A stretch of DNA of 64,000 nt from a virus. Taxonomy: Duplodnaviria > Caudoviricetes. The DNA lies in IMG/VR virus record IMGVR_UViG_3300028886_000001; one strand, 5' to 3'. This document shows positions 1-64,000 of the stretch, in pieces; position 1 is the first letter of the stretch; each line of letters opens with the position of its first letter. The notes beneath the pieces were generated by a model. It did no database searches. It was not told the origin of the DNA and saw nothing but the letters and a program-made list of their open reading frames with translations. The translations under genes and the position numbers were made by a program.

Positions 1-744
1 ATATTTAGCTTTAATAGCATTAGCTACTTCATCAACATTTCTCATATTTTCAATAGAATCTGTAATATAAGATATATTAACTCCTGTAACAGTAGTTGAT
101 TCTACTTGAATTGGATCTGCTGGAATCATTGGTCGTACTGTAGTTTCTAATCCTGTATTAGGATCTAGATATAATACATTATCTGATTCATTTGTCTTAG
201 TAACAGCTAAAGGAACTGCATCTTCAGATGGTTTAACTGGTGTTCGTAATCCAGTTGAAGGATCAAGATATAATGGTTGTCCAGCTTCATTAACAACAGT
301 TATTTTTATAGGATCTGCTCCTATAGTTGGTTGTGTTGTTGTTTCTAATCCTGTTACTGGATCTTTGTATAGTTTCTTACCATCAGCATCTACTTTATCT
401 GTATAAGTCTTTTCAACTTTTTGAGATACTTTAGCAACAACAGTTTTGTTAGCTAGTGCAGCATCATCTGCTACTATTCTCTTTGCCAAAACAACTCCAC
501 CATTGTTTACAATATAAGCAGCTTGTAGTAATGGTTGTCCATGTTTAGCAAAAGAAATATTATTTCCGTATCTATTGAAGAATGTATTTCTTGTACTTAC
601 CATCATTTCTTCTGGACCTTTATCAGATGTAAAAGCTGTAAAGAACAATGGAACTTCATAAATACTTGTAGTATTTACATTACCGATTTGAGATTGGTCT
701 ACCCATTCAATTTGAGTATTAGGGTATCTATAAATATTAGCCAT
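1..744 (-). CDS. Contractile tail sheath protein, N-terminal part (runs off window start)
   Basis: Not in ORF track. ATG at 744 with GGAGGT SD, open to position 1: MANIYRYPNTQIEWVDQS...FTSDKGPEE...KHGQPLLQAAYIVNNGGVVLAKRIVADDAALAN, resembling jumbo-phage sheath N-termini; three LYxDPxTGLxT repeats. Confidence 0.7.
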   Translation of the reverse strand, partial: MANIYRYPNTQIEWVDQSQIGNVNTTSIYEVPLFFTAFTSDKGPEEMMVSTRNTFFNRYGNNISFAKHGQPLLQAAYIVNNGGVVLAKRIVADDAALANKTVVAKVSQKVEKTYTDKVDADGKKLYKDPVTGLETTTQPTIGADPIKITVVNEAGQPLYLDPSTGLRTPVKPSEDAVPLAVTKTNESDNVLYLDPNTGLETTVRPMIPADPIQVESTTVTGVNISYITDSIENMRNVDEVANAIKAKY

Positions 745-801
745 GTTTATACCTCCTTTAATTTCAATTAATAGAATTAATCAACTTTATTAATTAAATC
801 T

Positions 802-813
802 TATTCTTATGTT
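802..813 (-). promoter_or_regulatory. Putative late (nvRNAP) promoter AACA-N6-TA
   Basis: AACA-TAAGAA-TA upstream of sheath gene. Confidence 0.55.
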
Positions 814-821
814 ATTTTACA

Positions 822-1544
822 CTAAGTAGTTAGCAAGTTCTCCAATGGAACATATCTTGTGTTTTTGTTCATAGATGCGTTTAGGATGCCTTCATCCCAA
901 ACTTCACTAGTAATAGAGGTATAGGCAGTTATATATTTAGGTATAAGTCTAATATTAATACATATATATTCATTCATATTATTCATATTAGAATATCTAA
1001 ATGGTCTCTTTACATTATTAGGATCTCTAGCCATTTCTGATACTATAATACCATACATCTGCATATTTAATCCATAATCTCCTCCATTCATACGGACATT
1101 ATTAGGGAAATATTCATGTAGTTTATCATATGGTATAGTAGTAGGTAAATCGCCAGTCAATAATAATCTAAAAAATGTTTCTGCATTAGAAACCATCTCT
1201 GGTACATGTATAGAAGATATAACTTCATCACCTTTTTTAAACTTTAATATCCTATAGTCCTTAGCTTCTATATACTTTGTAAGCTTTACATTCTTTAATT
1301 TCTCTATACTATTAGGCTTACACATAAACATAGTAGGACAATTGAATCTTTTTAATCCTTTAGTCTTACCATTAGTATCAAATATAGCATAATCTAATAT
1401 ACCAAGTAAAGTTACATACTCACCATTTATTTCAGCTATATCTTTAGTAAAATAGCTTTCTGGTACATAGTATATAAGTTCTCCTTCTTGATTAAATAAT
1501 ATTCTCTCTCCATCTTTTTTTAAGAATGATGGTATCTTGCTCAT
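822..1544 (-). CDS. RNA polymerase beta-prime extreme C-terminal fragment (probable virion RNAP subunit)
   Basis: YGIIVSEMAR ~ HIEVIVRQM; TAYTSITSEVWDEGILNA ~ SFISAASFQETTRVLTEAA; PLENLL ~ GLKENVI; late motif at 1576-1587. Confidence 0.6.
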   Translation of the reverse strand: MSKIPSFLKKDGERILFNQEGELIYYVPESYFTKDIAEINGEYVTLLGILDYAIFDTNGKTKGLKRFNCPTMFMCKPNSIEKLKNVKLTKYIEAKDYRILKFKKGDEVISSIHVPEMVSNAETFFRLLLTGDLPTTIPYDKLHEYFPNNVRMNGGDYGLNMQMYGIIVSEMARDPNNVKRPFRYSNMNNMNEYICINIRLIPKYITAYTSITSEVWDEGILNASMNKNTRYVPLENLLTT

Positions 1545-1658
1545 ATATATTCACCTTCCTTTTAATTTACTTATATAAATGTGTGTTAAATATTTAAACA
1601 TATAAATAAAATTGTAATTAATATAAAATGTTTAACTCCTTCCTTAATATTTTAAAAA

Positions 1659-1686
1659 CCCAGTAAGCTATTATAAGCTTACTGGG
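1659..1686. terminator. Intrinsic terminator hairpin
   Basis: CCCAGTAAGCT-N6-AGCTTACTGGG with A/T tracts nearby. Confidence 0.7.
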
Positions 1687-1697
1687 ATATTTTTGTC

Positions 1698-2693
1698 TTA
1701 TATAGAAGGTGTTGTCAATATAACGATATCTCTAATATTAGCTATAGGAACTCTAATCATAGAATGTTCAAAATGTTCTGAGCAATCTACTACTAGACTA
1801 TATAGCTTACTATTATCAGATGATCTTATTATCTTTACTATCTTACCATAAACATGTTGAAGTTTTAATAGACTTGTATCTACATAATACATTTCTATTA
1901 TGTTTCCTTCTCTTATTATGATTTCTTTACATTCATTAGAAGCATATACAAATCTTAATCTTACAGATAAGATTGTTTCTTGTTCTACAAACATAACTGC
2001 TGTCTTATAAGATTCATTATTATCATTCATAGGTCTATTATCAAATGGTGTATTTGGATTATGATATCCACAATTACTATCATAATCATGACAATGATTA
2101 TGGTGATGATGACTATGGCATTTATCATATCCATGTGCATCATTATGATATACTGTTCTTGTATATTGTTCTCCATAACCATTATAAGACTCTGGTGTAT
2201 GAGTATGACCTTCTTCATAATCACATCCATATACATTATTAGGATCAAACAATGTATCATTTCCATCTTTATCATATCTATGGAATTGATTATGTTCATT
2301 ATAATCGTTAGGTGGTGGTGGATTATGATCTAAGGGACATCTATGAGGTGGTTCTGAAGCATAGTGATCATGACTACAACCATACTTGCTACAGTCTGGT
2401 CCTAATTTGAATTCTTTCATAAATATAGGATCATTAGGCTTTGGTGGTTTACATCTTCTATGATGATCTCTATGTAATATATGCATATATTCTCTATGAC
2501 TTAATGGTCTCATAGGAGTGCAAGGTGTTTCTACTTTATAAGCACTTTCAGGTATTTCTATGTCCTCTATAATATCTTCTTTAGGAATAGGGTCTATTGT
2601 TAAATCTGTAGATCCTTCGTTATTATTTCCAGTAGATGGTTGTTCCTCGGTTGGGTTCTCATCTACTGGAGTATTTTTATTTTCTTCATCCAT
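1698..2693 (-). CDS. His/Cys/Pro-rich low-complexity protein with globular C-terminal domain
   Basis: ORF track 1698..2765; start moved to MDEENK (2693) behind GGAGGT; late motif at 2739-2750. Confidence 0.7.
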   Translation of the reverse strand: MDEENKNTPVDENPTEEQPSTGNNNEGSTDLTIDPIPKEDIIEDIEIPESAYKVETPCTPMRPLSHREYMHILHRDHHRRCKPPKPNDPIFMKEFKLGPDCSKYGCSHDHYASEPPHRCPLDHNPPPPNDYNEHNQFHRYDKDGNDTLFDPNNVYGCDYEEGHTHTPESYNGYGEQYTRTVYHNDAHGYDKCHSHHHHNHCHDYDSNCGYHNPNTPFDNRPMNDNNESYKTAVMFVEQETILSVRLRFVYASNECKEIIIREGNIIEMYYVDTSLLKLQHVYGKIVKIIRSSDNSKLYSLVVDCSEHFEHSMIRVPIANIRDIVILTTPSI

Positions 2694-2794
2694 AATTTTA
2701 ACCTCCTTATAAATATATTTATAAGATCTTAAGACCTTTACTATATTGTTCACGTTTATATGCATGAATCAGTATAGTAAAGGTCTAGTTAAAA

Positions 2795-3916
2795 CTACTG
2801 TTTCTTTATTCCATTTTCTCTTATTAACTTAATTACTTCTTTTATATTATCTAATATTTCATTTCTAAAGTCACTCTTATCTGTCATGAATTCTAAATCT
2901 GCTATTAGTAATAGAGTATAATACATATAAGCATGCTCTACTAAATTATCTGGATGCATGTTTAATGTAATTCTCATAAATAAGATAAAGAATTCTTTTA
3001 TCTCATCTGCAGTATACTCTTCAACAGGTAATACTTTAGCTAATACTCTAGAAACAAGATTTATATCTTTAATTACCATCTTTGAATCTTTATATTTGTA
3101 ATTAAAGCTTGTACACATTCTATCGAAGTGTTTTAAATCCTTATCTAGTCTTCTTGCTACTTTATCTCCATTAGTTAAAGCTTCTTTTTGAAGTCTATAT
3201 GAATAAGAATCAATAAAACTAGCTTTTATCTCTCTAAACTTTTGAGCTTTATCAGGGAACTTCTCATCTAATTTCTTAGCATCATTTTCTAATGTAACAG
3301 TCATTCTTTCTTTTAATTCATCACCATACATATTAGCAAAGTTAAGTTTATCTATTTCATTAGTCAATGATTCTTGGAAGTCTATATATTCTTTATCCAT
3401 TAATAGATTAGATGCAAATTGTTCTATTAATATCTTAGCAGCAGCACCTAATTCTCTCATATCTGTAGATTGAGCCATGTTTCTTACTGTTTGTTGTAGA
3501 GATTCTGGCATAGCATTATATATACTAAACTTTTCTCCGTCTCTATATCTTTTTATTATACTTAGAATACAAGCAGCATCTTCATCTGATAAGTCATATA
3601 ACTTTTTATCATCATCAGATATTTCCATATCATCTGTAACTTGTTCCATCGGACTCTTATGTTCATCTACTAAATCTTCTAATGGTACTTGTTTAAAATC
3701 ATCAGCTTCATCTACAGGTCTAAATTGTTTTTCACCTGTTACTGGATCTACTGTTACTAATGCTTCTCCTTCTACTAGTTCTTTCTTAGTTTCTTCTTGT
3801 TTTACTTCTGGTTCTTTAGGACGACATTCAGAAGCAGTTTTTAATATTTCATTCATTTGAGCTTCTGTTAAATCATTAATATTAATTTGTCCTGCAGTAT
3901 TATTATTATTTTCCAT
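2795..3916 (-). CDS. Hypothetical protein (acidic N-terminus)
   Basis: 373-aa ORF with AAGGAG SD. Confidence 0.75.
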   Translation of the reverse strand: MENNNNTAGQININDLTEAQMNEILKTASECRPKEPEVKQEETKKELVEGEALVTVDPVTGEKQFRPVDEADDFKQVPLEDLVDEHKSPMEQVTDDMEISDDDKKLYDLSDEDAACILSIIKRYRDGEKFSIYNAMPESLQQTVRNMAQSTDMRELGAAAKILIEQFASNLLMDKEYIDFQESLTNEIDKLNFANMYGDELKERMTVTLENDAKKLDEKFPDKAQKFREIKASFIDSYSYRLQKEALTNGDKVARRLDKDLKHFDRMCTSFNYKYKDSKMVIKDINLVSRVLAKVLPVEEYTADEIKEFFILFMRITLNMHPDNLVEHAYMYYTLLLIADLEFMTDKSDFRNEILDNIKEVIKLIRENGIKKQ

Positions 3917-3931
3917 TTTCTGTACTCTCCT

Positions 3932-4711
3932 TTATATTAAACTATCTATATTCATATCTTCTACCATAGAGCAATTTTGTAATTCTAATTGTATATTAGA
4001 AAGTATAATTGATCTTATTGGAGATGATAGAATTGGAACTATTATTGTTTTATAGAAATCTCTATTAGGCATAAATATACTCTGTAAGAATTTAGATATA
4101 TTTTTATCGGCATATATTATATTAAGTATTATGTCAAATGATATATCTAAAGCCATCATTTGATTTACTACATAATCTATATTAGCAGATATAATAGCTA
4201 TCTTATTATTCTTATATAGCTTCTTAGAATAGATAGTTAGACTATCTTTTTCTTTTCTAAGTTCTTCTAATCTAAATGCTTCATATAAAGAATTCTTCTC
4301 TTTTATTATATAATTAGTATAGAATGCAGTTACATTCTTATCGAATGAAGATATTAATAAATCATATAAGTAATATGCAGCAGAATACTTATCTTGTATA
4401 TCATCTAAGTTATAGAATATATCAAATTTACTACATATTATCTCTATGCATTTACTATATACTTCATCTCTCTTATTTTTTATAGCTGCCATAGATTCTG
4501 TATCTGAATATATAGCAGATAGTTGTTTAAAGTAATCTTCAAATGATACTATTATATTTGGTTTATCTGTATTATAATATGTATACATGGTATTTATATT
4601 ATCCTCTATTAGACTATATAACAAGTCTTCATTTGATTGTGCTAGTATTATATTGATTTCGTTTTCTGTTTGTATATTGTACATTGTTGGATCTGACATG
4701 AATGAACTCAT
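3932..4711 (-). CDS. Hypothetical protein
   Basis: ORF track 3932..4777; start moved to MSSFMSD behind AGGAGG; late motif at 4739-4750. Confidence 0.75.
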   Translation of the reverse strand: MSSFMSDPTMYNIQTENEINIILAQSNEDLLYSLIEDNINTMYTYYNTDKPNIIVSFEDYFKQLSAIYSDTESMAAIKNKRDEVYSKCIEIICSKFDIFYNLDDIQDKYSAAYYLYDLLISSFDKNVTAFYTNYIIKEKNSLYEAFRLEELRKEKDSLTIYSKKLYKNNKIAIISANIDYVVNQMMALDISFDIILNIIYADKNISKFLQSIFMPNRDFYKTIIVPILSSPIRSIILSNIQLELQNCSMVEDMNIDSLI

Positions 4712-4783
4712 AAATTTATATCCTCCTTTTATTAAATATATTAATGTGTTTATGCCATGGTAAAAAAAGACAAGCATAGAGAT

Positions 4784-6841
4784 TTACTCTATGCTTGATG
4801 ACTTATTAAATTTATCCATATATGCTGTTTCGTATCCTTTTCTATGAGCTTTTATAGAGAATTGGAATTCGAAGTTATCTACTGATGATTCTAATACGAA
4901 ATAATCTTTAGACTTTTCTTTGATTCTATAATCACCGAATGATATCTTATATATGTCTACTATATAATCATTCTCTAAATCTACACTCTCTTTAAACATT
5001 GGATCTATTTCTATTTTTATTTCCTTAGACTTTCCTGTATTACATGATTTTAATTTGTTAGTCCAAGTTAATAAAGACTCTGCATCTTCTGTACTATAGA
5101 ATAATATATCCCCATAAGACTCTGTATGTTGTACACAGTTCTTAGAACCAGTTACAGATAAACATCTAGCAGTTATAGAAGAACCTGTTAAAGTTAGCGA
5201 TGGAGCAGTAGCAGAATCATAATTACCTATAATTATTTCTCCAGGGTTACCAGATCCATGGTATAGTGTACGTATTACTGGTCCTATACCGTCACCATTT
5301 ATTGTTCCAGATAAAGTTATTGACTTAGCATTTATATTAAGATCTAAATTCCTATCACCTATAGTCCAAAAGTTAGGATATCTAGATGCTGTATTACTAC
5401 TATTATAATTATAATGTACATCTATTAACGTATTATTTGTATTTTCTACTCTATTATTAGCATTATCATAAGAAGGAGCTATTAGCTTATATCCATTATC
5501 AACATAGAATGAACCACTCATAGGTTTACCATTAGCATTACCAGATGATTTTATATAAGTATCGCCTATATAACCACCATAGTTATATTGAGTTAATATA
5601 GTTCCACTATTAACTCTTGCTGCTGTACAATCTAATTGAAGTTCTTTGCCTGATGCACCAACATGTAATACTCCAGAACTATATTGTAATAGAGTTCCAG
5701 CTCCATCATTACTACTAGAAGATATATAAGCATCTTCATCTAAAGCAATATAAGAATTAGAATCTATTTTTAAAGCACTTGAAACATTAATTTCTTTTTG
5801 AGTATTACCTAATTGGATATATTTATCTTTTTCTTCTAATAGTATATCATTTAAATTAGAACTCCTAATACCAGCATCCTTAGTTATATATAAAGCACCA
5901 TTAAATGGATTAGCAGCTCCACTATATACTCTATTAGCAGGTATTTTGGCTGTCTTAGATAGATATACATCATCTAAAGTACTATTATAGTTATTAGTAT
6001 TTAATATCTTATATCCATTATACTTTAGATCTCCACTTCCCAATATAGATGTATTTATAGAACTATTACCTAATTCTACAGTACTATTTATAAGAGATAA
6101 TGCCATATAAGTATTATCTCCATCAGCCATGTATAATTTAGATTTCTCCATAACTACATCATTTAATAAATGTAATGGTTTACTATTATTACCTAGATAG
6201 ATGTATTTATCTTTTTCTATTAAGATATCATTATTAGATGATGATTTAATACCAGTATTAGCATTAAAATATATATCTGAAGCTATATTAATCTTACTCT
6301 TATTATCTCCTATAGTTATATTCTTTTGATTATCTCCTGTAATAAGATTATATACCGATGTAGGATTATCTCCTACTACTATATCTCCACCATAAGATAG
6401 CATAACTCTTTGTATTTTAGTATTTCTTATATTATCTTCTGTAAGAAATACAAAATCTTTATTCATCTTAGGATCTTTATAGAATGGAGTAGTACTAGCA
6501 GATAAATATAATTTAGAAGAAGTATCTCCTAAATTTATAGTATTATTAGTAGAATCAGATTGTAATAAGATTAGATTAGTATTATCTGATTTAGCACCGT
6601 ATATAGTATTAATATCTTTATTAGCTAGATATAATTTACCAGTAGATATAGATACATCTCCAGATATAAGACCTCCTGTTTTATCATACTTTGTTTCCTT
6701 TAATTTATCCCAAGAAGTAGTTTGTTCATCTGTTACTAATCTATGATCTTTATCTTGAATAATATTTTCACCCTTAGTTATAGGGTAATAGATCTTATTA
6801 TTAGCTTTATTTCTTAATAAAGTATTTATAGAATTACTCAT
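4784..6841 (-). CDS. Tail fibre/spike protein
   Basis: Start MSNSINT at 6841 behind GGAGGG; G/N/S-rich beta repeats; C-terminal KNCVQHTESYG...IDPMFKESVD...SIKAHRKGYE domain typical of Firmicutes phage tail spikes; shares modules with 16236..17810. Confidence 0.75.
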   Translation of the reverse strand: MSNSINTLLRNKANNKIYYPITKGENIIQDKDHRLVTDEQTTSWDKLKETKYDKTGGLISGDVSISTGKLYLANKDINTIYGAKSDNTNLILLQSDSTNNTINLGDTSSKLYLSASTTPFYKDPKMNKDFVFLTEDNIRNTKIQRVMLSYGGDIVVGDNPTSVYNLITGDNQKNITIGDNKSKINIASDIYFNANTGIKSSSNNDILIEKDKYIYLGNNSKPLHLLNDVVMEKSKLYMADGDNTYMALSLINSTVELGNSSINTSILGSGDLKYNGYKILNTNNYNSTLDDVYLSKTAKIPANRVYSGAANPFNGALYITKDAGIRSSNLNDILLEEKDKYIQLGNTQKEINVSSALKIDSNSYIALDEDAYISSSSNDGAGTLLQYSSGVLHVGASGKELQLDCTAARVNSGTILTQYNYGGYIGDTYIKSSGNANGKPMSGSFYVDNGYKLIAPSYDNANNRVENTNNTLIDVHYNYNSSNTASRYPNFWTIGDRNLDLNINAKSITLSGTINGDGIGPVIRTLYHGSGNPGEIIIGNYDSATAPSLTLTGSSITARCLSVTGSKNCVQHTESYGDILFYSTEDAESLLTWTNKLKSCNTGKSKEIKIEIDPMFKESVDLENDYIVDIYKISFGDYRIKEKSKDYFVLESSVDNFEFQFSIKAHRKGYETAYMDKFNKSSSIE
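5325..5542 (-). repeat. Fibre module B, copy 1 (inverted relative to 16431..16660)
   Basis: GGTAATGCTAATGGTAAACCTATGAGTGG...; first ~105 bp differ from the other copy at 3 positions. Confidence 0.9.
5579..5752 (-). repeat. Fibre module A, copy 1 (inverted relative to 17220..17393)
   Basis: Encodes IALDEDAYIS...DGAGTLLQYSSGVLHVGASGKELQLDCTAARVNSGTILTQYNY; about 90% nucleotide identity by eye. Confidence 0.9.
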
Positions 6842-6867
6842 TATATTCCCTCCTTTTGTATATATAT

Positions 6868-6879
6868 TATAAAAATGTT
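6868..6879 (-). promoter_or_regulatory. Putative late promoter AACA-N6-TA
   Basis: AACA-TTTTTA-TA between a terminator hairpin and the fibre gene SD. Confidence 0.6.
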
Positions 6880-6923
6880 GAAAATAAAGAGAATGGGAGT
6901 TTAGCCCCATTCTCTTTAATATA

Positions 6924-8453
6924 TTAACTTACACTTAATCTTAATATTGTTACTTCTCCAGTTACACCGTAATAATATGAGCTATTCCAATAGCATACAT
7001 ATGTTGATTCTCCTTTATTCATTGTACGTTCAGTATATCCAGATTGATCTTGTGAGCTTGCAATAACAGCATAACTATAAGAATATCCACCTACGTGTAT
7101 TGTATGACCAGTATTTGATCCATTAACTCCAGTACAACGCACTAGAAATAAATATATACCTTTAACTGGAGCAACAAATTTCAATACTTTTTGAGATGAA
7201 TTAGCACTAGCTGTAACCGTAGAACAACAAGAATTATAATTATAATTAGATGTATTTATACCATTAGCATTAGTTACAGAACCAGCAAACATTAGTGTGC
7301 TTGTAGTATTTAATTTACTATTTATCTTATAATCAATATCTGATGGTGATTCTGTATAGTCAGTAACTTTATTTCCTTTTTCTAATTTTAAATAACGTAT
7401 TATAACTAAATATCCTCCAGCTGTACTATTTGATCCTTCATGTCTTAATCCGCCTTGTGCTGAAGTAAATCCATTATTAGGAGTTGTAAATGTATAACCA
7501 TGTACAGCACCATCAAAAGTTAAACCAAACTGCTGACTGCTTATAGTCTTTCCATCTTTCATATATTCAAATACCCAACTTGCACCTTTTACATTATTTT
7601 CTTTAGTACATATTAAAGATAATGTATATTGAGTATTTGGAGATAGAGCCATAGATGTCCATAAACCTCCAGGTGATGTTGAAGAGTTTTGAATAGCTGT
7701 ACCACCAGTTACAGCAAGGTTATAATGGCTACAACCACCCCACCACCAATATCCTCTAGGAGTAGCTACATTACCATCTGTAAAGTTACCATTGTTAATG
7801 TAATTTCTTCCACCGATATTAAGGTTTCCAGTGTGATAAATATCATGTTTATTACCGCTTGTATCTAAATATTGTGGTGTAACTGAACTTCTAATCCAAG
7901 TAGGAATATTGGTGCCTCCTAAATAACAAGCATCAGATATTACAGCTATTCTCTGTTCTGCACCATTAGAATCTTTACCATATATCCCTTTTCCATTAGA
8001 AAATGTTAATTCAGAATTATTAAATATTACCTTTTTCGAAAATGTTGTTTGCTTACCTACTTCAAAAGTCCAATCATTATTAACTTTCCAAATAGGTTCT
8101 TTGTTAGTAGGATCCCATAATCCTATTATAGTAAGAGAGTCTGTAGAATTTCCTTTGTAAAAATAAGTTTGTAACTTAGACTTACCACAATTATTAAAGG
8201 TTAAATGTTGTTCTGATGCAGCATTTAATACTAGATCACCAGTAAGGTTTCCTCCGCTTAATGGTAAATAATTATGCGTATGTCCTAATTTGCTATAAAC
8301 ACTATCATGGTTATGTGTGCTACTAGCTTTTGAATCTAAAGTAGTTTGAAGATTGTTTACGTCTGATATATTGTGTTTATGTGAATCTAATTTCTTATTT
8401 AATTTTAATATACGACTTAGTATATTCTTTATTGCATCTTTAGAAATTATCAT
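6924..8453 (-). CDS. Tail fibre protein with HxH repeats and carbohydrate-binding-like module
   Basis: HKHNISDVNNLQTTLDSKASSTHNHD and YLPLSGGNLTG fibre motifs; GGRNYINNGNF...KLEKGNKVTDYTESPSD galactose-binding-like module. Confidence 0.8.
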   Translation of the reverse strand: MIISKDAIKNILSRILKLNKKLDSHKHNISDVNNLQTTLDSKASSTHNHDSVYSKLGHTHNYLPLSGGNLTGDLVLNAASEQHLTFNNCGKSKLQTYFYKGNSTDSLTIIGLWDPTNKEPIWKVNNDWTFEVGKQTTFSKKVIFNNSELTFSNGKGIYGKDSNGAEQRIAVISDACYLGGTNIPTWIRSSVTPQYLDTSGNKHDIYHTGNLNIGGRNYINNGNFTDGNVATPRGYWWWGGCSHYNLAVTGGTAIQNSSTSPGGLWTSMALSPNTQYTLSLICTKENNVKGASWVFEYMKDGKTISSQQFGLTFDGAVHGYTFTTPNNGFTSAQGGLRHEGSNSTAGGYLVIIRYLKLEKGNKVTDYTESPSDIDYKINSKLNTTSTLMFAGSVTNANGINTSNYNYNSCCSTVTASANSSQKVLKFVAPVKGIYLFLVRCTGVNGSNTGHTIHVGGYSYSYAVIASSQDQSGYTERTMNKGESTYVCYWNSSYYYGVTGEVTILRLSVS

Positions 8454-8480
8454 TTGTTGTCACCTCGTTTTACAAAATTT

Positions 8481-8513
8481 AAATGACTATAGACGAATCT
8501 ATAGTCATTTTTT
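8481..8513. terminator. Intrinsic terminator hairpin
   Basis: AAATGACTATAGA-CGAA-TCTATAGTCATTT. Confidence 0.7.
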
Positions 8514-8528
8514 ATTTATATAGTTATC

Positions 8529-9272
8529 TTAAACTTGATTTTCATTTTGTACTTCAGCCCATAGACTATCTATAGTAGATGAAGTAATTTCAGTTGTATC
8601 TATATCTCCAACTTTAAGTAACTTAGTGCCACCATAAGTAGGATTTCCAGTTTCATCTTCAGATAATTTAGCTAATTGAGCTGCATTATCATGAGTATGA
8701 GAAGTTCCTTGTAATGTAGTGATATCAGTTCTTAATCCAGCTAGTTTATCAGTTAAATCTTTATTTAACTTCTTTTCTGCTATAGAACCATCTACTAATT
8801 CAGCAGAGATAGCTTTTGTACTGCCATCTACAGCTACTTTGATTTCAGTTCCAGTACTTCCTACATAAGTATCAATGAATGCTGACATAGATACTTCTTT
8901 AGTAGTACCATCTTCTAAAGTAAGAACTAATTTTTCTGATTCTGCATTGTAATCAAAATTAGTAACTACCTTTTCTAATAATGTATCAATAGTATCAGAC
9001 TTACCATCTTTCTTATTGATAGTAATTATACCTGTCTTACCATCTATAGATAATCCAGTTACATAGTCTGTTGGTACAGATGGTAATGCTATATTAGTAG
9101 CTTCTCCTGCTACAGGTGTAACTACTATACTATTACCATCTTCACTTAGTGCTACAGTATTTACAACACCATTAACTGTAGTTTGTAGAGCACCGATAGC
9201 ATCAGAATTGACTTTATCAGCCCCTTGAATCTTTCTTAACAAGCTCTTTAAAGCATCTTCAGTAATGATCAT
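8529..9272 (-). CDS. Fibre/adaptor structural protein
   Basis: Repeated beta-hairpins, SHTHDN motif; N-term MIITEDALKSLLRKIQ, C-term ITSSTIDSLW. Confidence 0.7.
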   Translation of the reverse strand: MIITEDALKSLLRKIQGADKVNSDAIGALQTTVNGVVNTVALSEDGNSIVVTPVAGEATNIALPSVPTDYVTGLSIDGKTGIITINKKDGKSDTIDTLLEKVVTNFDYNAESEKLVLTLEDGTTKEVSMSAFIDTYVGSTGTEIKVAVDGSTKAISAELVDGSIAEKKLNKDLTDKLAGLRTDITTLQGTSHTHDNAAQLAKLSEDETGNPTYGGTKLLKVGDIDTTEITSSTIDSLWAEVQNENQV

Positions 9273-9326
9273 ATAAACCACTCTCCTTTTATCTTATGTA
9301 TAAATTAAGGTTTATTTATAGATAAA

Positions 9327-9743
9327 TTATAGATTGTTCCATAATTTATCTATATACTCTGTTGTTATAACAAATTTCGGATTAGATATCAAAATATCTA
9401 AATTTACTTTACTATTAAAATACATAATAAATGAATTTTGTTTATATATTATCTGTTTTACCCCTGTAATACCACCAGTAGAATCTATTAGAGTTACATC
9501 TACATCTTGTATTCCCATATTGTGTTCTACTGTGCATTGATATAATGCATCTATACTTTTATCTGTATTAGATGTCCAATCTGCAATTTTAACTGACTTA
9601 GATATACTAGGTATATTTTCATTAGAAGTTAATTTCTTTAAAGATACATCTAAAGTTTCATTTCCATTAACAATATTAGTTGTTGATGTCTTTGGGTATA
9701 TCTCTTCTTTTTGATCGTTTCTTAATATAACTCTTTTTGCCAT
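9327..9743 (-). CDS. Small fibre adaptor protein
   Basis: N-term ILRNDQKEEIYPKTSTTNIV, HNMG motif, C-term ITTEYIDKLW. Confidence 0.7.
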   Translation of the reverse strand: MAKRVILRNDQKEEIYPKTSTTNIVNGNETLDVSLKKLTSNENIPSISKSVKIADWTSNTDKSIDALYQCTVEHNMGIQDVDVTLIDSTGGITGVKQIIYKQNSFIMYFNSKVNLDILISNPKFVITTEYIDKLWNNL

Positions 9744-9768
9744 ATTGCATTACCTCCTTTATAATATA

Positions 9769-18683: not shown

Positions 18684-20666
18684 ATGGCTAGAAAAGGTAT
18701 GAGTTTAAAAGATATAGATATCTCTAGTAGTATTGATGATAATGATAAGATACTATTACAATCTGGTGATAAGACTTCTTCTACCTCAGTATGTAATCTT
18801 AAAGATAAAATACTAGATAGTACTATTCCTTCTGATGATATATCTAGAATAGTATCTGATTCTATTAATGGTATAAATAGAGCTTATGATAGTGGTAAAG
18901 AAACTGTAGATAGATATGGTATTAAATCAATATCAGATAATATACTTGAATATATAAACAATAACTTCATGGTATCTACATCTAGAATATGTAATAGTAA
19001 TACAATAAAACCATATGATAGTAATATAACAAGTGATCAAATAAATGAATCATCTAAACTTAAGTCTATAGTATTAGCTAATTTTTCTCCAATATCTATA
19101 GATGTAAATATATCTAAAGCTAATACAAGTATAAGTGGTTATAAGATGTTTGGTAAGTTTGATCATATAGCAAACTTGAAATATACATTCAAATTCAATA
19201 TAGAATCTAGTATGGCTAATGGTAAGACTATAAGAATAATAGATAAAACTGGTAAAGATTTATCAGTATATGGATTAGCCAAGCCTACAACAGAACCTAA
19301 AACAGTTACAATATCTGTACAAGCTATAGATGATGATATGTATATCATTTATGATGCTAAATGCACTAGATTTGATTTTGTTGGTTCTTATATAAATTAT
19401 GATGATGCTTTGACAAGTTGTACTGCTAATATTGTAGATAATAGATTTACTAATAATATAAAGTCTAATTATATTATAAATGCTCATTATAAGAACATGC
19501 TAGATCCTAATACTTTACCTAATAATAAATATTATGACTTTGATTCTAATGCATATAGAGTAATAGATCATACTATAACTGAAATGGATGGTTCTGTTCC
19601 TAAGAATGCTCAAGTTATAAGAGTAGACTTAGAACCCGATAAGTATTATACTATATCAGGATTACCACAATGGAGACAAAGTAATATATTAAGAATAGTA
19701 CAAGAAACAAAACAAACTAGATTAGCAGTATATAAAGAAATAGGTATAAACGATTCAGGATATGCTACATTTTATTCTTCTGCTAACTATGTAAATCCTG
19801 TATTATATCTAGTATTGTATGATGGTTCAGAAGGTGAAAAAGACTTATGTACATCTATACAATTAGAAGAAGGTACACAAATTACCGAATTCTATAATTA
19901 TAGAGATACAATGTGGCAGATAAATCCTAAAATACAAGTTAATGAAAAAGAAACATTAGAAGATGATACAGAAGATTATAGAACTGTAGCTAAATTAAAC
20001 TCTCTTGGTTGTATAAGAGATGAATTATTTAGTAATGGTAAACTTATAAGCAATGTATCTATTTTAGATAAAGAAGCTCTATCTAGAATAGAAGTAAAAA
20101 AGAAAGATACTAATAAATATCCTAATTGTGATGTATATGAAATCAGAGTAAATGATGCTCCATCATATGCTATGGAGAATGGTCTTATAAATATCATAAT
20201 GTATGATAATGTAAATAATAAAGTAATCCTACCTAAAGTAGTAAATGAGTATAAACCAGGTTTATATATAATAGCTAATACTATTACATGGGTAGTAGAA
20301 GAAGATACTGATATTAGTAATCTAGGTACAGACTTAATAATAGTATATAAGAAGTATATGCCAACTACTTCTATGAATATTAATGCTTTAGAACTATCTT
20401 CTGATTTAAGAAAGATAGATATAAGTTCTAATGTATTACCAATAAAGTGCAATTATTTATCTCCATATACAGAAGTTGTAGGTACATCTAGCGAATCTGC
20501 TGTAAATATACTAGATGGTATAATAGATGATACTGTAATGGGATATATAGATTATAAGAGCTTTGCTATGGTAGTTACTAATCTTCTGGAACGTATAAAT
20601 ACTCTTACAGAAAGGGTATCATACTTAGAAGATTATTCTACTTTGGTACCTGAAGACAACGTATAA
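18684..20666 (+). CDS. Tail/baseplate fibre protein with carbohydrate-binding-like module
   Basis: N-terminal anchor like 16236 gene; KNMLD...IQLEEGTQITEF module; C-terminal coiled coil. Confidence 0.65.
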   Translation: MARKGMSLKDIDISSSIDDNDKILLQSGDKTSSTSVCNLKDKILDSTIPSDDISRIVSDSINGINRAYDSGKETVDRYGIKSISDNILEYINNNFMVSTSRICNSNTIKPYDSNITSDQINESSKLKSIVLANFSPISIDVNISKANTSISGYKMFGKFDHIANLKYTFKFNIESSMANGKTIRIIDKTGKDLSVYGLAKPTTEPKTVTISVQAIDDDMYIIYDAKCTRFDFVGSYINYDDALTSCTANIVDNRFTNNIKSNYIINAHYKNMLDPNTLPNNKYYDFDSNAYRVIDHTITEMDGSVPKNAQVIRVDLEPDKYYTISGLPQWRQSNILRIVQETKQTRLAVYKEIGINDSGYATFYSSANYVNPVLYLVLYDGSEGEKDLCTSIQLEEGTQITEFYNYRDTMWQINPKIQVNEKETLEDDTEDYRTVAKLNSLGCIRDELFSNGKLISNVSILDKEALSRIEVKKKDTNKYPNCDVYEIRVNDAPSYAMENGLINIIMYDNVNNKVILPKVVNEYKPGLYIIANTITWVVEEDTDISNLGTDLIIVYKKYMPTTSMNINALELSSDLRKIDISSNVLPIKCNYLSPYTEVVGTSSESAVNILDGIIDDTVMGYIDYKSFAMVVTNLLERINTLTERVSYLEDYSTLVPEDNV

Positions 20667-20680
20667 TAATGAATATAAGT

Positions 20681-20692
20681 AACATCTAAATA
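20681..20692 (+). promoter_or_regulatory. Putative late promoter AACA-N6-TA
   Basis: AACA-TCTAAA-TA. Confidence 0.6.
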
Positions 20693-20742
20693 AAATATTA
20701 ATTATTGATATTTGTTACTGTAAATATAAGGAGGAATTAAGA

Positions 20743-21174
20743 ATGAGTATATTCGGACAAAATAATAAGCCTGATAATGTAGTTTTCGAACAAGAATTAC
20801 AAGGAGCTTCTGAATTACAAGAAGCATATATCTATGATGAATTATCAAGATTACCAGATGACAAGAGAAAAGAATTCTTAGAATCAGAACAATGCCAATC
20901 TATGCTTGAAGCTGGATTAATTGGTAGAAAGACTTTAGTAAGACTTTCTAAATCTGATGATATGGAAAGAAGAATAACTATGGCAGCTATGCAATTAGCT
21001 AAAGACCATAATGATCCATTATGGGATAAACTTGCTGTAAACAGAGTTAGAGAAAGAGACTTATTGAGCAAGATTACAACTAAATATGGAGCTAAAGCTC
21101 AAAGAGTTGCTAAAATGGGTCAAAAAGAATATCTTAAACATAATAAGATCTTAGGTGGTAATTATACTAGATAA
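20743..21174 (+). CDS. Probable virion (head) protein
   Basis: Late motif, strong SD; acidic N-terminus with VFE/LQE/FLE/MLE sites, basic C-terminus. Confidence 0.55.
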   Translation: MSIFGQNNKPDNVVFEQELQGASELQEAYIYDELSRLPDDKRKEFLESEQCQSMLEAGLIGRKTLVRLSKSDDMERRITMAAMQLAKDHNDPLWDKLAVNRVRERDLLSKITTKYGAKAQRVAKMGQKEYLKHNKILGGNYTR

Positions 21175-21246
21175 GTAATGTAAGCAATAGTTATTATACT
21201 ATTGCTTAAATGCTGTTTAACATTTTAGTGAACAAATGAAAGGAGT

Positions 21247-21606
21247 GTGATATGTATGAGAATATATCCAGAAGGCTTTAATCAAAACACTAATAAAGAA
21301 TTAAACAAAGTATCTCTTAAAGGAGATATAGGTAAAGCTGACGTAAGTTATATAAATATATATAGACCTACAACAGAAATAGAATTAACAGAAGCTATAA
21401 AAGATAAGCAAATCGTATTAGTTTCTATTAATAGTATTCTTCTTGAAGAAGGAAAAGATTACAAAGTATCTGAAGATAAAAAGAAGATAGTATCTTTAAC
21501 TCCAGATAAACCTTGGTGTCCTAATGGTGTAACTAAGACTGCTATAGTTGAAGTATATACTATTAAGGAAACAGAAAAAGCTTTAACTGTTGGTGACAAT
21601 GTATAA
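21247..21606 (+). CDS. Small beta-rich structural protein
   Basis: LLEEGKDYKV motif; late motif at 21219-21230. Confidence 0.55.
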   Translation: MICMRIYPEGFNQNTNKELNKVSLKGDIGKADVSYINIYRPTTEIELTEAIKDKQIVLVSINSILLEEGKDYKVSEDKKKIVSLTPDKPWCPNGVTKTAIVEVYTIKETEKALTVGDNV

Positions 21607-21611
21607 TTATG

Positions 21612-21646
21612 TAAGAGTATAGCAAAATGCTATACTCTTAATTTTT
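21612..21646 (+). terminator. Intrinsic terminator
   Basis: TAAGAGTATAGCA-AAA-TGCTATACTCTTA then T tract. Confidence 0.75.
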
Positions 21647-21652
21647 CCGTCA

Positions 21653-21664
21653 ATTATATATTAT
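21653..21664 (+). promoter_or_regulatory. Putative early (virion RNAP) promoter ATTATATATTAT
   Basis: One of 12 intergenic copies; heads the RNAP subunit gene. Confidence 0.75.
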
Positions 21665-21715
21665 ATATTAGAATAATACTATAGAAGAAACAAATAGTTA
21701 GTATAATATAAAGGA

Positions 21716-23839
21716 GTGATATATAAAGTGTTTTACTTAGAGAATTATGGCGATTATTCAGAGTTAATAAAGAACAAGCATATTACTATTGATATGAAAA
21801 CTATCAATAGAAATACTTGGCAGATGCATTATCAATCATTATTAAATATAATGAAAGATGGAATTGAAACTGAGTATATGAGACATCCAATCATTACATT
21901 ACATTTTGATGTAATAGATGTAGATATGGCTATACCAGATGTATGGTTTAATATGATGCTATGGTATGTATTAGTAGCAGTAGATAAAGAAATTAGACCA
22001 TGTGATATAGTATTTGAAGAAGATGGTACTACTGGTAATACTATAAAAAGATTTATGGATGATAAGTTCATAGATAATTATAGAACTATGATTGATAATG
22101 TCCAAATGAATAATATAATAGATGATTGTATGTATACATTTAGACATATAGATGATTTTAGTTTCTATATAGCAAATACTGTATCATTAGATGACTTTGT
22201 AGAATTAATGGATAAGAATCCAGAATTCTATGATCTAATGCATGCAGATTTATCTCATTTACCAATAGATCAAGTTAAGATAGAAGGTACTAAACTAGCA
22301 AATCGTTCTATTGAAATAATAAAGAACTCTGATCATTGTATGTCTAATTACTTTTTAGCAGGTGAAGGTATCAATCCAAAACAATATAAAGAATTAGCTA
22401 TACATATAGGTCCTAAACCTAATGGATTAGGAGGTGTATTCCCTACTATAATAAATCATAGTTATATAAATGGTGGGGTTAAAGATCCAATGGATTATGC
22501 TATAGAAGCTAGTACAGGAAGATTAGCACAGATTATAGTAGAAGGCAATGTTGGTACTGCAGGTGACTTTGCTAGATTATTAGGATTGAATTGTATGGAT
22601 ACTACATTACACAAAGATCCTAATTATATATGTGATACTAAACATTTCCAAGAAGTAACTATAACTGAAAGAACTTTTAAGTTATTCTTAAATAGATATT
22701 TCAGATTTAGAAAAGATGGATTGGAATATAAGATTACTAAGAAGATGAAGAAAGATCTTATAGGAAAAACTATACTTCTAAGAAGTCCAATGACTTGTGC
22801 TTCCGCTGCTAGAGGAGAAGGAATATGTTATAGATGTTATGGTGATTTAGCATATACTAATAAAGATATAAATCCAGGAAGATTATCTAGTGAAGAATTA
22901 TCATCTAGATTTACTCAAATGATGTTATCTGCTAAGCATTTATTAGAAGCATCTATAAGAAAGATTATATGGAGCAAAGACTTCTGGAAATATTTCGATG
23001 TAGAGTATAATATAATAACTTTAAAAGATGATTTTGACTATACTGGATATAGTATAAAGATCAATTTAGAAGATATTACATTAGAAAGAGATACAGAAGA
23101 AATTTCAGAAGGTCAATATAATGAATATATAACTTCATTTAAATTAATCTGTCCAGACGGAGACGAAATAGTATGTAATACAGCTAATGCAGATAATCTA
23201 TATATAGCTAATTCTATAAGCTCAGTTATGCAAGAATACGAAAAATCAACAAAAAAGCTTAAAGGAGTATATTCTGACGGAGAAGATATTATTATAAATC
23301 TAAATTTAATTCAAGAAAGAGACGGAATATTATTTGTAATGAATATCTTAAATAGTGATTTATCTTCTAATCTAAAGAGAGTTAAAGATATAATCAATAA
23401 GATAGAGATTACAAAGAATCTATCTAGACATGAATTATTAGAAAAGTTTAATGAAGGATTATTAGATAGTAAGATTAATCTTCAATCTGTTCATGCTGAA
23501 GTTATATTGATGAATCAGATGCGTAATGATGAGGATATTTTAGGAATGCCTAAATGGGAAAATCAAAATCCTCATTATCAGATCTTAACATTGATGCAAT
23601 CATTAGAGAACATACCTTATGTAACTAAGAGATTAAGTTATGCTAAAACAGCACAAGCATTAAGATCGCCTGTTACTTATAGATGCGAAAAACCATCTGC
23701 TATGGATGTATTCTATATGATAAATCCTCAGAAGTATATTAATAGTAAGATAGTTCCTGCTAAAGAACCAGAGTATGCTGAAAAAGGATTAAGAAAGATC
23801 TGGAATAAGATTGATAAAAATAAAGAAGAAGACGAATAA
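21716..23839 (+). CDS. Multisubunit RNA polymerase beta-prime C-terminal subunit (probable non-virion RNAP)
   Basis: Bridge helix VGTAGDFARLL, Zn site RSPMTC...GICYRCYG, trigger loop SRFTQMMLSAKH, VHAEVILMNQMR. Confidence 0.9.
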   Translation: MIYKVFYLENYGDYSELIKNKHITIDMKTINRNTWQMHYQSLLNIMKDGIETEYMRHPIITLHFDVIDVDMAIPDVWFNMMLWYVLVAVDKEIRPCDIVFEEDGTTGNTIKRFMDDKFIDNYRTMIDNVQMNNIIDDCMYTFRHIDDFSFYIANTVSLDDFVELMDKNPEFYDLMHADLSHLPIDQVKIEGTKLANRSIEIIKNSDHCMSNYFLAGEGINPKQYKELAIHIGPKPNGLGGVFPTIINHSYINGGVKDPMDYAIEASTGRLAQIIVEGNVGTAGDFARLLGLNCMDTTLHKDPNYICDTKHFQEVTITERTFKLFLNRYFRFRKDGLEYKITKKMKKDLIGKTILLRSPMTCASAARGEGICYRCYGDLAYTNKDINPGRLSSEELSSRFTQMMLSAKHLLEASIRKIIWSKDFWKYFDVEYNIITLKDDFDYTGYSIKINLEDITLERDTEEISEGQYNEYITSFKLICPDGDEIVCNTANADNLYIANSISSVMQEYEKSTKKLKGVYSDGEDIIINLNLIQERDGILFVMNILNSDLSSNLKRVKDIINKIEITKNLSRHELLEKFNEGLLDSKINLQSVHAEVILMNQMRNDEDILGMPKWENQNPHYQILTLMQSLENIPYVTKRLSYAKTAQALRSPVTYRCEKPSAMDVFYMINPQKYINSKIVPAKEPEYAEKGLRKIWNKIDKNKEEDE

Positions 23840-23876
23840 TCTTCTTCTTTCTTTTTTGTAATTGATAAATATTTCA

Positions 23877-23888
23877 ATTATATATTAT
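23877..23888 (+). promoter_or_regulatory. Putative early promoter
   Basis: ATTATATATTAT-N6-G. Confidence 0.75.
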
Positions 23889-23894
23889 ATATTT

Positions 23895-24100
23895 GCTGTA
23901 TAGATAATAATAAGTCTATATAGCATGCTTTAACTACTTAGAGATAAGACCAAGATATACATAAGATAATTAAATACTAATCAAAAGACATAATGAATTT
24001 ATACTAAACAGCAGATAAGATTATATTAAGTTATCTTATAATGTATATCTTGGTTTTTTCGAGTAAGAAATATATGGGGGTCATCCCCATATTATTTCTT
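23895..24100 (+). ncRNA. Candidate structured non-coding RNA
   Basis: Early promoter, no ORF or SD; 5' hairpin, long imperfect stem CCAAGATATACATAAGATAA...TTATCTTATAATGTATATCTTGG, closing hairpin TATGGGG-GTCAT-CCCCATA. Confidence 0.55.
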
Positions 24101-24116
24101 GTCAAAAATCAATATA

Positions 24117-24128
24117 ATTATATATTAT
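24117..24128 (+). promoter_or_regulatory. Putative early promoter
   Basis: ATTATATATTAT-N6-G followed by TGTCATA/TATGACA hairpin. Confidence 0.75.
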
Positions 24129-24183
24129 ATATGTGTCATAAGAGTCATATGACAAATACAAATATTATGGAGGGAATTTAACC

Positions 24184-25830
24184 ATGAATAAAGTCGTAAA
24201 AGCCTACAATAAAATTGGCAATGTAGTAAGAAGAATAAGAAAGGAGAAGATAACTCCAATGATGCTTGCTAGTGAGTATGATGGAGCATTAGAAGAGTTT
24301 AAGAATGAAGCTGTAAAAGAAGCAGGAAATGGTGCATATAGTGTATATATAAGTGATTTAATCTGTTCACTTAAGAGTGCTAGAGATATGATGAAATCTT
24401 TACAATCTAACGCAACATCTATTATATATAAAGTCGATATGCAATCTAAACGTATATTAACAATAATCCAGAAACTTAGTTTTGTTAATCCAGAAATAGC
24501 AGATGAGATGAAGTTTAATAAGAATATCAGATTTACTTGTTTTGACGTAAATGTATCTGCTTTAAATAAATGCAACCATTTATATATTGTATATAAATCT
24601 AATGCTAGCATGGATAATGAAGAAAAGAATAAAGTCTATATATCTTATTTAGTAAGAAACTGGATGGGACTAAAAGAAAATGACAATATAGATGTAACTA
24701 TAAATAATGCTTCTACAAAAGAATTTATGATAAATAGACGCTTTCTTAATAATATAAATAGTTTGAGTACTATATCTATATTCAATGAAAATTCTGAAGA
24801 AGATACAGAAAAAGAAGAACCTGGAGAATTAACAGCATTTGAAAAGTTCTTAGAGGCTTCAAAAGAAGTAGATAGTATTAAAACTGTCATAGAGAGACAT
24901 TACAGAAAAAAGATGGAACTTACTGAAGATGTTTTAAGCTCTTGGGATGCAGCAGTAAAGGCATTTAATGAATCTGTAGAGAAGTGTTTAGAAGAAATAC
25001 ATATAACAAATGAGTTCTTTAATCGTAAGGAATATCTTTTACAAGATATAGACACTATGCGTAATATACCAAATTTTAATACTATATATTCCCCTTGCAT
25101 AAGGAATAATATATTAGCTAGAAAAGTAACTTATGCATTATGTATATTATACTCTTACATCAATAATGATGAAACAATGGTAACACAGATAAGAAATTAT
25201 AAACTTTTGAATAATACTACAGATATAAATATATATGATATACATGGTGTTACTGTAGTAATAGCAGATGATCTTATAGATACTATATCAGAAGAATATA
25301 AAGATTATTTCCGTAATATAAAACCTGCATTTACTATAGAGGAATTACCATATTCAACAAAGTATATTAATGCAAATACAATGCTTAGCATATGTAGTGT
25401 CTTTAAAGATGATGATTCTAGATTATCATTAGGAGCTAATATAAATAAAATTATCACAGATGCGATTATAGAATATAATATAGAAGCACAGAAACAAAAA
25501 AGAGCAAAAGAAGAATTAAGAGGAGATATTGTGCAGACAGATGAATTCTTTGCTAATATACCAGAAGCAAATCCATTTGTACCAGTAGAAGAAACTAATG
25601 AAATTAAAATTGAACCTTTATTTGATAATCATTTAAATGAATTAAAGAAAGAAGAAAACTCTTTAGAAACTTATGTAATTTCTATAAATGGTGAAGAAAT
25701 GGAAGTCAAAACAGATGGAGAATTAGTTCTTAAAGATATAGTTGATGATATCAATTCTAATGATTATATTTGCATAGGTAATTCTATACTAGTAAGATCT
25801 AAAGATGTAGATTATATTATAAAGAAATAA
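24184..25830 (+). CDS. Hypothetical early protein
   Basis: 548 aa, GGAGGG SD, no motif recognised. Confidence 0.75.
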   Translation: MNKVVKAYNKIGNVVRRIRKEKITPMMLASEYDGALEEFKNEAVKEAGNGAYSVYISDLICSLKSARDMMKSLQSNATSIIYKVDMQSKRILTIIQKLSFVNPEIADEMKFNKNIRFTCFDVNVSALNKCNHLYIVYKSNASMDNEEKNKVYISYLVRNWMGLKENDNIDVTINNASTKEFMINRRFLNNINSLSTISIFNENSEEDTEKEEPGELTAFEKFLEASKEVDSIKTVIERHYRKKMELTEDVLSSWDAAVKAFNESVEKCLEEIHITNEFFNRKEYLLQDIDTMRNIPNFNTIYSPCIRNNILARKVTYALCILYSYINNDETMVTQIRNYKLLNNTTDINIYDIHGVTVVIADDLIDTISEEYKDYFRNIKPAFTIEELPYSTKYINANTMLSICSVFKDDDSRLSLGANINKIITDAIIEYNIEAQKQKRAKEELRGDIVQTDEFFANIPEANPFVPVEETNEIKIEPLFDNHLNELKKEENSLETYVISINGEEMEVKTDGELVLKDIVDDINSNDYICIGNSILVRSKDVDYIIKK

Positions 25831-25895
25831 AATAAAGGGTGGTAAAACACCCTTTATTTTTTCTATGTTACACTATGCCATTGTATAGTATTTTA

Positions 25896-25907
25896 ATTAT
25901 ATATTAT
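25896..25907 (+). promoter_or_regulatory. Putative early promoter
   Basis: ATTATATATTAT-TATCTT-G. Confidence 0.75.
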
Positions 25908-25976
25908 TATCTTGTCATAATACATATATGTATATATCCTGAAGTATACATAAATAAAATAATGGAGGTGATTATT

Positions 25977-26828
25977 ATGACAAATTTAAAGATAAACGAC
26001 ATCAAGGAAATGACCGAAGTGTTTACACATGGGGGTGTATTCCATGCAGACGATGTATTTTCATCTGCATTGTTATTATTAATCAATCCAGACTTAAAAG
26101 CCATCATCAGAGGATTTAAAGTCCCTGATGGCTTTTCTGGATTAGTATTTGACATCGGTGGTGGTGAGTTTGACCACCACCAACCTGATGCTGAAAGAAG
26201 ACCAGATGGCAGTAAGTATGCTGCCTTCGGTCTTCTTTGGAAGGCTTTAGGTAGTCAAATCGTCGATGAAGTTGGAGCTAAAATCATCGACGAATCGATT
26301 GTAGCTCCAATTGATCACACAGATAATGGCGAATCTGATGTGGTCAATCCGTTGGCAGTAAGCATCTCTATGATGAACTGTCAATGGGATGAACCTAATA
26401 GCAATGATAATTTCTTAGAAGCTGTGGAAATAGCTAAGAAGATTTTATCTTCTGCTATTAAGGCTCAATTGTCTAGAGCAAAGGCTAAAGAAATTGTTCT
26501 TAGTGCCTTTGCCCAATCTGATGACGGAAAAATTGTAGTACTAGATAAGTTCTGCCCATGGCAGGATGTTCTAGTAAATACTACTGCCGAAGTAGTAATC
26601 TTTCCAAGTTTAAGAGGAGGATACAACGCTCAAGTTGTGCCAGTTAAACCTGGCTCATTTACTGCCAAGGTATCCTTCCCTGAATCTTGGGCTGGACTTA
26701 CTGGTGGTGACTTGGTATCTGCTAGTGGTATAGAAGGTTTGACCTTCTGTCATGCTGGTAGGTTCTTAGTAGCTGGTGCTACTAAGGAAGCAGTTATTAA
26801 TGCTGCTAAGTTAATCATCAGTAAGTAA
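25977..26828 (+). CDS. MYG1-family (DHH-like) exonuclease
   Basis: THGGVFHADD, FDIGGGEFDHHQ, YAAFGLLWK, FCHAGRF; start moved to 25977 behind GGAGGTG. Confidence 0.9.
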   Translation: MTNLKINDIKEMTEVFTHGGVFHADDVFSSALLLLINPDLKAIIRGFKVPDGFSGLVFDIGGGEFDHHQPDAERRPDGSKYAAFGLLWKALGSQIVDEVGAKIIDESIVAPIDHTDNGESDVVNPLAVSISMMNCQWDEPNSNDNFLEAVEIAKKILSSAIKAQLSRAKAKEIVLSAFAQSDDGKIVVLDKFCPWQDVLVNTTAEVVIFPSLRGGYNAQVVPVKPGSFTAKVSFPESWAGLTGGDLVSASGIEGLTFCHAGRFLVAGATKEAVINAAKLIISK

Positions 26829-26878
26829 AATAATAAGAGGGATTCGCCACCCTCTTATTATTTTTTTGTATGTACCTT

Positions 26879-26890
26879 AACACATTAATA
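26879..26890 (+). promoter_or_regulatory. Putative late promoter AACA-N6-TA
   Basis: AACA-CATTAA-TA after terminator. Confidence 0.6.
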
Positions 26891-26895
26891 AAGGA

Positions 26896-28536
26896 GTGAT
26901 AAAGCTTATGGAAAATTATAAAATTGTGGTTAAGCATACATCAATAATTATTAATGATTACGAATGGGGAGATAATAAAAAACTAGAGAACTATTTCTCT
27001 GTATATAATCCTGTGACTCATTCATGTTTTTATAAGGGATTAGAATATGACGAAGTAAATAAACGATTAATATTACCAAGAGGATTAGATGTTTATTTTT
27101 TGGAGAACGAATTTAATACTAAAGCATATATAGATAGAAAGTATGATGAATGTGATAATGTAGATTTAATAAAGATAAAATATAAACCTAGGGATGAAGT
27201 ACAAAGAGAGTCATTAAACTTTATGTCTGGTAGTACTGCTCAATATAGAAACAATAGATATTACTCTCAATTATCTTTAAATCTTAATACAGGTAAAGGT
27301 AAGACATATTGTTCTATCGCTAATGCGGCGGCATATTCATTAAGAAGTATTATAATTACATCTACTGTCGGTTGGTTAGAACAATGGAGAGATTGTATAT
27401 TAGAATATACTGATGTAAAACCTAGAGAAATATACTTTATAGAAGGATCTCCTTCTATACATAGATTATTAAAGAGAGATATATCTCAATATAAATTTAT
27501 ATTGGTTACTCATGCTACATTAAGATCATATGGAGAAAATCAAGGGTGGGATAAGATAACAGAGTTATTCAAATATCTTAGAGTTGGTATAAAGTATTAT
27601 GATGAAGCACATAGAGATTTTGATAATATATGTAGAATAGATTTCCATACTAATACCTATAAGACATACTATATAACAGCTACTCCATTAAAGAGTGATG
27701 AAGCAGAGAACTTTATATATCAGATGTATTTAAAGAATGTACCTTCTATAAACCTATTTGATGAAAATAATGACCCTCATACTAAGTATATAGCTATACA
27801 ATATACATCAAAGCCTACTCCATTAGAAATATCTAAATGTAGAAATCAATATGGATTAGATAGAAATAGATATACTAATTATCTAGTAAGAAAAGAGAAT
27901 CCATATAAAGTATTGATGATATTATTAGAGATGCTTATTAATAAACCTGGGAAGATATTAATCTATATAGGAGTAAATGATGCTATAGAAGTAGTAAGAG
28001 AATGGATAGTGAGTACATATCCTTATTTAGAACCTCATATAGGAGTATATAATAGTCTAGTAAAAGATAATAAAGAACAACAATTAGAAAAGAAGATAAT
28101 ATTATCTACCACTAAATCATGTGGTGCGGCTGTAGATATTAAAGGATTGAAATCTACTATAGTATTTGCAGAACCATTTAAATCAGAAGTATTAGCAAGA
28201 CAAACTCTAGGTAGAACTAGAGATCCTAATACCTATTATTATGATATGGTAGATATGGGATTTAATCAGACTAAGAAATACTATTATCAGAAGTTACCTA
28301 TATTTAATAAGTATGCTACAGAATGTTCTAATATAAAACTATCTCCTAATCAATTAGATGAGCAAATAGACCTTATTAATAGAAGTAGAGAATATCCATT
28401 TAAAAGAAAGATATGGTTGAGATTACCTAAAGATGAAATTGATATAAATAATCCATACTTTGGAGATAGATATAGAAATACTCTAAAGAAACAAGTTATA
28501 TGGCATAAGTGCGATGAAAATAAAAATCTAAAATAA
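26896..28536 (+). CDS. Superfamily 2 helicase (UvsW-like)
   Basis: LNTGKGKT, YYDEAH, TATP, QTLGRTR. Confidence 0.9.
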   Translation: MIKLMENYKIVVKHTSIIINDYEWGDNKKLENYFSVYNPVTHSCFYKGLEYDEVNKRLILPRGLDVYFLENEFNTKAYIDRKYDECDNVDLIKIKYKPRDEVQRESLNFMSGSTAQYRNNRYYSQLSLNLNTGKGKTYCSIANAAAYSLRSIIITSTVGWLEQWRDCILEYTDVKPREIYFIEGSPSIHRLLKRDISQYKFILVTHATLRSYGENQGWDKITELFKYLRVGIKYYDEAHRDFDNICRIDFHTNTYKTYYITATPLKSDEAENFIYQMYLKNVPSINLFDENNDPHTKYIAIQYTSKPTPLEISKCRNQYGLDRNRYTNYLVRKENPYKVLMILLEMLINKPGKILIYIGVNDAIEVVREWIVSTYPYLEPHIGVYNSLVKDNKEQQLEKKIILSTTKSCGAAVDIKGLKSTIVFAEPFKSEVLARQTLGRTRDPNTYYYDMVDMGFNQTKKYYYQKLPIFNKYATECSNIKLSPNQLDEQIDLINRSREYPFKRKIWLRLPKDEIDINNPYFGDRYRNTLKKQVIWHKCDENKNLK

Positions 28537-28569
28537 GAGTAAGCGTAATTTGCTTACTCTTATTTTTTT
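28532..28569 (+). terminator. Intrinsic terminator (GAGTAAGC family)
   Basis: AATAAGAGTAAGC-N7-GCTTACTCTTATT plus T tract. Confidence 0.8.
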
Positions 28570-28588
28570 GCCATTATAATATATTTCA

Positions 28589-28600
28589 ATTATATATTAT
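28589..28600 (+). promoter_or_regulatory. Putative early promoter
   Basis: ATTATATATTAT-TATCTTGTCATA, same as the 25896 copy. Confidence 0.75.
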
Positions 28601-28654
28601 TATCTTGTCATAGAAAATTAATTAAGCAAATAAATTAAAAAAATATAAAAGGAG

Positions 28655-29965
28655 ATGATTACTATGACAATGAATAAAAAGGTAGATTTCCAAGCAGTAA
28701 AGACAGGATTGGTATTCTTCCCAGAAGAAGTTAAAAATGAGATCATGAAAGGTCTCAAAGCTACAAGATATATCTTTAACGGGTGTGTTGACGAGCACCC
28801 AATGGTAATGTATACCAATAAGATAGATTACATAAATAGTAATCTAGCAGGCACTACATTTAAGATAAAGTCTTTGGATATCAATGATATCAATAGAGAG
28901 TTTATCAATTTTATGGCAAACTTTTTTGAGAAATATTCTCAAAAACTTGCTTCTGCAACTAGGGCAATCAACAACTTTAGTGATGATGAAGTTGCCGATT
29001 GCATTAATAAATTTACAGGTGATGCTTGTATTGCAGAGGTACTTTTCGATGCTTCAGCATTAGACAAAATTATAAACGAAGCATTAAAAAGTCAAAGTAA
29101 GAAAAAACTTTTAGAGGAAACTCCAGACGTTATTGATGTTGAAAATGCCATCGACATCAATAAGGAAATTGACAAAGAAGCTTCTGAAGGAGAGCTTCCA
29201 GTTCCAGATGAAATTATAGATACAGAAGAAATTCCAGATGAAGAAGTTATGAATGATGCAGAAATAAAAGAAGAAAAGAAAGAAGAAACAATAGTTTCAT
29301 CATCTTCTGAAGCTGCAGAAGGATTTATCACTGATGAAAAATTGCTTGAAAAGGTAGGTGATAAATTCTTTGAAGAGGCTAAAGACAAGATTAACAGAAT
29401 TGTCAAAAATAAATCTTTAACAAGAAAACAAAAGAAGAATAGGATTAATAGAATTGTTAGATCCTATTCTCATAAAGCTGAAGATTTTGATCCTATAAAA
29501 GAAGAAGAAATAAAAGAGAAGATCATTACAGAAACAGTAGAAGACATAAAGAAGCCTGAGACTACTATAGAAGAAAAAAATAAAGCTGTTATTGATTCTT
29601 TCCAATACCCTGAAACTAAAGACAACAGTTTTATTAAAAAGATACTTAGAGATAATATTAAAAATATTATTCTAAGTAGAGTAGATGAAGACATCTACAA
29701 AATCGAAATGCCAAGAAAGAACGGATTTACCGATATGTGTTATATCAGTTTCGGAAAGAAATCTTTCGAGATTGGTATAAGACATCAAATGACACAAGGT
29801 GCTATTATAATAGTACCTATGCCAAGCAATCCAGCTCTTGGTAACATTTCAGTGCTTAATGAACAAGTGTTTAAGGAAGTTATAGAAGTTGGCACTATGG
29901 GAATAACACAATATTCAAATTCATTCATTTCTATACCTTTCAATGTAAAAAAGAGAGCTTCATAG
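28655..29965 (+). CDS. Hypothetical early protein with acidic central linker
   Basis: 436-aa ORF, AAGGAG SD. Confidence 0.75.
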   Translation: MITMTMNKKVDFQAVKTGLVFFPEEVKNEIMKGLKATRYIFNGCVDEHPMVMYTNKIDYINSNLAGTTFKIKSLDINDINREFINFMANFFEKYSQKLASATRAINNFSDDEVADCINKFTGDACIAEVLFDASALDKIINEALKSQSKKKLLEETPDVIDVENAIDINKEIDKEASEGELPVPDEIIDTEEIPDEEVMNDAEIKEEKKEETIVSSSSEAAEGFITDEKLLEKVGDKFFEEAKDKINRIVKNKSLTRKQKKNRINRIVRSYSHKAEDFDPIKEEEIKEKIITETVEDIKKPETTIEEKNKAVIDSFQYPETKDNSFIKKILRDNIKNIILSRVDEDIYKIEMPRKNGFTDMCYISFGKKSFEIGIRHQMTQGAIIIVPMPSNPALGNISVLNEQVFKEVIEVGTMGITQYSNSFISIPFNVKKRAS

Positions 29966-30028
29966 CTCTCTTTTATTTTTTGACTTGACCCATAACTATT
30001 AAATAATAAATATAAGGAGTTTAATATT

Positions 30029-30763
30029 ATGGATATCAATAATTACAATAAAATATCAGAGCAGATAACGATATTAGGAAATAATGCAAGTTTAAGAATG
30101 TGTACTGTCTTAACGAGAAAGACACAAGAAGGGTATAAGAAGTCATTTTATAATGAATACGAATATGGAACAGAGAAATATGTAGATGCTTCATCTATGA
30201 GAACTATAAAGAAAGATTATGATTATTTTTTGTCTTTAGAGATATTTGATACTAAAGATAATGTAATATTAAGAACTGGAGATGTATTTAGATTAAAACT
30301 TCTATTGAAAGATATATATAAATTCTATAATGATAATTCGTATGATATATTATTTGATAAGTCATCTACAAAAATATCTAAAGTGTTTAGATTAAATAAT
30401 CTACCCATGGGTAGATATGTATCATTTAAATTTTGTTTTATAAATATTGGAGATGATACAGAAGAACTAGGATTGAGAATAAGTATATCAGAGGATTCAT
30501 ACACTGATTGTACAATGAATGATTTATTTGGCTTATTATATACTATGGATTCATTAAACATGTTTCAATCTGCTCAGATAGCTGTATCATCATTACATAT
30601 AGAATTAGAAACAAATCTAAATATTATAGGAGATACATCATCATCTTCTAAAGTAAATCATAATATAGAAGAGAGAAATCAACAAGAGTTATTAGTATCA
30701 AAGAAAAGACAATTACCTAAGAAGCAATCAAGATCATTCTTCGATAAAATGGATGATATGTAA
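30029..30763 (+). CDS. Hypothetical protein (possible nucleic-acid-binding protein, acidic tail)
   Basis: 244 aa ending SFFDKMDDM; variant motif AACT-N6-TA at 29994. Confidence 0.65.
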   Translation: MDINNYNKISEQITILGNNASLRMCTVLTRKTQEGYKKSFYNEYEYGTEKYVDASSMRTIKKDYDYFLSLEIFDTKDNVILRTGDVFRLKLLLKDIYKFYNDNSYDILFDKSSTKISKVFRLNNLPMGRYVSFKFCFINIGDDTEELGLRISISEDSYTDCTMNDLFGLLYTMDSLNMFQSAQIAVSSLHIELETNLNIIGDTSSSSKVNHNIEERNQQELLVSKKRQLPKKQSRSFFDKMDDM

Positions 30764-30817
30764 AATTATCATATGTAAACATATTAGTACTTATTAATAT
30801 AAGGGGGTTATAAATTT

Positions 30818-31138
30818 ATGGGAGTAAGAAAAGACGTAAGAACATTATTGAAAGGGTTAAAACTAGATTTACTGACTATTAGATATTTTACTATAGCAGT
30901 TGATTATTGTATATCTAATGATATAGATCCTTTAGAGATATCATTAATTAAAGATGTATATCCAATAATAAATAAGGAGATTAAGAATACTACTGAAGGG
31001 GCTATAGAATCACATATGATTAAAGCCGTATTGAAGAGTAGAAAAGCTGTAGATGAATATACTTACTATGATAAATTAGGAGTAAAGAAGCCTACAGTAA
31101 GAAGACTTATGATTAAACTTGTAGAAATATTAAAATAG
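30818..31138 (+). CDS. Stand-alone Spo0A C-terminal (DNA-binding) domain protein
   Basis: [30 protein letters not shown] ~ [45 protein letters not shown] ~ KPTNSEFIAMVADKL; late motif at 30778-30789. Confidence 0.75.
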   Translation: [106 protein letters not shown]

Positions 31139-31172
31139 ATAGATTGAGTTATATAGCTCAATCTATTTTTTA

Positions 31173-31184
31173 TTTATATATTAT
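31173..31184 (+). promoter_or_regulatory. Putative early promoter
   Basis: TTTATATATTAT-TACATT-G. Confidence 0.65.
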
Positions 31185-31288
31185 TACATTGCTATAAGAA
31201 TAATATAGTAATATAAATATTAAGGATAGCTTAGACAATGAATTATTGTCAAATGATGGTATACATGACAGTATTTTTGAAATAAAAT

Positions 31289-31323
31289 AAGAGTAAGCAT
31301 AATGCTTACTCTTTTATTTTTTT
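31289..31323. terminator. Bidirectional intrinsic terminator (GAGTAAGC family)
   Basis: AAGAGTAAGCAT-A-ATGCTTACTCTT between convergent units. Confidence 0.8.
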
Positions 31324-31326
31324 GTA

Positions 31327-32094
31327 TTATACTGTATACATTAATGGTTGTGCGTCATTAGCAGCAGATACACTAGCATCCTTCAAGTCAGCTACTACAT
31401 CTTCTCTTTTATCTACATACTTTTCTAAATCTCCTAATTTGATATCTATATTACCAAATGCAGATTCCATACCATCAAAATATTTCAAATGATTATATAA
31501 GAATATAGCTACATCGCATATAGCTAATTGTTCAAATATCTCCATTTTAGTAGGTGGAATAGTATTTAAATTATCAGCATGCTTTATAAGTAAGTCTATC
31601 TTAAAATTAGGTAGGCATGTAAGATACTCTATATTAGTAGCACCTTTTAATCTTATTTTATTAGGTGGTTCCCATTCTGGATATATACCATAATTGAATA
31701 ATGATACATGGTTAGCTTGCATTTGTACCATAGCTAAATCACCCATATCAAATCCAACGTTAAAGAAATCAAAAGAACCAAATGGTTGTGCATTTACAGC
31801 CATTGCATTTTCAGTAAACTCTTCCCATGCTATATCTCTTAATCCTAATATTTCTATATTACCTGGAATCTTATCTTCATCTATAAGACAATAATCACCA
31901 CGTCTATCCTTCTTTACATCTACAGTATATCTTATTTTCATAGGAAAATATCTAGAAAATGTAGTTAAAGAATCTTCTATAATGACTTTTGCCCATTCGT
32001 CTTTTTGAAGATATTTAGGTAGATTAAGTTCATAGCATCCTAGTCTACGATCTATCTTATTTACTAATCTAGTCATGTTGTTTGTTAAAGCCAT
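31327..32094 (-). CDS. Probable neck/head-completion virion protein
   Basis: IDRRLG...IIEDSLTTFSRYFP pattern reminiscent of T4 gp13-like neck proteins. Confidence 0.5.
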   Translation of the reverse strand: MALTNNMTRLVNKIDRRLGCYELNLPKYLQKDEWAKVIIEDSLTTFSRYFPMKIRYTVDVKKDRRGDYCLIDEDKIPGNIEILGLRDIAWEEFTENAMAVNAQPFGSFDFFNVGFDMGDLAMVQMQANHVSLFNYGIYPEWEPPNKIRLKGATNIEYLTCLPNFKIDLLIKHADNLNTIPPTKMEIFEQLAICDVAIFLYNHLKYFDGMESAFGNIDIKLGDLEKYVDKREDVVADLKDASVSAANDAQPLMYTV

Positions 32095-32145
32095 AGCTAT
32101 ACACCTCCTTGTGTAAATATTAATTATTAGTTAAACTAATCAATA

Positions 32146-32157
32146 ATTATATATTAT
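32146..32157 (+). promoter_or_regulatory. Putative early promoter
   Basis: ATTATATATTAT-ATTATT-G. Confidence 0.75.
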
Positions 32158-32265
32158 ATTATTGTAAATATATTTAATAAGGAGAGATGATTATGAATAA
32201 CAATAAAGGAATAGTACAGTATATAATAAAAGCAAAGAGAGAAGAAAAGAGGGAGAAGATAAATA

Positions 32266-32730
32266 ATGATGAATATTGCGAGTATTAAATATGATTCTTT
32301 AGTAAATGGAGAAGGATTAAGAACAGTGGTATTTGCACAAGGATGCAAGCATAATTGTAAAGGATGTTTTAATCCACATACACATGAATTTGGTATTGGT
32401 AGAGATTATGAAGTAGAAGACTTATATAAGATAATTAAAGAAAATTGTCTTATGAAAAAAGTTACATTCTCTGGAGGAGATCCATTATATCAAGTAGAAG
32501 AATTTACTGAGTTAGCTAAATTATTAAAAGCAGATGGCTATAATATATGGTGCTATACTGGATTTACTATAGAAGAGATACAAAATGATGAAAATATGTC
32601 TAAGATATTAGATTATGTAGATGTAATAGTAGATGGTAAATTTGATGAATCTAAAGCAGGAGAGTATAAATATAAAGGTTCATCTAATCAAAGGATAATA
32701 AATATAAAGGAGAACATAGGAAATGAATAA
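32266..32730 (+). CDS. nrdG: Anaerobic ribonucleotide reductase activating protein (radical SAM)
   Basis: DSLVNGEGLR, QGCKHNCKGCFN, FSGGDP, WCYTG, GSSNQR. Confidence 0.95.
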   Translation: MMNIASIKYDSLVNGEGLRTVVFAQGCKHNCKGCFNPHTHEFGIGRDYEVEDLYKIIKENCLMKKVTFSGGDPLYQVEEFTELAKLLKADGYNIWCYTGFTIEEIQNDENMSKILDYVDVIVDGKFDESKAGEYKYKGSSNQRIINIKENIGNE

Positions 32731-33136
32731 ATTAGTAAAGTTAGTTATAATACTTAGCATGGTATTTATGATATGTGGAGGAGTATCTTATAAGCTTTGT
32801 TCTACTATACAAGCTAAACCATTAGTTAGTAAAGAGCTAGTATCTAACTCTGCATGTAGAGTTATAAGAAGAAGTATGAGCTTTAAAACTATGAGAATTG
32901 TTAGAGATAATACAGAATTGAAGAATTACTCATATATGGATTCTGATAATTATATAGTAACATTAGTAGATGATGAAACTAATATTGAATATAATATAGG
33001 TAGTGAGAAATACTATAATATATTCTCTAAGAATAGCATAGATAGAGATAATATTCAAGTTGATATGATGGTTATATCTAATAGTAGTAGAATAGTAGAT
33101 ATAAGTAATGTAGAAGAAACAGGATATAATGAATAA
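32723..33136 (+). CDS. Hypothetical membrane-anchored protein
   Basis: N-terminal hydrophobic segment. Confidence 0.7.
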   Translation: MNKLVKLVIILSMVFMICGGVSYKLCSTIQAKPLVSKELVSNSACRVIRRSMSFKTMRIVRDNTELKNYSYMDSDNYIVTLVDDETNIEYNIGSEKYYNIFSKNSIDRDNIQVDMMVISNSSRIVDISNVEETGYNE

Positions 33137-33176
33137 GCTATATAGCTTATTCTTTTTTGTTTGAAGGGAGATTAAT

Positions 33177-33863
33177 ATGGATAAAGAAGAAATTATATAT
33201 AAAAAGACAAAATATCAATATGGAATGTGTAATGTATTATTTAAAGGATTAGAAAAAGATAAAGTGTATAGAATGTATAAAGATATTAATTATATATACG
33301 ATATGACATTTGATAGTATATATATCATAAACAATGGGAAAAAAATATTTGCTAATACGATTAAAAGTAAACTTACAATATTTAAAAGACATAAAATAGA
33401 ATTGATACAATGTAATGATGGTAAACCTAAAACTAATATATTTGGTAAGCATAAGATTATAAAAGTTAAACTTCCTTCTCTATTAGATATAAGATTACCA
33501 GAAGAAGTTATATATGATTACTATGATAAATTTTATTCTAAATTGTATATAATGAATAGAGATAATAAAGAGTTCTTATATCCTTATAGCTATATAATAA
33601 ATTCTCTTATAGATAAAATCAATGCTATTATTAGTATTAAAGATTCTTTTGATACTAATGAAGAATATAAAGAGTTTGTAAATACATTATGTAAGATAGT
33701 ATCATATTGCTCTAAAGTTATATCTAATTTATATGGATTATACAATATTAATAAGAAGAAAACATTATTAAGTACTAATACATTAGATAATCTATTACAT
33801 GAATCTATAAAGTTATGTAATATATCTAATGACTTTATAAATGAAATGAAAGATTTGTATTAG
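33177..33863 (+). CDS. Hypothetical protein
   Basis: 228-aa ORF with GGGAG SD. Confidence 0.7.
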   Translation: MDKEEIIYKKTKYQYGMCNVLFKGLEKDKVYRMYKDINYIYDMTFDSIYIINNGKKIFANTIKSKLTIFKRHKIELIQCNDGKPKTNIFGKHKIIKVKLPSLLDIRLPEEVIYDYYDKFYSKLYIMNRDNKEFLYPYSYIINSLIDKINAIISIKDSFDTNEEYKEFVNTLCKIVSYCSKVISNLYGLYNINKKKTLLSTNTLDNLLHESIKLCNISNDFINEMKDLY

Positions 33864-33873
33864 TCGTTTTTTG

Positions 33874-33885
33874 ATTATATATTAT
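33874..33885 (+). promoter_or_regulatory. Putative early promoter
   Basis: ATTATATATTAT-AATACT-G. Confidence 0.75.
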
Positions 33886-33920
33886 AATACTGTAATCAAA
33901 TATTAAGGGAGAGGATAGAT

Positions 33921-34643
33921 ATGTTAAAATTAAAATTCTTAGGAAGAGGTTCAGGATTAAACCCAAAGGAGGGGAATACATCTGCATACTTTGAATATAA
34001 AAATAATTTATTTATATTTGATTGTGGCGGAGATGTAGCTGGTAAGCTAATACAAAAAGGATTACTAGAAAATAAAGATAGGATAACTGTTTTTATAACT
34101 CATGTGCATGATGACCATGCTGGTTCATTAAGTACATTAATTTATTACTGTAAGTACATCTTACATAAGAGACCTATTATAGTATGCCCATGTCCATCAG
34201 GCTTGGGTGAAATTCTAAAATTGGAAGGTGTACAGCCTGAGGACTACGAACGCATAACTTTTAGAATGGCATTTAATAAAAGATTTAAAGATCTATTCAT
34301 AAGGTTACTTGTGGCTGATGTAGTACATGGTAATATGAGTGCATATAGCTACGCTATAGAATTTCTAGATGGATACTACATATACTATAGTGGTGATACA
34401 GATAGTACTATGCATTTTTTATTATCTGATTTGATTAATAATGTAAAACCAGATCACGTATTGTTATACCATGAAGCATGCATGTATGAATGTCCAGTAC
34501 ATACATCTATTTGTAGATTGTACGGACTGGTACCAGAGAGGTACAGAAGTAGCACATATATTATGCATATAGATTCAATCTTCGATGAAGAATATGCTAA
34601 GAGTTTAGGCTTCAATGTAGTACAAGTGGAAAAAGAAGAGTAA
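33921..34643 (+). CDS. MBL-fold metallo-hydrolase (RNase Z/Apyc1-like phosphodiesterase)
   Basis: FDCG, THVHDDH, YSGDT, YHEA, VHTS, IMH. Confidence 0.85.
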   Translation: MLKLKFLGRGSGLNPKEGNTSAYFEYKNNLFIFDCGGDVAGKLIQKGLLENKDRITVFITHVHDDHAGSLSTLIYYCKYILHKRPIIVCPCPSGLGEILKLEGVQPEDYERITFRMAFNKRFKDLFIRLLVADVVHGNMSAYSYAIEFLDGYYIYYSGDTDSTMHFLLSDLINNVKPDHVLLYHEACMYECPVHTSICRLYGLVPERYRSSTYIMHIDSIFDEEYAKSLGFNVVQVEKEE

Positions 34644-34669
34644 GCATTATGCTTACTCCTTTATTTTTT
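34638..34669. terminator. Bidirectional intrinsic terminator (GAGTAAGC family)
   Basis: GAGTAAGCAT/ATGCTTACTC inverted repeat between convergent genes. Confidence 0.75.
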
Positions 34670-35494
34670 CTATCTGTTACAATAATCTAATATTTCATTT
34701 CTTATATATGATTCAAGATTTATATTGAATACATCTCCTTCTTTACTAACCAATTGAACTCTTCTTCCATTATCTACTAGAGATGCTGTTTCATATAAAG
34801 TATCAAATGATTTTAATACAGTCTTTATATTAGCAGATTCTTCTTTGATATAATCCATTACTTGTTTATTAGTAATAGGTTCTATTATACCAGCATCGTC
34901 TTCAGGTAAGTATAATTTACTTCCTTCATTTTGAGCATATATATTTCCTGATTCTTCTACTATACCAGTCATATATGCAGCTTTATGAGATGGGAATATA
35001 ACCCAGTCCCAAGTAATAACTTTTATATTTTTTACTTCTGCTCCTCTATTAGTATTTTGAACAGAACCTAGAGCACGTAATGAAAATGATACTTTAGTAT
35101 CATCTAAAATAAAGTTATTGAAGTTTTCCCCTCTATCATTAGGAGTTCCTTTTACATGTGCTTTTATATTATTTCCTTCTTTCCAAAGTTTAAGTATCTT
35201 ATGTGATACATTATTAGGATCTATAGTTTGTTGTCTTGCTATATCCTTGCACATAGGATGTCCAGCTTCTCCACAGAAGTTTCCTGATTTTATTAATTCT
35301 ACAGTTCTAGGACATGTCAATTCTGGCATTAATTCTTTATCTGAATAGAATCTTCCATTTCTATTCTTTACATTCATATCTTGTAATACTGCTTCTATTG
35401 TTACCCTATTATTTTTTTCTCCTACTATAACTGGATCTTGTGGTTCAGAACTAGCAGTTTCGCATATTACAAATCCAATTTTACTATCTATCAT
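34670..35494 (-). CDS. Prohead core protease (T4 gp21-like)
   Basis: KNRNGRFY, GEAGHP, VSH, SFSLRALG, TWDWVIFPSH; late motif at 35520-35531. Confidence 0.9.
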   Translation of the reverse strand: MIDSKIGFVICETASSEPQDPVIVGEKNNRVTIEAVLQDMNVKNRNGRFYSDKELMPELTCPRTVELIKSGNFCGEAGHPMCKDIARQQTIDPNNVSHKILKLWKEGNNIKAHVKGTPNDRGENFNNFILDDTKVSFSLRALGSVQNTNRGAEVKNIKVITWDWVIFPSHKAAYMTGIVEESGNIYAQNEGSKLYLPEDDAGIIEPITNKQVMDYIKEESANIKTVLKSFDTLYETASLVDNGRRVQLVSKEGDVFNINLESYIRNEILDYCNR

Positions 35495-35629
35495 TATTAT
35501 TCCTCCTTTATATATAAATTAATAAGATGTTGTCTAACCTTATTTCATTTTTGTGCGTTACTATACTAGATAAGGGTAAATACGTTGAACTATATAATAA
35601 CTATAAAACTTTGAAAGGAATGATATACA

Positions 35630-38401
35630 ATGTTGATTTCAATAAATACAGTTAAGCATAGAGCTGATGGTTTAAAAAATGGAACTAAATATACAATGTC
35701 AGAAAATTGTAATATATTAAGAAATAGTATGAAAACAACTACTAATCCTGTATTGGTAGAAAGATATATTGGTAGTTGGGATTATAGAGATAATTATGCT
35801 GAAAGAACAGCATTTAGAGATATGCTTAATACAGTAAAGGAATTCTGTTTAAGAAATGATATAGGAAATAGTATAAAGGAACATGCTATATCTTATATAG
35901 GTAAAAATGCATTATATCAATTTAGTAATGCAAAACATGCTAAGGAATTAGTAAATGAAGTATTTGGTAATAGTGATGTAGAAGAAGCTAAACCACTATT
36001 AGAAGAAGTAAATACTGTAATAGCTTGTGATAGAGTAATTAATAATCAAAAAGCTCTAAATAAGAAAGTAAGCTTAGATAATACAGTAATGAGATATGAT
36101 ATGGGAAAGATATCTTTAAAAGAATGTATTGAAAACATGTGTGAACAAGTAGACAGTTTCAATATGAAATTTAAAGTTAAATATAATGTAGCATTAGAGA
36201 ATATATTATATACTCTAAGTAATCATAATATAAAATGTAGTAGAAGTACTGTACTAGAAACAGTAACAGATTACTTCCTTATGAAGAATAATAAGAAAGA
36301 GAATATAGAAGCTATGGCTGATATAATAGAAAGAACTAGTTTCTATAATGATGACGATAAAGTAGGAGTACAATATGTAATAGAGAATGTCAATAAGAAG
36401 AATGAATTAGATGATATTCTATATAGACAAGATTACTATACTGAAGAAGTAAAACAACTTGTTAAAGATAAATTAAACAATGTAAAGAAGACTGCTAAGA
36501 AGATAGCTTCTAGTAATATCTTTGATGAATTAAAATTATTATATGATAAGAAACCAGAGAAGATAAAAGCTATAGTAAATAAATTATATGTAAGAAGTCC
36601 AGAGCAAATATTAGATGAGCTTCCTAACTTCTTATCATGGTTCAGAACAGCATTAGTTCTAACAACTTTTTCTGTAAGTCCATACCTAGGTATTATATCT
36701 TTAGGTGTAGATAAATTTATACAAATGTCTCTTCAAAGAGATCATACTAAGAAAGCTATAGATAAATATAATAAAGAATTATCTAAAGCTGAAAATAAAT
36801 TAGATAGATTAGACCCTGATAGTAAAGCATATTCAAATTGTGAAGCATATATTGCTACACTTAAAAAGAATATAAGAAAACTAGAAGAATACTATGATAC
36901 ATTAAAGAGTGAAAAGGAGATTGATGAAAGTATGAATTATAATTCAACAGACCCAGAAATAGCAGGAATATTAAATGATATAAGTGTAGATGACATGAAT
37001 CTTACTGATGCACAAAAAATATATCTAGACGTAGAGAATAGTTCTGTCGATGTAGAAGAATATCTAGAATCAGAACACAAGAAGGTATTAAGAAATGTAC
37101 AAGCAGCTATGAGAAAGCTTAGAGAAACTTATATAGTAAACTCTCAATTTAATAAATTGGCTAGACAAGGATACTTCACTATGATAGATGAAGAAGAATA
37201 TAATAGATTTGCTTTAGCTAATAATACTGTAATAGAAGATTATATAGGAGGAGACAATAAGATATTCTTCTGTATAGGACATTGCTTACCATTAAAAGCA
37301 ACAGATGAAAAATACAGAGATAAAGAAACCATACGTTATTTATTAGATAGACTTACTGATATATTAGAAGAAGTATGTGATGCTTCTATTAATGTATTAT
37401 ATGAAGGTGATGATGAAGATATATATCATATATATCTATCATATATGAAACCAATAGAATGGCAAGATGATTCAGTGTACGAATCTTTTATGCATATAGA
37501 TACTAGAAAGAATGCTGCATTAGTATTAGCATTAGAAGGCACTATTAATCAATTTACTACTTATAATCCAAATGAGATAATGAGTATGATAGAGAATAAT
37601 ATAGATAAGTATGATAATGACGTAATAAATGCTATATCTATTATATCTATGAACGAATCATCAATTATAAACCCAGAAGAATTAATTGATATCTTAAAGA
37701 AAGAAAAGAATAGAGTTTATAAATTAAATGAATCAGCTGGTACTAAGTATAGTAGAACGTCTACTATTTCAGAATGTATTAGTATGCTCAAAGATACTAA
37801 GCCTAAAGAAGAAATACGAGAGACATCATTTGAATCTGTAGCACACTTAATGAATATTAATGAAGCAATACAATCTATATATGAATATAATCAATCTGTA
37901 AATGAAACATCATTAAAGACCAATGTTAAGATAGTAGCACAGAAGGTTAAGAATAAAGCTAATATATTAAACGATAAACAGAAACAAGCATCAGCTCAAT
38001 TAGATAATATGGTAGATAAATTCCAAGATTCAATACAGAAAGACTTATCAAATAAGAATAGAGAGGCAGTTATTAAAGGTAGATTATTACCTTCAGCTTC
38101 AGCAATAATTAAATTAGCATTAGCTAGTGGTATAGCTGGATTAGCAAATCCAGTATTAGGAGTTATTACAGCTCTTGGTGGTCTAGGAGCTGCTGCTGCT
38201 GGTACTAAGAAAGAAAAACAATATATACTAGATGAGATAGATATACAATTAAAATTAGTAGAAAAGAAACAACAACTTGCAGAATCTAATAATGATATGA
38301 AGTCTTTAGAAGAACTTATGAAAATAGAAAGAAAACTAAAAAGAGAAAGACAAAGAATAATGTATAGATTAAAGAACTATTATCCTGCTAGTGTAAATTA
38401 A
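35630..38401 (+). CDS. Large virion head protein
   Basis: Between protease and capsid genes; many hydrophobic-x-E|S/A/T sites; two hydrophobic helical hairpins. Confidence 0.6.
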   Translation: MLISINTVKHRADGLKNGTKYTMSENCNILRNSMKTTTNPVLVERYIGSWDYRDNYAERTAFRDMLNTVKEFCLRNDIGNSIKEHAISYIGKNALYQFSNAKHAKELVNEVFGNSDVEEAKPLLEEVNTVIACDRVINNQKALNKKVSLDNTVMRYDMGKISLKECIENMCEQVDSFNMKFKVKYNVALENILYTLSNHNIKCSRSTVLETVTDYFLMKNNKKENIEAMADIIERTSFYNDDDKVGVQYVIENVNKKNELDDILYRQDYYTEEVKQLVKDKLNNVKKTAKKIASSNIFDELKLLYDKKPEKIKAIVNKLYVRSPEQILDELPNFLSWFRTALVLTTFSVSPYLGIISLGVDKFIQMSLQRDHTKKAIDKYNKELSKAENKLDRLDPDSKAYSNCEAYIATLKKNIRKLEEYYDTLKSEKEIDESMNYNSTDPEIAGILNDISVDDMNLTDAQKIYLDVENSSVDVEEYLESEHKKVLRNVQAAMRKLRETYIVNSQFNKLARQGYFTMIDEEEYNRFALANNTVIEDYIGGDNKIFFCIGHCLPLKATDEKYRDKETIRYLLDRLTDILEEVCDASINVLYEGDDEDIYHIYLSYMKPIEWQDDSVYESFMHIDTRKNAALVLALEGTINQFTTYNPNEIMSMIENNIDKYDNDVINAISIISMNESSIINPEELIDILKKEKNRVYKLNESAGTKYSRTSTISECISMLKDTKPKEEIRETSFESVAHLMNINEAIQSIYEYNQSVNETSLKTNVKIVAQKVKNKANILNDKQKQASAQLDNMVDKFQDSIQKDLSNKNREAVIKGRLLPSASAIIKLALASGIAGLANPVLGVITALGGLGAAAAGTKKEKQYILDEIDIQLKLVEKKQQLAESNNDMKSLEELMKIERKLKRERQRIMYRLKNYYPASVN

Positions 38402-38416
38402 ATGGAGGTGAAATAG

Positions 38417-39475
38417 ATGGGATTATATAATAGAGATAGATTCCTAAGATATATATCTGAAGCAGATGATGATGACGAAAATACTTATACTATGGGTAGT
38501 GCTGATGATCCTGATGATGATACAAATGATACTGGAGACAATAATCAGGACGATACAAACCAAGATAATAATGTAGATAATAATACTAATGATACACAAG
38601 ATGACAATACCGATACTGGATATAGTATGATATCTGCTGATGATCCTGATGATGATACAAATGATAATCAGAATAATAATACAGATACACAAGATAATAC
38701 TAATGATGATAATAATCAAACTAATGATACAGATAGTTATAATATGATATCTGCTGATGATCCTGATGATAATACAAATGATACTGGAGACAATAATACA
38801 GATAATAATCAAGATGACGCAGATAGTTATAATATGATATCTGCTGATGATCCTGATGATAATACAAATGATAATAATGGAGATGACAATGCAGATGGTA
38901 ATGATAATGCTGGAGATGGTGATGATTACACTATGGGTAGTTCCGATGATCCAGACAACCAAGACCAAGACAATACTGATGGGAATACAGATAATACTGA
39001 TTCCGATAATGGAGATGATGATAGCTATAATATGGGGTCTGCAGATGATGATAACAGTGATACAGATGATACTAATACTGGAGATGATAATACTGATGAT
39101 GTATCAGATGATACTGGAGCAGATCAAGATAAGATTAAACAAATAGAAGATGATTTGTTTAAGGATTTAACTCCAGAACAATTAGCTATTAAAAATATGG
39201 AGTTAAAACAAAGATACTTGGAATTATATACTGTAATAAATGATATAATCATAAGAGTAAATAAGATTCCTAAGAGAAGTTATAATATAAAAGTATTAGA
39301 GTTTACTGGATTGAAGTTAGTAGAGTTAAGAGATTTAGTACAAACTTATCTTACTTATACATTCAACACTAAGACCTATATAGAGAATACTATAAATTAT
39401 CAACAATACTTAGCTACAATGTCTACTATTAATAGTCTTTTGAGGGAAATAACACCTAAAAATCCAGAAATATAG
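38417..39475 (+). CDS. Asp/Asn-rich repeat protein, probable prohead core/scaffold
   Basis: Six YxMxSxDD(P)D repeats in a D/N/T/G tract, helical C-terminal domain, directly upstream of capsid gene. Confidence 0.6.
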   Translation: MGLYNRDRFLRYISEADDDDENTYTMGSADDPDDDTNDTGDNNQDDTNQDNNVDNNTNDTQDDNTDTGYSMISADDPDDDTNDNQNNNTDTQDNTNDDNNQTNDTDSYNMISADDPDDNTNDTGDNNTDNNQDDADSYNMISADDPDDNTNDNNGDDNADGNDNAGDGDDYTMGSSDDPDNQDQDNTDGNTDNTDSDNGDDDSYNMGSADDDNSDTDDTNTGDDNTDDVSDDTGADQDKIKQIEDDLFKDLTPEQLAIKNMELKQRYLELYTVINDIIIRVNKIPKRSYNIKVLEFTGLKLVELRDLVQTYLTYTFNTKTYIENTINYQQYLATMSTINSLLREITPKNPEI

Positions 39476-39499
39476 GTTGAAGCCCAGAAAAGGCAATAT

Positions 39500-39511
39500 A
39501 ACAATATAATA
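39500..39511 (+). promoter_or_regulatory. Putative late promoter AACA-N6-TA
   Basis: AACA-ATATAA-TA before capsid gene. Confidence 0.65.
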
Positions 39512-39571
39512 AGCGTTATAAGCTGAATACAAAATAAAAAATAAAATTTTTATGAAAGGTGGTAGTTGTTT

Positions 39572-41302
39572 ATGCCAGTTATAGGTACAAGACCAAGTGA
39601 TAAAAGAAACAATGGCAAAGGTTATTTAAAAGATCCAATGTGTAAATTAACTGAATCTTTTTTAAACGTTGCCCAAGATATTGTAAATGAAAATTCTGTA
39701 GATATGTTCAGACATCCTGATATGGCTCTTATGAGAGGTACTGCAAGTAGAGACGCTATGAAGAATTTCTTCTGCAAAAACTCTTGCGATAGATCTAGCA
39801 TGGATCCAGAAGAATATGATGATCATATGGAAATGATGAGCGAACAATTTGAAAATGATTGTGATGGTTTATCATCATTTAATGAATATGCTTCAATGAA
39901 TACTTTCAACCCAGTTATTGGTATGATGTTCCCAATACATAAGAATTTACTTATGAACTGTATCTTTGATAAAGGTGCAATTCCTAAAGTAGTAATGAAA
40001 TCTCCAAAAGAAACAGTTACTATGGAAACTAGATGGTTAGTTACTCCAAAGGGAGAAAAGATAGATCTTTATAGAGATCAAAGAAAGATAAGTGATGCTG
40101 TTCAAAGCACAAACCCATTTGTAGAAGTTCCAGTTATCTTACCAGAAACAGGAACTACAGATGTATTAGCTGCTATTGGTGGTAGTTCTTTAGATAATTT
40201 ATCTATTGAAACTTCAATTTCTGCTATAATGGTTGCAGAAGACCCAGCTCATAAATTAGCTGATGCTTCATCTGAAGAAGATAAGAAAGCTGCTTTAGAA
40301 GCAGGTACATGGATAGATGTAGATATGCAATTCGTTACATCATATATGGATTATGATAGAAGTGTTATCGACCATGTAACTTATGATGATGGTAAAGGAA
40401 CAGTTAAGACTATTTGTATTTCTGCTACAATGAAGGATAACAAATTCCAAGTTGTAGATATGCAAGGAAATGCTTTAGCTGTTAAGATTAAAGCAAGATT
40501 AGATAGCTCAAATGCTATGCTTGATACTTGTAAAGTAGAATGGTCTGCTAGAACTGACTTAATTGAAGTTGGACCTGGTATTCCAATAAACGTACCAATC
40601 TCTCCTGAAGAAGTTAAAGATATTGGTGCTTTATATCAAGTTAACCAATTAACTAAGATTATGTCTATGATTAAATTAGTTATGGAAAATACTAAGGATG
40701 ATGATATCAAAGGATATCTTGATCAAAACTTTAATACTATGCCAAAGACTGATAAGATTCACAGAGTATTTGACTTTGCTCCAAGAGAAGGTTATATGCT
40801 AGACCATGTTGAATGGAGACATAAGACTTTCTTAGATGCATTAGATACTTATGTAACAGATATGCTTACAGTATTAAATGATCCAAACATGACTGTTACT
40901 ATATTTGGTAGACCAGATATCATAAGAAAGATTACTCCTACTGAATATAGCTATCAAAGTCCAAATAGTATAGGACCTGTTGAACTTGAATTCAACAAGA
41001 CTATAATGACTTCTGATAAGAGAGTATATCAATTCATGTCTTCAACTAAATTAAATGGTTCAAATGAATTAATTATAATTCTTTGCCCAAGAAATAGTGA
41101 TAGAATTATATACAGAATTTATGATTATCAAATGTATGTATCAAATGAAATCAGAAATGCTGCTAATCCTTCATTACCAGCAGTTCATGCTTTCCAAAGA
41201 TACAAAGTATGGAGTTACCAACCAGTTCAAGGAAGAGTTACTATCTTAAACCCAACTGGATTAAAAGGAGCTTACGACAGCTTAGGTTTCTCAGGTGTTT
41301 AA
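39572..41302 (+). CDS. Major capsid protein precursor
   Basis: Position after protease and scaffold genes, size, optimised codons (TTC, AAC, GCT), late motif, strong terminator; start taken as ATG 39572. Confidence 0.7.
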   Translation: MPVIGTRPSDKRNNGKGYLKDPMCKLTESFLNVAQDIVNENSVDMFRHPDMALMRGTASRDAMKNFFCKNSCDRSSMDPEEYDDHMEMMSEQFENDCDGLSSFNEYASMNTFNPVIGMMFPIHKNLLMNCIFDKGAIPKVVMKSPKETVTMETRWLVTPKGEKIDLYRDQRKISDAVQSTNPFVEVPVILPETGTTDVLAAIGGSSLDNLSIETSISAIMVAEDPAHKLADASSEEDKKAALEAGTWIDVDMQFVTSYMDYDRSVIDHVTYDDGKGTVKTICISATMKDNKFQVVDMQGNALAVKIKARLDSSNAMLDTCKVEWSARTDLIEVGPGIPINVPISPEEVKDIGALYQVNQLTKIMSMIKLVMENTKDDDIKGYLDQNFNTMPKTDKIHRVFDFAPREGYMLDHVEWRHKTFLDALDTYVTDMLTVLNDPNMTVTIFGRPDIIRKITPTEYSYQSPNSIGPVELEFNKTIMTSDKRVYQFMSSTKLNGSNELIIILCPRNSDRIIYRIYDYQMYVSNEIRNAANPSLPAVHAFQRYKVWSYQPVQGRVTILNPTGLKGAYDSLGFSGV

Positions 41303-41338
41303 AATATAAATTTATACTGAAACAACACAAATATAATA

Positions 41339-41375
41339 CAGTCTACAGTCGAAAGGCTGTAGACTGATTTTTTTT
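41339..41375 (+). terminator. Strong intrinsic terminator with GAAA loop
   Basis: CAGTCTACAGTC-GAAA-GGCTGTAGACTG then T8. Confidence 0.85.
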
Positions 41376-41398
41376 ATTTAAGGAGGTTAAATATAGTT

Positions 41399-42553
41399 AT
41401 GGATAGAATAAGTTATAACTTTGCTGAATTAGAAAGTGCTGTTAGTGGAGTTAAGAATGATCAATCTGCTTATAAACTAAATGAACTTAAAAGACAGCTT
41501 AACAAATTCTTTAAAGGTTCTGAGTGTAAAGATGTAATATATACTCAGAATACAGATAAGTTCTTTTTCGGTATGTGTGTTATGCCAGTAATAAAACCTA
41601 ATGATGCTGTCGCTATATTGGGAGATCCAGATGAAAGAAACAAGTATATTATAGAAAAATACTATGTAGAAATAGATTCTAAGTTATTAGAACTAGGAAT
41701 GTCTACTAAAGAATTAACTGCTATATTATTGCATGAAGTAGGACATCTTGTAAATGATTCTATACCTGCTGTTACTGTAAGAAATATAGTAGATAATTTC
41801 TTAGCTAATACAGATGGAAGTTTCATAGTACAAAAGATAGATGCTGCTAATGCTTTATTAGCATTTGGTATTAAAGATGCTATGAGAAAACTTACCTCTA
41901 TATTCTATGTGGGTAAAGATGAAATAATAGCTGATGAATTTACTGTTGCTTGTGGATACGGTAGATATCTTGAATCTGCTTTTGATAAGATCATAAGAAA
42001 GAGTGGAAAGATAAATAAAGATACTACTAATAAACTAGTATTACTTCAATGGACTTTAAGGATATATTCAAGTCTTAAGACAAGAAGAATTGCATTATTA
42101 CATGCATTAAAGAGAGGTAAATTAGGTACAGGCTCTTCATTAGAAAAGAGAGAAATGGAAAATATGATTAGATATATAAATACTATCAATCCAGCAGATT
42201 TAATATCAGAATCTGCTATTGGTAAACTACTATCTAATAAGTATAAAGACTTTAAGTTTAAAGGTATAAGAGCATTAGAAGATGACTTATATGAATATAG
42301 CTTAAGATGTAAGAATGTAAATGATGAAGAAGAAGCTATTGCTATAATAAGACAAATGAACTCTAGAATAGGTATGATAGATGATTATCTTATGACAGAA
42401 AAATTATCTGATGCTGAATCTAAGAGATGGCATGAGTTATCTAGTAAGTATAGAATGCTTAGAGAAGAACTTGCTAAGAAAACAACATATTCAGAAAAAT
42501 TCTATGGATTATTTGTTCAAACACCAGTTATAAAGAGTAGATACGAAATGTAA
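41399..42553 (+). CDS. Zincin-like metallopeptidase, probable virion protein
   Basis: ELTAILLHEVGH, EIIADEF. Confidence 0.75.
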   Translation: MDRISYNFAELESAVSGVKNDQSAYKLNELKRQLNKFFKGSECKDVIYTQNTDKFFFGMCVMPVIKPNDAVAILGDPDERNKYIIEKYYVEIDSKLLELGMSTKELTAILLHEVGHLVNDSIPAVTVRNIVDNFLANTDGSFIVQKIDAANALLAFGIKDAMRKLTSIFYVGKDEIIADEFTVACGYGRYLESAFDKIIRKSGKINKDTTNKLVLLQWTLRIYSSLKTRRIALLHALKRGKLGTGSSLEKREMENMIRYINTINPADLISESAIGKLLSNKYKDFKFKGIRALEDDLYEYSLRCKNVNDEEEAIAIIRQMNSRIGMIDDYLMTEKLSDAESKRWHELSSKYRMLREELAKKTTYSEKFYGLFVQTPVIKSRYEM

Positions 42554-42554
42554 T

Positions 42555-42590
42555 AATAAGAGTAAGCTAAGTGCTTACTCTTATTTTTTT
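42555..42590 (+). terminator. Intrinsic terminator (GAGTAAGC family)
   Basis: AATAAGAGTAAGC-N5-GCTTACTCTTATT plus T tract. Confidence 0.8.
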
Positions 42591-42626
42591 ACGTCACTTC
42601 AGACATTTATATAGGAGGTGATTGAT

Positions 42627-42767
42627 GTGAGAAAATCAGATGAAATAATATTTACATCAATGCTTATTATTGGGGCTATAGTTGTAATTTTATTATTTTT
42701 GTCGGTGTTAGGAGGAATTGGTTATGCAATTTATAAAGGTATTATATTACTAGCTAACTTAATTTAG
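42627..42767 (+). CDS. Small membrane protein (46 aa)
   Basis: Not in ORF track. GTG start behind AGGAGGTG; MRKSDEIIFTSMLIIGAIVVILLFLSVLGGIGYAIYKGIILLANLI. Confidence 0.7.
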   Translation: MRKSDEIIFTSMLIIGAIVVILLFLSVLGGIGYAIYKGIILLANLI

Positions 42768-42783
42768 GAGGATTTTAATAATA

Positions 42784-42933
42784 ATGGGATATAAATATGA
42801 AATTTTATATAAAAATTATGAAGGAGAACCAGTTTATAAATCTTATCGAACTGAAGTATTAATTAAAGCTATATTAAAGCTAATTTCATTGATACCAAAG
42901 TTTGATATTGTAGATTTTAGATATAGAAAATAA
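42784..42933 (+). CDS. Small hypothetical protein (49 aa)
   Basis: Not in ORF track. AGGAGG SD; MGYKYEILYKNYEGEPVYKSY... Confidence 0.65.
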   Translation: MGYKYEILYKNYEGEPVYKSYRTEVLIKAILKLISLIPKFDIVDFRYRK

Positions 42934-42981
42934 TTATTTTTTATGTGTGTATTAACACACATGTAGTTCAATATATAAGGA

Positions 42982-43761
42982 GTGATTAAAATGGCTTTAG
43001 GAAGTCAAAATACAAACAATAACGGAAATGGAAAAGGAAATTATCAACAAGAATCTTATTCAGCATATGCATTTACTAACCCATCATCTCAAGTAGATGC
43101 TACTAAATTATCTATCGGATATTGGAATAAACTACTTAAATTATCTATAGCTCCACTTAAGAAAGCTGGAGATAATGGATATAATGAATGGGATTATGCT
43201 AATGCTATGACATTATATATACCACATACTAAAGCAAGAATACTTTATAATGAAATAATGTTATTCTTAAATGATCCTAAGAAGTATAATAATGTAGGTA
43301 TTCCTTTAAAGAAAGGATGCATACTAGTATCTAATGGTACTGAATTTGGAACTACTAATCCTGTATTAGTAATGAAAGATATATCAGAAGATGGTACAGT
43401 AAATGCAACATTCTGTTATGAATTTAATAATTTCAATTACGGAATGAGAAATGTAACTGAGTCTTTAGACTTTGATAAGAATACTTATGAATTATTAGAA
43501 CTTCAAGAATTAGCTGATGTATTAAATCAATATTATTTAGCTATGACTGGAGCATATGCATATTCTGTTAGAGATGAATTGAAGTATGACTTCTCACCAA
43601 TAAATACTAAGATCGGTTTAATAGCAGAAAAACTTGGTGTTGAATTCAAAGGTGGTAATAATAAATCTAGTAATAAGAATTCTAGATCAGTATTTGACAA
43701 TAAACAACCAAAATCTAATAATACTTCATTAGAAGACTTAGAGAATGAATTAAACTATTAA
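42982..43761 (+). CDS. Putative single-stranded DNA-binding protein
   Basis: Beta-rich core, N/S/G linker, acidic tail LEDLENELNY; late motif at 42954-42965; function weakly supported. Confidence 0.45.
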   Translation: MIKMALGSQNTNNNGNGKGNYQQESYSAYAFTNPSSQVDATKLSIGYWNKLLKLSIAPLKKAGDNGYNEWDYANAMTLYIPHTKARILYNEIMLFLNDPKKYNNVGIPLKKGCILVSNGTEFGTTNPVLVMKDISEDGTVNATFCYEFNNFNYGMRNVTESLDFDKNTYELLELQELADVLNQYYLAMTGAYAYSVRDELKYDFSPINTKIGLIAEKLGVEFKGGNNKSSNKNSRSVFDNKQPKSNNTSLEDLENELNY

Positions 43762-43803
43762 TTTATAATAAGGTATGATTAAGTTCATACCTTATATTTT
43801 TTC

Positions 43804-44469
43804 TTGAAAGGTGGTATTGCAATGGGAACAACACTAAATAATGTATTGATAGATTTCAATATGGTAATAGATACTGATATTGGTCTATTAAGATTTATGC
43901 TTATGAATGGTTATAGTGATGATTCTTTCTTTAATAAAAAAGTAAAGAATAAAGAACAAAAAGATTTAATTAAGTTATTACAAAATAGGGATGAAGCTAA
44001 TCCATTATCACTATTCTTTAGAAAAGATAATGAAGCTATATATTCTCAGAGATACAAGCTATATAATGAATTCATAGATACTAATTATAAAGATATAATA
44101 GACTTATCTATAAAGACAAGCATGTTTGATTTGTGTAATATATGGAAGCAACTAGGAGAAATAAGACCTACTATATTATGTAAAAATATAGAAGAAGAAC
44201 ACTTAATTGAAAGCAAAGATAAGAACCTTGCTACTGTTATTTCTAATTATGAAGATATAGATTTAGATAAATACGATTCAATATTTGTAAAAGATTGTTA
44301 CAAACTATTAGACTTTCCAACAGATTCTCTTTATAGAAAAGGAATATATGTAGCAGACTATGCTTTTAATCATGATACAACTAATAGAGATTTAATCTGT
44401 ATGGATGTAGCTGAATGTATTTGTTTATTTAACGAATTCAAATTCATTTGGATATATACTGAAGATTAA
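43804..44469 (+). CDS. Hypothetical protein (possible degenerate HAD fold)
   Basis: N-terminal VLIDFNMVIDTD. Confidence 0.55.
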   Translation: MKGGIAMGTTLNNVLIDFNMVIDTDIGLLRFMLMNGYSDDSFFNKKVKNKEQKDLIKLLQNRDEANPLSLFFRKDNEAIYSQRYKLYNEFIDTNYKDIIDLSIKTSMFDLCNIWKQLGEIRPTILCKNIEEEHLIESKDKNLATVISNYEDIDLDKYDSIFVKDCYKLLDFPTDSLYRKGIYVADYAFNHDTTNRDLICMDVAECICLFNEFKFIWIYTED

Positions 44470-44488
44470 TTTTAAGGAGGAATTATTA

Positions 44489-46204
44489 ATGGTAATAACA
44501 AACGTTGTTAAGAAAGAACAACTAAGAAAAGTACAATTAGAAACTTTAAAATTCTTAAGTGATTCTGTAAAGAATTCCTATGGTCCAATTGGTTCTAATA
44601 CAGAAATATTTAGACCTGATTCTTTAAATAAGTATACTAAAGATGGTCACTCTATCTTAGAGAGTATACAATTCAAAGGAGAAATAGAAAGATCTGTACA
44701 AAGAGATATAACTGACATTACTAGACATGTAGTAAAGACAGTAGGAGATGGTACTACATCAGCTTCTATGCTTGCTTATGATATATTCAGTTCTCTTATA
44801 GATATAGAAAAAGGTGGTAAGTATACTTCATATGAAATTATAGCTTTATTAAAGAAGACTGTTGCTGATATAAATAAAGAGATATTAAGTAATGCTAAAG
44901 AATTTACTTCTCAATCTGCTTATGATATTACTTATATATCTACTAATGGTAATGAAGAAATAGCTAATACTATGAAGATGATATATGATAAATTTGGTAA
45001 AGATGTATTTATAGATGTAGCTATATCTAATACACCAGATAGTATGATTAAAGTATATGATGGTATGACTCTACCAAAAGGATACTGTGATAGTGTATAT
45101 ATAAATGATGCTAAGAATGGTACTTGTACTTTAAGAAATCCAAAGATATATACTTTTGAAGATCCTATAGATACTCCAGAAATGTTTAGTTTCTTTAATA
45201 CTATAATAGATAAGAATATATTTGCAGCTTATTCTCAAGATAGTAAAACTGCTCCTGTTCCTACAGTTATTATAGCTCCACATATATCTAGAGATAGTAT
45301 ATCTTATATGGATCAGCTTAATAACTTCTTATGTAGATTTACTGGAGATTTATTAGCTTCTAAACCACCAATACTATTAATAACAAATGCTGATCATTTA
45401 GATCAACTAAGCGATATTGCTAAAATGTGTGGATGTAAAGCTATAAAGAAATATATTAACCCAGACATGCAAAAGAAAGATATAGAAGCTGGACTAGCAC
45501 CAGACTTAAATACTATATTAGATTTCTGTGGTACTGCTGATGAAGTAGTTTCTGATCTATCTGCTACTAAATTTGTAAATCCTAAGATGATGAATAATGA
45601 AGATGGTACTAGAAGTACATTCTTTAAAGCTCATATAGAATTCTTAGAATCAGAATTAGCTAAAGCACAAGAAAATAGCGAAGATGCACATGTTATTGGT
45701 ACTTTAAAGAGAAGAATAAACTCTTTAAAAGCTAATATGGTTGAATATCTTATTGGTGGTATCTCTATGTCTGATAGAGATAGTCTTAGAGATTTAGTAG
45801 AAGATGCTGTATTAAACTGTAGATCTGCTGCTAGAAATGGTGTTGGATTTGGAGCTAGTACTCAAGGATATCTAGCTACTTTAAAATTATATAATGATAA
45901 ACTTAAAGAATCAGATGAAGTAGATATGCTTACTACTATACTATCTGCATATAAGAATTTATTATCATCATTATATTCTACTAAGTTCAATACTACTAAA
46001 TGTGATGAAATAATAAATCTTATAGGAGAACATGGTATTCCTTATAATATTAAGAGTGAAAAAGAAGATGATAAGATACTTTGTTCTATAACTACAGATT
46101 CTACTATACTAGAAGCTGTATGTCAAATAGTATCAATCATGTTTACTTGTAACCAATTCTTATGCTCAAATATTAATGAAAATAAATATTTAATATCACA
46201 ATAA
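44489..46204 (+). CDS. Phage GroEL-like chaperonin
   Basis: SYGPIG, YTKDG, VGDGTTSA, VEDAV. Confidence 0.9.
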   Translation: MVITNVVKKEQLRKVQLETLKFLSDSVKNSYGPIGSNTEIFRPDSLNKYTKDGHSILESIQFKGEIERSVQRDITDITRHVVKTVGDGTTSASMLAYDIFSSLIDIEKGGKYTSYEIIALLKKTVADINKEILSNAKEFTSQSAYDITYISTNGNEEIANTMKMIYDKFGKDVFIDVAISNTPDSMIKVYDGMTLPKGYCDSVYINDAKNGTCTLRNPKIYTFEDPIDTPEMFSFFNTIIDKNIFAAYSQDSKTAPVPTVIIAPHISRDSISYMDQLNNFLCRFTGDLLASKPPILLITNADHLDQLSDIAKMCGCKAIKKYINPDMQKKDIEAGLAPDLNTILDFCGTADEVVSDLSATKFVNPKMMNNEDGTRSTFFKAHIEFLESELAKAQENSEDAHVIGTLKRRINSLKANMVEYLIGGISMSDRDSLRDLVEDAVLNCRSAARNGVGFGASTQGYLATLKLYNDKLKESDEVDMLTTILSAYKNLLSSLYSTKFNTTKCDEIINLIGEHGIPYNIKSEKEDDKILCSITTDSTILEAVCQIVSIMFTCNQFLCSNINENKYLISQ

Positions 46205-46211
46205 CAAATAA

Positions 46212-47039
46212 TTGATGTCGATAGCTGGCATGCTATCGACATATTTATTTAAGAGAGGTGTATTTGAATATATGGAGATGACATTCGATAATTATATAGT
46301 AAACCCTATGGGTATAAAGAATTCAGTATTTTCACAAAGAGAAATGTATAGAGAACTATACAGACAAAAGTTAGATAAGATATTAGTAAGAGAAGGAGGA
46401 AAGGTTAATTATAAATTATATAAAGATAAAGATAACTATTACGTTTGGTTTAAAATACCATCAGAAGTTATATCAAATTTTTATTATGATGTAGTAATAA
46501 AGTTTATACCTAAGTCTAATGCAGTTAAACTTACTAAATCATTAAAAGAGTATAATGTAAAGTTTTATTCTAATGACCCAGCATTTGTATTTACGTTTGC
46601 ATATGCTATGGAAAAGAATAAATTATTCATAGATGAACTAGCTCCAGTAATGAGTCAGGAAGCATTAAAAGAAAGAGCAAAAGAAAGGAATCCTAAATCA
46701 GAAGTAGGATATGTAAAATCATTATTCTTTGCTTATCTATTAATGAGACAATATAATCTATTTGACAAGTTATTATATGAAGAAAACGGGATATCTTTTA
46801 ATATCAAAGAATTATTATCTAAGATAACTCCTGCTGATAAGAAGATTAGAGATAGGCAAGAAGCACAGATAGAGCTTAATAAGAAAAATAGAATAGCAAA
46901 AGCTAAAGAAGCAAATAAAGAAAGAGACAAAGAAATGAAAACAACAAATAGTACAACTACATCTAAAATGACTAAGAATTTCAATATCAGTAAGAAGTCT
47001 AAAACTGTAGGAAGAATAAAAAGAACAAAGAAATTTTAA
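46212..47039 (+). CDS. Hypothetical protein with basic C-terminal tail
   Basis: Likely true start MEMTF behind GAGGTG; FYYDVVIKF, FYSNDPAFVFTFAY. Confidence 0.7.
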   Translation: MMSIAGMLSTYLFKRGVFEYMEMTFDNYIVNPMGIKNSVFSQREMYRELYRQKLDKILVREGGKVNYKLYKDKDNYYVWFKIPSEVISNFYYDVVIKFIPKSNAVKLTKSLKEYNVKFYSNDPAFVFTFAYAMEKNKLFIDELAPVMSQEALKERAKERNPKSEVGYVKSLFFAYLLMRQYNLFDKLLYEENGISFNIKELLSKITPADKKIRDRQEAQIELNKKNRIAKAKEANKERDKEMKTTNSTTTSKMTKNFNISKKSKTVGRIKRTKKF

Positions 47040-47051
47040 ATTATATATTAT
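47040..47051 (+). promoter_or_regulatory. Putative early promoter
   Basis: ATTATATATTAT directly after the upstream stop codon. Confidence 0.7.
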
Positions 47052-47056
47052 TATAC

Positions 47057-48595
47057 ATGGAGGGGATAGAATTGCAAAAGATATGGAAATATGTACCTAC
47101 ACAAGAATTCATAAAAATAGATGATTGGAAACCAGAAGAAGAAGACAAAGTATTTAAACACGTTAAAAGGGCAATCATATTGCCAATACAAGAAGTATTA
47201 GGTTTAGAACCAGGAACAGCTGATTTTCTTGATAGTTTTGTGTTGCCTAAGAAAGGACATAATTCAATAAAGATAAGAAATCACATGACACATTATTTAA
47301 ACTATTTTGAAAAATTCTATGATCAAGATCATGAACTTTTAACAGTATATTCACAGATAAAATATATCATGGATATAAAGGTTAAATATTCAGAAGATCA
47401 GTTATTCTTTGATATTAAAAGATATCTATTCAATCCGTCATTAATGCTTAAATTAAGATTCTTAAATGACGATAACTATTGCTTAAATCTTACTTATGTA
47501 AATAAGAAAGAAGCAGCATTACAATATACTAATAGACATGCTAAGATGCTAATGAAACTTAGTTTTATGATGTTAATGGCATTACCATTGGTAAACCATT
47601 ATTCATATATTCATAAGAAAGACACAAACTTCTTAGTATTGAAATTATTTGATGAAGCATCATTGATGTTCTCATCTGTAGATATATATAGTAAACTATA
47701 CGAAACAGCATATAGTAATATATCTAATAATGAAAAGGTAAATCCTATATGGCAAAATCAAGATATTAGAGGTATAAATGTTACAACTCATACTCTAGCA
47801 TCTGTACGTAATATCATTGTCAATATAATACCTAAATATGTATACAATATGAATATAATCAATATGAACTTCGCTTCTATAAAGAAGAATATTGGTTATC
47901 AGATAACTGATATCAGTTATGAATATGAATTTAGACCTTTATCATCTACTAATAGAGATGAAGATAATAATAGTGAATATGATAAATTTGAATCATATCT
48001 TACTAAGTTTAATGAATCTGCATATCTATTCAATAAAGTAAATGGTAAATATGTATATGATTGTATAATGAAGGAATTTGGTCCTATAAGTAAGAAGGAA
48101 TATGATCTTTACTATTCTGAACTAGCTAAAGCTACTAATAGTGAAATAGTTCATCCATTCCAAGAAGAATTAGTATTCTATACATTCCTTGATAAATTTA
48201 GTGATCCTGCATGTATAAGATCACTACATAGAACGGATTATGTTAATCTCGTAATATGTGCTAAACGATATTTATTAAAGAAGAACTTCACTATCTTACC
48301 ATATATAGTGGGAGGTAGAATATTAAGGTTGGTTACTAAGAAAGGTTTAACTGATCAAATATTTACTAGAATGTCTAAATCGGAAGAATATAAACTCATT
48401 ATAGAAAAGTATGGTGATAATAACCGTGCTTTAATAGATTATATGCATTCTTTATGGGCTACAATCATGGCATCGGATTTCTCTGTCATAGATTCAGAAC
48501 GTAAAGAGATAAATGGAAAGTTAATAAATAAGGGTATAAACAATGTTCAACAAATTCTTGAAGAAGAACTTATGAGGTTTACTCTTATGATATAA
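47057..48595 (+). CDS. Putative nvRNAP promoter-specificity (sigma-like) subunit, AR9 gp226/phiKZ gp68 type
   Basis: About 500 aa, helical, own early promoter, two genes downstream of the chaperonin (AR9 gp228/gp226 order, from recall); probable TTG start at 47072. Confidence 0.5.
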   Translation: MEGIELQKIWKYVPTQEFIKIDDWKPEEEDKVFKHVKRAIILPIQEVLGLEPGTADFLDSFVLPKKGHNSIKIRNHMTHYLNYFEKFYDQDHELLTVYSQIKYIMDIKVKYSEDQLFFDIKRYLFNPSLMLKLRFLNDDNYCLNLTYVNKKEAALQYTNRHAKMLMKLSFMMLMALPLVNHYSYIHKKDTNFLVLKLFDEASLMFSSVDIYSKLYETAYSNISNNEKVNPIWQNQDIRGINVTTHTLASVRNIIVNIIPKYVYNMNIINMNFASIKKNIGYQITDISYEYEFRPLSSTNRDEDNNSEYDKFESYLTKFNESAYLFNKVNGKYVYDCIMKEFGPISKKEYDLYYSELAKATNSEIVHPFQEELVFYTFLDKFSDPACIRSLHRTDYVNLVICAKRYLLKKNFTILPYIVGGRILRLVTKKGLTDQIFTRMSKSEEYKLIIEKYGDNNRALIDYMHSLWATIMASDFSVIDSERKEINGKLINKGINNVQQILEEELMRFTLMI

Positions 48596-48613
48596 AAAGG
48601 GGGTATTAATATA

Positions 48614-48877
48614 ATGGATTTTATATTAACTAGAAAGAGCATACTAGGCTCTGAGACAAAAGTAAAGTGCATAGATGTTATTGGACATCCTTGCAAATAT
48701 GCTGGTATAGTAGGAACTATAGTAGCATGCGACTATGAAGAAAAGGAAAATCCTGAAGAGAAGGGTAAATATGTAAATGTACATTATTGGGTACAACACT
48801 ATGTGGAAGGTAAAATAGTACCTGAAATAATAGAAGTTCCAGCTATTAATGTAGATGTAATAGAATTCTCAGATTAG
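48614..48877 (+). CDS. Small hypothetical protein (SH3/KOW-like)
   Basis: YAGIVGTIV pattern. Confidence 0.6.
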   Translation: MDFILTRKSILGSETKVKCIDVIGHPCKYAGIVGTIVACDYEEKENPEEKGKYVNVHYWVQHYVEGKIVPEIIEVPAINVDVIEFSD

Positions 48878-48907
48878 CAACCATTAGTAAAGGAGGAATA
48901 TGGTTAT

Positions 48908-49957
48908 ATGGCTAGTGAAATATATCAAAAGATGAAAGAACTATTACTTCATATTCCTTCTGCTAGGATTGCTTCTGGAGGAAGAGAAGTAGTTATTAGA
49001 TGTATGTACTGTGGAGATTCTAAGAAGAATAGAAGCAGTGCTCATCTATATATAAAATTACCAATAGACAATGACATTATGGTATTTAACTGTGTTAAAT
49101 GTCATACATGTGGTATTGTCACAGCAGAAAGAATACAAGAATGGTGTAACAATATAGATCCACAAGATTTAATAGATGTTTCACTTTATAATAAGAAAGT
49201 ATCTTCATTATCTAAGAACAAGAAGTACTTAGATAAAAAAGTGTATAGATTAAGTAATGATTATGTAACCAAGAATAAATTAAGTGAGATTAAATTAAAA
49301 TATATAAATGGTAGATTAGGACTTAATCTATCCTATGAAGATATTTTAAGTAAGAAGATCATACTAAGTCTAAAAGATCTTCTATCGAGTAATGGAATAA
49401 CACAGTATACTAGATATGATAATATAATGGAAGAACTCGATAGATATTTTATCGGGTTTATCTCTCAAGATAATGCATTTGTAAATATGCGTAATCTTTG
49501 GGAAGATAAAATTTCTTATGAATCCATAAGAAGACGTTATATTAATTATAATATATTCAATAAATTTAATAATCTATTGAAATATTATACACTTCCAACT
49601 AATGTAGATTTATCAAGACCAGAGCCTCTGAAAATTCATATGGCTGAAGGTGCTTTTGATATATTGTCTATATATTATAATCTTAGAAAAGAAGATATAA
49701 ATAATGTATACACAGCTATACTTGGAAGTGGGTATGTTAATATACTTAAACATTTTATTAATGGTATGGGATTTATTAATATGGAAGTACATGTATATAT
49801 GGATACAGATATTTCTAATTCAGTAATATATGAACTTAGAGATATATGTGAAGTATTTATGCTTCCATTATATATACATAAGAATATGTATCCAAATGAA
49901 AAAGACTTTGGAGTTCCAATATCAAGAATAAACGAATCGATACAAAGGATTATATAA
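48908..49957 (+). CDS. DnaG-type DNA primase
   Basis: Zn ribbon RCMYCGDS...FNCVKC; TOPRIM AEGAFD, MDTD, KDFG. Confidence 0.8.
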   Translation: MASEIYQKMKELLLHIPSARIASGGREVVIRCMYCGDSKKNRSSAHLYIKLPIDNDIMVFNCVKCHTCGIVTAERIQEWCNNIDPQDLIDVSLYNKKVSSLSKNKKYLDKKVYRLSNDYVTKNKLSEIKLKYINGRLGLNLSYEDILSKKIILSLKDLLSSNGITQYTRYDNIMEELDRYFIGFISQDNAFVNMRNLWEDKISYESIRRRYINYNIFNKFNNLLKYYTLPTNVDLSRPEPLKIHMAEGAFDILSIYYNLRKEDINNVYTAILGSGYVNILKHFINGMGFINMEVHVYMDTDISNSVIYELRDICEVFMLPLYIHKNMYPNEKDFGVPISRINESIQRII

Positions 49958-49997
49958 TCCTTTGTATTTTTATTTTTTATCTAAAGGAGGTAAAGAT

Positions 49998-51212
49998 ATG
50001 GCTGGTAAATTTATAAATACTAATCATCAAGAAACTATAGAGAATCTTATAAAAAGTCAAGTAGATCAATATAGAGCTCCATATTATAAACACCAAGACA
50101 AGCAATGCATATATGCTACTTATTATAATCAAAACTTAGATATGTCTACTCAAGATGAAGGTAGTGCATTACAAAATCAATTCATTGGTAGTGAGAGCCC
50201 ATTAAGATTTAATAAGATATATAACTTTTGTATGCTTGGAATGGAGAAAATATCTGCAGCATTAGAGAATGGTGAATATGGATTAGAATCATCTCCTATA
50301 GAAGGGGATTTAATAGTTATGCCTGATACTATTATACCTGTAGCTAATGATTATTTTATTATAGACCATGTACAACAGCATAAAGAACAAAAGAAGTTAA
50401 TATTTAAAGTAACACAAGTAGATGCTGATTCTCTAGATGATGGTTCTAGAGAATTCAAAGTTAGTTATAAACTAGATAGAGTTGGAGAAGAAGAAATAGA
50501 CAGACAAGTAGTAGAAGAGTATACTATGATTATAGATAATAATGAAACTCAATATAAATCTATAATAAAGAAAGTAGACTATGACTTAGTAAATGATTTA
50601 GGTGGTTTATGTAGAAATCTATGTAAATATTATAAGTCTCTATTCTATTCCCCTAGAGTAGATACATTTATATTTAGACATAATGGATATAATATGTATG
50701 ATCCTTATATGATAGAATTCTTAATAAGAAATGAAGTATTATCTTATGATGATGATTATCTATTCATAAATCATAAGTGTTCTAAACTTGCTACATTTCC
50801 TCTAGACTATAATAAGACTATATTTGCATTCTTAGAAGATAAAAATAGAAAGGGTAATCCTTTGATATATAGTCAAGGATTTCCTATATTAGAACCTTTA
50901 TCCGTATTTGATTGTAGAATGGAGCCTTATTTTAAGATAGAATATTGTAATGAAGTATTCGATAGAGGTAGAGGAATAATAAATAATTTCAATGAAGAAT
51001 TATTTGAAAGATGTAATACTAATACTTATTATTTAGAAGAAAAAGATAGGTATAAAAATGTGATAATACGTTACTTTAACAATGGCAAAATTGGAAAAGA
51101 TGATATATTAGATATAGAGTCCATGCAGTATAGTAATGATATTGAATTTTTTTATAATATCCCGATAATAATATACATATTAGGATTAAAAGTCGCAGAA
51201 TTAATGAAATAA
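49998..51212 (+). CDS. Probable virion structural (head-tail joining) protein
   Basis: Start MAGKF behind AAGGAGGT; TYYNQN...SPLRFNKI...TIIPVANDYF pattern. Confidence 0.5.
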   Translation: MAGKFINTNHQETIENLIKSQVDQYRAPYYKHQDKQCIYATYYNQNLDMSTQDEGSALQNQFIGSESPLRFNKIYNFCMLGMEKISAALENGEYGLESSPIEGDLIVMPDTIIPVANDYFIIDHVQQHKEQKKLIFKVTQVDADSLDDGSREFKVSYKLDRVGEEEIDRQVVEEYTMIIDNNETQYKSIIKKVDYDLVNDLGGLCRNLCKYYKSLFYSPRVDTFIFRHNGYNMYDPYMIEFLIRNEVLSYDDDYLFINHKCSKLATFPLDYNKTIFAFLEDKNRKGNPLIYSQGFPILEPLSVFDCRMEPYFKIEYCNEVFDRGRGIINNFNEELFERCNTNTYYLEEKDRYKNVIIRYFNNGKIGKDDILDIESMQYSNDIEFFYNIPIIIYILGLKVAELMK

Positions 51213-51253
51213 CATATAGATAAAATTCTTATTAAAAAGGAGGAATTTAAGCC

Positions 51254-51379
51254 ATGATTGAAACACTAGATGATATAGCATATTTAGATCTTGTTGCAGA
51301 AGATGTAGAATATGCTATGGATATGAATTTTGGTATTATAGATGTAATAGCTGGAGAGGAGGAAGTTATAGATGTATAA
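51254..51379 (+). CDS. Tiny hyper-acidic protein (41 aa)
   Basis: Not in ORF track. AAGGAGG SD, late motif at 51211-51222, overlaps start of next gene; 13 D/E and no K/R. Confidence 0.7.
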   Translation: MIETLDDIAYLDLVAEDVEYAMDMNFGIIDVIAGEEEVIDV

Positions 51380-51740
51380 AATAGTAAATATTAAAACAAC
51401 AAGACCAATTAGAACAATAAGACCTGCTATACTTCAATCAGTAGAAGGTATAAAATTAACAGTAGGTGATATTAGAAGAGTAATATACTCTAGAGCTTTA
51501 GTAGATGAAGTATTATCAGATGGATCTACTGTAAGACTTACTTTAGATAACTATGATAAAGTAAATGAAAAAATAAAAGCACCTGTTAAGAAAGAAGAAG
51601 AACCAAAATTTGAAATGCCAGAAGAGGAACCAAAGGTAGAACAACCTAAGGAAGAAAAGAAACCACAAGTTTCTAATAAGCAAGAAGTTAAGCAAAATAA
51701 TAACCAAAATAACAACAATAAAAAAAATAAAGAGAGATAG
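51372..51740 (+). CDS. Hypothetical protein with low-complexity tail
   Basis: VDEVLSDGSTVRLTLDNY domain plus E/K/P/N tail. Confidence 0.7.
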   Translation: MYKIVNIKTTRPIRTIRPAILQSVEGIKLTVGDIRRVIYSRALVDEVLSDGSTVRLTLDNYDKVNEKIKAPVKKEEEPKFEMPEEEPKVEQPKEEKKPQVSNKQEVKQNNNQNNNNKKNKER

Positions 51741-51761
51741 GTTAAATCCTATCTCTCTTTT
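51729..51761. terminator. Bidirectional intrinsic terminator
   Basis: AAAGAGAGATAGG-N6-CCTATCTCTCTTT with A and T tracts. Confidence 0.8.
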
Positions 51762-51866
51762 CTATGTATTTTTAATGTCTCACTCCGATTGTTTCACCCA
51801 TTTTGGTCACCTCCAATCGGATATATTTTTATCAAATGTTTCACTTCCTTTCTTCTTATGTATTCT
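51762..51866 (-). ncRNA. Candidate small RNA or micropeptide transcript
   Basis: Between minus-strand early promoter and terminator; four GG-(A/AA/AG/-)-GTGA repeats and TCCGATTG/CAATCGGA stem. Confidence 0.45.
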
Positions 51867-51872
51867 ACTATT

Positions 51873-51884
51873 ATAATATATAAT
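51873..51884 (-). promoter_or_regulatory. Putative early promoter
   Basis: ATTATATATTAT on the minus strand. Confidence 0.65.
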
Positions 51885-51942
51885 TATAATATCTTAGTTT
51901 TTCATATAAGAAAAGAGAAGGATAATATCCTTCTCTTATTTT

Positions 51943-53625
51943 TTAGAATTCTGGTACTCCTAATTGCTTCTCTGTTTCTGGTAATGCTAAAGTTAATGCA
52001 TATGCAGATTCTATAGCTTCTTTAGCAGATGTTCTTATATTCATGCCTCCTAAAGATACATAATGTGCTTTAGAGTTAGAATATTCTTTAAGTTCAGCAT
52101 TAGATTCATCAGTAAATGCTATCTTAGCTGTACATTGGTCTCCGTCATAGTCTCCTCCGATACCTTCTAGATATAGATTACATATTCTTAATGTATCTAC
52201 AAAAGAACTACTTGTATTAGTTCTTATATCTTCTTGCCTTATCTTTGGATAAAACTTATAATATTCATTACCTATAACCATAGGTTCTGTTTCTACAGTA
52301 GATGATACTTCTACTAATGTAGGGAATTGGTTAAAGTATGTATCCATAGGATAACGTGTGATTAATACATATTTGCCTTTTACAGCTTCTTTAGCAGCCC
52401 TAAATATTAAATCACACCAAGTTAAATCTCTATCTACTATACTGCTTTTACCTGTTAATTCTTTATCTAATTTTTCTGCATCACTTACATCTAATTCATT
52501 TAATCTTTCATTAATATGTCTTCCAACAAATCTCATATGTATTTTATACCCTTCTACAGATTCAACCTCTACTGGAATAAATCTATTAGAATAGCCATGG
52601 CAAAATCTATCTATTTCTTTTTTCAATCTAGCATCTGAGAATTGTTCTAATGGATCTTTTATTTGAACATTCTTTATACTTCCATCTTTATCTATCATTG
52701 GATACGATGCAGTACCTGAAAATTCATTTTCAAAGAAACGTCTTAAATAGAATATAATAAATGGGTATACATTACTACATAAAGATGCCAATGGTACAGC
52801 AGAATAGTCTAAGTTAACCATCATATCATCTACATGCTCTACTCTTAAATCTGGAGCAGATAGTACTAATCTAGATGCATAATCTGCTGTCTTAGACATA
52901 TTAGCTCTTCTTAATATACCATATTTCTTAGACATACCAGTACCATTCGAATCAGCATTTCCTGGCATTGAACCATCTACAAACCATTGATATATAGCAA
53001 GTAATGTTTCTTGTATTCTTCCATTAGTAGCATCTGATAAAGATATACCAAAGTCTTGTGTTTCTTTTTTACTCTTTACAGCCATTATAAGATTATCATA
53101 TAATTTATTTACATCTCCTAGAGAAACATAATGTCCATTATTGTTTACATCTCTATAATATGCTGGGATTACTATCATCTGTTTAATAAATAGCTTATCT
53201 CTAAATTTATTTAGATAAGCAACTTTATCATTATTCTTTATAGATGTAGTAGTCTTAAACTTAATCTTGTCTATATTTTGCTTTAAGAAGTTAATACCTG
53301 TTTTACCGTTCTCATCATCTACTATATTTCCTTTAGCATCTAATGACACCATTCTTTTACCATGAACTATATCTCTTACTCTTCCATCTATCGAATTCCA
53401 TATCTTATATGCAAATGGATGTAAGAACCAATCTGATAAATCTATATAAGCAAATATATTAGCTCTCTCTTCTTTAGTAATACCAAATATTTCATTAGAT
53501 AATAAACCATCATCAGTTGGTATTCCAGTAGAAGAGAAGTATATAGAATTTGTAATCTCCTTTAAATCATTAACCTTTATCAACTTATCTGGTTCTAAAG
53601 GTTCTATTTCTAAATATCTATCCAT
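51943..53625 (-). CDS. Multisubunit RNA polymerase beta-prime N-terminal catalytic subunit (probable virion RNAP)
   Basis: DGLLSNEIFG, VIPAYYRD, KYGILRRANMSKTADYASRLVL, ITRYP, catalytic GGDYDGDQ; late motif at 53642-53653. Confidence 0.9.
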   Translation of the reverse strand: MDRYLEIEPLEPDKLIKVNDLKEITNSIYFSSTGIPTDDGLLSNEIFGITKEERANIFAYIDLSDWFLHPFAYKIWNSIDGRVRDIVHGKRMVSLDAKGNIVDDENGKTGINFLKQNIDKIKFKTTTSIKNNDKVAYLNKFRDKLFIKQMIVIPAYYRDVNNNGHYVSLGDVNKLYDNLIMAVKSKKETQDFGISLSDATNGRIQETLLAIYQWFVDGSMPGNADSNGTGMSKKYGILRRANMSKTADYASRLVLSAPDLRVEHVDDMMVNLDYSAVPLASLCSNVYPFIIFYLRRFFENEFSGTASYPMIDKDGSIKNVQIKDPLEQFSDARLKKEIDRFCHGYSNRFIPVEVESVEGYKIHMRFVGRHINERLNELDVSDAEKLDKELTGKSSIVDRDLTWCDLIFRAAKEAVKGKYVLITRYPMDTYFNQFPTLVEVSSTVETEPMVIGNEYYKFYPKIRQEDIRTNTSSSFVDTLRICNLYLEGIGGDYDGDQCTAKIAFTDESNAELKEYSNSKAHYVSLGGMNIRTSAKEAIESAYALTLALPETEKQLGVPEF

Positions 53626-53675
53626 ATTATAACCTCCTTTTTAATAAAATGTTTAGGATAGATAGCATTTGCTAT

Positions 53676-53972
53676 CTATCCTAGTGTATTGTATTTTTCA
53701 CTTAATATTACATTCATAGTACTATCTACTATTGGTATAAATTGTATTGAGAATGTTATACCATATCTCGTATCTTCTACTCTTCTAAAGTCTTCTATGT
53801 ATTTAAACATAGCTTCTGGTGTTTCAAAACTTACATAATAATTCATTGGCGTATTCATTGTAATAGTGGTTTCTTCATAATTCCCGAATAAATCATACAT
53901 AACCATACCTTCAACAAAACAGTTCACTATTTCTTTTCCATAGTGTTTTTTAAAAAAGTCTTCTGTTGTCAT
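53676..53972 (-). CDS. Hypothetical protein
   Basis: 98 aa, ATGA overlap with upstream ORF. Confidence 0.7.
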   Translation of the reverse strand: MTTEDFFKKHYGKEIVNCFVEGMVMYDLFGNYEETTITMNTPMNYYVSFETPEAMFKYIEDFRRVEDTRYGITFSIQFIPIVDSTMNVILSEKYNTLG

Positions 53973-54148
53973 CTAGACATTGCCTCCTCTATTTGTTCTG
54001 CTGATTTTTTGGCTGCTATTTCTTTTTTACCATCATCTGACTCTAGCTTCTTGAATAGTTCTACATATAAGAAGTGGAATACTCTATATGGTATCTTATA
54101 CATTATATCATATAGCATAATCCTCCCCTTATAGTAGTCAGTAAACAT
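53969..54148 (-). CDS. Small ORF downstream of tail/baseplate assembly chaperone (possible frameshift extension)
   Basis: Not in ORF track. MFTDYYKGRIMLYDIMYKIPYRVFHFLYVELFKKLESDDGKKEIAAKKSAEQIEEAMSR; frame stays open into upstream gene. Confidence 0.65.
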   Translation of the reverse strand: MFTDYYKGRIMLYDIMYKIPYRVFHFLYVELFKKLESDDGKKEIAAKKSAEQIEEAMSR

Positions 54149-54150
54149 TT

Positions 54151-55644
54151 CTATTCTTGAGAGGTAGTCGCCAAAACTGCCAGCTGATGTCTGGTAAAAA
54201 GCATTTCTTGTGGTGACATTGCAGTTTCTGGTATAACTTTCTTACACTTAGCACATGTAGCTTCTGGTAATACATATGTCAAGTCTGATGATGCTGAATC
54301 ATCTAATTTATTTATATAAGCTTGTAATTGACCAAATTGATCTGAAGTTAATGTCTTTAATATTTTAGAGTATGTAACAATCTTACTCTTTAAAGTTTTA
54401 ACTTCATTATTTGGATATGTCTTAGCTTCTATTGGCACTAATGTTTGAGCATTTTGATCTATAACGTATAGAGAATCTATAAATACCATTAATGCTAGCA
54501 TATCTTGATATTTATTAGTAAACTTCTCATCTAAGATACTATTTTCAAATAGCATATTATATAGAGAAGGTTCTCTTAATGCTACAGCATATTTATCACT
54601 TAAAGGAACTATTTCTACATTGAATGTAGCATCTTCTTTAGATATTTTAGATCCGTCAAGGATATCTTTAACTCTTTGCTTTACTTTATCATTCTTATAT
54701 TTAACCATCTTTTCAAATGGAATATCATCTGATATTGTAACTTTATCACACTTAGAATCTGTACAAGAATAAGGAACAAAGTTAGAACCAGAGAAACAAG
54801 ACATATATATTCCAAACCATATATGATCTAAATCATAATAGTTTGTAGTTCTAAGCCAAGTTTCAAACACATCTGGTTTATCTTCACTTGTAATATGATC
54901 ATATATAAGCTTATATATTTGCTTTAGAGCTTGTCTTCTGCTTGTATTATAAGTTCTTATATTTAACTTTTCTATTTCATATCCAGCAAATTCTGAATAA
55001 CAAGCTGACTTGCCTGAATGATATAGTACCCATTCTGCTATAGTAGATTTCTTCTCTGGAGCAGATAATGCACTAGACATAGATACTGCTTTCTTAGATA
55101 TTGTAAAAGAAGATATATCAAAAGCTTTAGCTATTGGTTTAATCTTACTTCTGATTTGTAATTGCATATCCTTTAAAGATTTATCTCTTGAATCATCTTC
55201 TTCTTCATCTTCTTCTAATTCTTTAAAGTCTTCATCATCTAAATCTAATGATGTTTTTTCTATTACTTCTTCTTTAGTATGAATAGATATATCATCATCA
55301 TATTCATCATTAGATACTGTTTCTACAGTCTTATGTGTTTCTTCTGTATTTGTATTATCATCAGTATCTTCTCCATCTATTTCTGCTTCAAGATCCATCA
55401 TAGCTTTTTTATCTCTTAAATATTTTTGATTTAGTTCTTCTTCCATTTTAATTCTAGCTAGTTGTCCTTGTAGAGCATCCATTGGATTACCATCAGCGTG
55501 ATATGCATCTAATGGATCTTTCTTTGGAGCTTCTTTTCTTGGTGGAACTATTGAAGATATACTTACTTCTTTTGGTTCACTTTGATTAGACTTTGCATTT
55601 TTTAAGTCATTGATTGAAATATTATTTGTTGTATTATCTGACAT
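54151..55644 (-). CDS. Baseplate hub/tail assembly chaperone (T4 gp26/gp51-like) with acidic N-terminal extension
   Basis: YSCTDSKC and ATCAKC Zn motifs, LREPSL, C-terminal MLFTR; next to gp25-like gene. Confidence 0.6.
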   Translation of the reverse strand: MSDNTTNNISINDLKNAKSNQSEPKEVSISSIVPPRKEAPKKDPLDAYHADGNPMDALQGQLARIKMEEELNQKYLRDKKAMMDLEAEIDGEDTDDNTNTEETHKTVETVSNDEYDDDISIHTKEEVIEKTSLDLDDEDFKELEEDEEEDDSRDKSLKDMQLQIRSKIKPIAKAFDISSFTISKKAVSMSSALSAPEKKSTIAEWVLYHSGKSACYSEFAGYEIEKLNIRTYNTSRRQALKQIYKLIYDHITSEDKPDVFETWLRTTNYYDLDHIWFGIYMSCFSGSNFVPYSCTDSKCDKVTISDDIPFEKMVKYKNDKVKQRVKDILDGSKISKEDATFNVEIVPLSDKYAVALREPSLYNMLFENSILDEKFTNKYQDMLALMVFIDSLYVIDQNAQTLVPIEAKTYPNNEVKTLKSKIVTYSKILKTLTSDQFGQLQAYINKLDDSASSDLTYVLPEATCAKCKKVIPETAMSPQEMLFTRHQLAVLATTSQE

Positions 55645-55658
55645 TTAAGTTGCCTCCT

Positions 55659-56027
55659 TTATAAATCTGATAATTTTAATGTAGTACCATCTGATACAAA
55701 AGAATAAACCATTGTAGTAGATGATATAGTTATAAATACAACTTTGTTATTTAGACTATCAGTTCCCATTTTACATTTTACTGAGCTTAAAAGGAATTCA
55801 GGATAATAGTCTGTTATCTGTTGTTCTATGGTAGATTCTAGATCCATAAGCATATTGTCTCCAGAATATCTCCATCTAGTATTAATACCCACACCCATAT
55901 CAGGATGATTTGGATAAGTGCCAGGTTCTAATAATATAAGCCTGGTTAAAAATAAGCATTCTGCTTCGTATCCGTCGAGATGTGCAGGTTCGTTAAAGTT
56001 ATTTGTACTCATTAAATATTCTCTCAT
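55659..56027 (-). CDS. Baseplate wedge protein (gp25-like)
   Basis: LILLEPGTYPNHPDMGVGI...IEQQITDYYP; late motif at 56054-56065. Confidence 0.75.
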   Translation of the reverse strand: MREYLMSTNNFNEPAHLDGYEAECLFLTRLILLEPGTYPNHPDMGVGINTRWRYSGDNMLMDLESTIEQQITDYYPEFLLSSVKCKMGTDSLNNKVVFITISSTTMVYSFVSDGTTLKLSDL

Positions 56028-56115
56028 TCTATTTAACCCCCTTTGTATTCGACTATTATTTTGTTTAATGTATTTTTTTATACTTTAATTCATTTACATA
56101 AGTTAAAATAACAAA

Positions 56116-56127
56116 AACATCTAATTA
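56116..56127 (+). promoter_or_regulatory. Putative late promoter AACA-N6-TA
   Basis: AACA-TCTAAT-TA, same as the 16195 copy. Confidence 0.65.
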
Positions 56128-56152
56128 AATTGATATAAGGAGGTAATATATT

Positions 56153-58756
56153 ATGATAATAAATGAATCTTCTTCAGAGAGAAAGTTTAAGTGTCCTTAT
56201 TGTAATTATAAAGGTACAAGAGAAAGATTAGTATCTCATGTGGAGAATAATCACAAAGAAATGATACCAGAAGGATATACAGCAGCCAGAGTTGTATTCA
56301 ATAGCATAAATCATAAAGAGGTTGGACATTGTGTTCAATGTAAAGTAAATGAGACTAAATGGAATGAAGATACGTGGAGATACGAAAGATTTTGTTCTGA
56401 TAAGTGTAGAGATGCATATGTAAAAATGGCTAAAGAAAGAATGATTAAGAAGTATGGTAAAATTAATCTTCTTAATGATGAAGAACAACAAAAGAAGATG
56501 TTAGCTAATAGAAGAATATCAGGCACATACAAATTCAGAGATGGAGGAGAAAGAACTTATTGTGGTTCTTATGAGAAGAAAACATTAGAATTCTATGATA
56601 AGGTTTTAAATGTTCCATCTAAAGATATAATGACACCTGGTCCTACAGTAATATATGACTATGAAGGCGAGAAACATAAGTGGATAACTGATATATATTA
56701 TATACCTTTTAATCTAGTACATGATATAAAAGATGGTGGAAGCAACCCTAATAAGAGAAAGATGGATGAATATAGAGCTAAACAATCTGCTAAAGAAGAA
56801 GCTATAGTAAAACAAAAACAATATAATTATATAAGACTTACAGATAATAACTTCTCTCAGTTATTATTGATTTTAGCTGAATTGAAAGAGCAAATGATAG
56901 ATGACTCAGATAATAAGACAGAAAGGATAGTCGCTATTAATGAGACATCGGTAAATTCTAAATTAGATCCTAATTTTAAGAAAGGATCTAAATATAGTAT
57001 ATCATCTTATAAGAAGATAGATATATCTGATAAAATTATAAAACAATATAAACCAAAATACAAAGAGTTGAAACATATAAGAATTGGTGGGACTTATAAA
57101 GGATACTTATATATAGATAAAGATGAATTAGTAGCTTTATTAAATGTAGATACAGAAAAGAAAGAGATACAAGCATTAGAAATCATGAATAAATATAAAG
57201 GTCATGGGTTATCAAAGCAATTATTAGATATAGCTACTAATGATTTACAAGCAAATTCATTATGGGTAAATAAAAATAATGAAGTGGCTTTAAATATATA
57301 TTCTAAATACGGGTTTAAAGAAGTGTCATCATCAGGATTGATGATAAAAATGCAATTAAAAGATACTATTAATGAAAATAATAAGAAGTATGAATATGAA
57401 ACTGGTATAGATATATTAGAACCTAGGATGGATCTAAATAAAGCTACAAGATATGATGCTACAGATGAGAATAGAATATACTATCATATACCTAAGAGGA
57501 AATTAAAGACTGGAGATAAGTATAAAGGATTTATATATGTAGATAAACTTTCTTTAGTAGGATTTATAAATGTATTTATGGAGTCTCACTTTATAGATAA
57601 TCTAGAAGTATATTCTCCATATGAAGGCATGGGTATAATACCACAAATGATATCTCAAGCTGTAAAAGAATTAGGTGCTAGAAATATTACTGTAAGGAGA
57701 AGTAATAAAGCTCTTGCTGAATTTGTAAAAGCTTTAGGATTTGAGAAATATAGACATACTTCTACTATGGATTACTATACTATTAAGGATACTAATAATG
57801 AAGCATGTGCTGCCGTAATGGCTGCTATACCACCATTAAATCCTAATATATATGTAGCTGGATATCCTGCTCCTAATGTATTTACTAAAGCTTTAGAATT
57901 ATGTACTGATAAATATGGTACTAATACAGTAAAGTATAAAGATGGTAAGCTTAAGAAGTCAAAGATATCTATAGATGATAATGTACAGCTATATAAATAT
58001 AAAGGTAAGAGAAATATAAATAAAATAGTAAAAGAAATATATGAAGATATGAATAATGGTATAGAAGTAGAACCTTCATATATTTATGAAGCTATTACTG
58101 GAAGAATAATGATGACGCCAGATCAAATAGAATATGATGAAGACTTTGAAAAAGTAAATGATGGATTTACTGAAGCTAAATATAAGTCTCAAATAGAATG
58201 TGCTACTTTAGTTCATCAGTTTATACATGAATTAACTAAGACTGATTTTAAATTTGACATAGTAGATTATATATTAAAAGATAAAGCAGATGAAATATTG
58301 AAAGATTATGATAATCTTACAATAAGACAAGATGGCGTTGGTAGATTCATGGTAATCAATAAGCTAGATGGAAAGTGTAGTAACTTTTATTATACTTTAG
58401 ATGAAATACCAAGAAATATACTACCAGATTTAAATGAACCACCTAAAGATAGACCAGATATGATAGAAGAAGATGTAAAGGTATTGACTAAGAATGATTT
58501 TAATCTTCCTATATATGATGCTAAGCTTTTAAAGAAGAAAGATAATATACTTCATGACTATCATAATCTAGATATAGTGCAAAATAGTGTAGGTAGATTT
58601 ATGGTGATTAATAATAAGAATAACAAAGTAAGTCCATATTATGATGATATGGATGATATACCAGAAGGTATGCTTAGAGAATTAAATAAAGGAGATGGAG
58701 ATAGTGGCAATATACAATATGAAGAACCAAAAAGAATTGGAAAACAAGGAGAATAA
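56153..58756 (+). CDS. Multidomain protein: C2H2 Zn finger, TnsA/T4 gp4-like nuclease, two GNAT acetyltransferases, duplicated C-terminal domain
   Basis: CPYC...HVENNH; GSYEKKTLEF...TDIYY...HDIK; YKGHGLSKQLL...NEVALNIYSKYGF; YEGMGIIPQM...ALGF; VGRFMVIN twice. Confidence 0.8.
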   Translation: MIINESSSERKFKCPYCNYKGTRERLVSHVENNHKEMIPEGYTAARVVFNSINHKEVGHCVQCKVNETKWNEDTWRYERFCSDKCRDAYVKMAKERMIKKYGKINLLNDEEQQKKMLANRRISGTYKFRDGGERTYCGSYEKKTLEFYDKVLNVPSKDIMTPGPTVIYDYEGEKHKWITDIYYIPFNLVHDIKDGGSNPNKRKMDEYRAKQSAKEEAIVKQKQYNYIRLTDNNFSQLLLILAELKEQMIDDSDNKTERIVAINETSVNSKLDPNFKKGSKYSISSYKKIDISDKIIKQYKPKYKELKHIRIGGTYKGYLYIDKDELVALLNVDTEKKEIQALEIMNKYKGHGLSKQLLDIATNDLQANSLWVNKNNEVALNIYSKYGFKEVSSSGLMIKMQLKDTINENNKKYEYETGIDILEPRMDLNKATRYDATDENRIYYHIPKRKLKTGDKYKGFIYVDKLSLVGFINVFMESHFIDNLEVYSPYEGMGIIPQMISQAVKELGARNITVRRSNKALAEFVKALGFEKYRHTSTMDYYTIKDTNNEACAAVMAAIPPLNPNIYVAGYPAPNVFTKALELCTDKYGTNTVKYKDGKLKKSKISIDDNVQLYKYKGKRNINKIVKEIYEDMNNGIEVEPSYIYEAITGRIMMTPDQIEYDEDFEKVNDGFTEAKYKSQIECATLVHQFIHELTKTDFKFDIVDYILKDKADEILKDYDNLTIRQDGVGRFMVINKLDGKCSNFYYTLDEIPRNILPDLNEPPKDRPDMIEEDVKVLTKNDFNLPIYDAKLLKKKDNILHDYHNLDIVQNSVGRFMVINNKNNKVSPYYDDMDDIPEGMLRELNKGDGDSGNIQYEEPKRIGKQGE

Positions 58757-60482
58757 ACAAGAGCCTATTATAAAGAAAACTCCTATCAAAGAAGATACAA
58801 AAATATTATCAGAAAAAGAATTTCAAATACAACTAGAATCAGCTATGAATATGAATACACTAGCTAAGCCATTAGATGAATCTATATCATTAATCAATAA
58901 GTATAAAGAGTCTAATAATATATTAGGATTATATGAAGAATTATCTAAATTATCTAAGATAAAGACTAATTCTATATATGAAGATTCTGTTATATCTAAA
59001 ACCATAAGAGATGCTAAACCCAAGTTTGATTGTAATATAAATAGTATATTTGATTATGTAAATGATTTACCATACTTCTTACCAGAAGAGATGGAAGATA
59101 TGGATATAACTATAGATAGCAATGGATTAGATTTAGGTAATGATGTATCTTTGAAAGAATGGTACAATAAATATAAAGCTACATGTTTATTAGGAAGTGT
59201 AAATGAATATAGTTCTTTATGGGTTAATAAACTTAAAGAGCTTTATTCAGATTATGATAAGATATTAGAATGTGGTAATGATGATAAAATAGAACAGAGA
59301 AGACTAGATATACTTAAATTAGGATGGAATCCAGAATTGCCTTTTACTATAAAGACTAGACAGATGGTTACAGAAAGGACAAGAAATAAATTAAAAGCTA
59401 GATGTAATGATTGTTGCATAGATATATCTGAAAGTTTTAAAGATGTATCTGATAATGATATAGTATTAGAAGGAAAGTCTTCTTATAGAGAACCATTGTT
59501 TGTAGCATTAAGTTATAGTGGATATGCTTTTAGTAATCTTATAAAAGTTTATACTCATTCTAAGTATTCACATGCTGCATTAGGGTTATCTTCAGATTTA
59601 AAACAATTATATTCTTTTAATCTAAATGATGGAAGTAGAGGATTCTCTGTAGAAGGAATAGACTCTTATAGGAAGATAAATGATAAAAGCGAAATAGCAG
59701 TATTTGTTACTTTTATACCTAAATATAAATTCCAACAAGTAAAAGCTAAGATAAACGATTTTGTAAAGAATATAGATAAGACAAGTTATAGTGTTTTAAA
59801 TATATTAGGATTAGCTGCTGGAGTAAATATAGAAAGAGAAAAAAGTATGATATGCTCTCAATTTGTAGATACTATATTAAAATCTATAAATATAAATGTA
59901 ACAGATAAGCCATCTGGTATAGTTACTCCTGCAGATATATATAATAATGCAGGTAAACTTATGTATAAAGTATATGACGGTCCAGTAACTAAATATAGTA
60001 AAGCTAAAGTAGATAGCATAATTCATAAGATAGAAAATAGTTTATCCATACATGAAGCAGTATTTATGAATGTAAAATCAACTCCAATAACTTTTGATGA
60101 AGATGGTAATCTTCTTATAAAGAATATGAAGAAGTTGGATTATGAAGCAGAGTATTCTAAGTGTCATAAGTTATTAGTATCATATGAAAAGACTAATAAT
60201 ATAGAAGGAATGAAGTATGAGTTATGTAAACTATGGTTTATGAATACTTTATTAGAAAAGAAGATATATAATAATAAGAAAGATGATAAGACTAAATATC
60301 ATAAAGCAAGAGCTAAGATACTAAATGATTTCAATTATTATCTTAAATATGTATGTAAACATGATAAAGACTTTAATTTTACAGAGTATTATAATAATAC
60401 TCCATTCTCAGATGCAGCTACTAAAATAGATAAACATACACTAAAGTATGGAGTTAGACTAATTAAATCTATATTAATATAA
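58695..60482 (+). CDS. Probable virion protein with internal permuted papain-like amidase (YiiX/YaeF-type NlpC/P60) domain
   Basis: SKYSHAAL...MICSQFV...VTPAD; likely GTG start at 58704. Confidence 0.75.
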   Translation: MEIVAIYNMKNQKELENKENKQEPIIKKTPIKEDTKILSEKEFQIQLESAMNMNTLAKPLDESISLINKYKESNNILGLYEELSKLSKIKTNSIYEDSVISKTIRDAKPKFDCNINSIFDYVNDLPYFLPEEMEDMDITIDSNGLDLGNDVSLKEWYNKYKATCLLGSVNEYSSLWVNKLKELYSDYDKILECGNDDKIEQRRLDILKLGWNPELPFTIKTRQMVTERTRNKLKARCNDCCIDISESFKDVSDNDIVLEGKSSYREPLFVALSYSGYAFSNLIKVYTHSKYSHAALGLSSDLKQLYSFNLNDGSRGFSVEGIDSYRKINDKSEIAVFVTFIPKYKFQQVKAKINDFVKNIDKTSYSVLNILGLAAGVNIEREKSMICSQFVDTILKSININVTDKPSGIVTPADIYNNAGKLMYKVYDGPVTKYSKAKVDSIIHKIENSLSIHEAVFMNVKSTPITFDEDGNLLIKNMKKLDYEAEYSKCHKLLVSYEKTNNIEGMKYELCKLWFMNTLLEKKIYNNKKDDKTKYHKARAKILNDFNYYLKYVCKHDKDFNFTEYYNNTPFSDAATKIDKHTLKYGVRLIKSILI

Positions 60483-60488
60483 TCTTAA

Positions 60489-60522
60489 AGACCTAGTGAG
60501 AAATCACTAGGTCTATTTTTTT
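60489..60522 (+). terminator. Intrinsic terminator
   Basis: AGACCTAGTGA-GAAA-TCACTAGGTCT then T7. Confidence 0.85.
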
Positions 60523-60588
60523 ACGTTAAATATAACTTACGAGTGTTAAAAGAATAATAGAACTTCATATGTTCTAATATATTTTTTA

Positions 60589-60600
60589 ATTATATATTAT
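60589..60600 (+). promoter_or_regulatory. Putative early promoter
   Basis: ATTATATATTAT-ACATGT-G then TGATTAC/GTAATCA hairpin. Confidence 0.75.
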
Positions 60601-60651
60601 ACATGTGATTACAATGTAATCATAAAATTTATTTTAAGGAGGTTGATCTAA

Positions 60652-60813
60652 ATGATCAATGTTAAAAGATTAGAATGGTTTAAAAACGGAGGAGTTGAAG
60701 AACAATTTGAATGTATGAACGACATCACACAAATGTATGAAGAGATTGCTAAATCTATAAGACGTAAACTACTTGAAAGGTATAGCTATTTATCTGATAT
60801 AGTTATACATTAA
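60652..60813 (+). CDS. Small early protein (53 aa)
   Basis: Not in ORF track. TAAGGAGGT SD; MINVKRLEWFKNGGVEEQFECMNDITQMYEEIAKSIRRKLLERYSYLSDIVIH. Confidence 0.7.
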   Translation: MINVKRLEWFKNGGVEEQFECMNDITQMYEEIAKSIRRKLLERYSYLSDIVIH

Positions 60814-60907
60814 ATCGCTAGTAATAATTTATTATGAAAACGTATATATATAGAGCCACATGTCTGGCTCTATTTTTTTTAAAATATAATTTAAAGGAGA
60901 AAAAATA

Positions 60908-61936
60908 ATGATTAAGTTAATAAGTAATGATGAGAAAAAATTAGCAGAATTGGCAAAGAGGAATACTTATATTATACGATATATAGAAAACCCTACAGAA
61001 GATATGCAGTTAGATTTTGTACGTAAAATTGGTTATAATATACAAGGTATAAAAAACCCTACAGAAAAAGTAAAATTAGAAGCGGTAAAACAAAATGGTT
61101 CTTCTATAAAATATATAAAAAAACCTTCAAAAGAAGTACAATTAGCAGCCGTAAGGGAAGATGGCTATGCTATAGAATATATAAGTGATCCATCAGAAGA
61201 GATACAATTAGAAGCGGTAAAACAAAATGGTTCTTCTATAAAATATATAAAAAACCCTTCAAAAGAAGTACAATTAGAAGCAGTTAAACAAAATGGCTAT
61301 GCTATACAATATATAAGCGATCCATCAGAAGAAGTACAATTAGAAGCGGTAAAACGAAATGGATGTGTTATAGAATATATAGAAAACCCATCAGAAGAAG
61401 TACAATTAGCTGCTATAAAACGAGATAGTTATATTATACGATGTATAAATGAACCTTCAGAAGAGATACAATTAGCTGCCGTAAAACGAAATGGATGTGT
61501 TATAGAATATATAGAAAACCCATCAGAAGAAGTACAATTAGAAGCAGTTAAACAAAATTGCTGTGCTATAGAATATATAAGCGATCCATCAGAAGAAGTA
61601 CAATTAGAAGCAGTTAAACAACGATACCCACATGTAGTAGAAAATATTAAAATAAAATTATGTGAAAAAGCGACTGATTATCTTATAAATAATCCTATAG
61701 AGATGTATAAGATTACTAATAATATGTATGTCTTTAAAACAACAGGAAGAGATGTTGTATGTGAATATAAAGATAATCAATGGTATTATAGTTTAGGATG
61801 TCAGTATAATATAACAAAAGATGTATTTATTGATAGAATATATAATGATGGAGAAGGTGATCCTGATAAGTTCCCACATAGAAAACAGTATTTAGAAGTT
61901 ATAGATTATGTAGAAAATTTGGATATGAATAAGTAA
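60908..61936 (+). CDS. DUF4116-like 22-residue tandem repeat protein
   Basis: About 10-11 copies of I.YI.NPSEEVQLEAVKQNG (66-bp unit) plus C-terminal LGCQ domain. Confidence 0.8.
   Translation: MIKLISNDEKKLAELAKRNTYIIRYIENPTEDMQLDFVRKIGYNIQGIKNPTEKVKLEAVKQNGSSIKYIKKPSKEVQLAAVREDGYAIEYISDPSEEIQLEAVKQNGSSIKYIKNPSKEVQLEAVKQNGYAIQYISDPSEEVQLEAVKRNGCVIEYIENPSEEVQLAAIKRDSYIIRCINEPSEEIQLAAVKRNGCVIEYIENPSEEVQLEAVKQNCCAIEYISDPSEEVQLEAVKQRYPHVVENIKIKLCEKATDYLINNPIEMYKITNNMYVFKTTGRDVVCEYKDNQWYYSLGCQYNITKDVFIDRIYNDGEGDPDKFPHRKQYLEVIDYVENLDMNK
60975..61622 (+). repeat. 66-bp coding tandem repeat
   Basis: Recurring CC(A/T)TCAGAAGAAGTACAATTAGAAGC...AAAC. Confidence 0.9.
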
Positions 61937-61940
61937 TATA

Positions 61941-61952
61941 ATTATATATTAT
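61941..61952 (+). promoter_or_regulatory. Putative early promoter
   Basis: ATTATATATTAT-ATAGAA-G. Confidence 0.7.
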
Positions 61953-61988
61953 ATAGAAGTAATATAAATATTAATGGAGGGAATTAAA

Positions 61989-62432
61989 ATGAGTGAAATA
62001 ATTATTGAAAGAACAAAATCAAATATCCCATGTATATGGGAATCAGGAGGTGCTTATACAAACACAGCAAACTGTGTTATGGTATGTAATATGTACGGTA
62101 ATCCTAAAAAACCAGTATATATAACAAAACATGGTCCAAGAGCATGTGGTGATCATGCTTTAATACCAATCAGAGAAAATGACTATACAATAAGTATGAC
62201 TAAAGATAGATATGGTATGAATGCTAGCATATATAAAATTATTAAAATCAATGATAATAATACATGTGAAGTAGAAAGAATAAATCAATACATAGAAGAT
62301 GAAGATAATGAAATAAGAGGTTGGACAGAAGAGTATGATCCTATGTTTGATAATGTTATTCAAGCAGGTAAAGAAAAAATGAATGATTATCATTGTAGAA
62401 ATCCATATTATATAATAGAGGGGGAAATATAA
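61989..62432 (+). CDS. Hypothetical protein
   Basis: Start MSEII behind GGAGGG; WESGGAYTNT, YHCRNPYY. Confidence 0.75.
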   Translation: MSEIIIERTKSNIPCIWESGGAYTNTANCVMVCNMYGNPKKPVYITKHGPRACGDHALIPIRENDYTISMTKDRYGMNASIYKIIKINDNNTCEVERINQYIEDEDNEIRGWTEEYDPMFDNVIQAGKEKMNDYHCRNPYYIIEGEI

Positions 62433-63080
62433 ATGATTTATGTAACACTAGGTAGATTAAGAAAGAACGGGCATAATATAAAACTTATAGAAAACCCAAC
62501 TATAGAGGAACAATTAGTAGCAGTTAGTGCTAATGGCTATGCTATACAATATATAAACGAACCTTCTGAGGAAATACAATTAGCTGCTATAAATAATGAG
62601 GCAGATGCTATAAAGTATATAAAAGATCCTTCAGAAGAGATAAAAAGAAAAGCTGTTAGAAATAAATCTACATCTATAAAGTATATAAAGAATCCTTCTA
62701 AGGATATACAACTATTATCAATTAGACAAGATCCAAAAAATATACATTTTATAGAAAATCCATGTAAAGATGCTGTATTAGAAGCTTTAAAACATGGAGT
62801 AGGTATTAATAATATAGAGTCTACTTACATGACTAAAGTATATATAAAGAAATTCTTTAGTGTTCTTACTGAAGATGAGCTTTTTTATGTATTACAAGAA
62901 ATATTCTTATATAGAAATAAGAATGAAAAAATAAATGATGCAATAAAATGGGCTATGACATTCGGAGAAGAATATGATCTAAATATTTATAATAGGATAG
63001 TAGATAAATATGGAGAAGTGCAAGAAGGAGTAGATTATAAAATATATGGAAAAAGTTATGAGGAGGATGACGAATGTTAA
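62433..63080 (+). CDS. DUF4116-like repeat protein (paralogue of 60908..61936)
   Basis: About five degenerate IQYINEPSEEIQLAA repeats. Confidence 0.75.
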   Translation: MIYVTLGRLRKNGHNIKLIENPTIEEQLVAVSANGYAIQYINEPSEEIQLAAINNEADAIKYIKDPSEEIKRKAVRNKSTSIKYIKNPSKDIQLLSIRQDPKNIHFIENPCKDAVLEALKHGVGINNIESTYMTKVYIKKFFSVLTEDELFYVLQEIFLYRNKNEKINDAIKWAMTFGEEYDLNIYNRIVDKYGEVQEGVDYKIYGKSYEEDDEC

Positions 63081-63298
63081 TAGTATATATGATATTCTTT
63101 ACACTTAATGCTTTACTACTAATTTATACTATTGTAGGATCAATATGTATATATAAGGATAAGAATAAAGGAACAATACTTATTAGATTGGATAAAGGTA
63201 AAGTAGTTAGATGGTTAGGAAGAATAGCTAAAATAGATTTTGCAGCTATGATAATTCAGATTATATTATTAATCATTACTGGTGTAATGAATATATAA
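63074..63298 (+). CDS. Small two-TM membrane protein
   Basis: Two hydrophobic segments, GAGGAGG SD. Confidence 0.7.
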   Translation: MLIVYMIFFTLNALLLIYTIVGSICIYKDKNKGTILIRLDKGKVVRWLGRIAKIDFAAMIIQIILLIITGVMNI

Positions 63299-63335
63299 AG
63301 AAAGCTTGAACAGCTTTCTTTTTTATTTTTTGGTG

Positions 63336-63347
63336 AACATTTTAGTA
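63336..63347 (+). promoter_or_regulatory. Putative late promoter AACA-N6-TA
   Basis: AACA-TTTTAG-TA after terminator. Confidence 0.6.
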
Positions 63348-63382
63348 TTATACTAAAATAATATATTATGGAGGGGTTACAT

Positions 63383-64000
63383 ATGATCTTAACAGGAAAA
63401 GAAATAGTAAAACAAGTAAAGGAAGGAAATATATTTATAGAAGGATTTGATGAAAATAAAGCTAATCCTAATAGCTATAATCTTACATTGAATAATAAAC
63501 TATTAGTATATACTTCTAATATATTAGACATGAAGCATCAAAATAATACTACAGAAATAACTATTCCAGAAGAAGGCTTAGTATTACAACCAGGCACATT
63601 ATATTTAGGAAAGACTAATGAAAGAACTTTTACAGATAAATATGTTCCTATGTTAGAAGGAAGATCTTCTATAGGTAGATTAGGAATATATATACATGTA
63701 ACAGCTGGATTTGGAGATATAGGATTTAATGGTAATTGGACATTAGAAATACAATGCGTACAACCAGTAAGAATATATCCTAATGTAGATATATGTCAAA
63801 TATACTATCATACTCCAGAAGGAGATACTTCTATACAATATGATGGAAAGTATCAAGGAGATACAGAAATAGGTTCTAGTAAATTATATGAAGATTTTAA
63901 TGAAGGACTTACAGCAGATGAGAAGTTAGATAAATTCTTTACTGCATGGTGTGATAATATACATGCTTCTAAATATAATGCTAAATCAGATGTAAGTGAT
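63383..64000 (+). CDS. dcd: dCTP deaminase (runs off window end)
   Basis: Not in ORF track. MILTGKEI...NPNSYNLTL...EGRSSIGRLGIYIHVTAGFGDIGFNGNWTLEI...YDGKYQ; no stop before 64000. Confidence 0.9.
   Translation, partial: MILTGKEIVKQVKEGNIFIEGFDENKANPNSYNLTLNNKLLVYTSNILDMKHQNNTTEITIPEEGLVLQPGTLYLGKTNERTFTDKYVPMLEGRSSIGRLGIYIHVTAGFGDIGFNGNWTLEIQCVQPVRIYPNVDICQIYYHTPEGDTSIQYDGKYQGDTEIGSSKLYEDFNEGLTADEKLDKFFTAWCDNIHASKYNAKSDVSD

Follow-up and report, generated by a model that had tools for sequence, protein, structure and literature searches.

An AR9-type late promoter in a giant pig-gut phage that probably carries thymine DNA

Introduction

Does the late promoter of Bacillus phage AR9 reveal a uracil genome wherever it is found? 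Published work has associated this promoter, AACA-N6-T(A/G), and close homologues of gp226 with uracil genomes, and has described the gp226 gate valine as absolutely conserved. We address this question in an uncultured, giant phage from the pig gut, starting from a 64-kb window (the whole stretch of 64,000 nucleotides analysed) of its complete 213-kb genome. A sequence-only reading of the window had proposed a uracil-DNA jumbo phage of a clostridial host with uracil-gated late transcription, adding the caveat that a thymine-DNA relative could keep the motif. We find that this caveat is likely the truth: the phage very probably belongs to a thymine-DNA sister clade of AR9-like phages, whose polymerase, judging from its sequence, reads the AR9 promoter without the uracil gate.

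Results

The phage and its host

AR9 homologues were identified for 62 of the 205 genes in the genome. The reading as a jumbo phage with two RNA polymerases is supported: both the virion and the non-virion enzymes, each AR9-like, are encoded in the 213-kb genome. The proposed host also fits: NrdG is closest to Clostridioides phage proteins and the samples are from pig gut, pointing to a gut anaerobe that is probably clostridial. No NrdD was found in the genome, no tRNA in the scanned genome parts outside the window and no Rfam match within the 64-kb window.

The late-promoter motif is positioned upstream of genes

All 21 AACA-N6-T(A/G) sites reported for the window are present, 11 on the plus strand and 10 on the minus strand. 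The minus-strand coordinates reported earlier correspond to the low end of the 12-mer, with its first A at +11.

16195..16206, plus strand: late-promoter motif AACA-N6-TR, 41 nt upstream of start
18643..18654, plus strand: late-promoter motif, 41 nt upstream of start, preceded by a terminator-like hairpin
20681..20692, plus strand: late-promoter motif, 62 nt upstream of start
21219..21230, plus strand: late-promoter motif, TG form, 37 nt upstream of start
26879..26890, plus strand: late-promoter motif before an SF2 helicase homologue
30778..30789, plus strand: late-promoter motif, 40 nt upstream of start
39500..39511, plus strand: late-promoter motif before the AR9 major head protein homologue (39572-41302)
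42954..42965, plus strand: late-promoter motif, 37 nt upstream of start
51211..51222, plus strand: late-promoter motif before a 41-aa ORF
56116..56127, plus strand: late-promoter motif before the gene of an 867-aa protein
63336..63347, plus strand: late-promoter motif before dcd, preceded by a terminator-like hairpin
802..813, minus strand: late-promoter motif, 69 nt upstream of start
1576..1587, minus strand: late-promoter motif, 43 nt upstream of start
2739..2750, minus strand: late-promoter motif, 57 nt upstream of start
4739..4750, minus strand: late-promoter motif, 39 nt upstream of start
6868..6879, minus strand: late-promoter motif, 38 nt upstream of start
13106..13117, minus strand: late-promoter motif, 40 nt upstream of start
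15316..15327, minus strand: late-promoter motif, TG form, before a family B DNA polymerase subunit
35520..35531, minus strand: late-promoter motif before a prohead protease homologue
53642..53653, minus strand: late-promoter motif before the virion RNAP beta-prime N subunit
56054..56065, minus strand: late-promoter motif before a baseplate wedge homologue

Each of the 21 sites is followed by a start codon on the same strand 28-72 nt away, and a hairpin with a T-run is found upstream of nine of them. The motif is short and most of its 246 genome copies are not in front of genes, as would be expected if it arose by chance in AT-rich intergenic sequence or served a host sigma factor. Against this, the motif occurs in 18/60 upstream regions of the window versus 3.2±1.7 in dinucleotide shuffles (maximum 10 in 1000 shuffles), with none in the antisense control, and in 62/204 upstream regions of the whole genome versus 11.0±3.1 in shuffles (maximum 23), with four in the antisense control. 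Its density is 11.3/kb upstream and 0.54/kb in coding DNA (p 3e-50). At 25-50 nt from the start, the N6 spacer accounts for 60 sites, N5 for 5 and N7 for 4; genome-wide, the distance to the start codon peaks at 35-45 nt, and the T-purine tail appears without being imposed (T in 55/66, purine in 59/66). Chance origin is statistically rejected, and with a matching polymerase and gp226 homologue also encoded in the genome, the chance or sigma-factor explanation as a whole is extremely improbable. The strand- and spacer-specific enrichment thus supports an AR9-type late promoter, and matches that in AR9 itself (57/187 versus 8.9 expected here; 66/246 versus 11.8 in AR9). The consensus is equally strict in both phages, and LPJP1 and phiR1-37 show comparable enrichment.

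Two further descriptions of the promoters stood only in part. The AACT variants at 15355, 29994 and 35588 exist, those at 15355 and 35588 sitting on the plus strand; AACT-N6-TR as a second promoter class was rejected, with 9 occurrences genome-wide versus 7.2 and hence no enrichment. The statement that units lacking the late motif mostly carry the early one was overstated: among the 41 window genes with an upstream gap of at least 40 nt, the late motif alone precedes 22, the early motif alone 6 and both motifs 2, while 11 have neither.

Both AR9-type RNA polymerases are encoded

The genome encodes four split beta/beta-prime subunits of a non-virion RNAP together with a gp226 homologue, as well as the virion RNAP. 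The early motif, after the AR9 consensus (PMC5312081), has 33 copies, 28 of them with the terminal G, and lies upstream of three core non-virion subunit genes and the gp226 homologue; the late motif lies upstream of most virion RNAP subunits checked.

13157..15256, minus strand: family B DNA polymerase subunit, not followed by a HAD deoxyribonucleotidase gene, unlike AR9
21728..23839, plus strand: homologue of the non-virion RNAP beta-prime C-terminal subunit, early and late motifs upstream
47039..47058, plus strand: AR9-type early promoter motif AATT[AG]TATATTAT-N6-G, preceding the gp226 homologue
47072..48595, plus strand: gp226-like promoter-specificity subunit, 507 aa, from homology, predicted fold and synteny
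51943..53625, minus strand: virion RNAP beta-prime N-terminal subunit with the catalytic DxDGD motif

The gp226 candidate proved real (blastp E 5e-12; HMM E 2e-28; HHalign probability 99.9). In locus searches, a single gp226 sequence as query gave no match and an alignment query gave matches. Its structure model (pLDDT 91) matches 7S01_A with E 1e-14, and the gene order groEL-gp227-gp226-primase is syntenic.

The uracil gate is altered

In AR9, beta-N residues R363 and K375 line the -10 uracil pocket, and the need for uracil at -11 is set by the geometry of the DNA and not by V206. Here, AR9 Val206-Ile207-Trp208 corresponds in the alignment to Pro225-Ile226-Trp227, and one residue is deleted immediately before these three, so that the uracil-gate valine is replaced by proline. 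V206 is invariant in all six AR9-type reference phages, a conserved 2.1bis helix being the other gp226 mark of uracil-DNA jumbo phages; among relatives, position 206 varies freely, with Gly, the substitution that relaxes the AR9 gate (V206G; PMC9209446), in 24/120 gp226 homologues. R363, invariant in the reference phages, is Met here, and K375, variable among the reference phages, is kept. These changes speak against the uracil-gated transcription proposed at first. We asked whether residue 206 could by itself tell the base type and rejected this use: proline retains a beta carbon and seven relatives with ThyX retain Val206, so this residue alone is not diagnostic of the base.

The nucleotide enzymes argue for thymine

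Published requirements for uracil DNA include the absence of TS/Thy1 and of dUTPase (PMC7824862). The genome, however, encodes an intact ThyX, and the dcd candidate of the window, which is real, is not a member of the enzyme family of the PBS1/phiR1-37 Dcd and argues for thymine instead of uracil DNA.

75257-76435 (G000:C1), plus strand: ThyX, 392 aa, outside the window, E 5e-31, above the TIGR02170 cut-off
63383..64000, plus strand: dcd, trimeric dCTP deaminase, 256 aa, running past the window end to 64153
15594..16157, plus strand: putative nucleotide-monophosphate kinase-like protein, homologue of the AR9 'guanylate kinase'

Dcd is closest to the bifunctional enzymes 2QXX/4XJC/1OGH (PDB). 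Its residues S95, F110, D112 and Q139 follow the pattern of a dUMP-forming Dcd:dUTPase, with Phe in place of Arg126 of monofunctional enzymes (PMC3360063), and would make it a dUTP-hydrolysing enzyme where uracil DNA would call for none. At the sequence level, ThyX and this Dcd form the pairing of thymidylate synthase and dUTPase that the first reading had named as its own refutation. The Dcd of uracil phages is Zn-dependent, of the dCMP-deaminase family, and supplies dUTP (PMC12697855); this Zn-type Dcd (PF00383) is found in 6/6 AR9-type reference phages and is absent here. So is the AR9 HAD 5'(3')-deoxyribonucleotidase (6/6 reference phages, 1/45 relatives), which may be Dtm_PBS1, a candidate dTMP phosphatase. 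Neither a stand-alone dUTPase nor ThyA was found in the genome. A Ugi search gave no match here, nor in the control phages LPJP1, MarsHill and phiR1-37, and no UDG was found in the 50 records searched.

The clade counts 257 gp226 homologues, and 45 large virus records were examined. ThyX or ThyA is present in 40/45 relatives versus 0/6 reference phages, ThyA taking the place of ThyX in eight. Among ThyX carriers, 15 have only Dcd, 16 only Dut and none both, the two being mutually exclusive. The uracil status of the references is measured for AR9/PBS1 and phiR1-37, reported for BpSp and presumed for LPJP1, MarsHill and SA1.

Could the genome nevertheless contain uracil, with gated late transcription and a ThyX that is inactive or has another role? 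The AACA consensus is as strict as in AR9, AR9/PBS1-type phages are the nearest cultured relatives, K375 and the AR9-like kinase are present, and ThyX is atypical. Yet the ThyX catalytic residues are at least 98% conserved across 120 homologues, and ThyX and ThyA stand in for each other within the clade; the dUTP-destroying signature of Dcd, the missing Zn-type Dcd and HAD nucleotidase, V206P and R363M likewise oppose a uracil genome. A weak further argument is that the identical Dcd occurs in 45 blocks of public assemblies, whereas uracil DNA frequently fails in standard libraries (bioRxiv 2020.12.14.422802). We consider uracil DNA very unlikely.

The atypical features of ThyX, namely a clade-specific 130-aa insertion that has its own set of conserved residues and a ThyX motif lacking one residue relative to solved structures of the enzyme, could instead suggest that thymine is modified, or that T and U are mixed, with the promoter pocket reading the resulting base; SPO1 provides a precedent of base-gated promoters on modified U. 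On the other side, eight relatives use ThyA, position 206 shows no shared constraint, Dcd:dUTPase should hold dUTP low, and Pfam scans revealed no recognisable thymine-modifying enzyme among the matches listed (one list giving 25 of 28 families). A modified thymine or a mixture is very unlikely, if slightly less so than plain uracil.

Restriction-site (palindrome) avoidance was tried as a test of base type and failed to separate thymine from uracil genomes: the observed/expected ratio of GATC is 0.59 here, 0.86 in AR9, 0.89 in LPJP1, 0.82 in MarsHill and 0.65 in phiR1-37, and CATG is low in all genomes compared. A Dam-type methylase gene is present.

Phylogeny

The phage falls in a separate, well-supported clade, of which the phage collection contains no cultured representative. 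Fusobacterium phage JD-Fnp1 was rejected as a cultured member for want of a gp226 match. Two trees and an AU test did not separate the two possible orders of uracil and thymine (uracil phages as one clade, 72/27; AU p 0.41).

Discussion

Since thymine-making enzymes are encoded and uracil-DNA enzymes are absent, the 'uracil-only' promoter is probably read here on ordinary DNA. We propose that the sites are late promoters of the phage-encoded AR9-type non-virion RNAP acting on thymine DNA. By analogy with AR9, the virion polymerase would first transcribe the early-motif genes, including most non-virion subunits and the gp226 homologue; the non-virion holoenzyme, once assembled, would initiate transcripts at the purine that ends AACA-N6-T(A/G) and serve structural, replication and virion-polymerase genes, with a timing taken from AR9. 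The phage would make its own dTTP: from their residues, Dcd:dUTPase is predicted to convert dCTP to dUMP and remove dUTP, and ThyX to supply dTMP. The rebuilt -10 pocket (V206 to Pro, the one-residue deletion, R363 to Met, K375 kept) presumably admits the thymine methyl group, and beyond these changes, which do not account for it, a thymine phage would have to accept T at -11. Protection from restriction may come from the Dam-type methylase and site avoidance instead of uracil.

How the clade arose is a more tentative matter. It may, though we think this rather doubtful, descend from a uracil-DNA ancestor and have returned to thymine DNA; a genome would then have switched naturally from U to T, and the reading of its promoters would have changed to match. 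The route envisaged, to which we give equally modest credence, is that ThyX or ThyA was imported with a dUMP source, the uracil-making enzymes were lost and the gate was dismantled while the promoter was kept. A simpler alternative has thymine as the ancestral state, with the gate arising later in the AR9 line.

This phage and a large uncultured clade seem to break the link of promoter and gp226 to uracil genomes. As the link is apparently broken in the clade, motif and gp226 are unfit to predict uracil DNA, which is better predicted from nucleotide-metabolism genes. No account of a thymine-DNA clade of this AR9-like kind turned up in the literature searched, which left most subscription journals outside. 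The clade offers natural polymerases for studying template-strand recognition that tolerates thymine at -10 and -11, and can help to tell a gain of the uracil gate from its loss; no cultured member was found, yet the five polymerase subunits are expressible.

Comparison with known systems

AR9/PBS1 (Takahashivirus; PDB 7S01, 7UM0, 7UM1; PMC9209446, PMC5449584, PMC5312081) share with this phage the late consensus AACA-N6-TA/G, the AT-rich early motif ending in N6-G, split beta and beta-prime in both polymerases, and the fold and gene neighbourhood of gp226. They differ in that gp226 here is only 23% identical, with Pro for V206 and Met for R363 of beta-N, and in that ThyX, a dUMP-type Dcd and Dam are present while the Zn-type Dcd and HAD nucleotidase are absent. 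The engineered AR9 gp226 V206G holoenzyme (PMC9209446) has likewise lost the valine that excludes thymine at -10, but by Gly, in place of the Pro and neighbouring deletion seen here, and it relieves -10 only, whereas a thymine phage must accept T at -11 too. phiR1-37, LPJP1, vB_BpuM-BpSp, MarsHill and SA1 belong to the same RNAP lineage; unlike this phage, they retain the T-x-Y-x-D-x-V-I-W pocket together with the Zn-type Dcd and the HAD nucleotidase, and all are without ThyA, ThyX and PF00692 dUTPase.

The phiKZ-like phages (Chimalliviridae), the outgroup in the tree, combine thymine DNA with two multisubunit RNAPs, and the four tested carry ThyA. Their gp68 (8QUE) is a weaker structural match to the gp226 homologue (E 9e-7), and their late promoter is TATG, unlike AACA-N6-T(A/G) here. 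No tubulin was found in our phage, and the same search found none in Noxifer. Finally, the bifunctional dCTP deaminase:dUTPases of M. tuberculosis, B. halodurans and M. jannaschii are the best PDB matches of Dcd and conserve with it the Ser, Asp, Gln and aromatic residues; the phage-encoded enzyme, of predicted activity, differs by about 80 extra amino acids at its C-terminus.

The late promoter and its partner motif

All 21 AACA-N6-T(A/G) sites claimed in the sequence-only reading are present, each 28-72 nt 5' of a start codon. The motif is enriched upstream of genes relative to shuffled sequences, both in the window (18 of 60 upstream regions versus 3.2±1.7; none antisense) and in the complete genome (62 of 204 versus 11.0±3.1, maximum 23 in 1000 shuffles; 4 antisense), and its density is 21 times higher there than in coding DNA. 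Enrichment is limited to the six-base spacer and, with AACA alone imposed at 30-46 nt, the T-purine tail emerges unforced. That these sites reflect chance is hardly credible. The motif corresponds to the late consensus that dRNA-seq established for AR9 (PMC5312081), and one test applied to both phages gave 57 of 187 here and 66 of 246 in AR9. The AACT variant, also put forward as a promoter form, is not enriched in this genome; in relatives taken together, AACT-N6-TR exceeds expectation (33 versus 18).

In 39-kb samples, five relatives with Pro, Gly or Lys at gp226 position 206 showed enrichment of the AACA promoter; three others were marginal and two lacked it. It is absent or weak in the sampled DNA of G013 (L040) and G005 (L026), and the late consensus may have shifted in these relatives. 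Among AR9-type references, it is enriched in phiR1-37 (17 of 79 genes versus 3.2; 80 kb sampled, loci L158-L161), for which no late consensus had been found up to PMC5312081, by that paper's account, and in LPJP1 (14/74 versus 3.2). MarsHill shows no such upstream enrichment (4/54 versus 2.3).

A second motif, AATT[AG]TATATTAT-N6-G (33 copies), agrees with the AR9 early consensus. It lies 5' of the gp226 homologue and of three of four non-virion core subunit genes, and the late motif precedes most virion RNAP subunits checked. AR9 shares this layout. The claim that units lacking the late motif mostly carry the early one was too broad: neither motif precedes 11 of the 41 well-spaced genes in the window.

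The promoter-specificity subunit

47072-48595, homologue of AR9 gp226

The gp226 candidate was confirmed as a homologue by blastp, profile, synteny and fold; its structure model (pLDDT 91) matches 7S01 chain A (E 1e-14). In AR9, V206 keeps the thymine methyl out at -10, V206G removes that block, and the residue was called absolutely conserved in uracil phages (PMC9209446). It is invariant across the six AR9-type references (AR9/PBS1, phiR1-37, LPJP1, vB_BpuM-BpSp, MarsHill and SA1). Here the aligned residue is Pro225, preceded by a one-residue deletion. This column varies across 120 homologues plus AR9 (P 39, G 24, V 20, I 8, others), and the two residues after it stay Ile/Leu and Trp. Beta-N R363, invariant in the references, is Met here; K375 is retained. 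From these alignments we infer a -10 pocket that was probably rebuilt, free of the uracil constraint. Residue 206 alone is not diagnostic, because seven ThyX carriers retain Val. AR9 also needs uracil at -11 through DNA geometry, which V206G leaves unaddressed (PMC9209446); at -11 here A is still the rule, with slight relaxation at most (T 12 versus 6.6, C 5 versus 2.1).

Nucleotide metabolism

63383-64000, gene extending to 64153: dcd, trimeric enzyme
G000:C1:75257-76435 (= L001:886-2064) of the complete genome, outside the window: ThyX (TIGR02170)

Uracil DNA requires the lack of TS/Thy1 and of dUTPase (PMC7824862). The genome encodes ThyX, which scores above the TIGR02170 cut-off. The FAD- and dUMP-binding motifs can be aligned with those of solved ThyX enzymes, and their conservation among 120 homologues is at least 98%; the oddities of this ThyX are one motif shorter by one residue and a 130-residue insertion. 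The insertion is clade-specific, with conserved residues, and the RHR-x6-SxR motif occurs in 111 of 120 homologues.

The dcd gene had been read as a sign of uracil DNA. By sequence it is of the dUMP-forming type and not of the Zn-dependent family to which the unrelated Dcds of PBS1 and phiR1-37 belong (PMC12697855). Its best structural relatives are bifunctional Dcd:dUTPases (2QXX, E 1e-19; E. coli monofunctional enzyme, E 4e-6). Residues equivalent to Mtb Ser102, Asp119 and Gln148 are retained, and Phe occupies the position of Arg126 of monofunctional enzymes (residue roles: PMC3360063); the enzyme is therefore predicted to make dUMP and destroy dUTP. An additional C-terminal ~80 aa extend beyond the family match, and among plasmid records the closest matches (60% identity) are dcd genes carried by Aneurinibacillus and Paenibacillus megaplasmids.

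The Zn-dependent Dcd family is found in 6/6 references and is absent from this genome. So too is the AR9 HAD deoxyribonucleotidase, a candidate for the PBS1 dTMP phosphatase, which occurs in 6/6 references and weakly in 1/45 relatives. Ugi gave no match here, and the same search was blank in LPJP1, MarsHill and phiR1-37. Uracil DNA, as read from the promoter, dcd and gp226, is very unlikely for this phage.

Thymidylate synthases across the clade

Of 45 large uncultured virus records related to this phage, 32 carry ThyX, 8 ThyA and none both. Among the five with neither, three have dUTPase and two are <80% complete (one record in both groups). ThyX, ThyA and dUTPase had no match in the six references. 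Trimeric Dcd occurs in 15 ThyX carriers (this phage included), all with the aromatic signature, separate dUTPase in 16 and both in none; these counts are not independent events, because the genomes are related. The pattern fits a putative replacement of dUTPase by Dcd.

No thymidylate synthase match was seen in the sub-branch made up of G002 (L021), G006 (L027) and G022 (L054). A dUTPase adjoins a Zn-type deaminase in G002 and G006, and searches of G022 for each of these enzymes found nothing. G002 retains Val206, yet the AACA promoter is not enriched in its 39 kb.

In virion-RNAP trees with phiKZ-like phages as outgroup (four of them with ThyA), the clade is a single group (96/96; 100/100) separate from the AR9-type references; an AU test did not separate trees with and without a single clade of uracil phages (p 0.41). 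Fusobacterium phage JD-Fnp1 (ON464759.1, L167) sits on a long branch near the clade and had no match to gp226, ThyA, trimeric Dcd or HAD nucleotidase.

Genome and host

32266-32730, NrdG-like radical SAM activase
51943-53625, virion RNAP beta-prime subunit
G000:C1:66354-66710, Dam-family methylase

The complete record, of which the window is part, has 213,202 bp, terminal repeats, 28% G+C and 205 called genes, 62 with AR9 homologues. For the beta-prime subunit, the best matches (identity ~28-31%) come from LPJP1, the AR9/PBS1 group, staphylococcal jumbo phages and phiR1-37. An identical Dcd protein occurs in 45 blocks of public assemblies, among them pig-gut metagenomes of PRJEB11755. A clostridial host is plausible from protein matches: those closest to NrdG are Clostridioides phages, those closest to the amidase are Firmicute phages, and clade homologues carry Paraclostridium MAG labels. 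NrdD was not detected in the genome, although the activase is encoded.

Pfam matches among genes g001-g049 and g160-g205 include an ATLF-type metallopeptidase domain (PF07737, E 3e-10), a Tad2-like anti-Thoeris domain (PF11195), Kelch proteins and an alpha-amylase domain. A tubulin/FtsZ-family protein is encoded by the close relative G011 (G011:C1:192780-193250) and was not found in this genome. CGCG, GCGC, GGCC and CCGG are nearly absent (O/E 0-0.14) and GATC is partly avoided (O/E 0.59); relative G020 has zero GATC in 39 kb. The Dam-family methylase is encoded here, but in 0/4 references examined.

Comparison with AR9 and the uracil-DNA phages

Very probably, the phage has thymine DNA and uses an AR9-type promoter that lacks the uracil gate; that the DNA carries modified or mixed thymine is unlikely. 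By analogy with AR9, the virion polymerase would transcribe early genes and so supply the non-virion holoenzyme, which would read the template strand and begin late RNAs at the AACA-N6-T(A/G) purine. The DNA would be built from dTTP, provided via Dcd:dUTPase and ThyX. Our search, outside which most subscription journals lay, returned no published description of a thymine-DNA clade using this promoter. Five defining features of the uracil-DNA phages were tested and none was found, so this phage very probably does not belong among them, whereas every testable feature of the AR9 late-transcription system is present.
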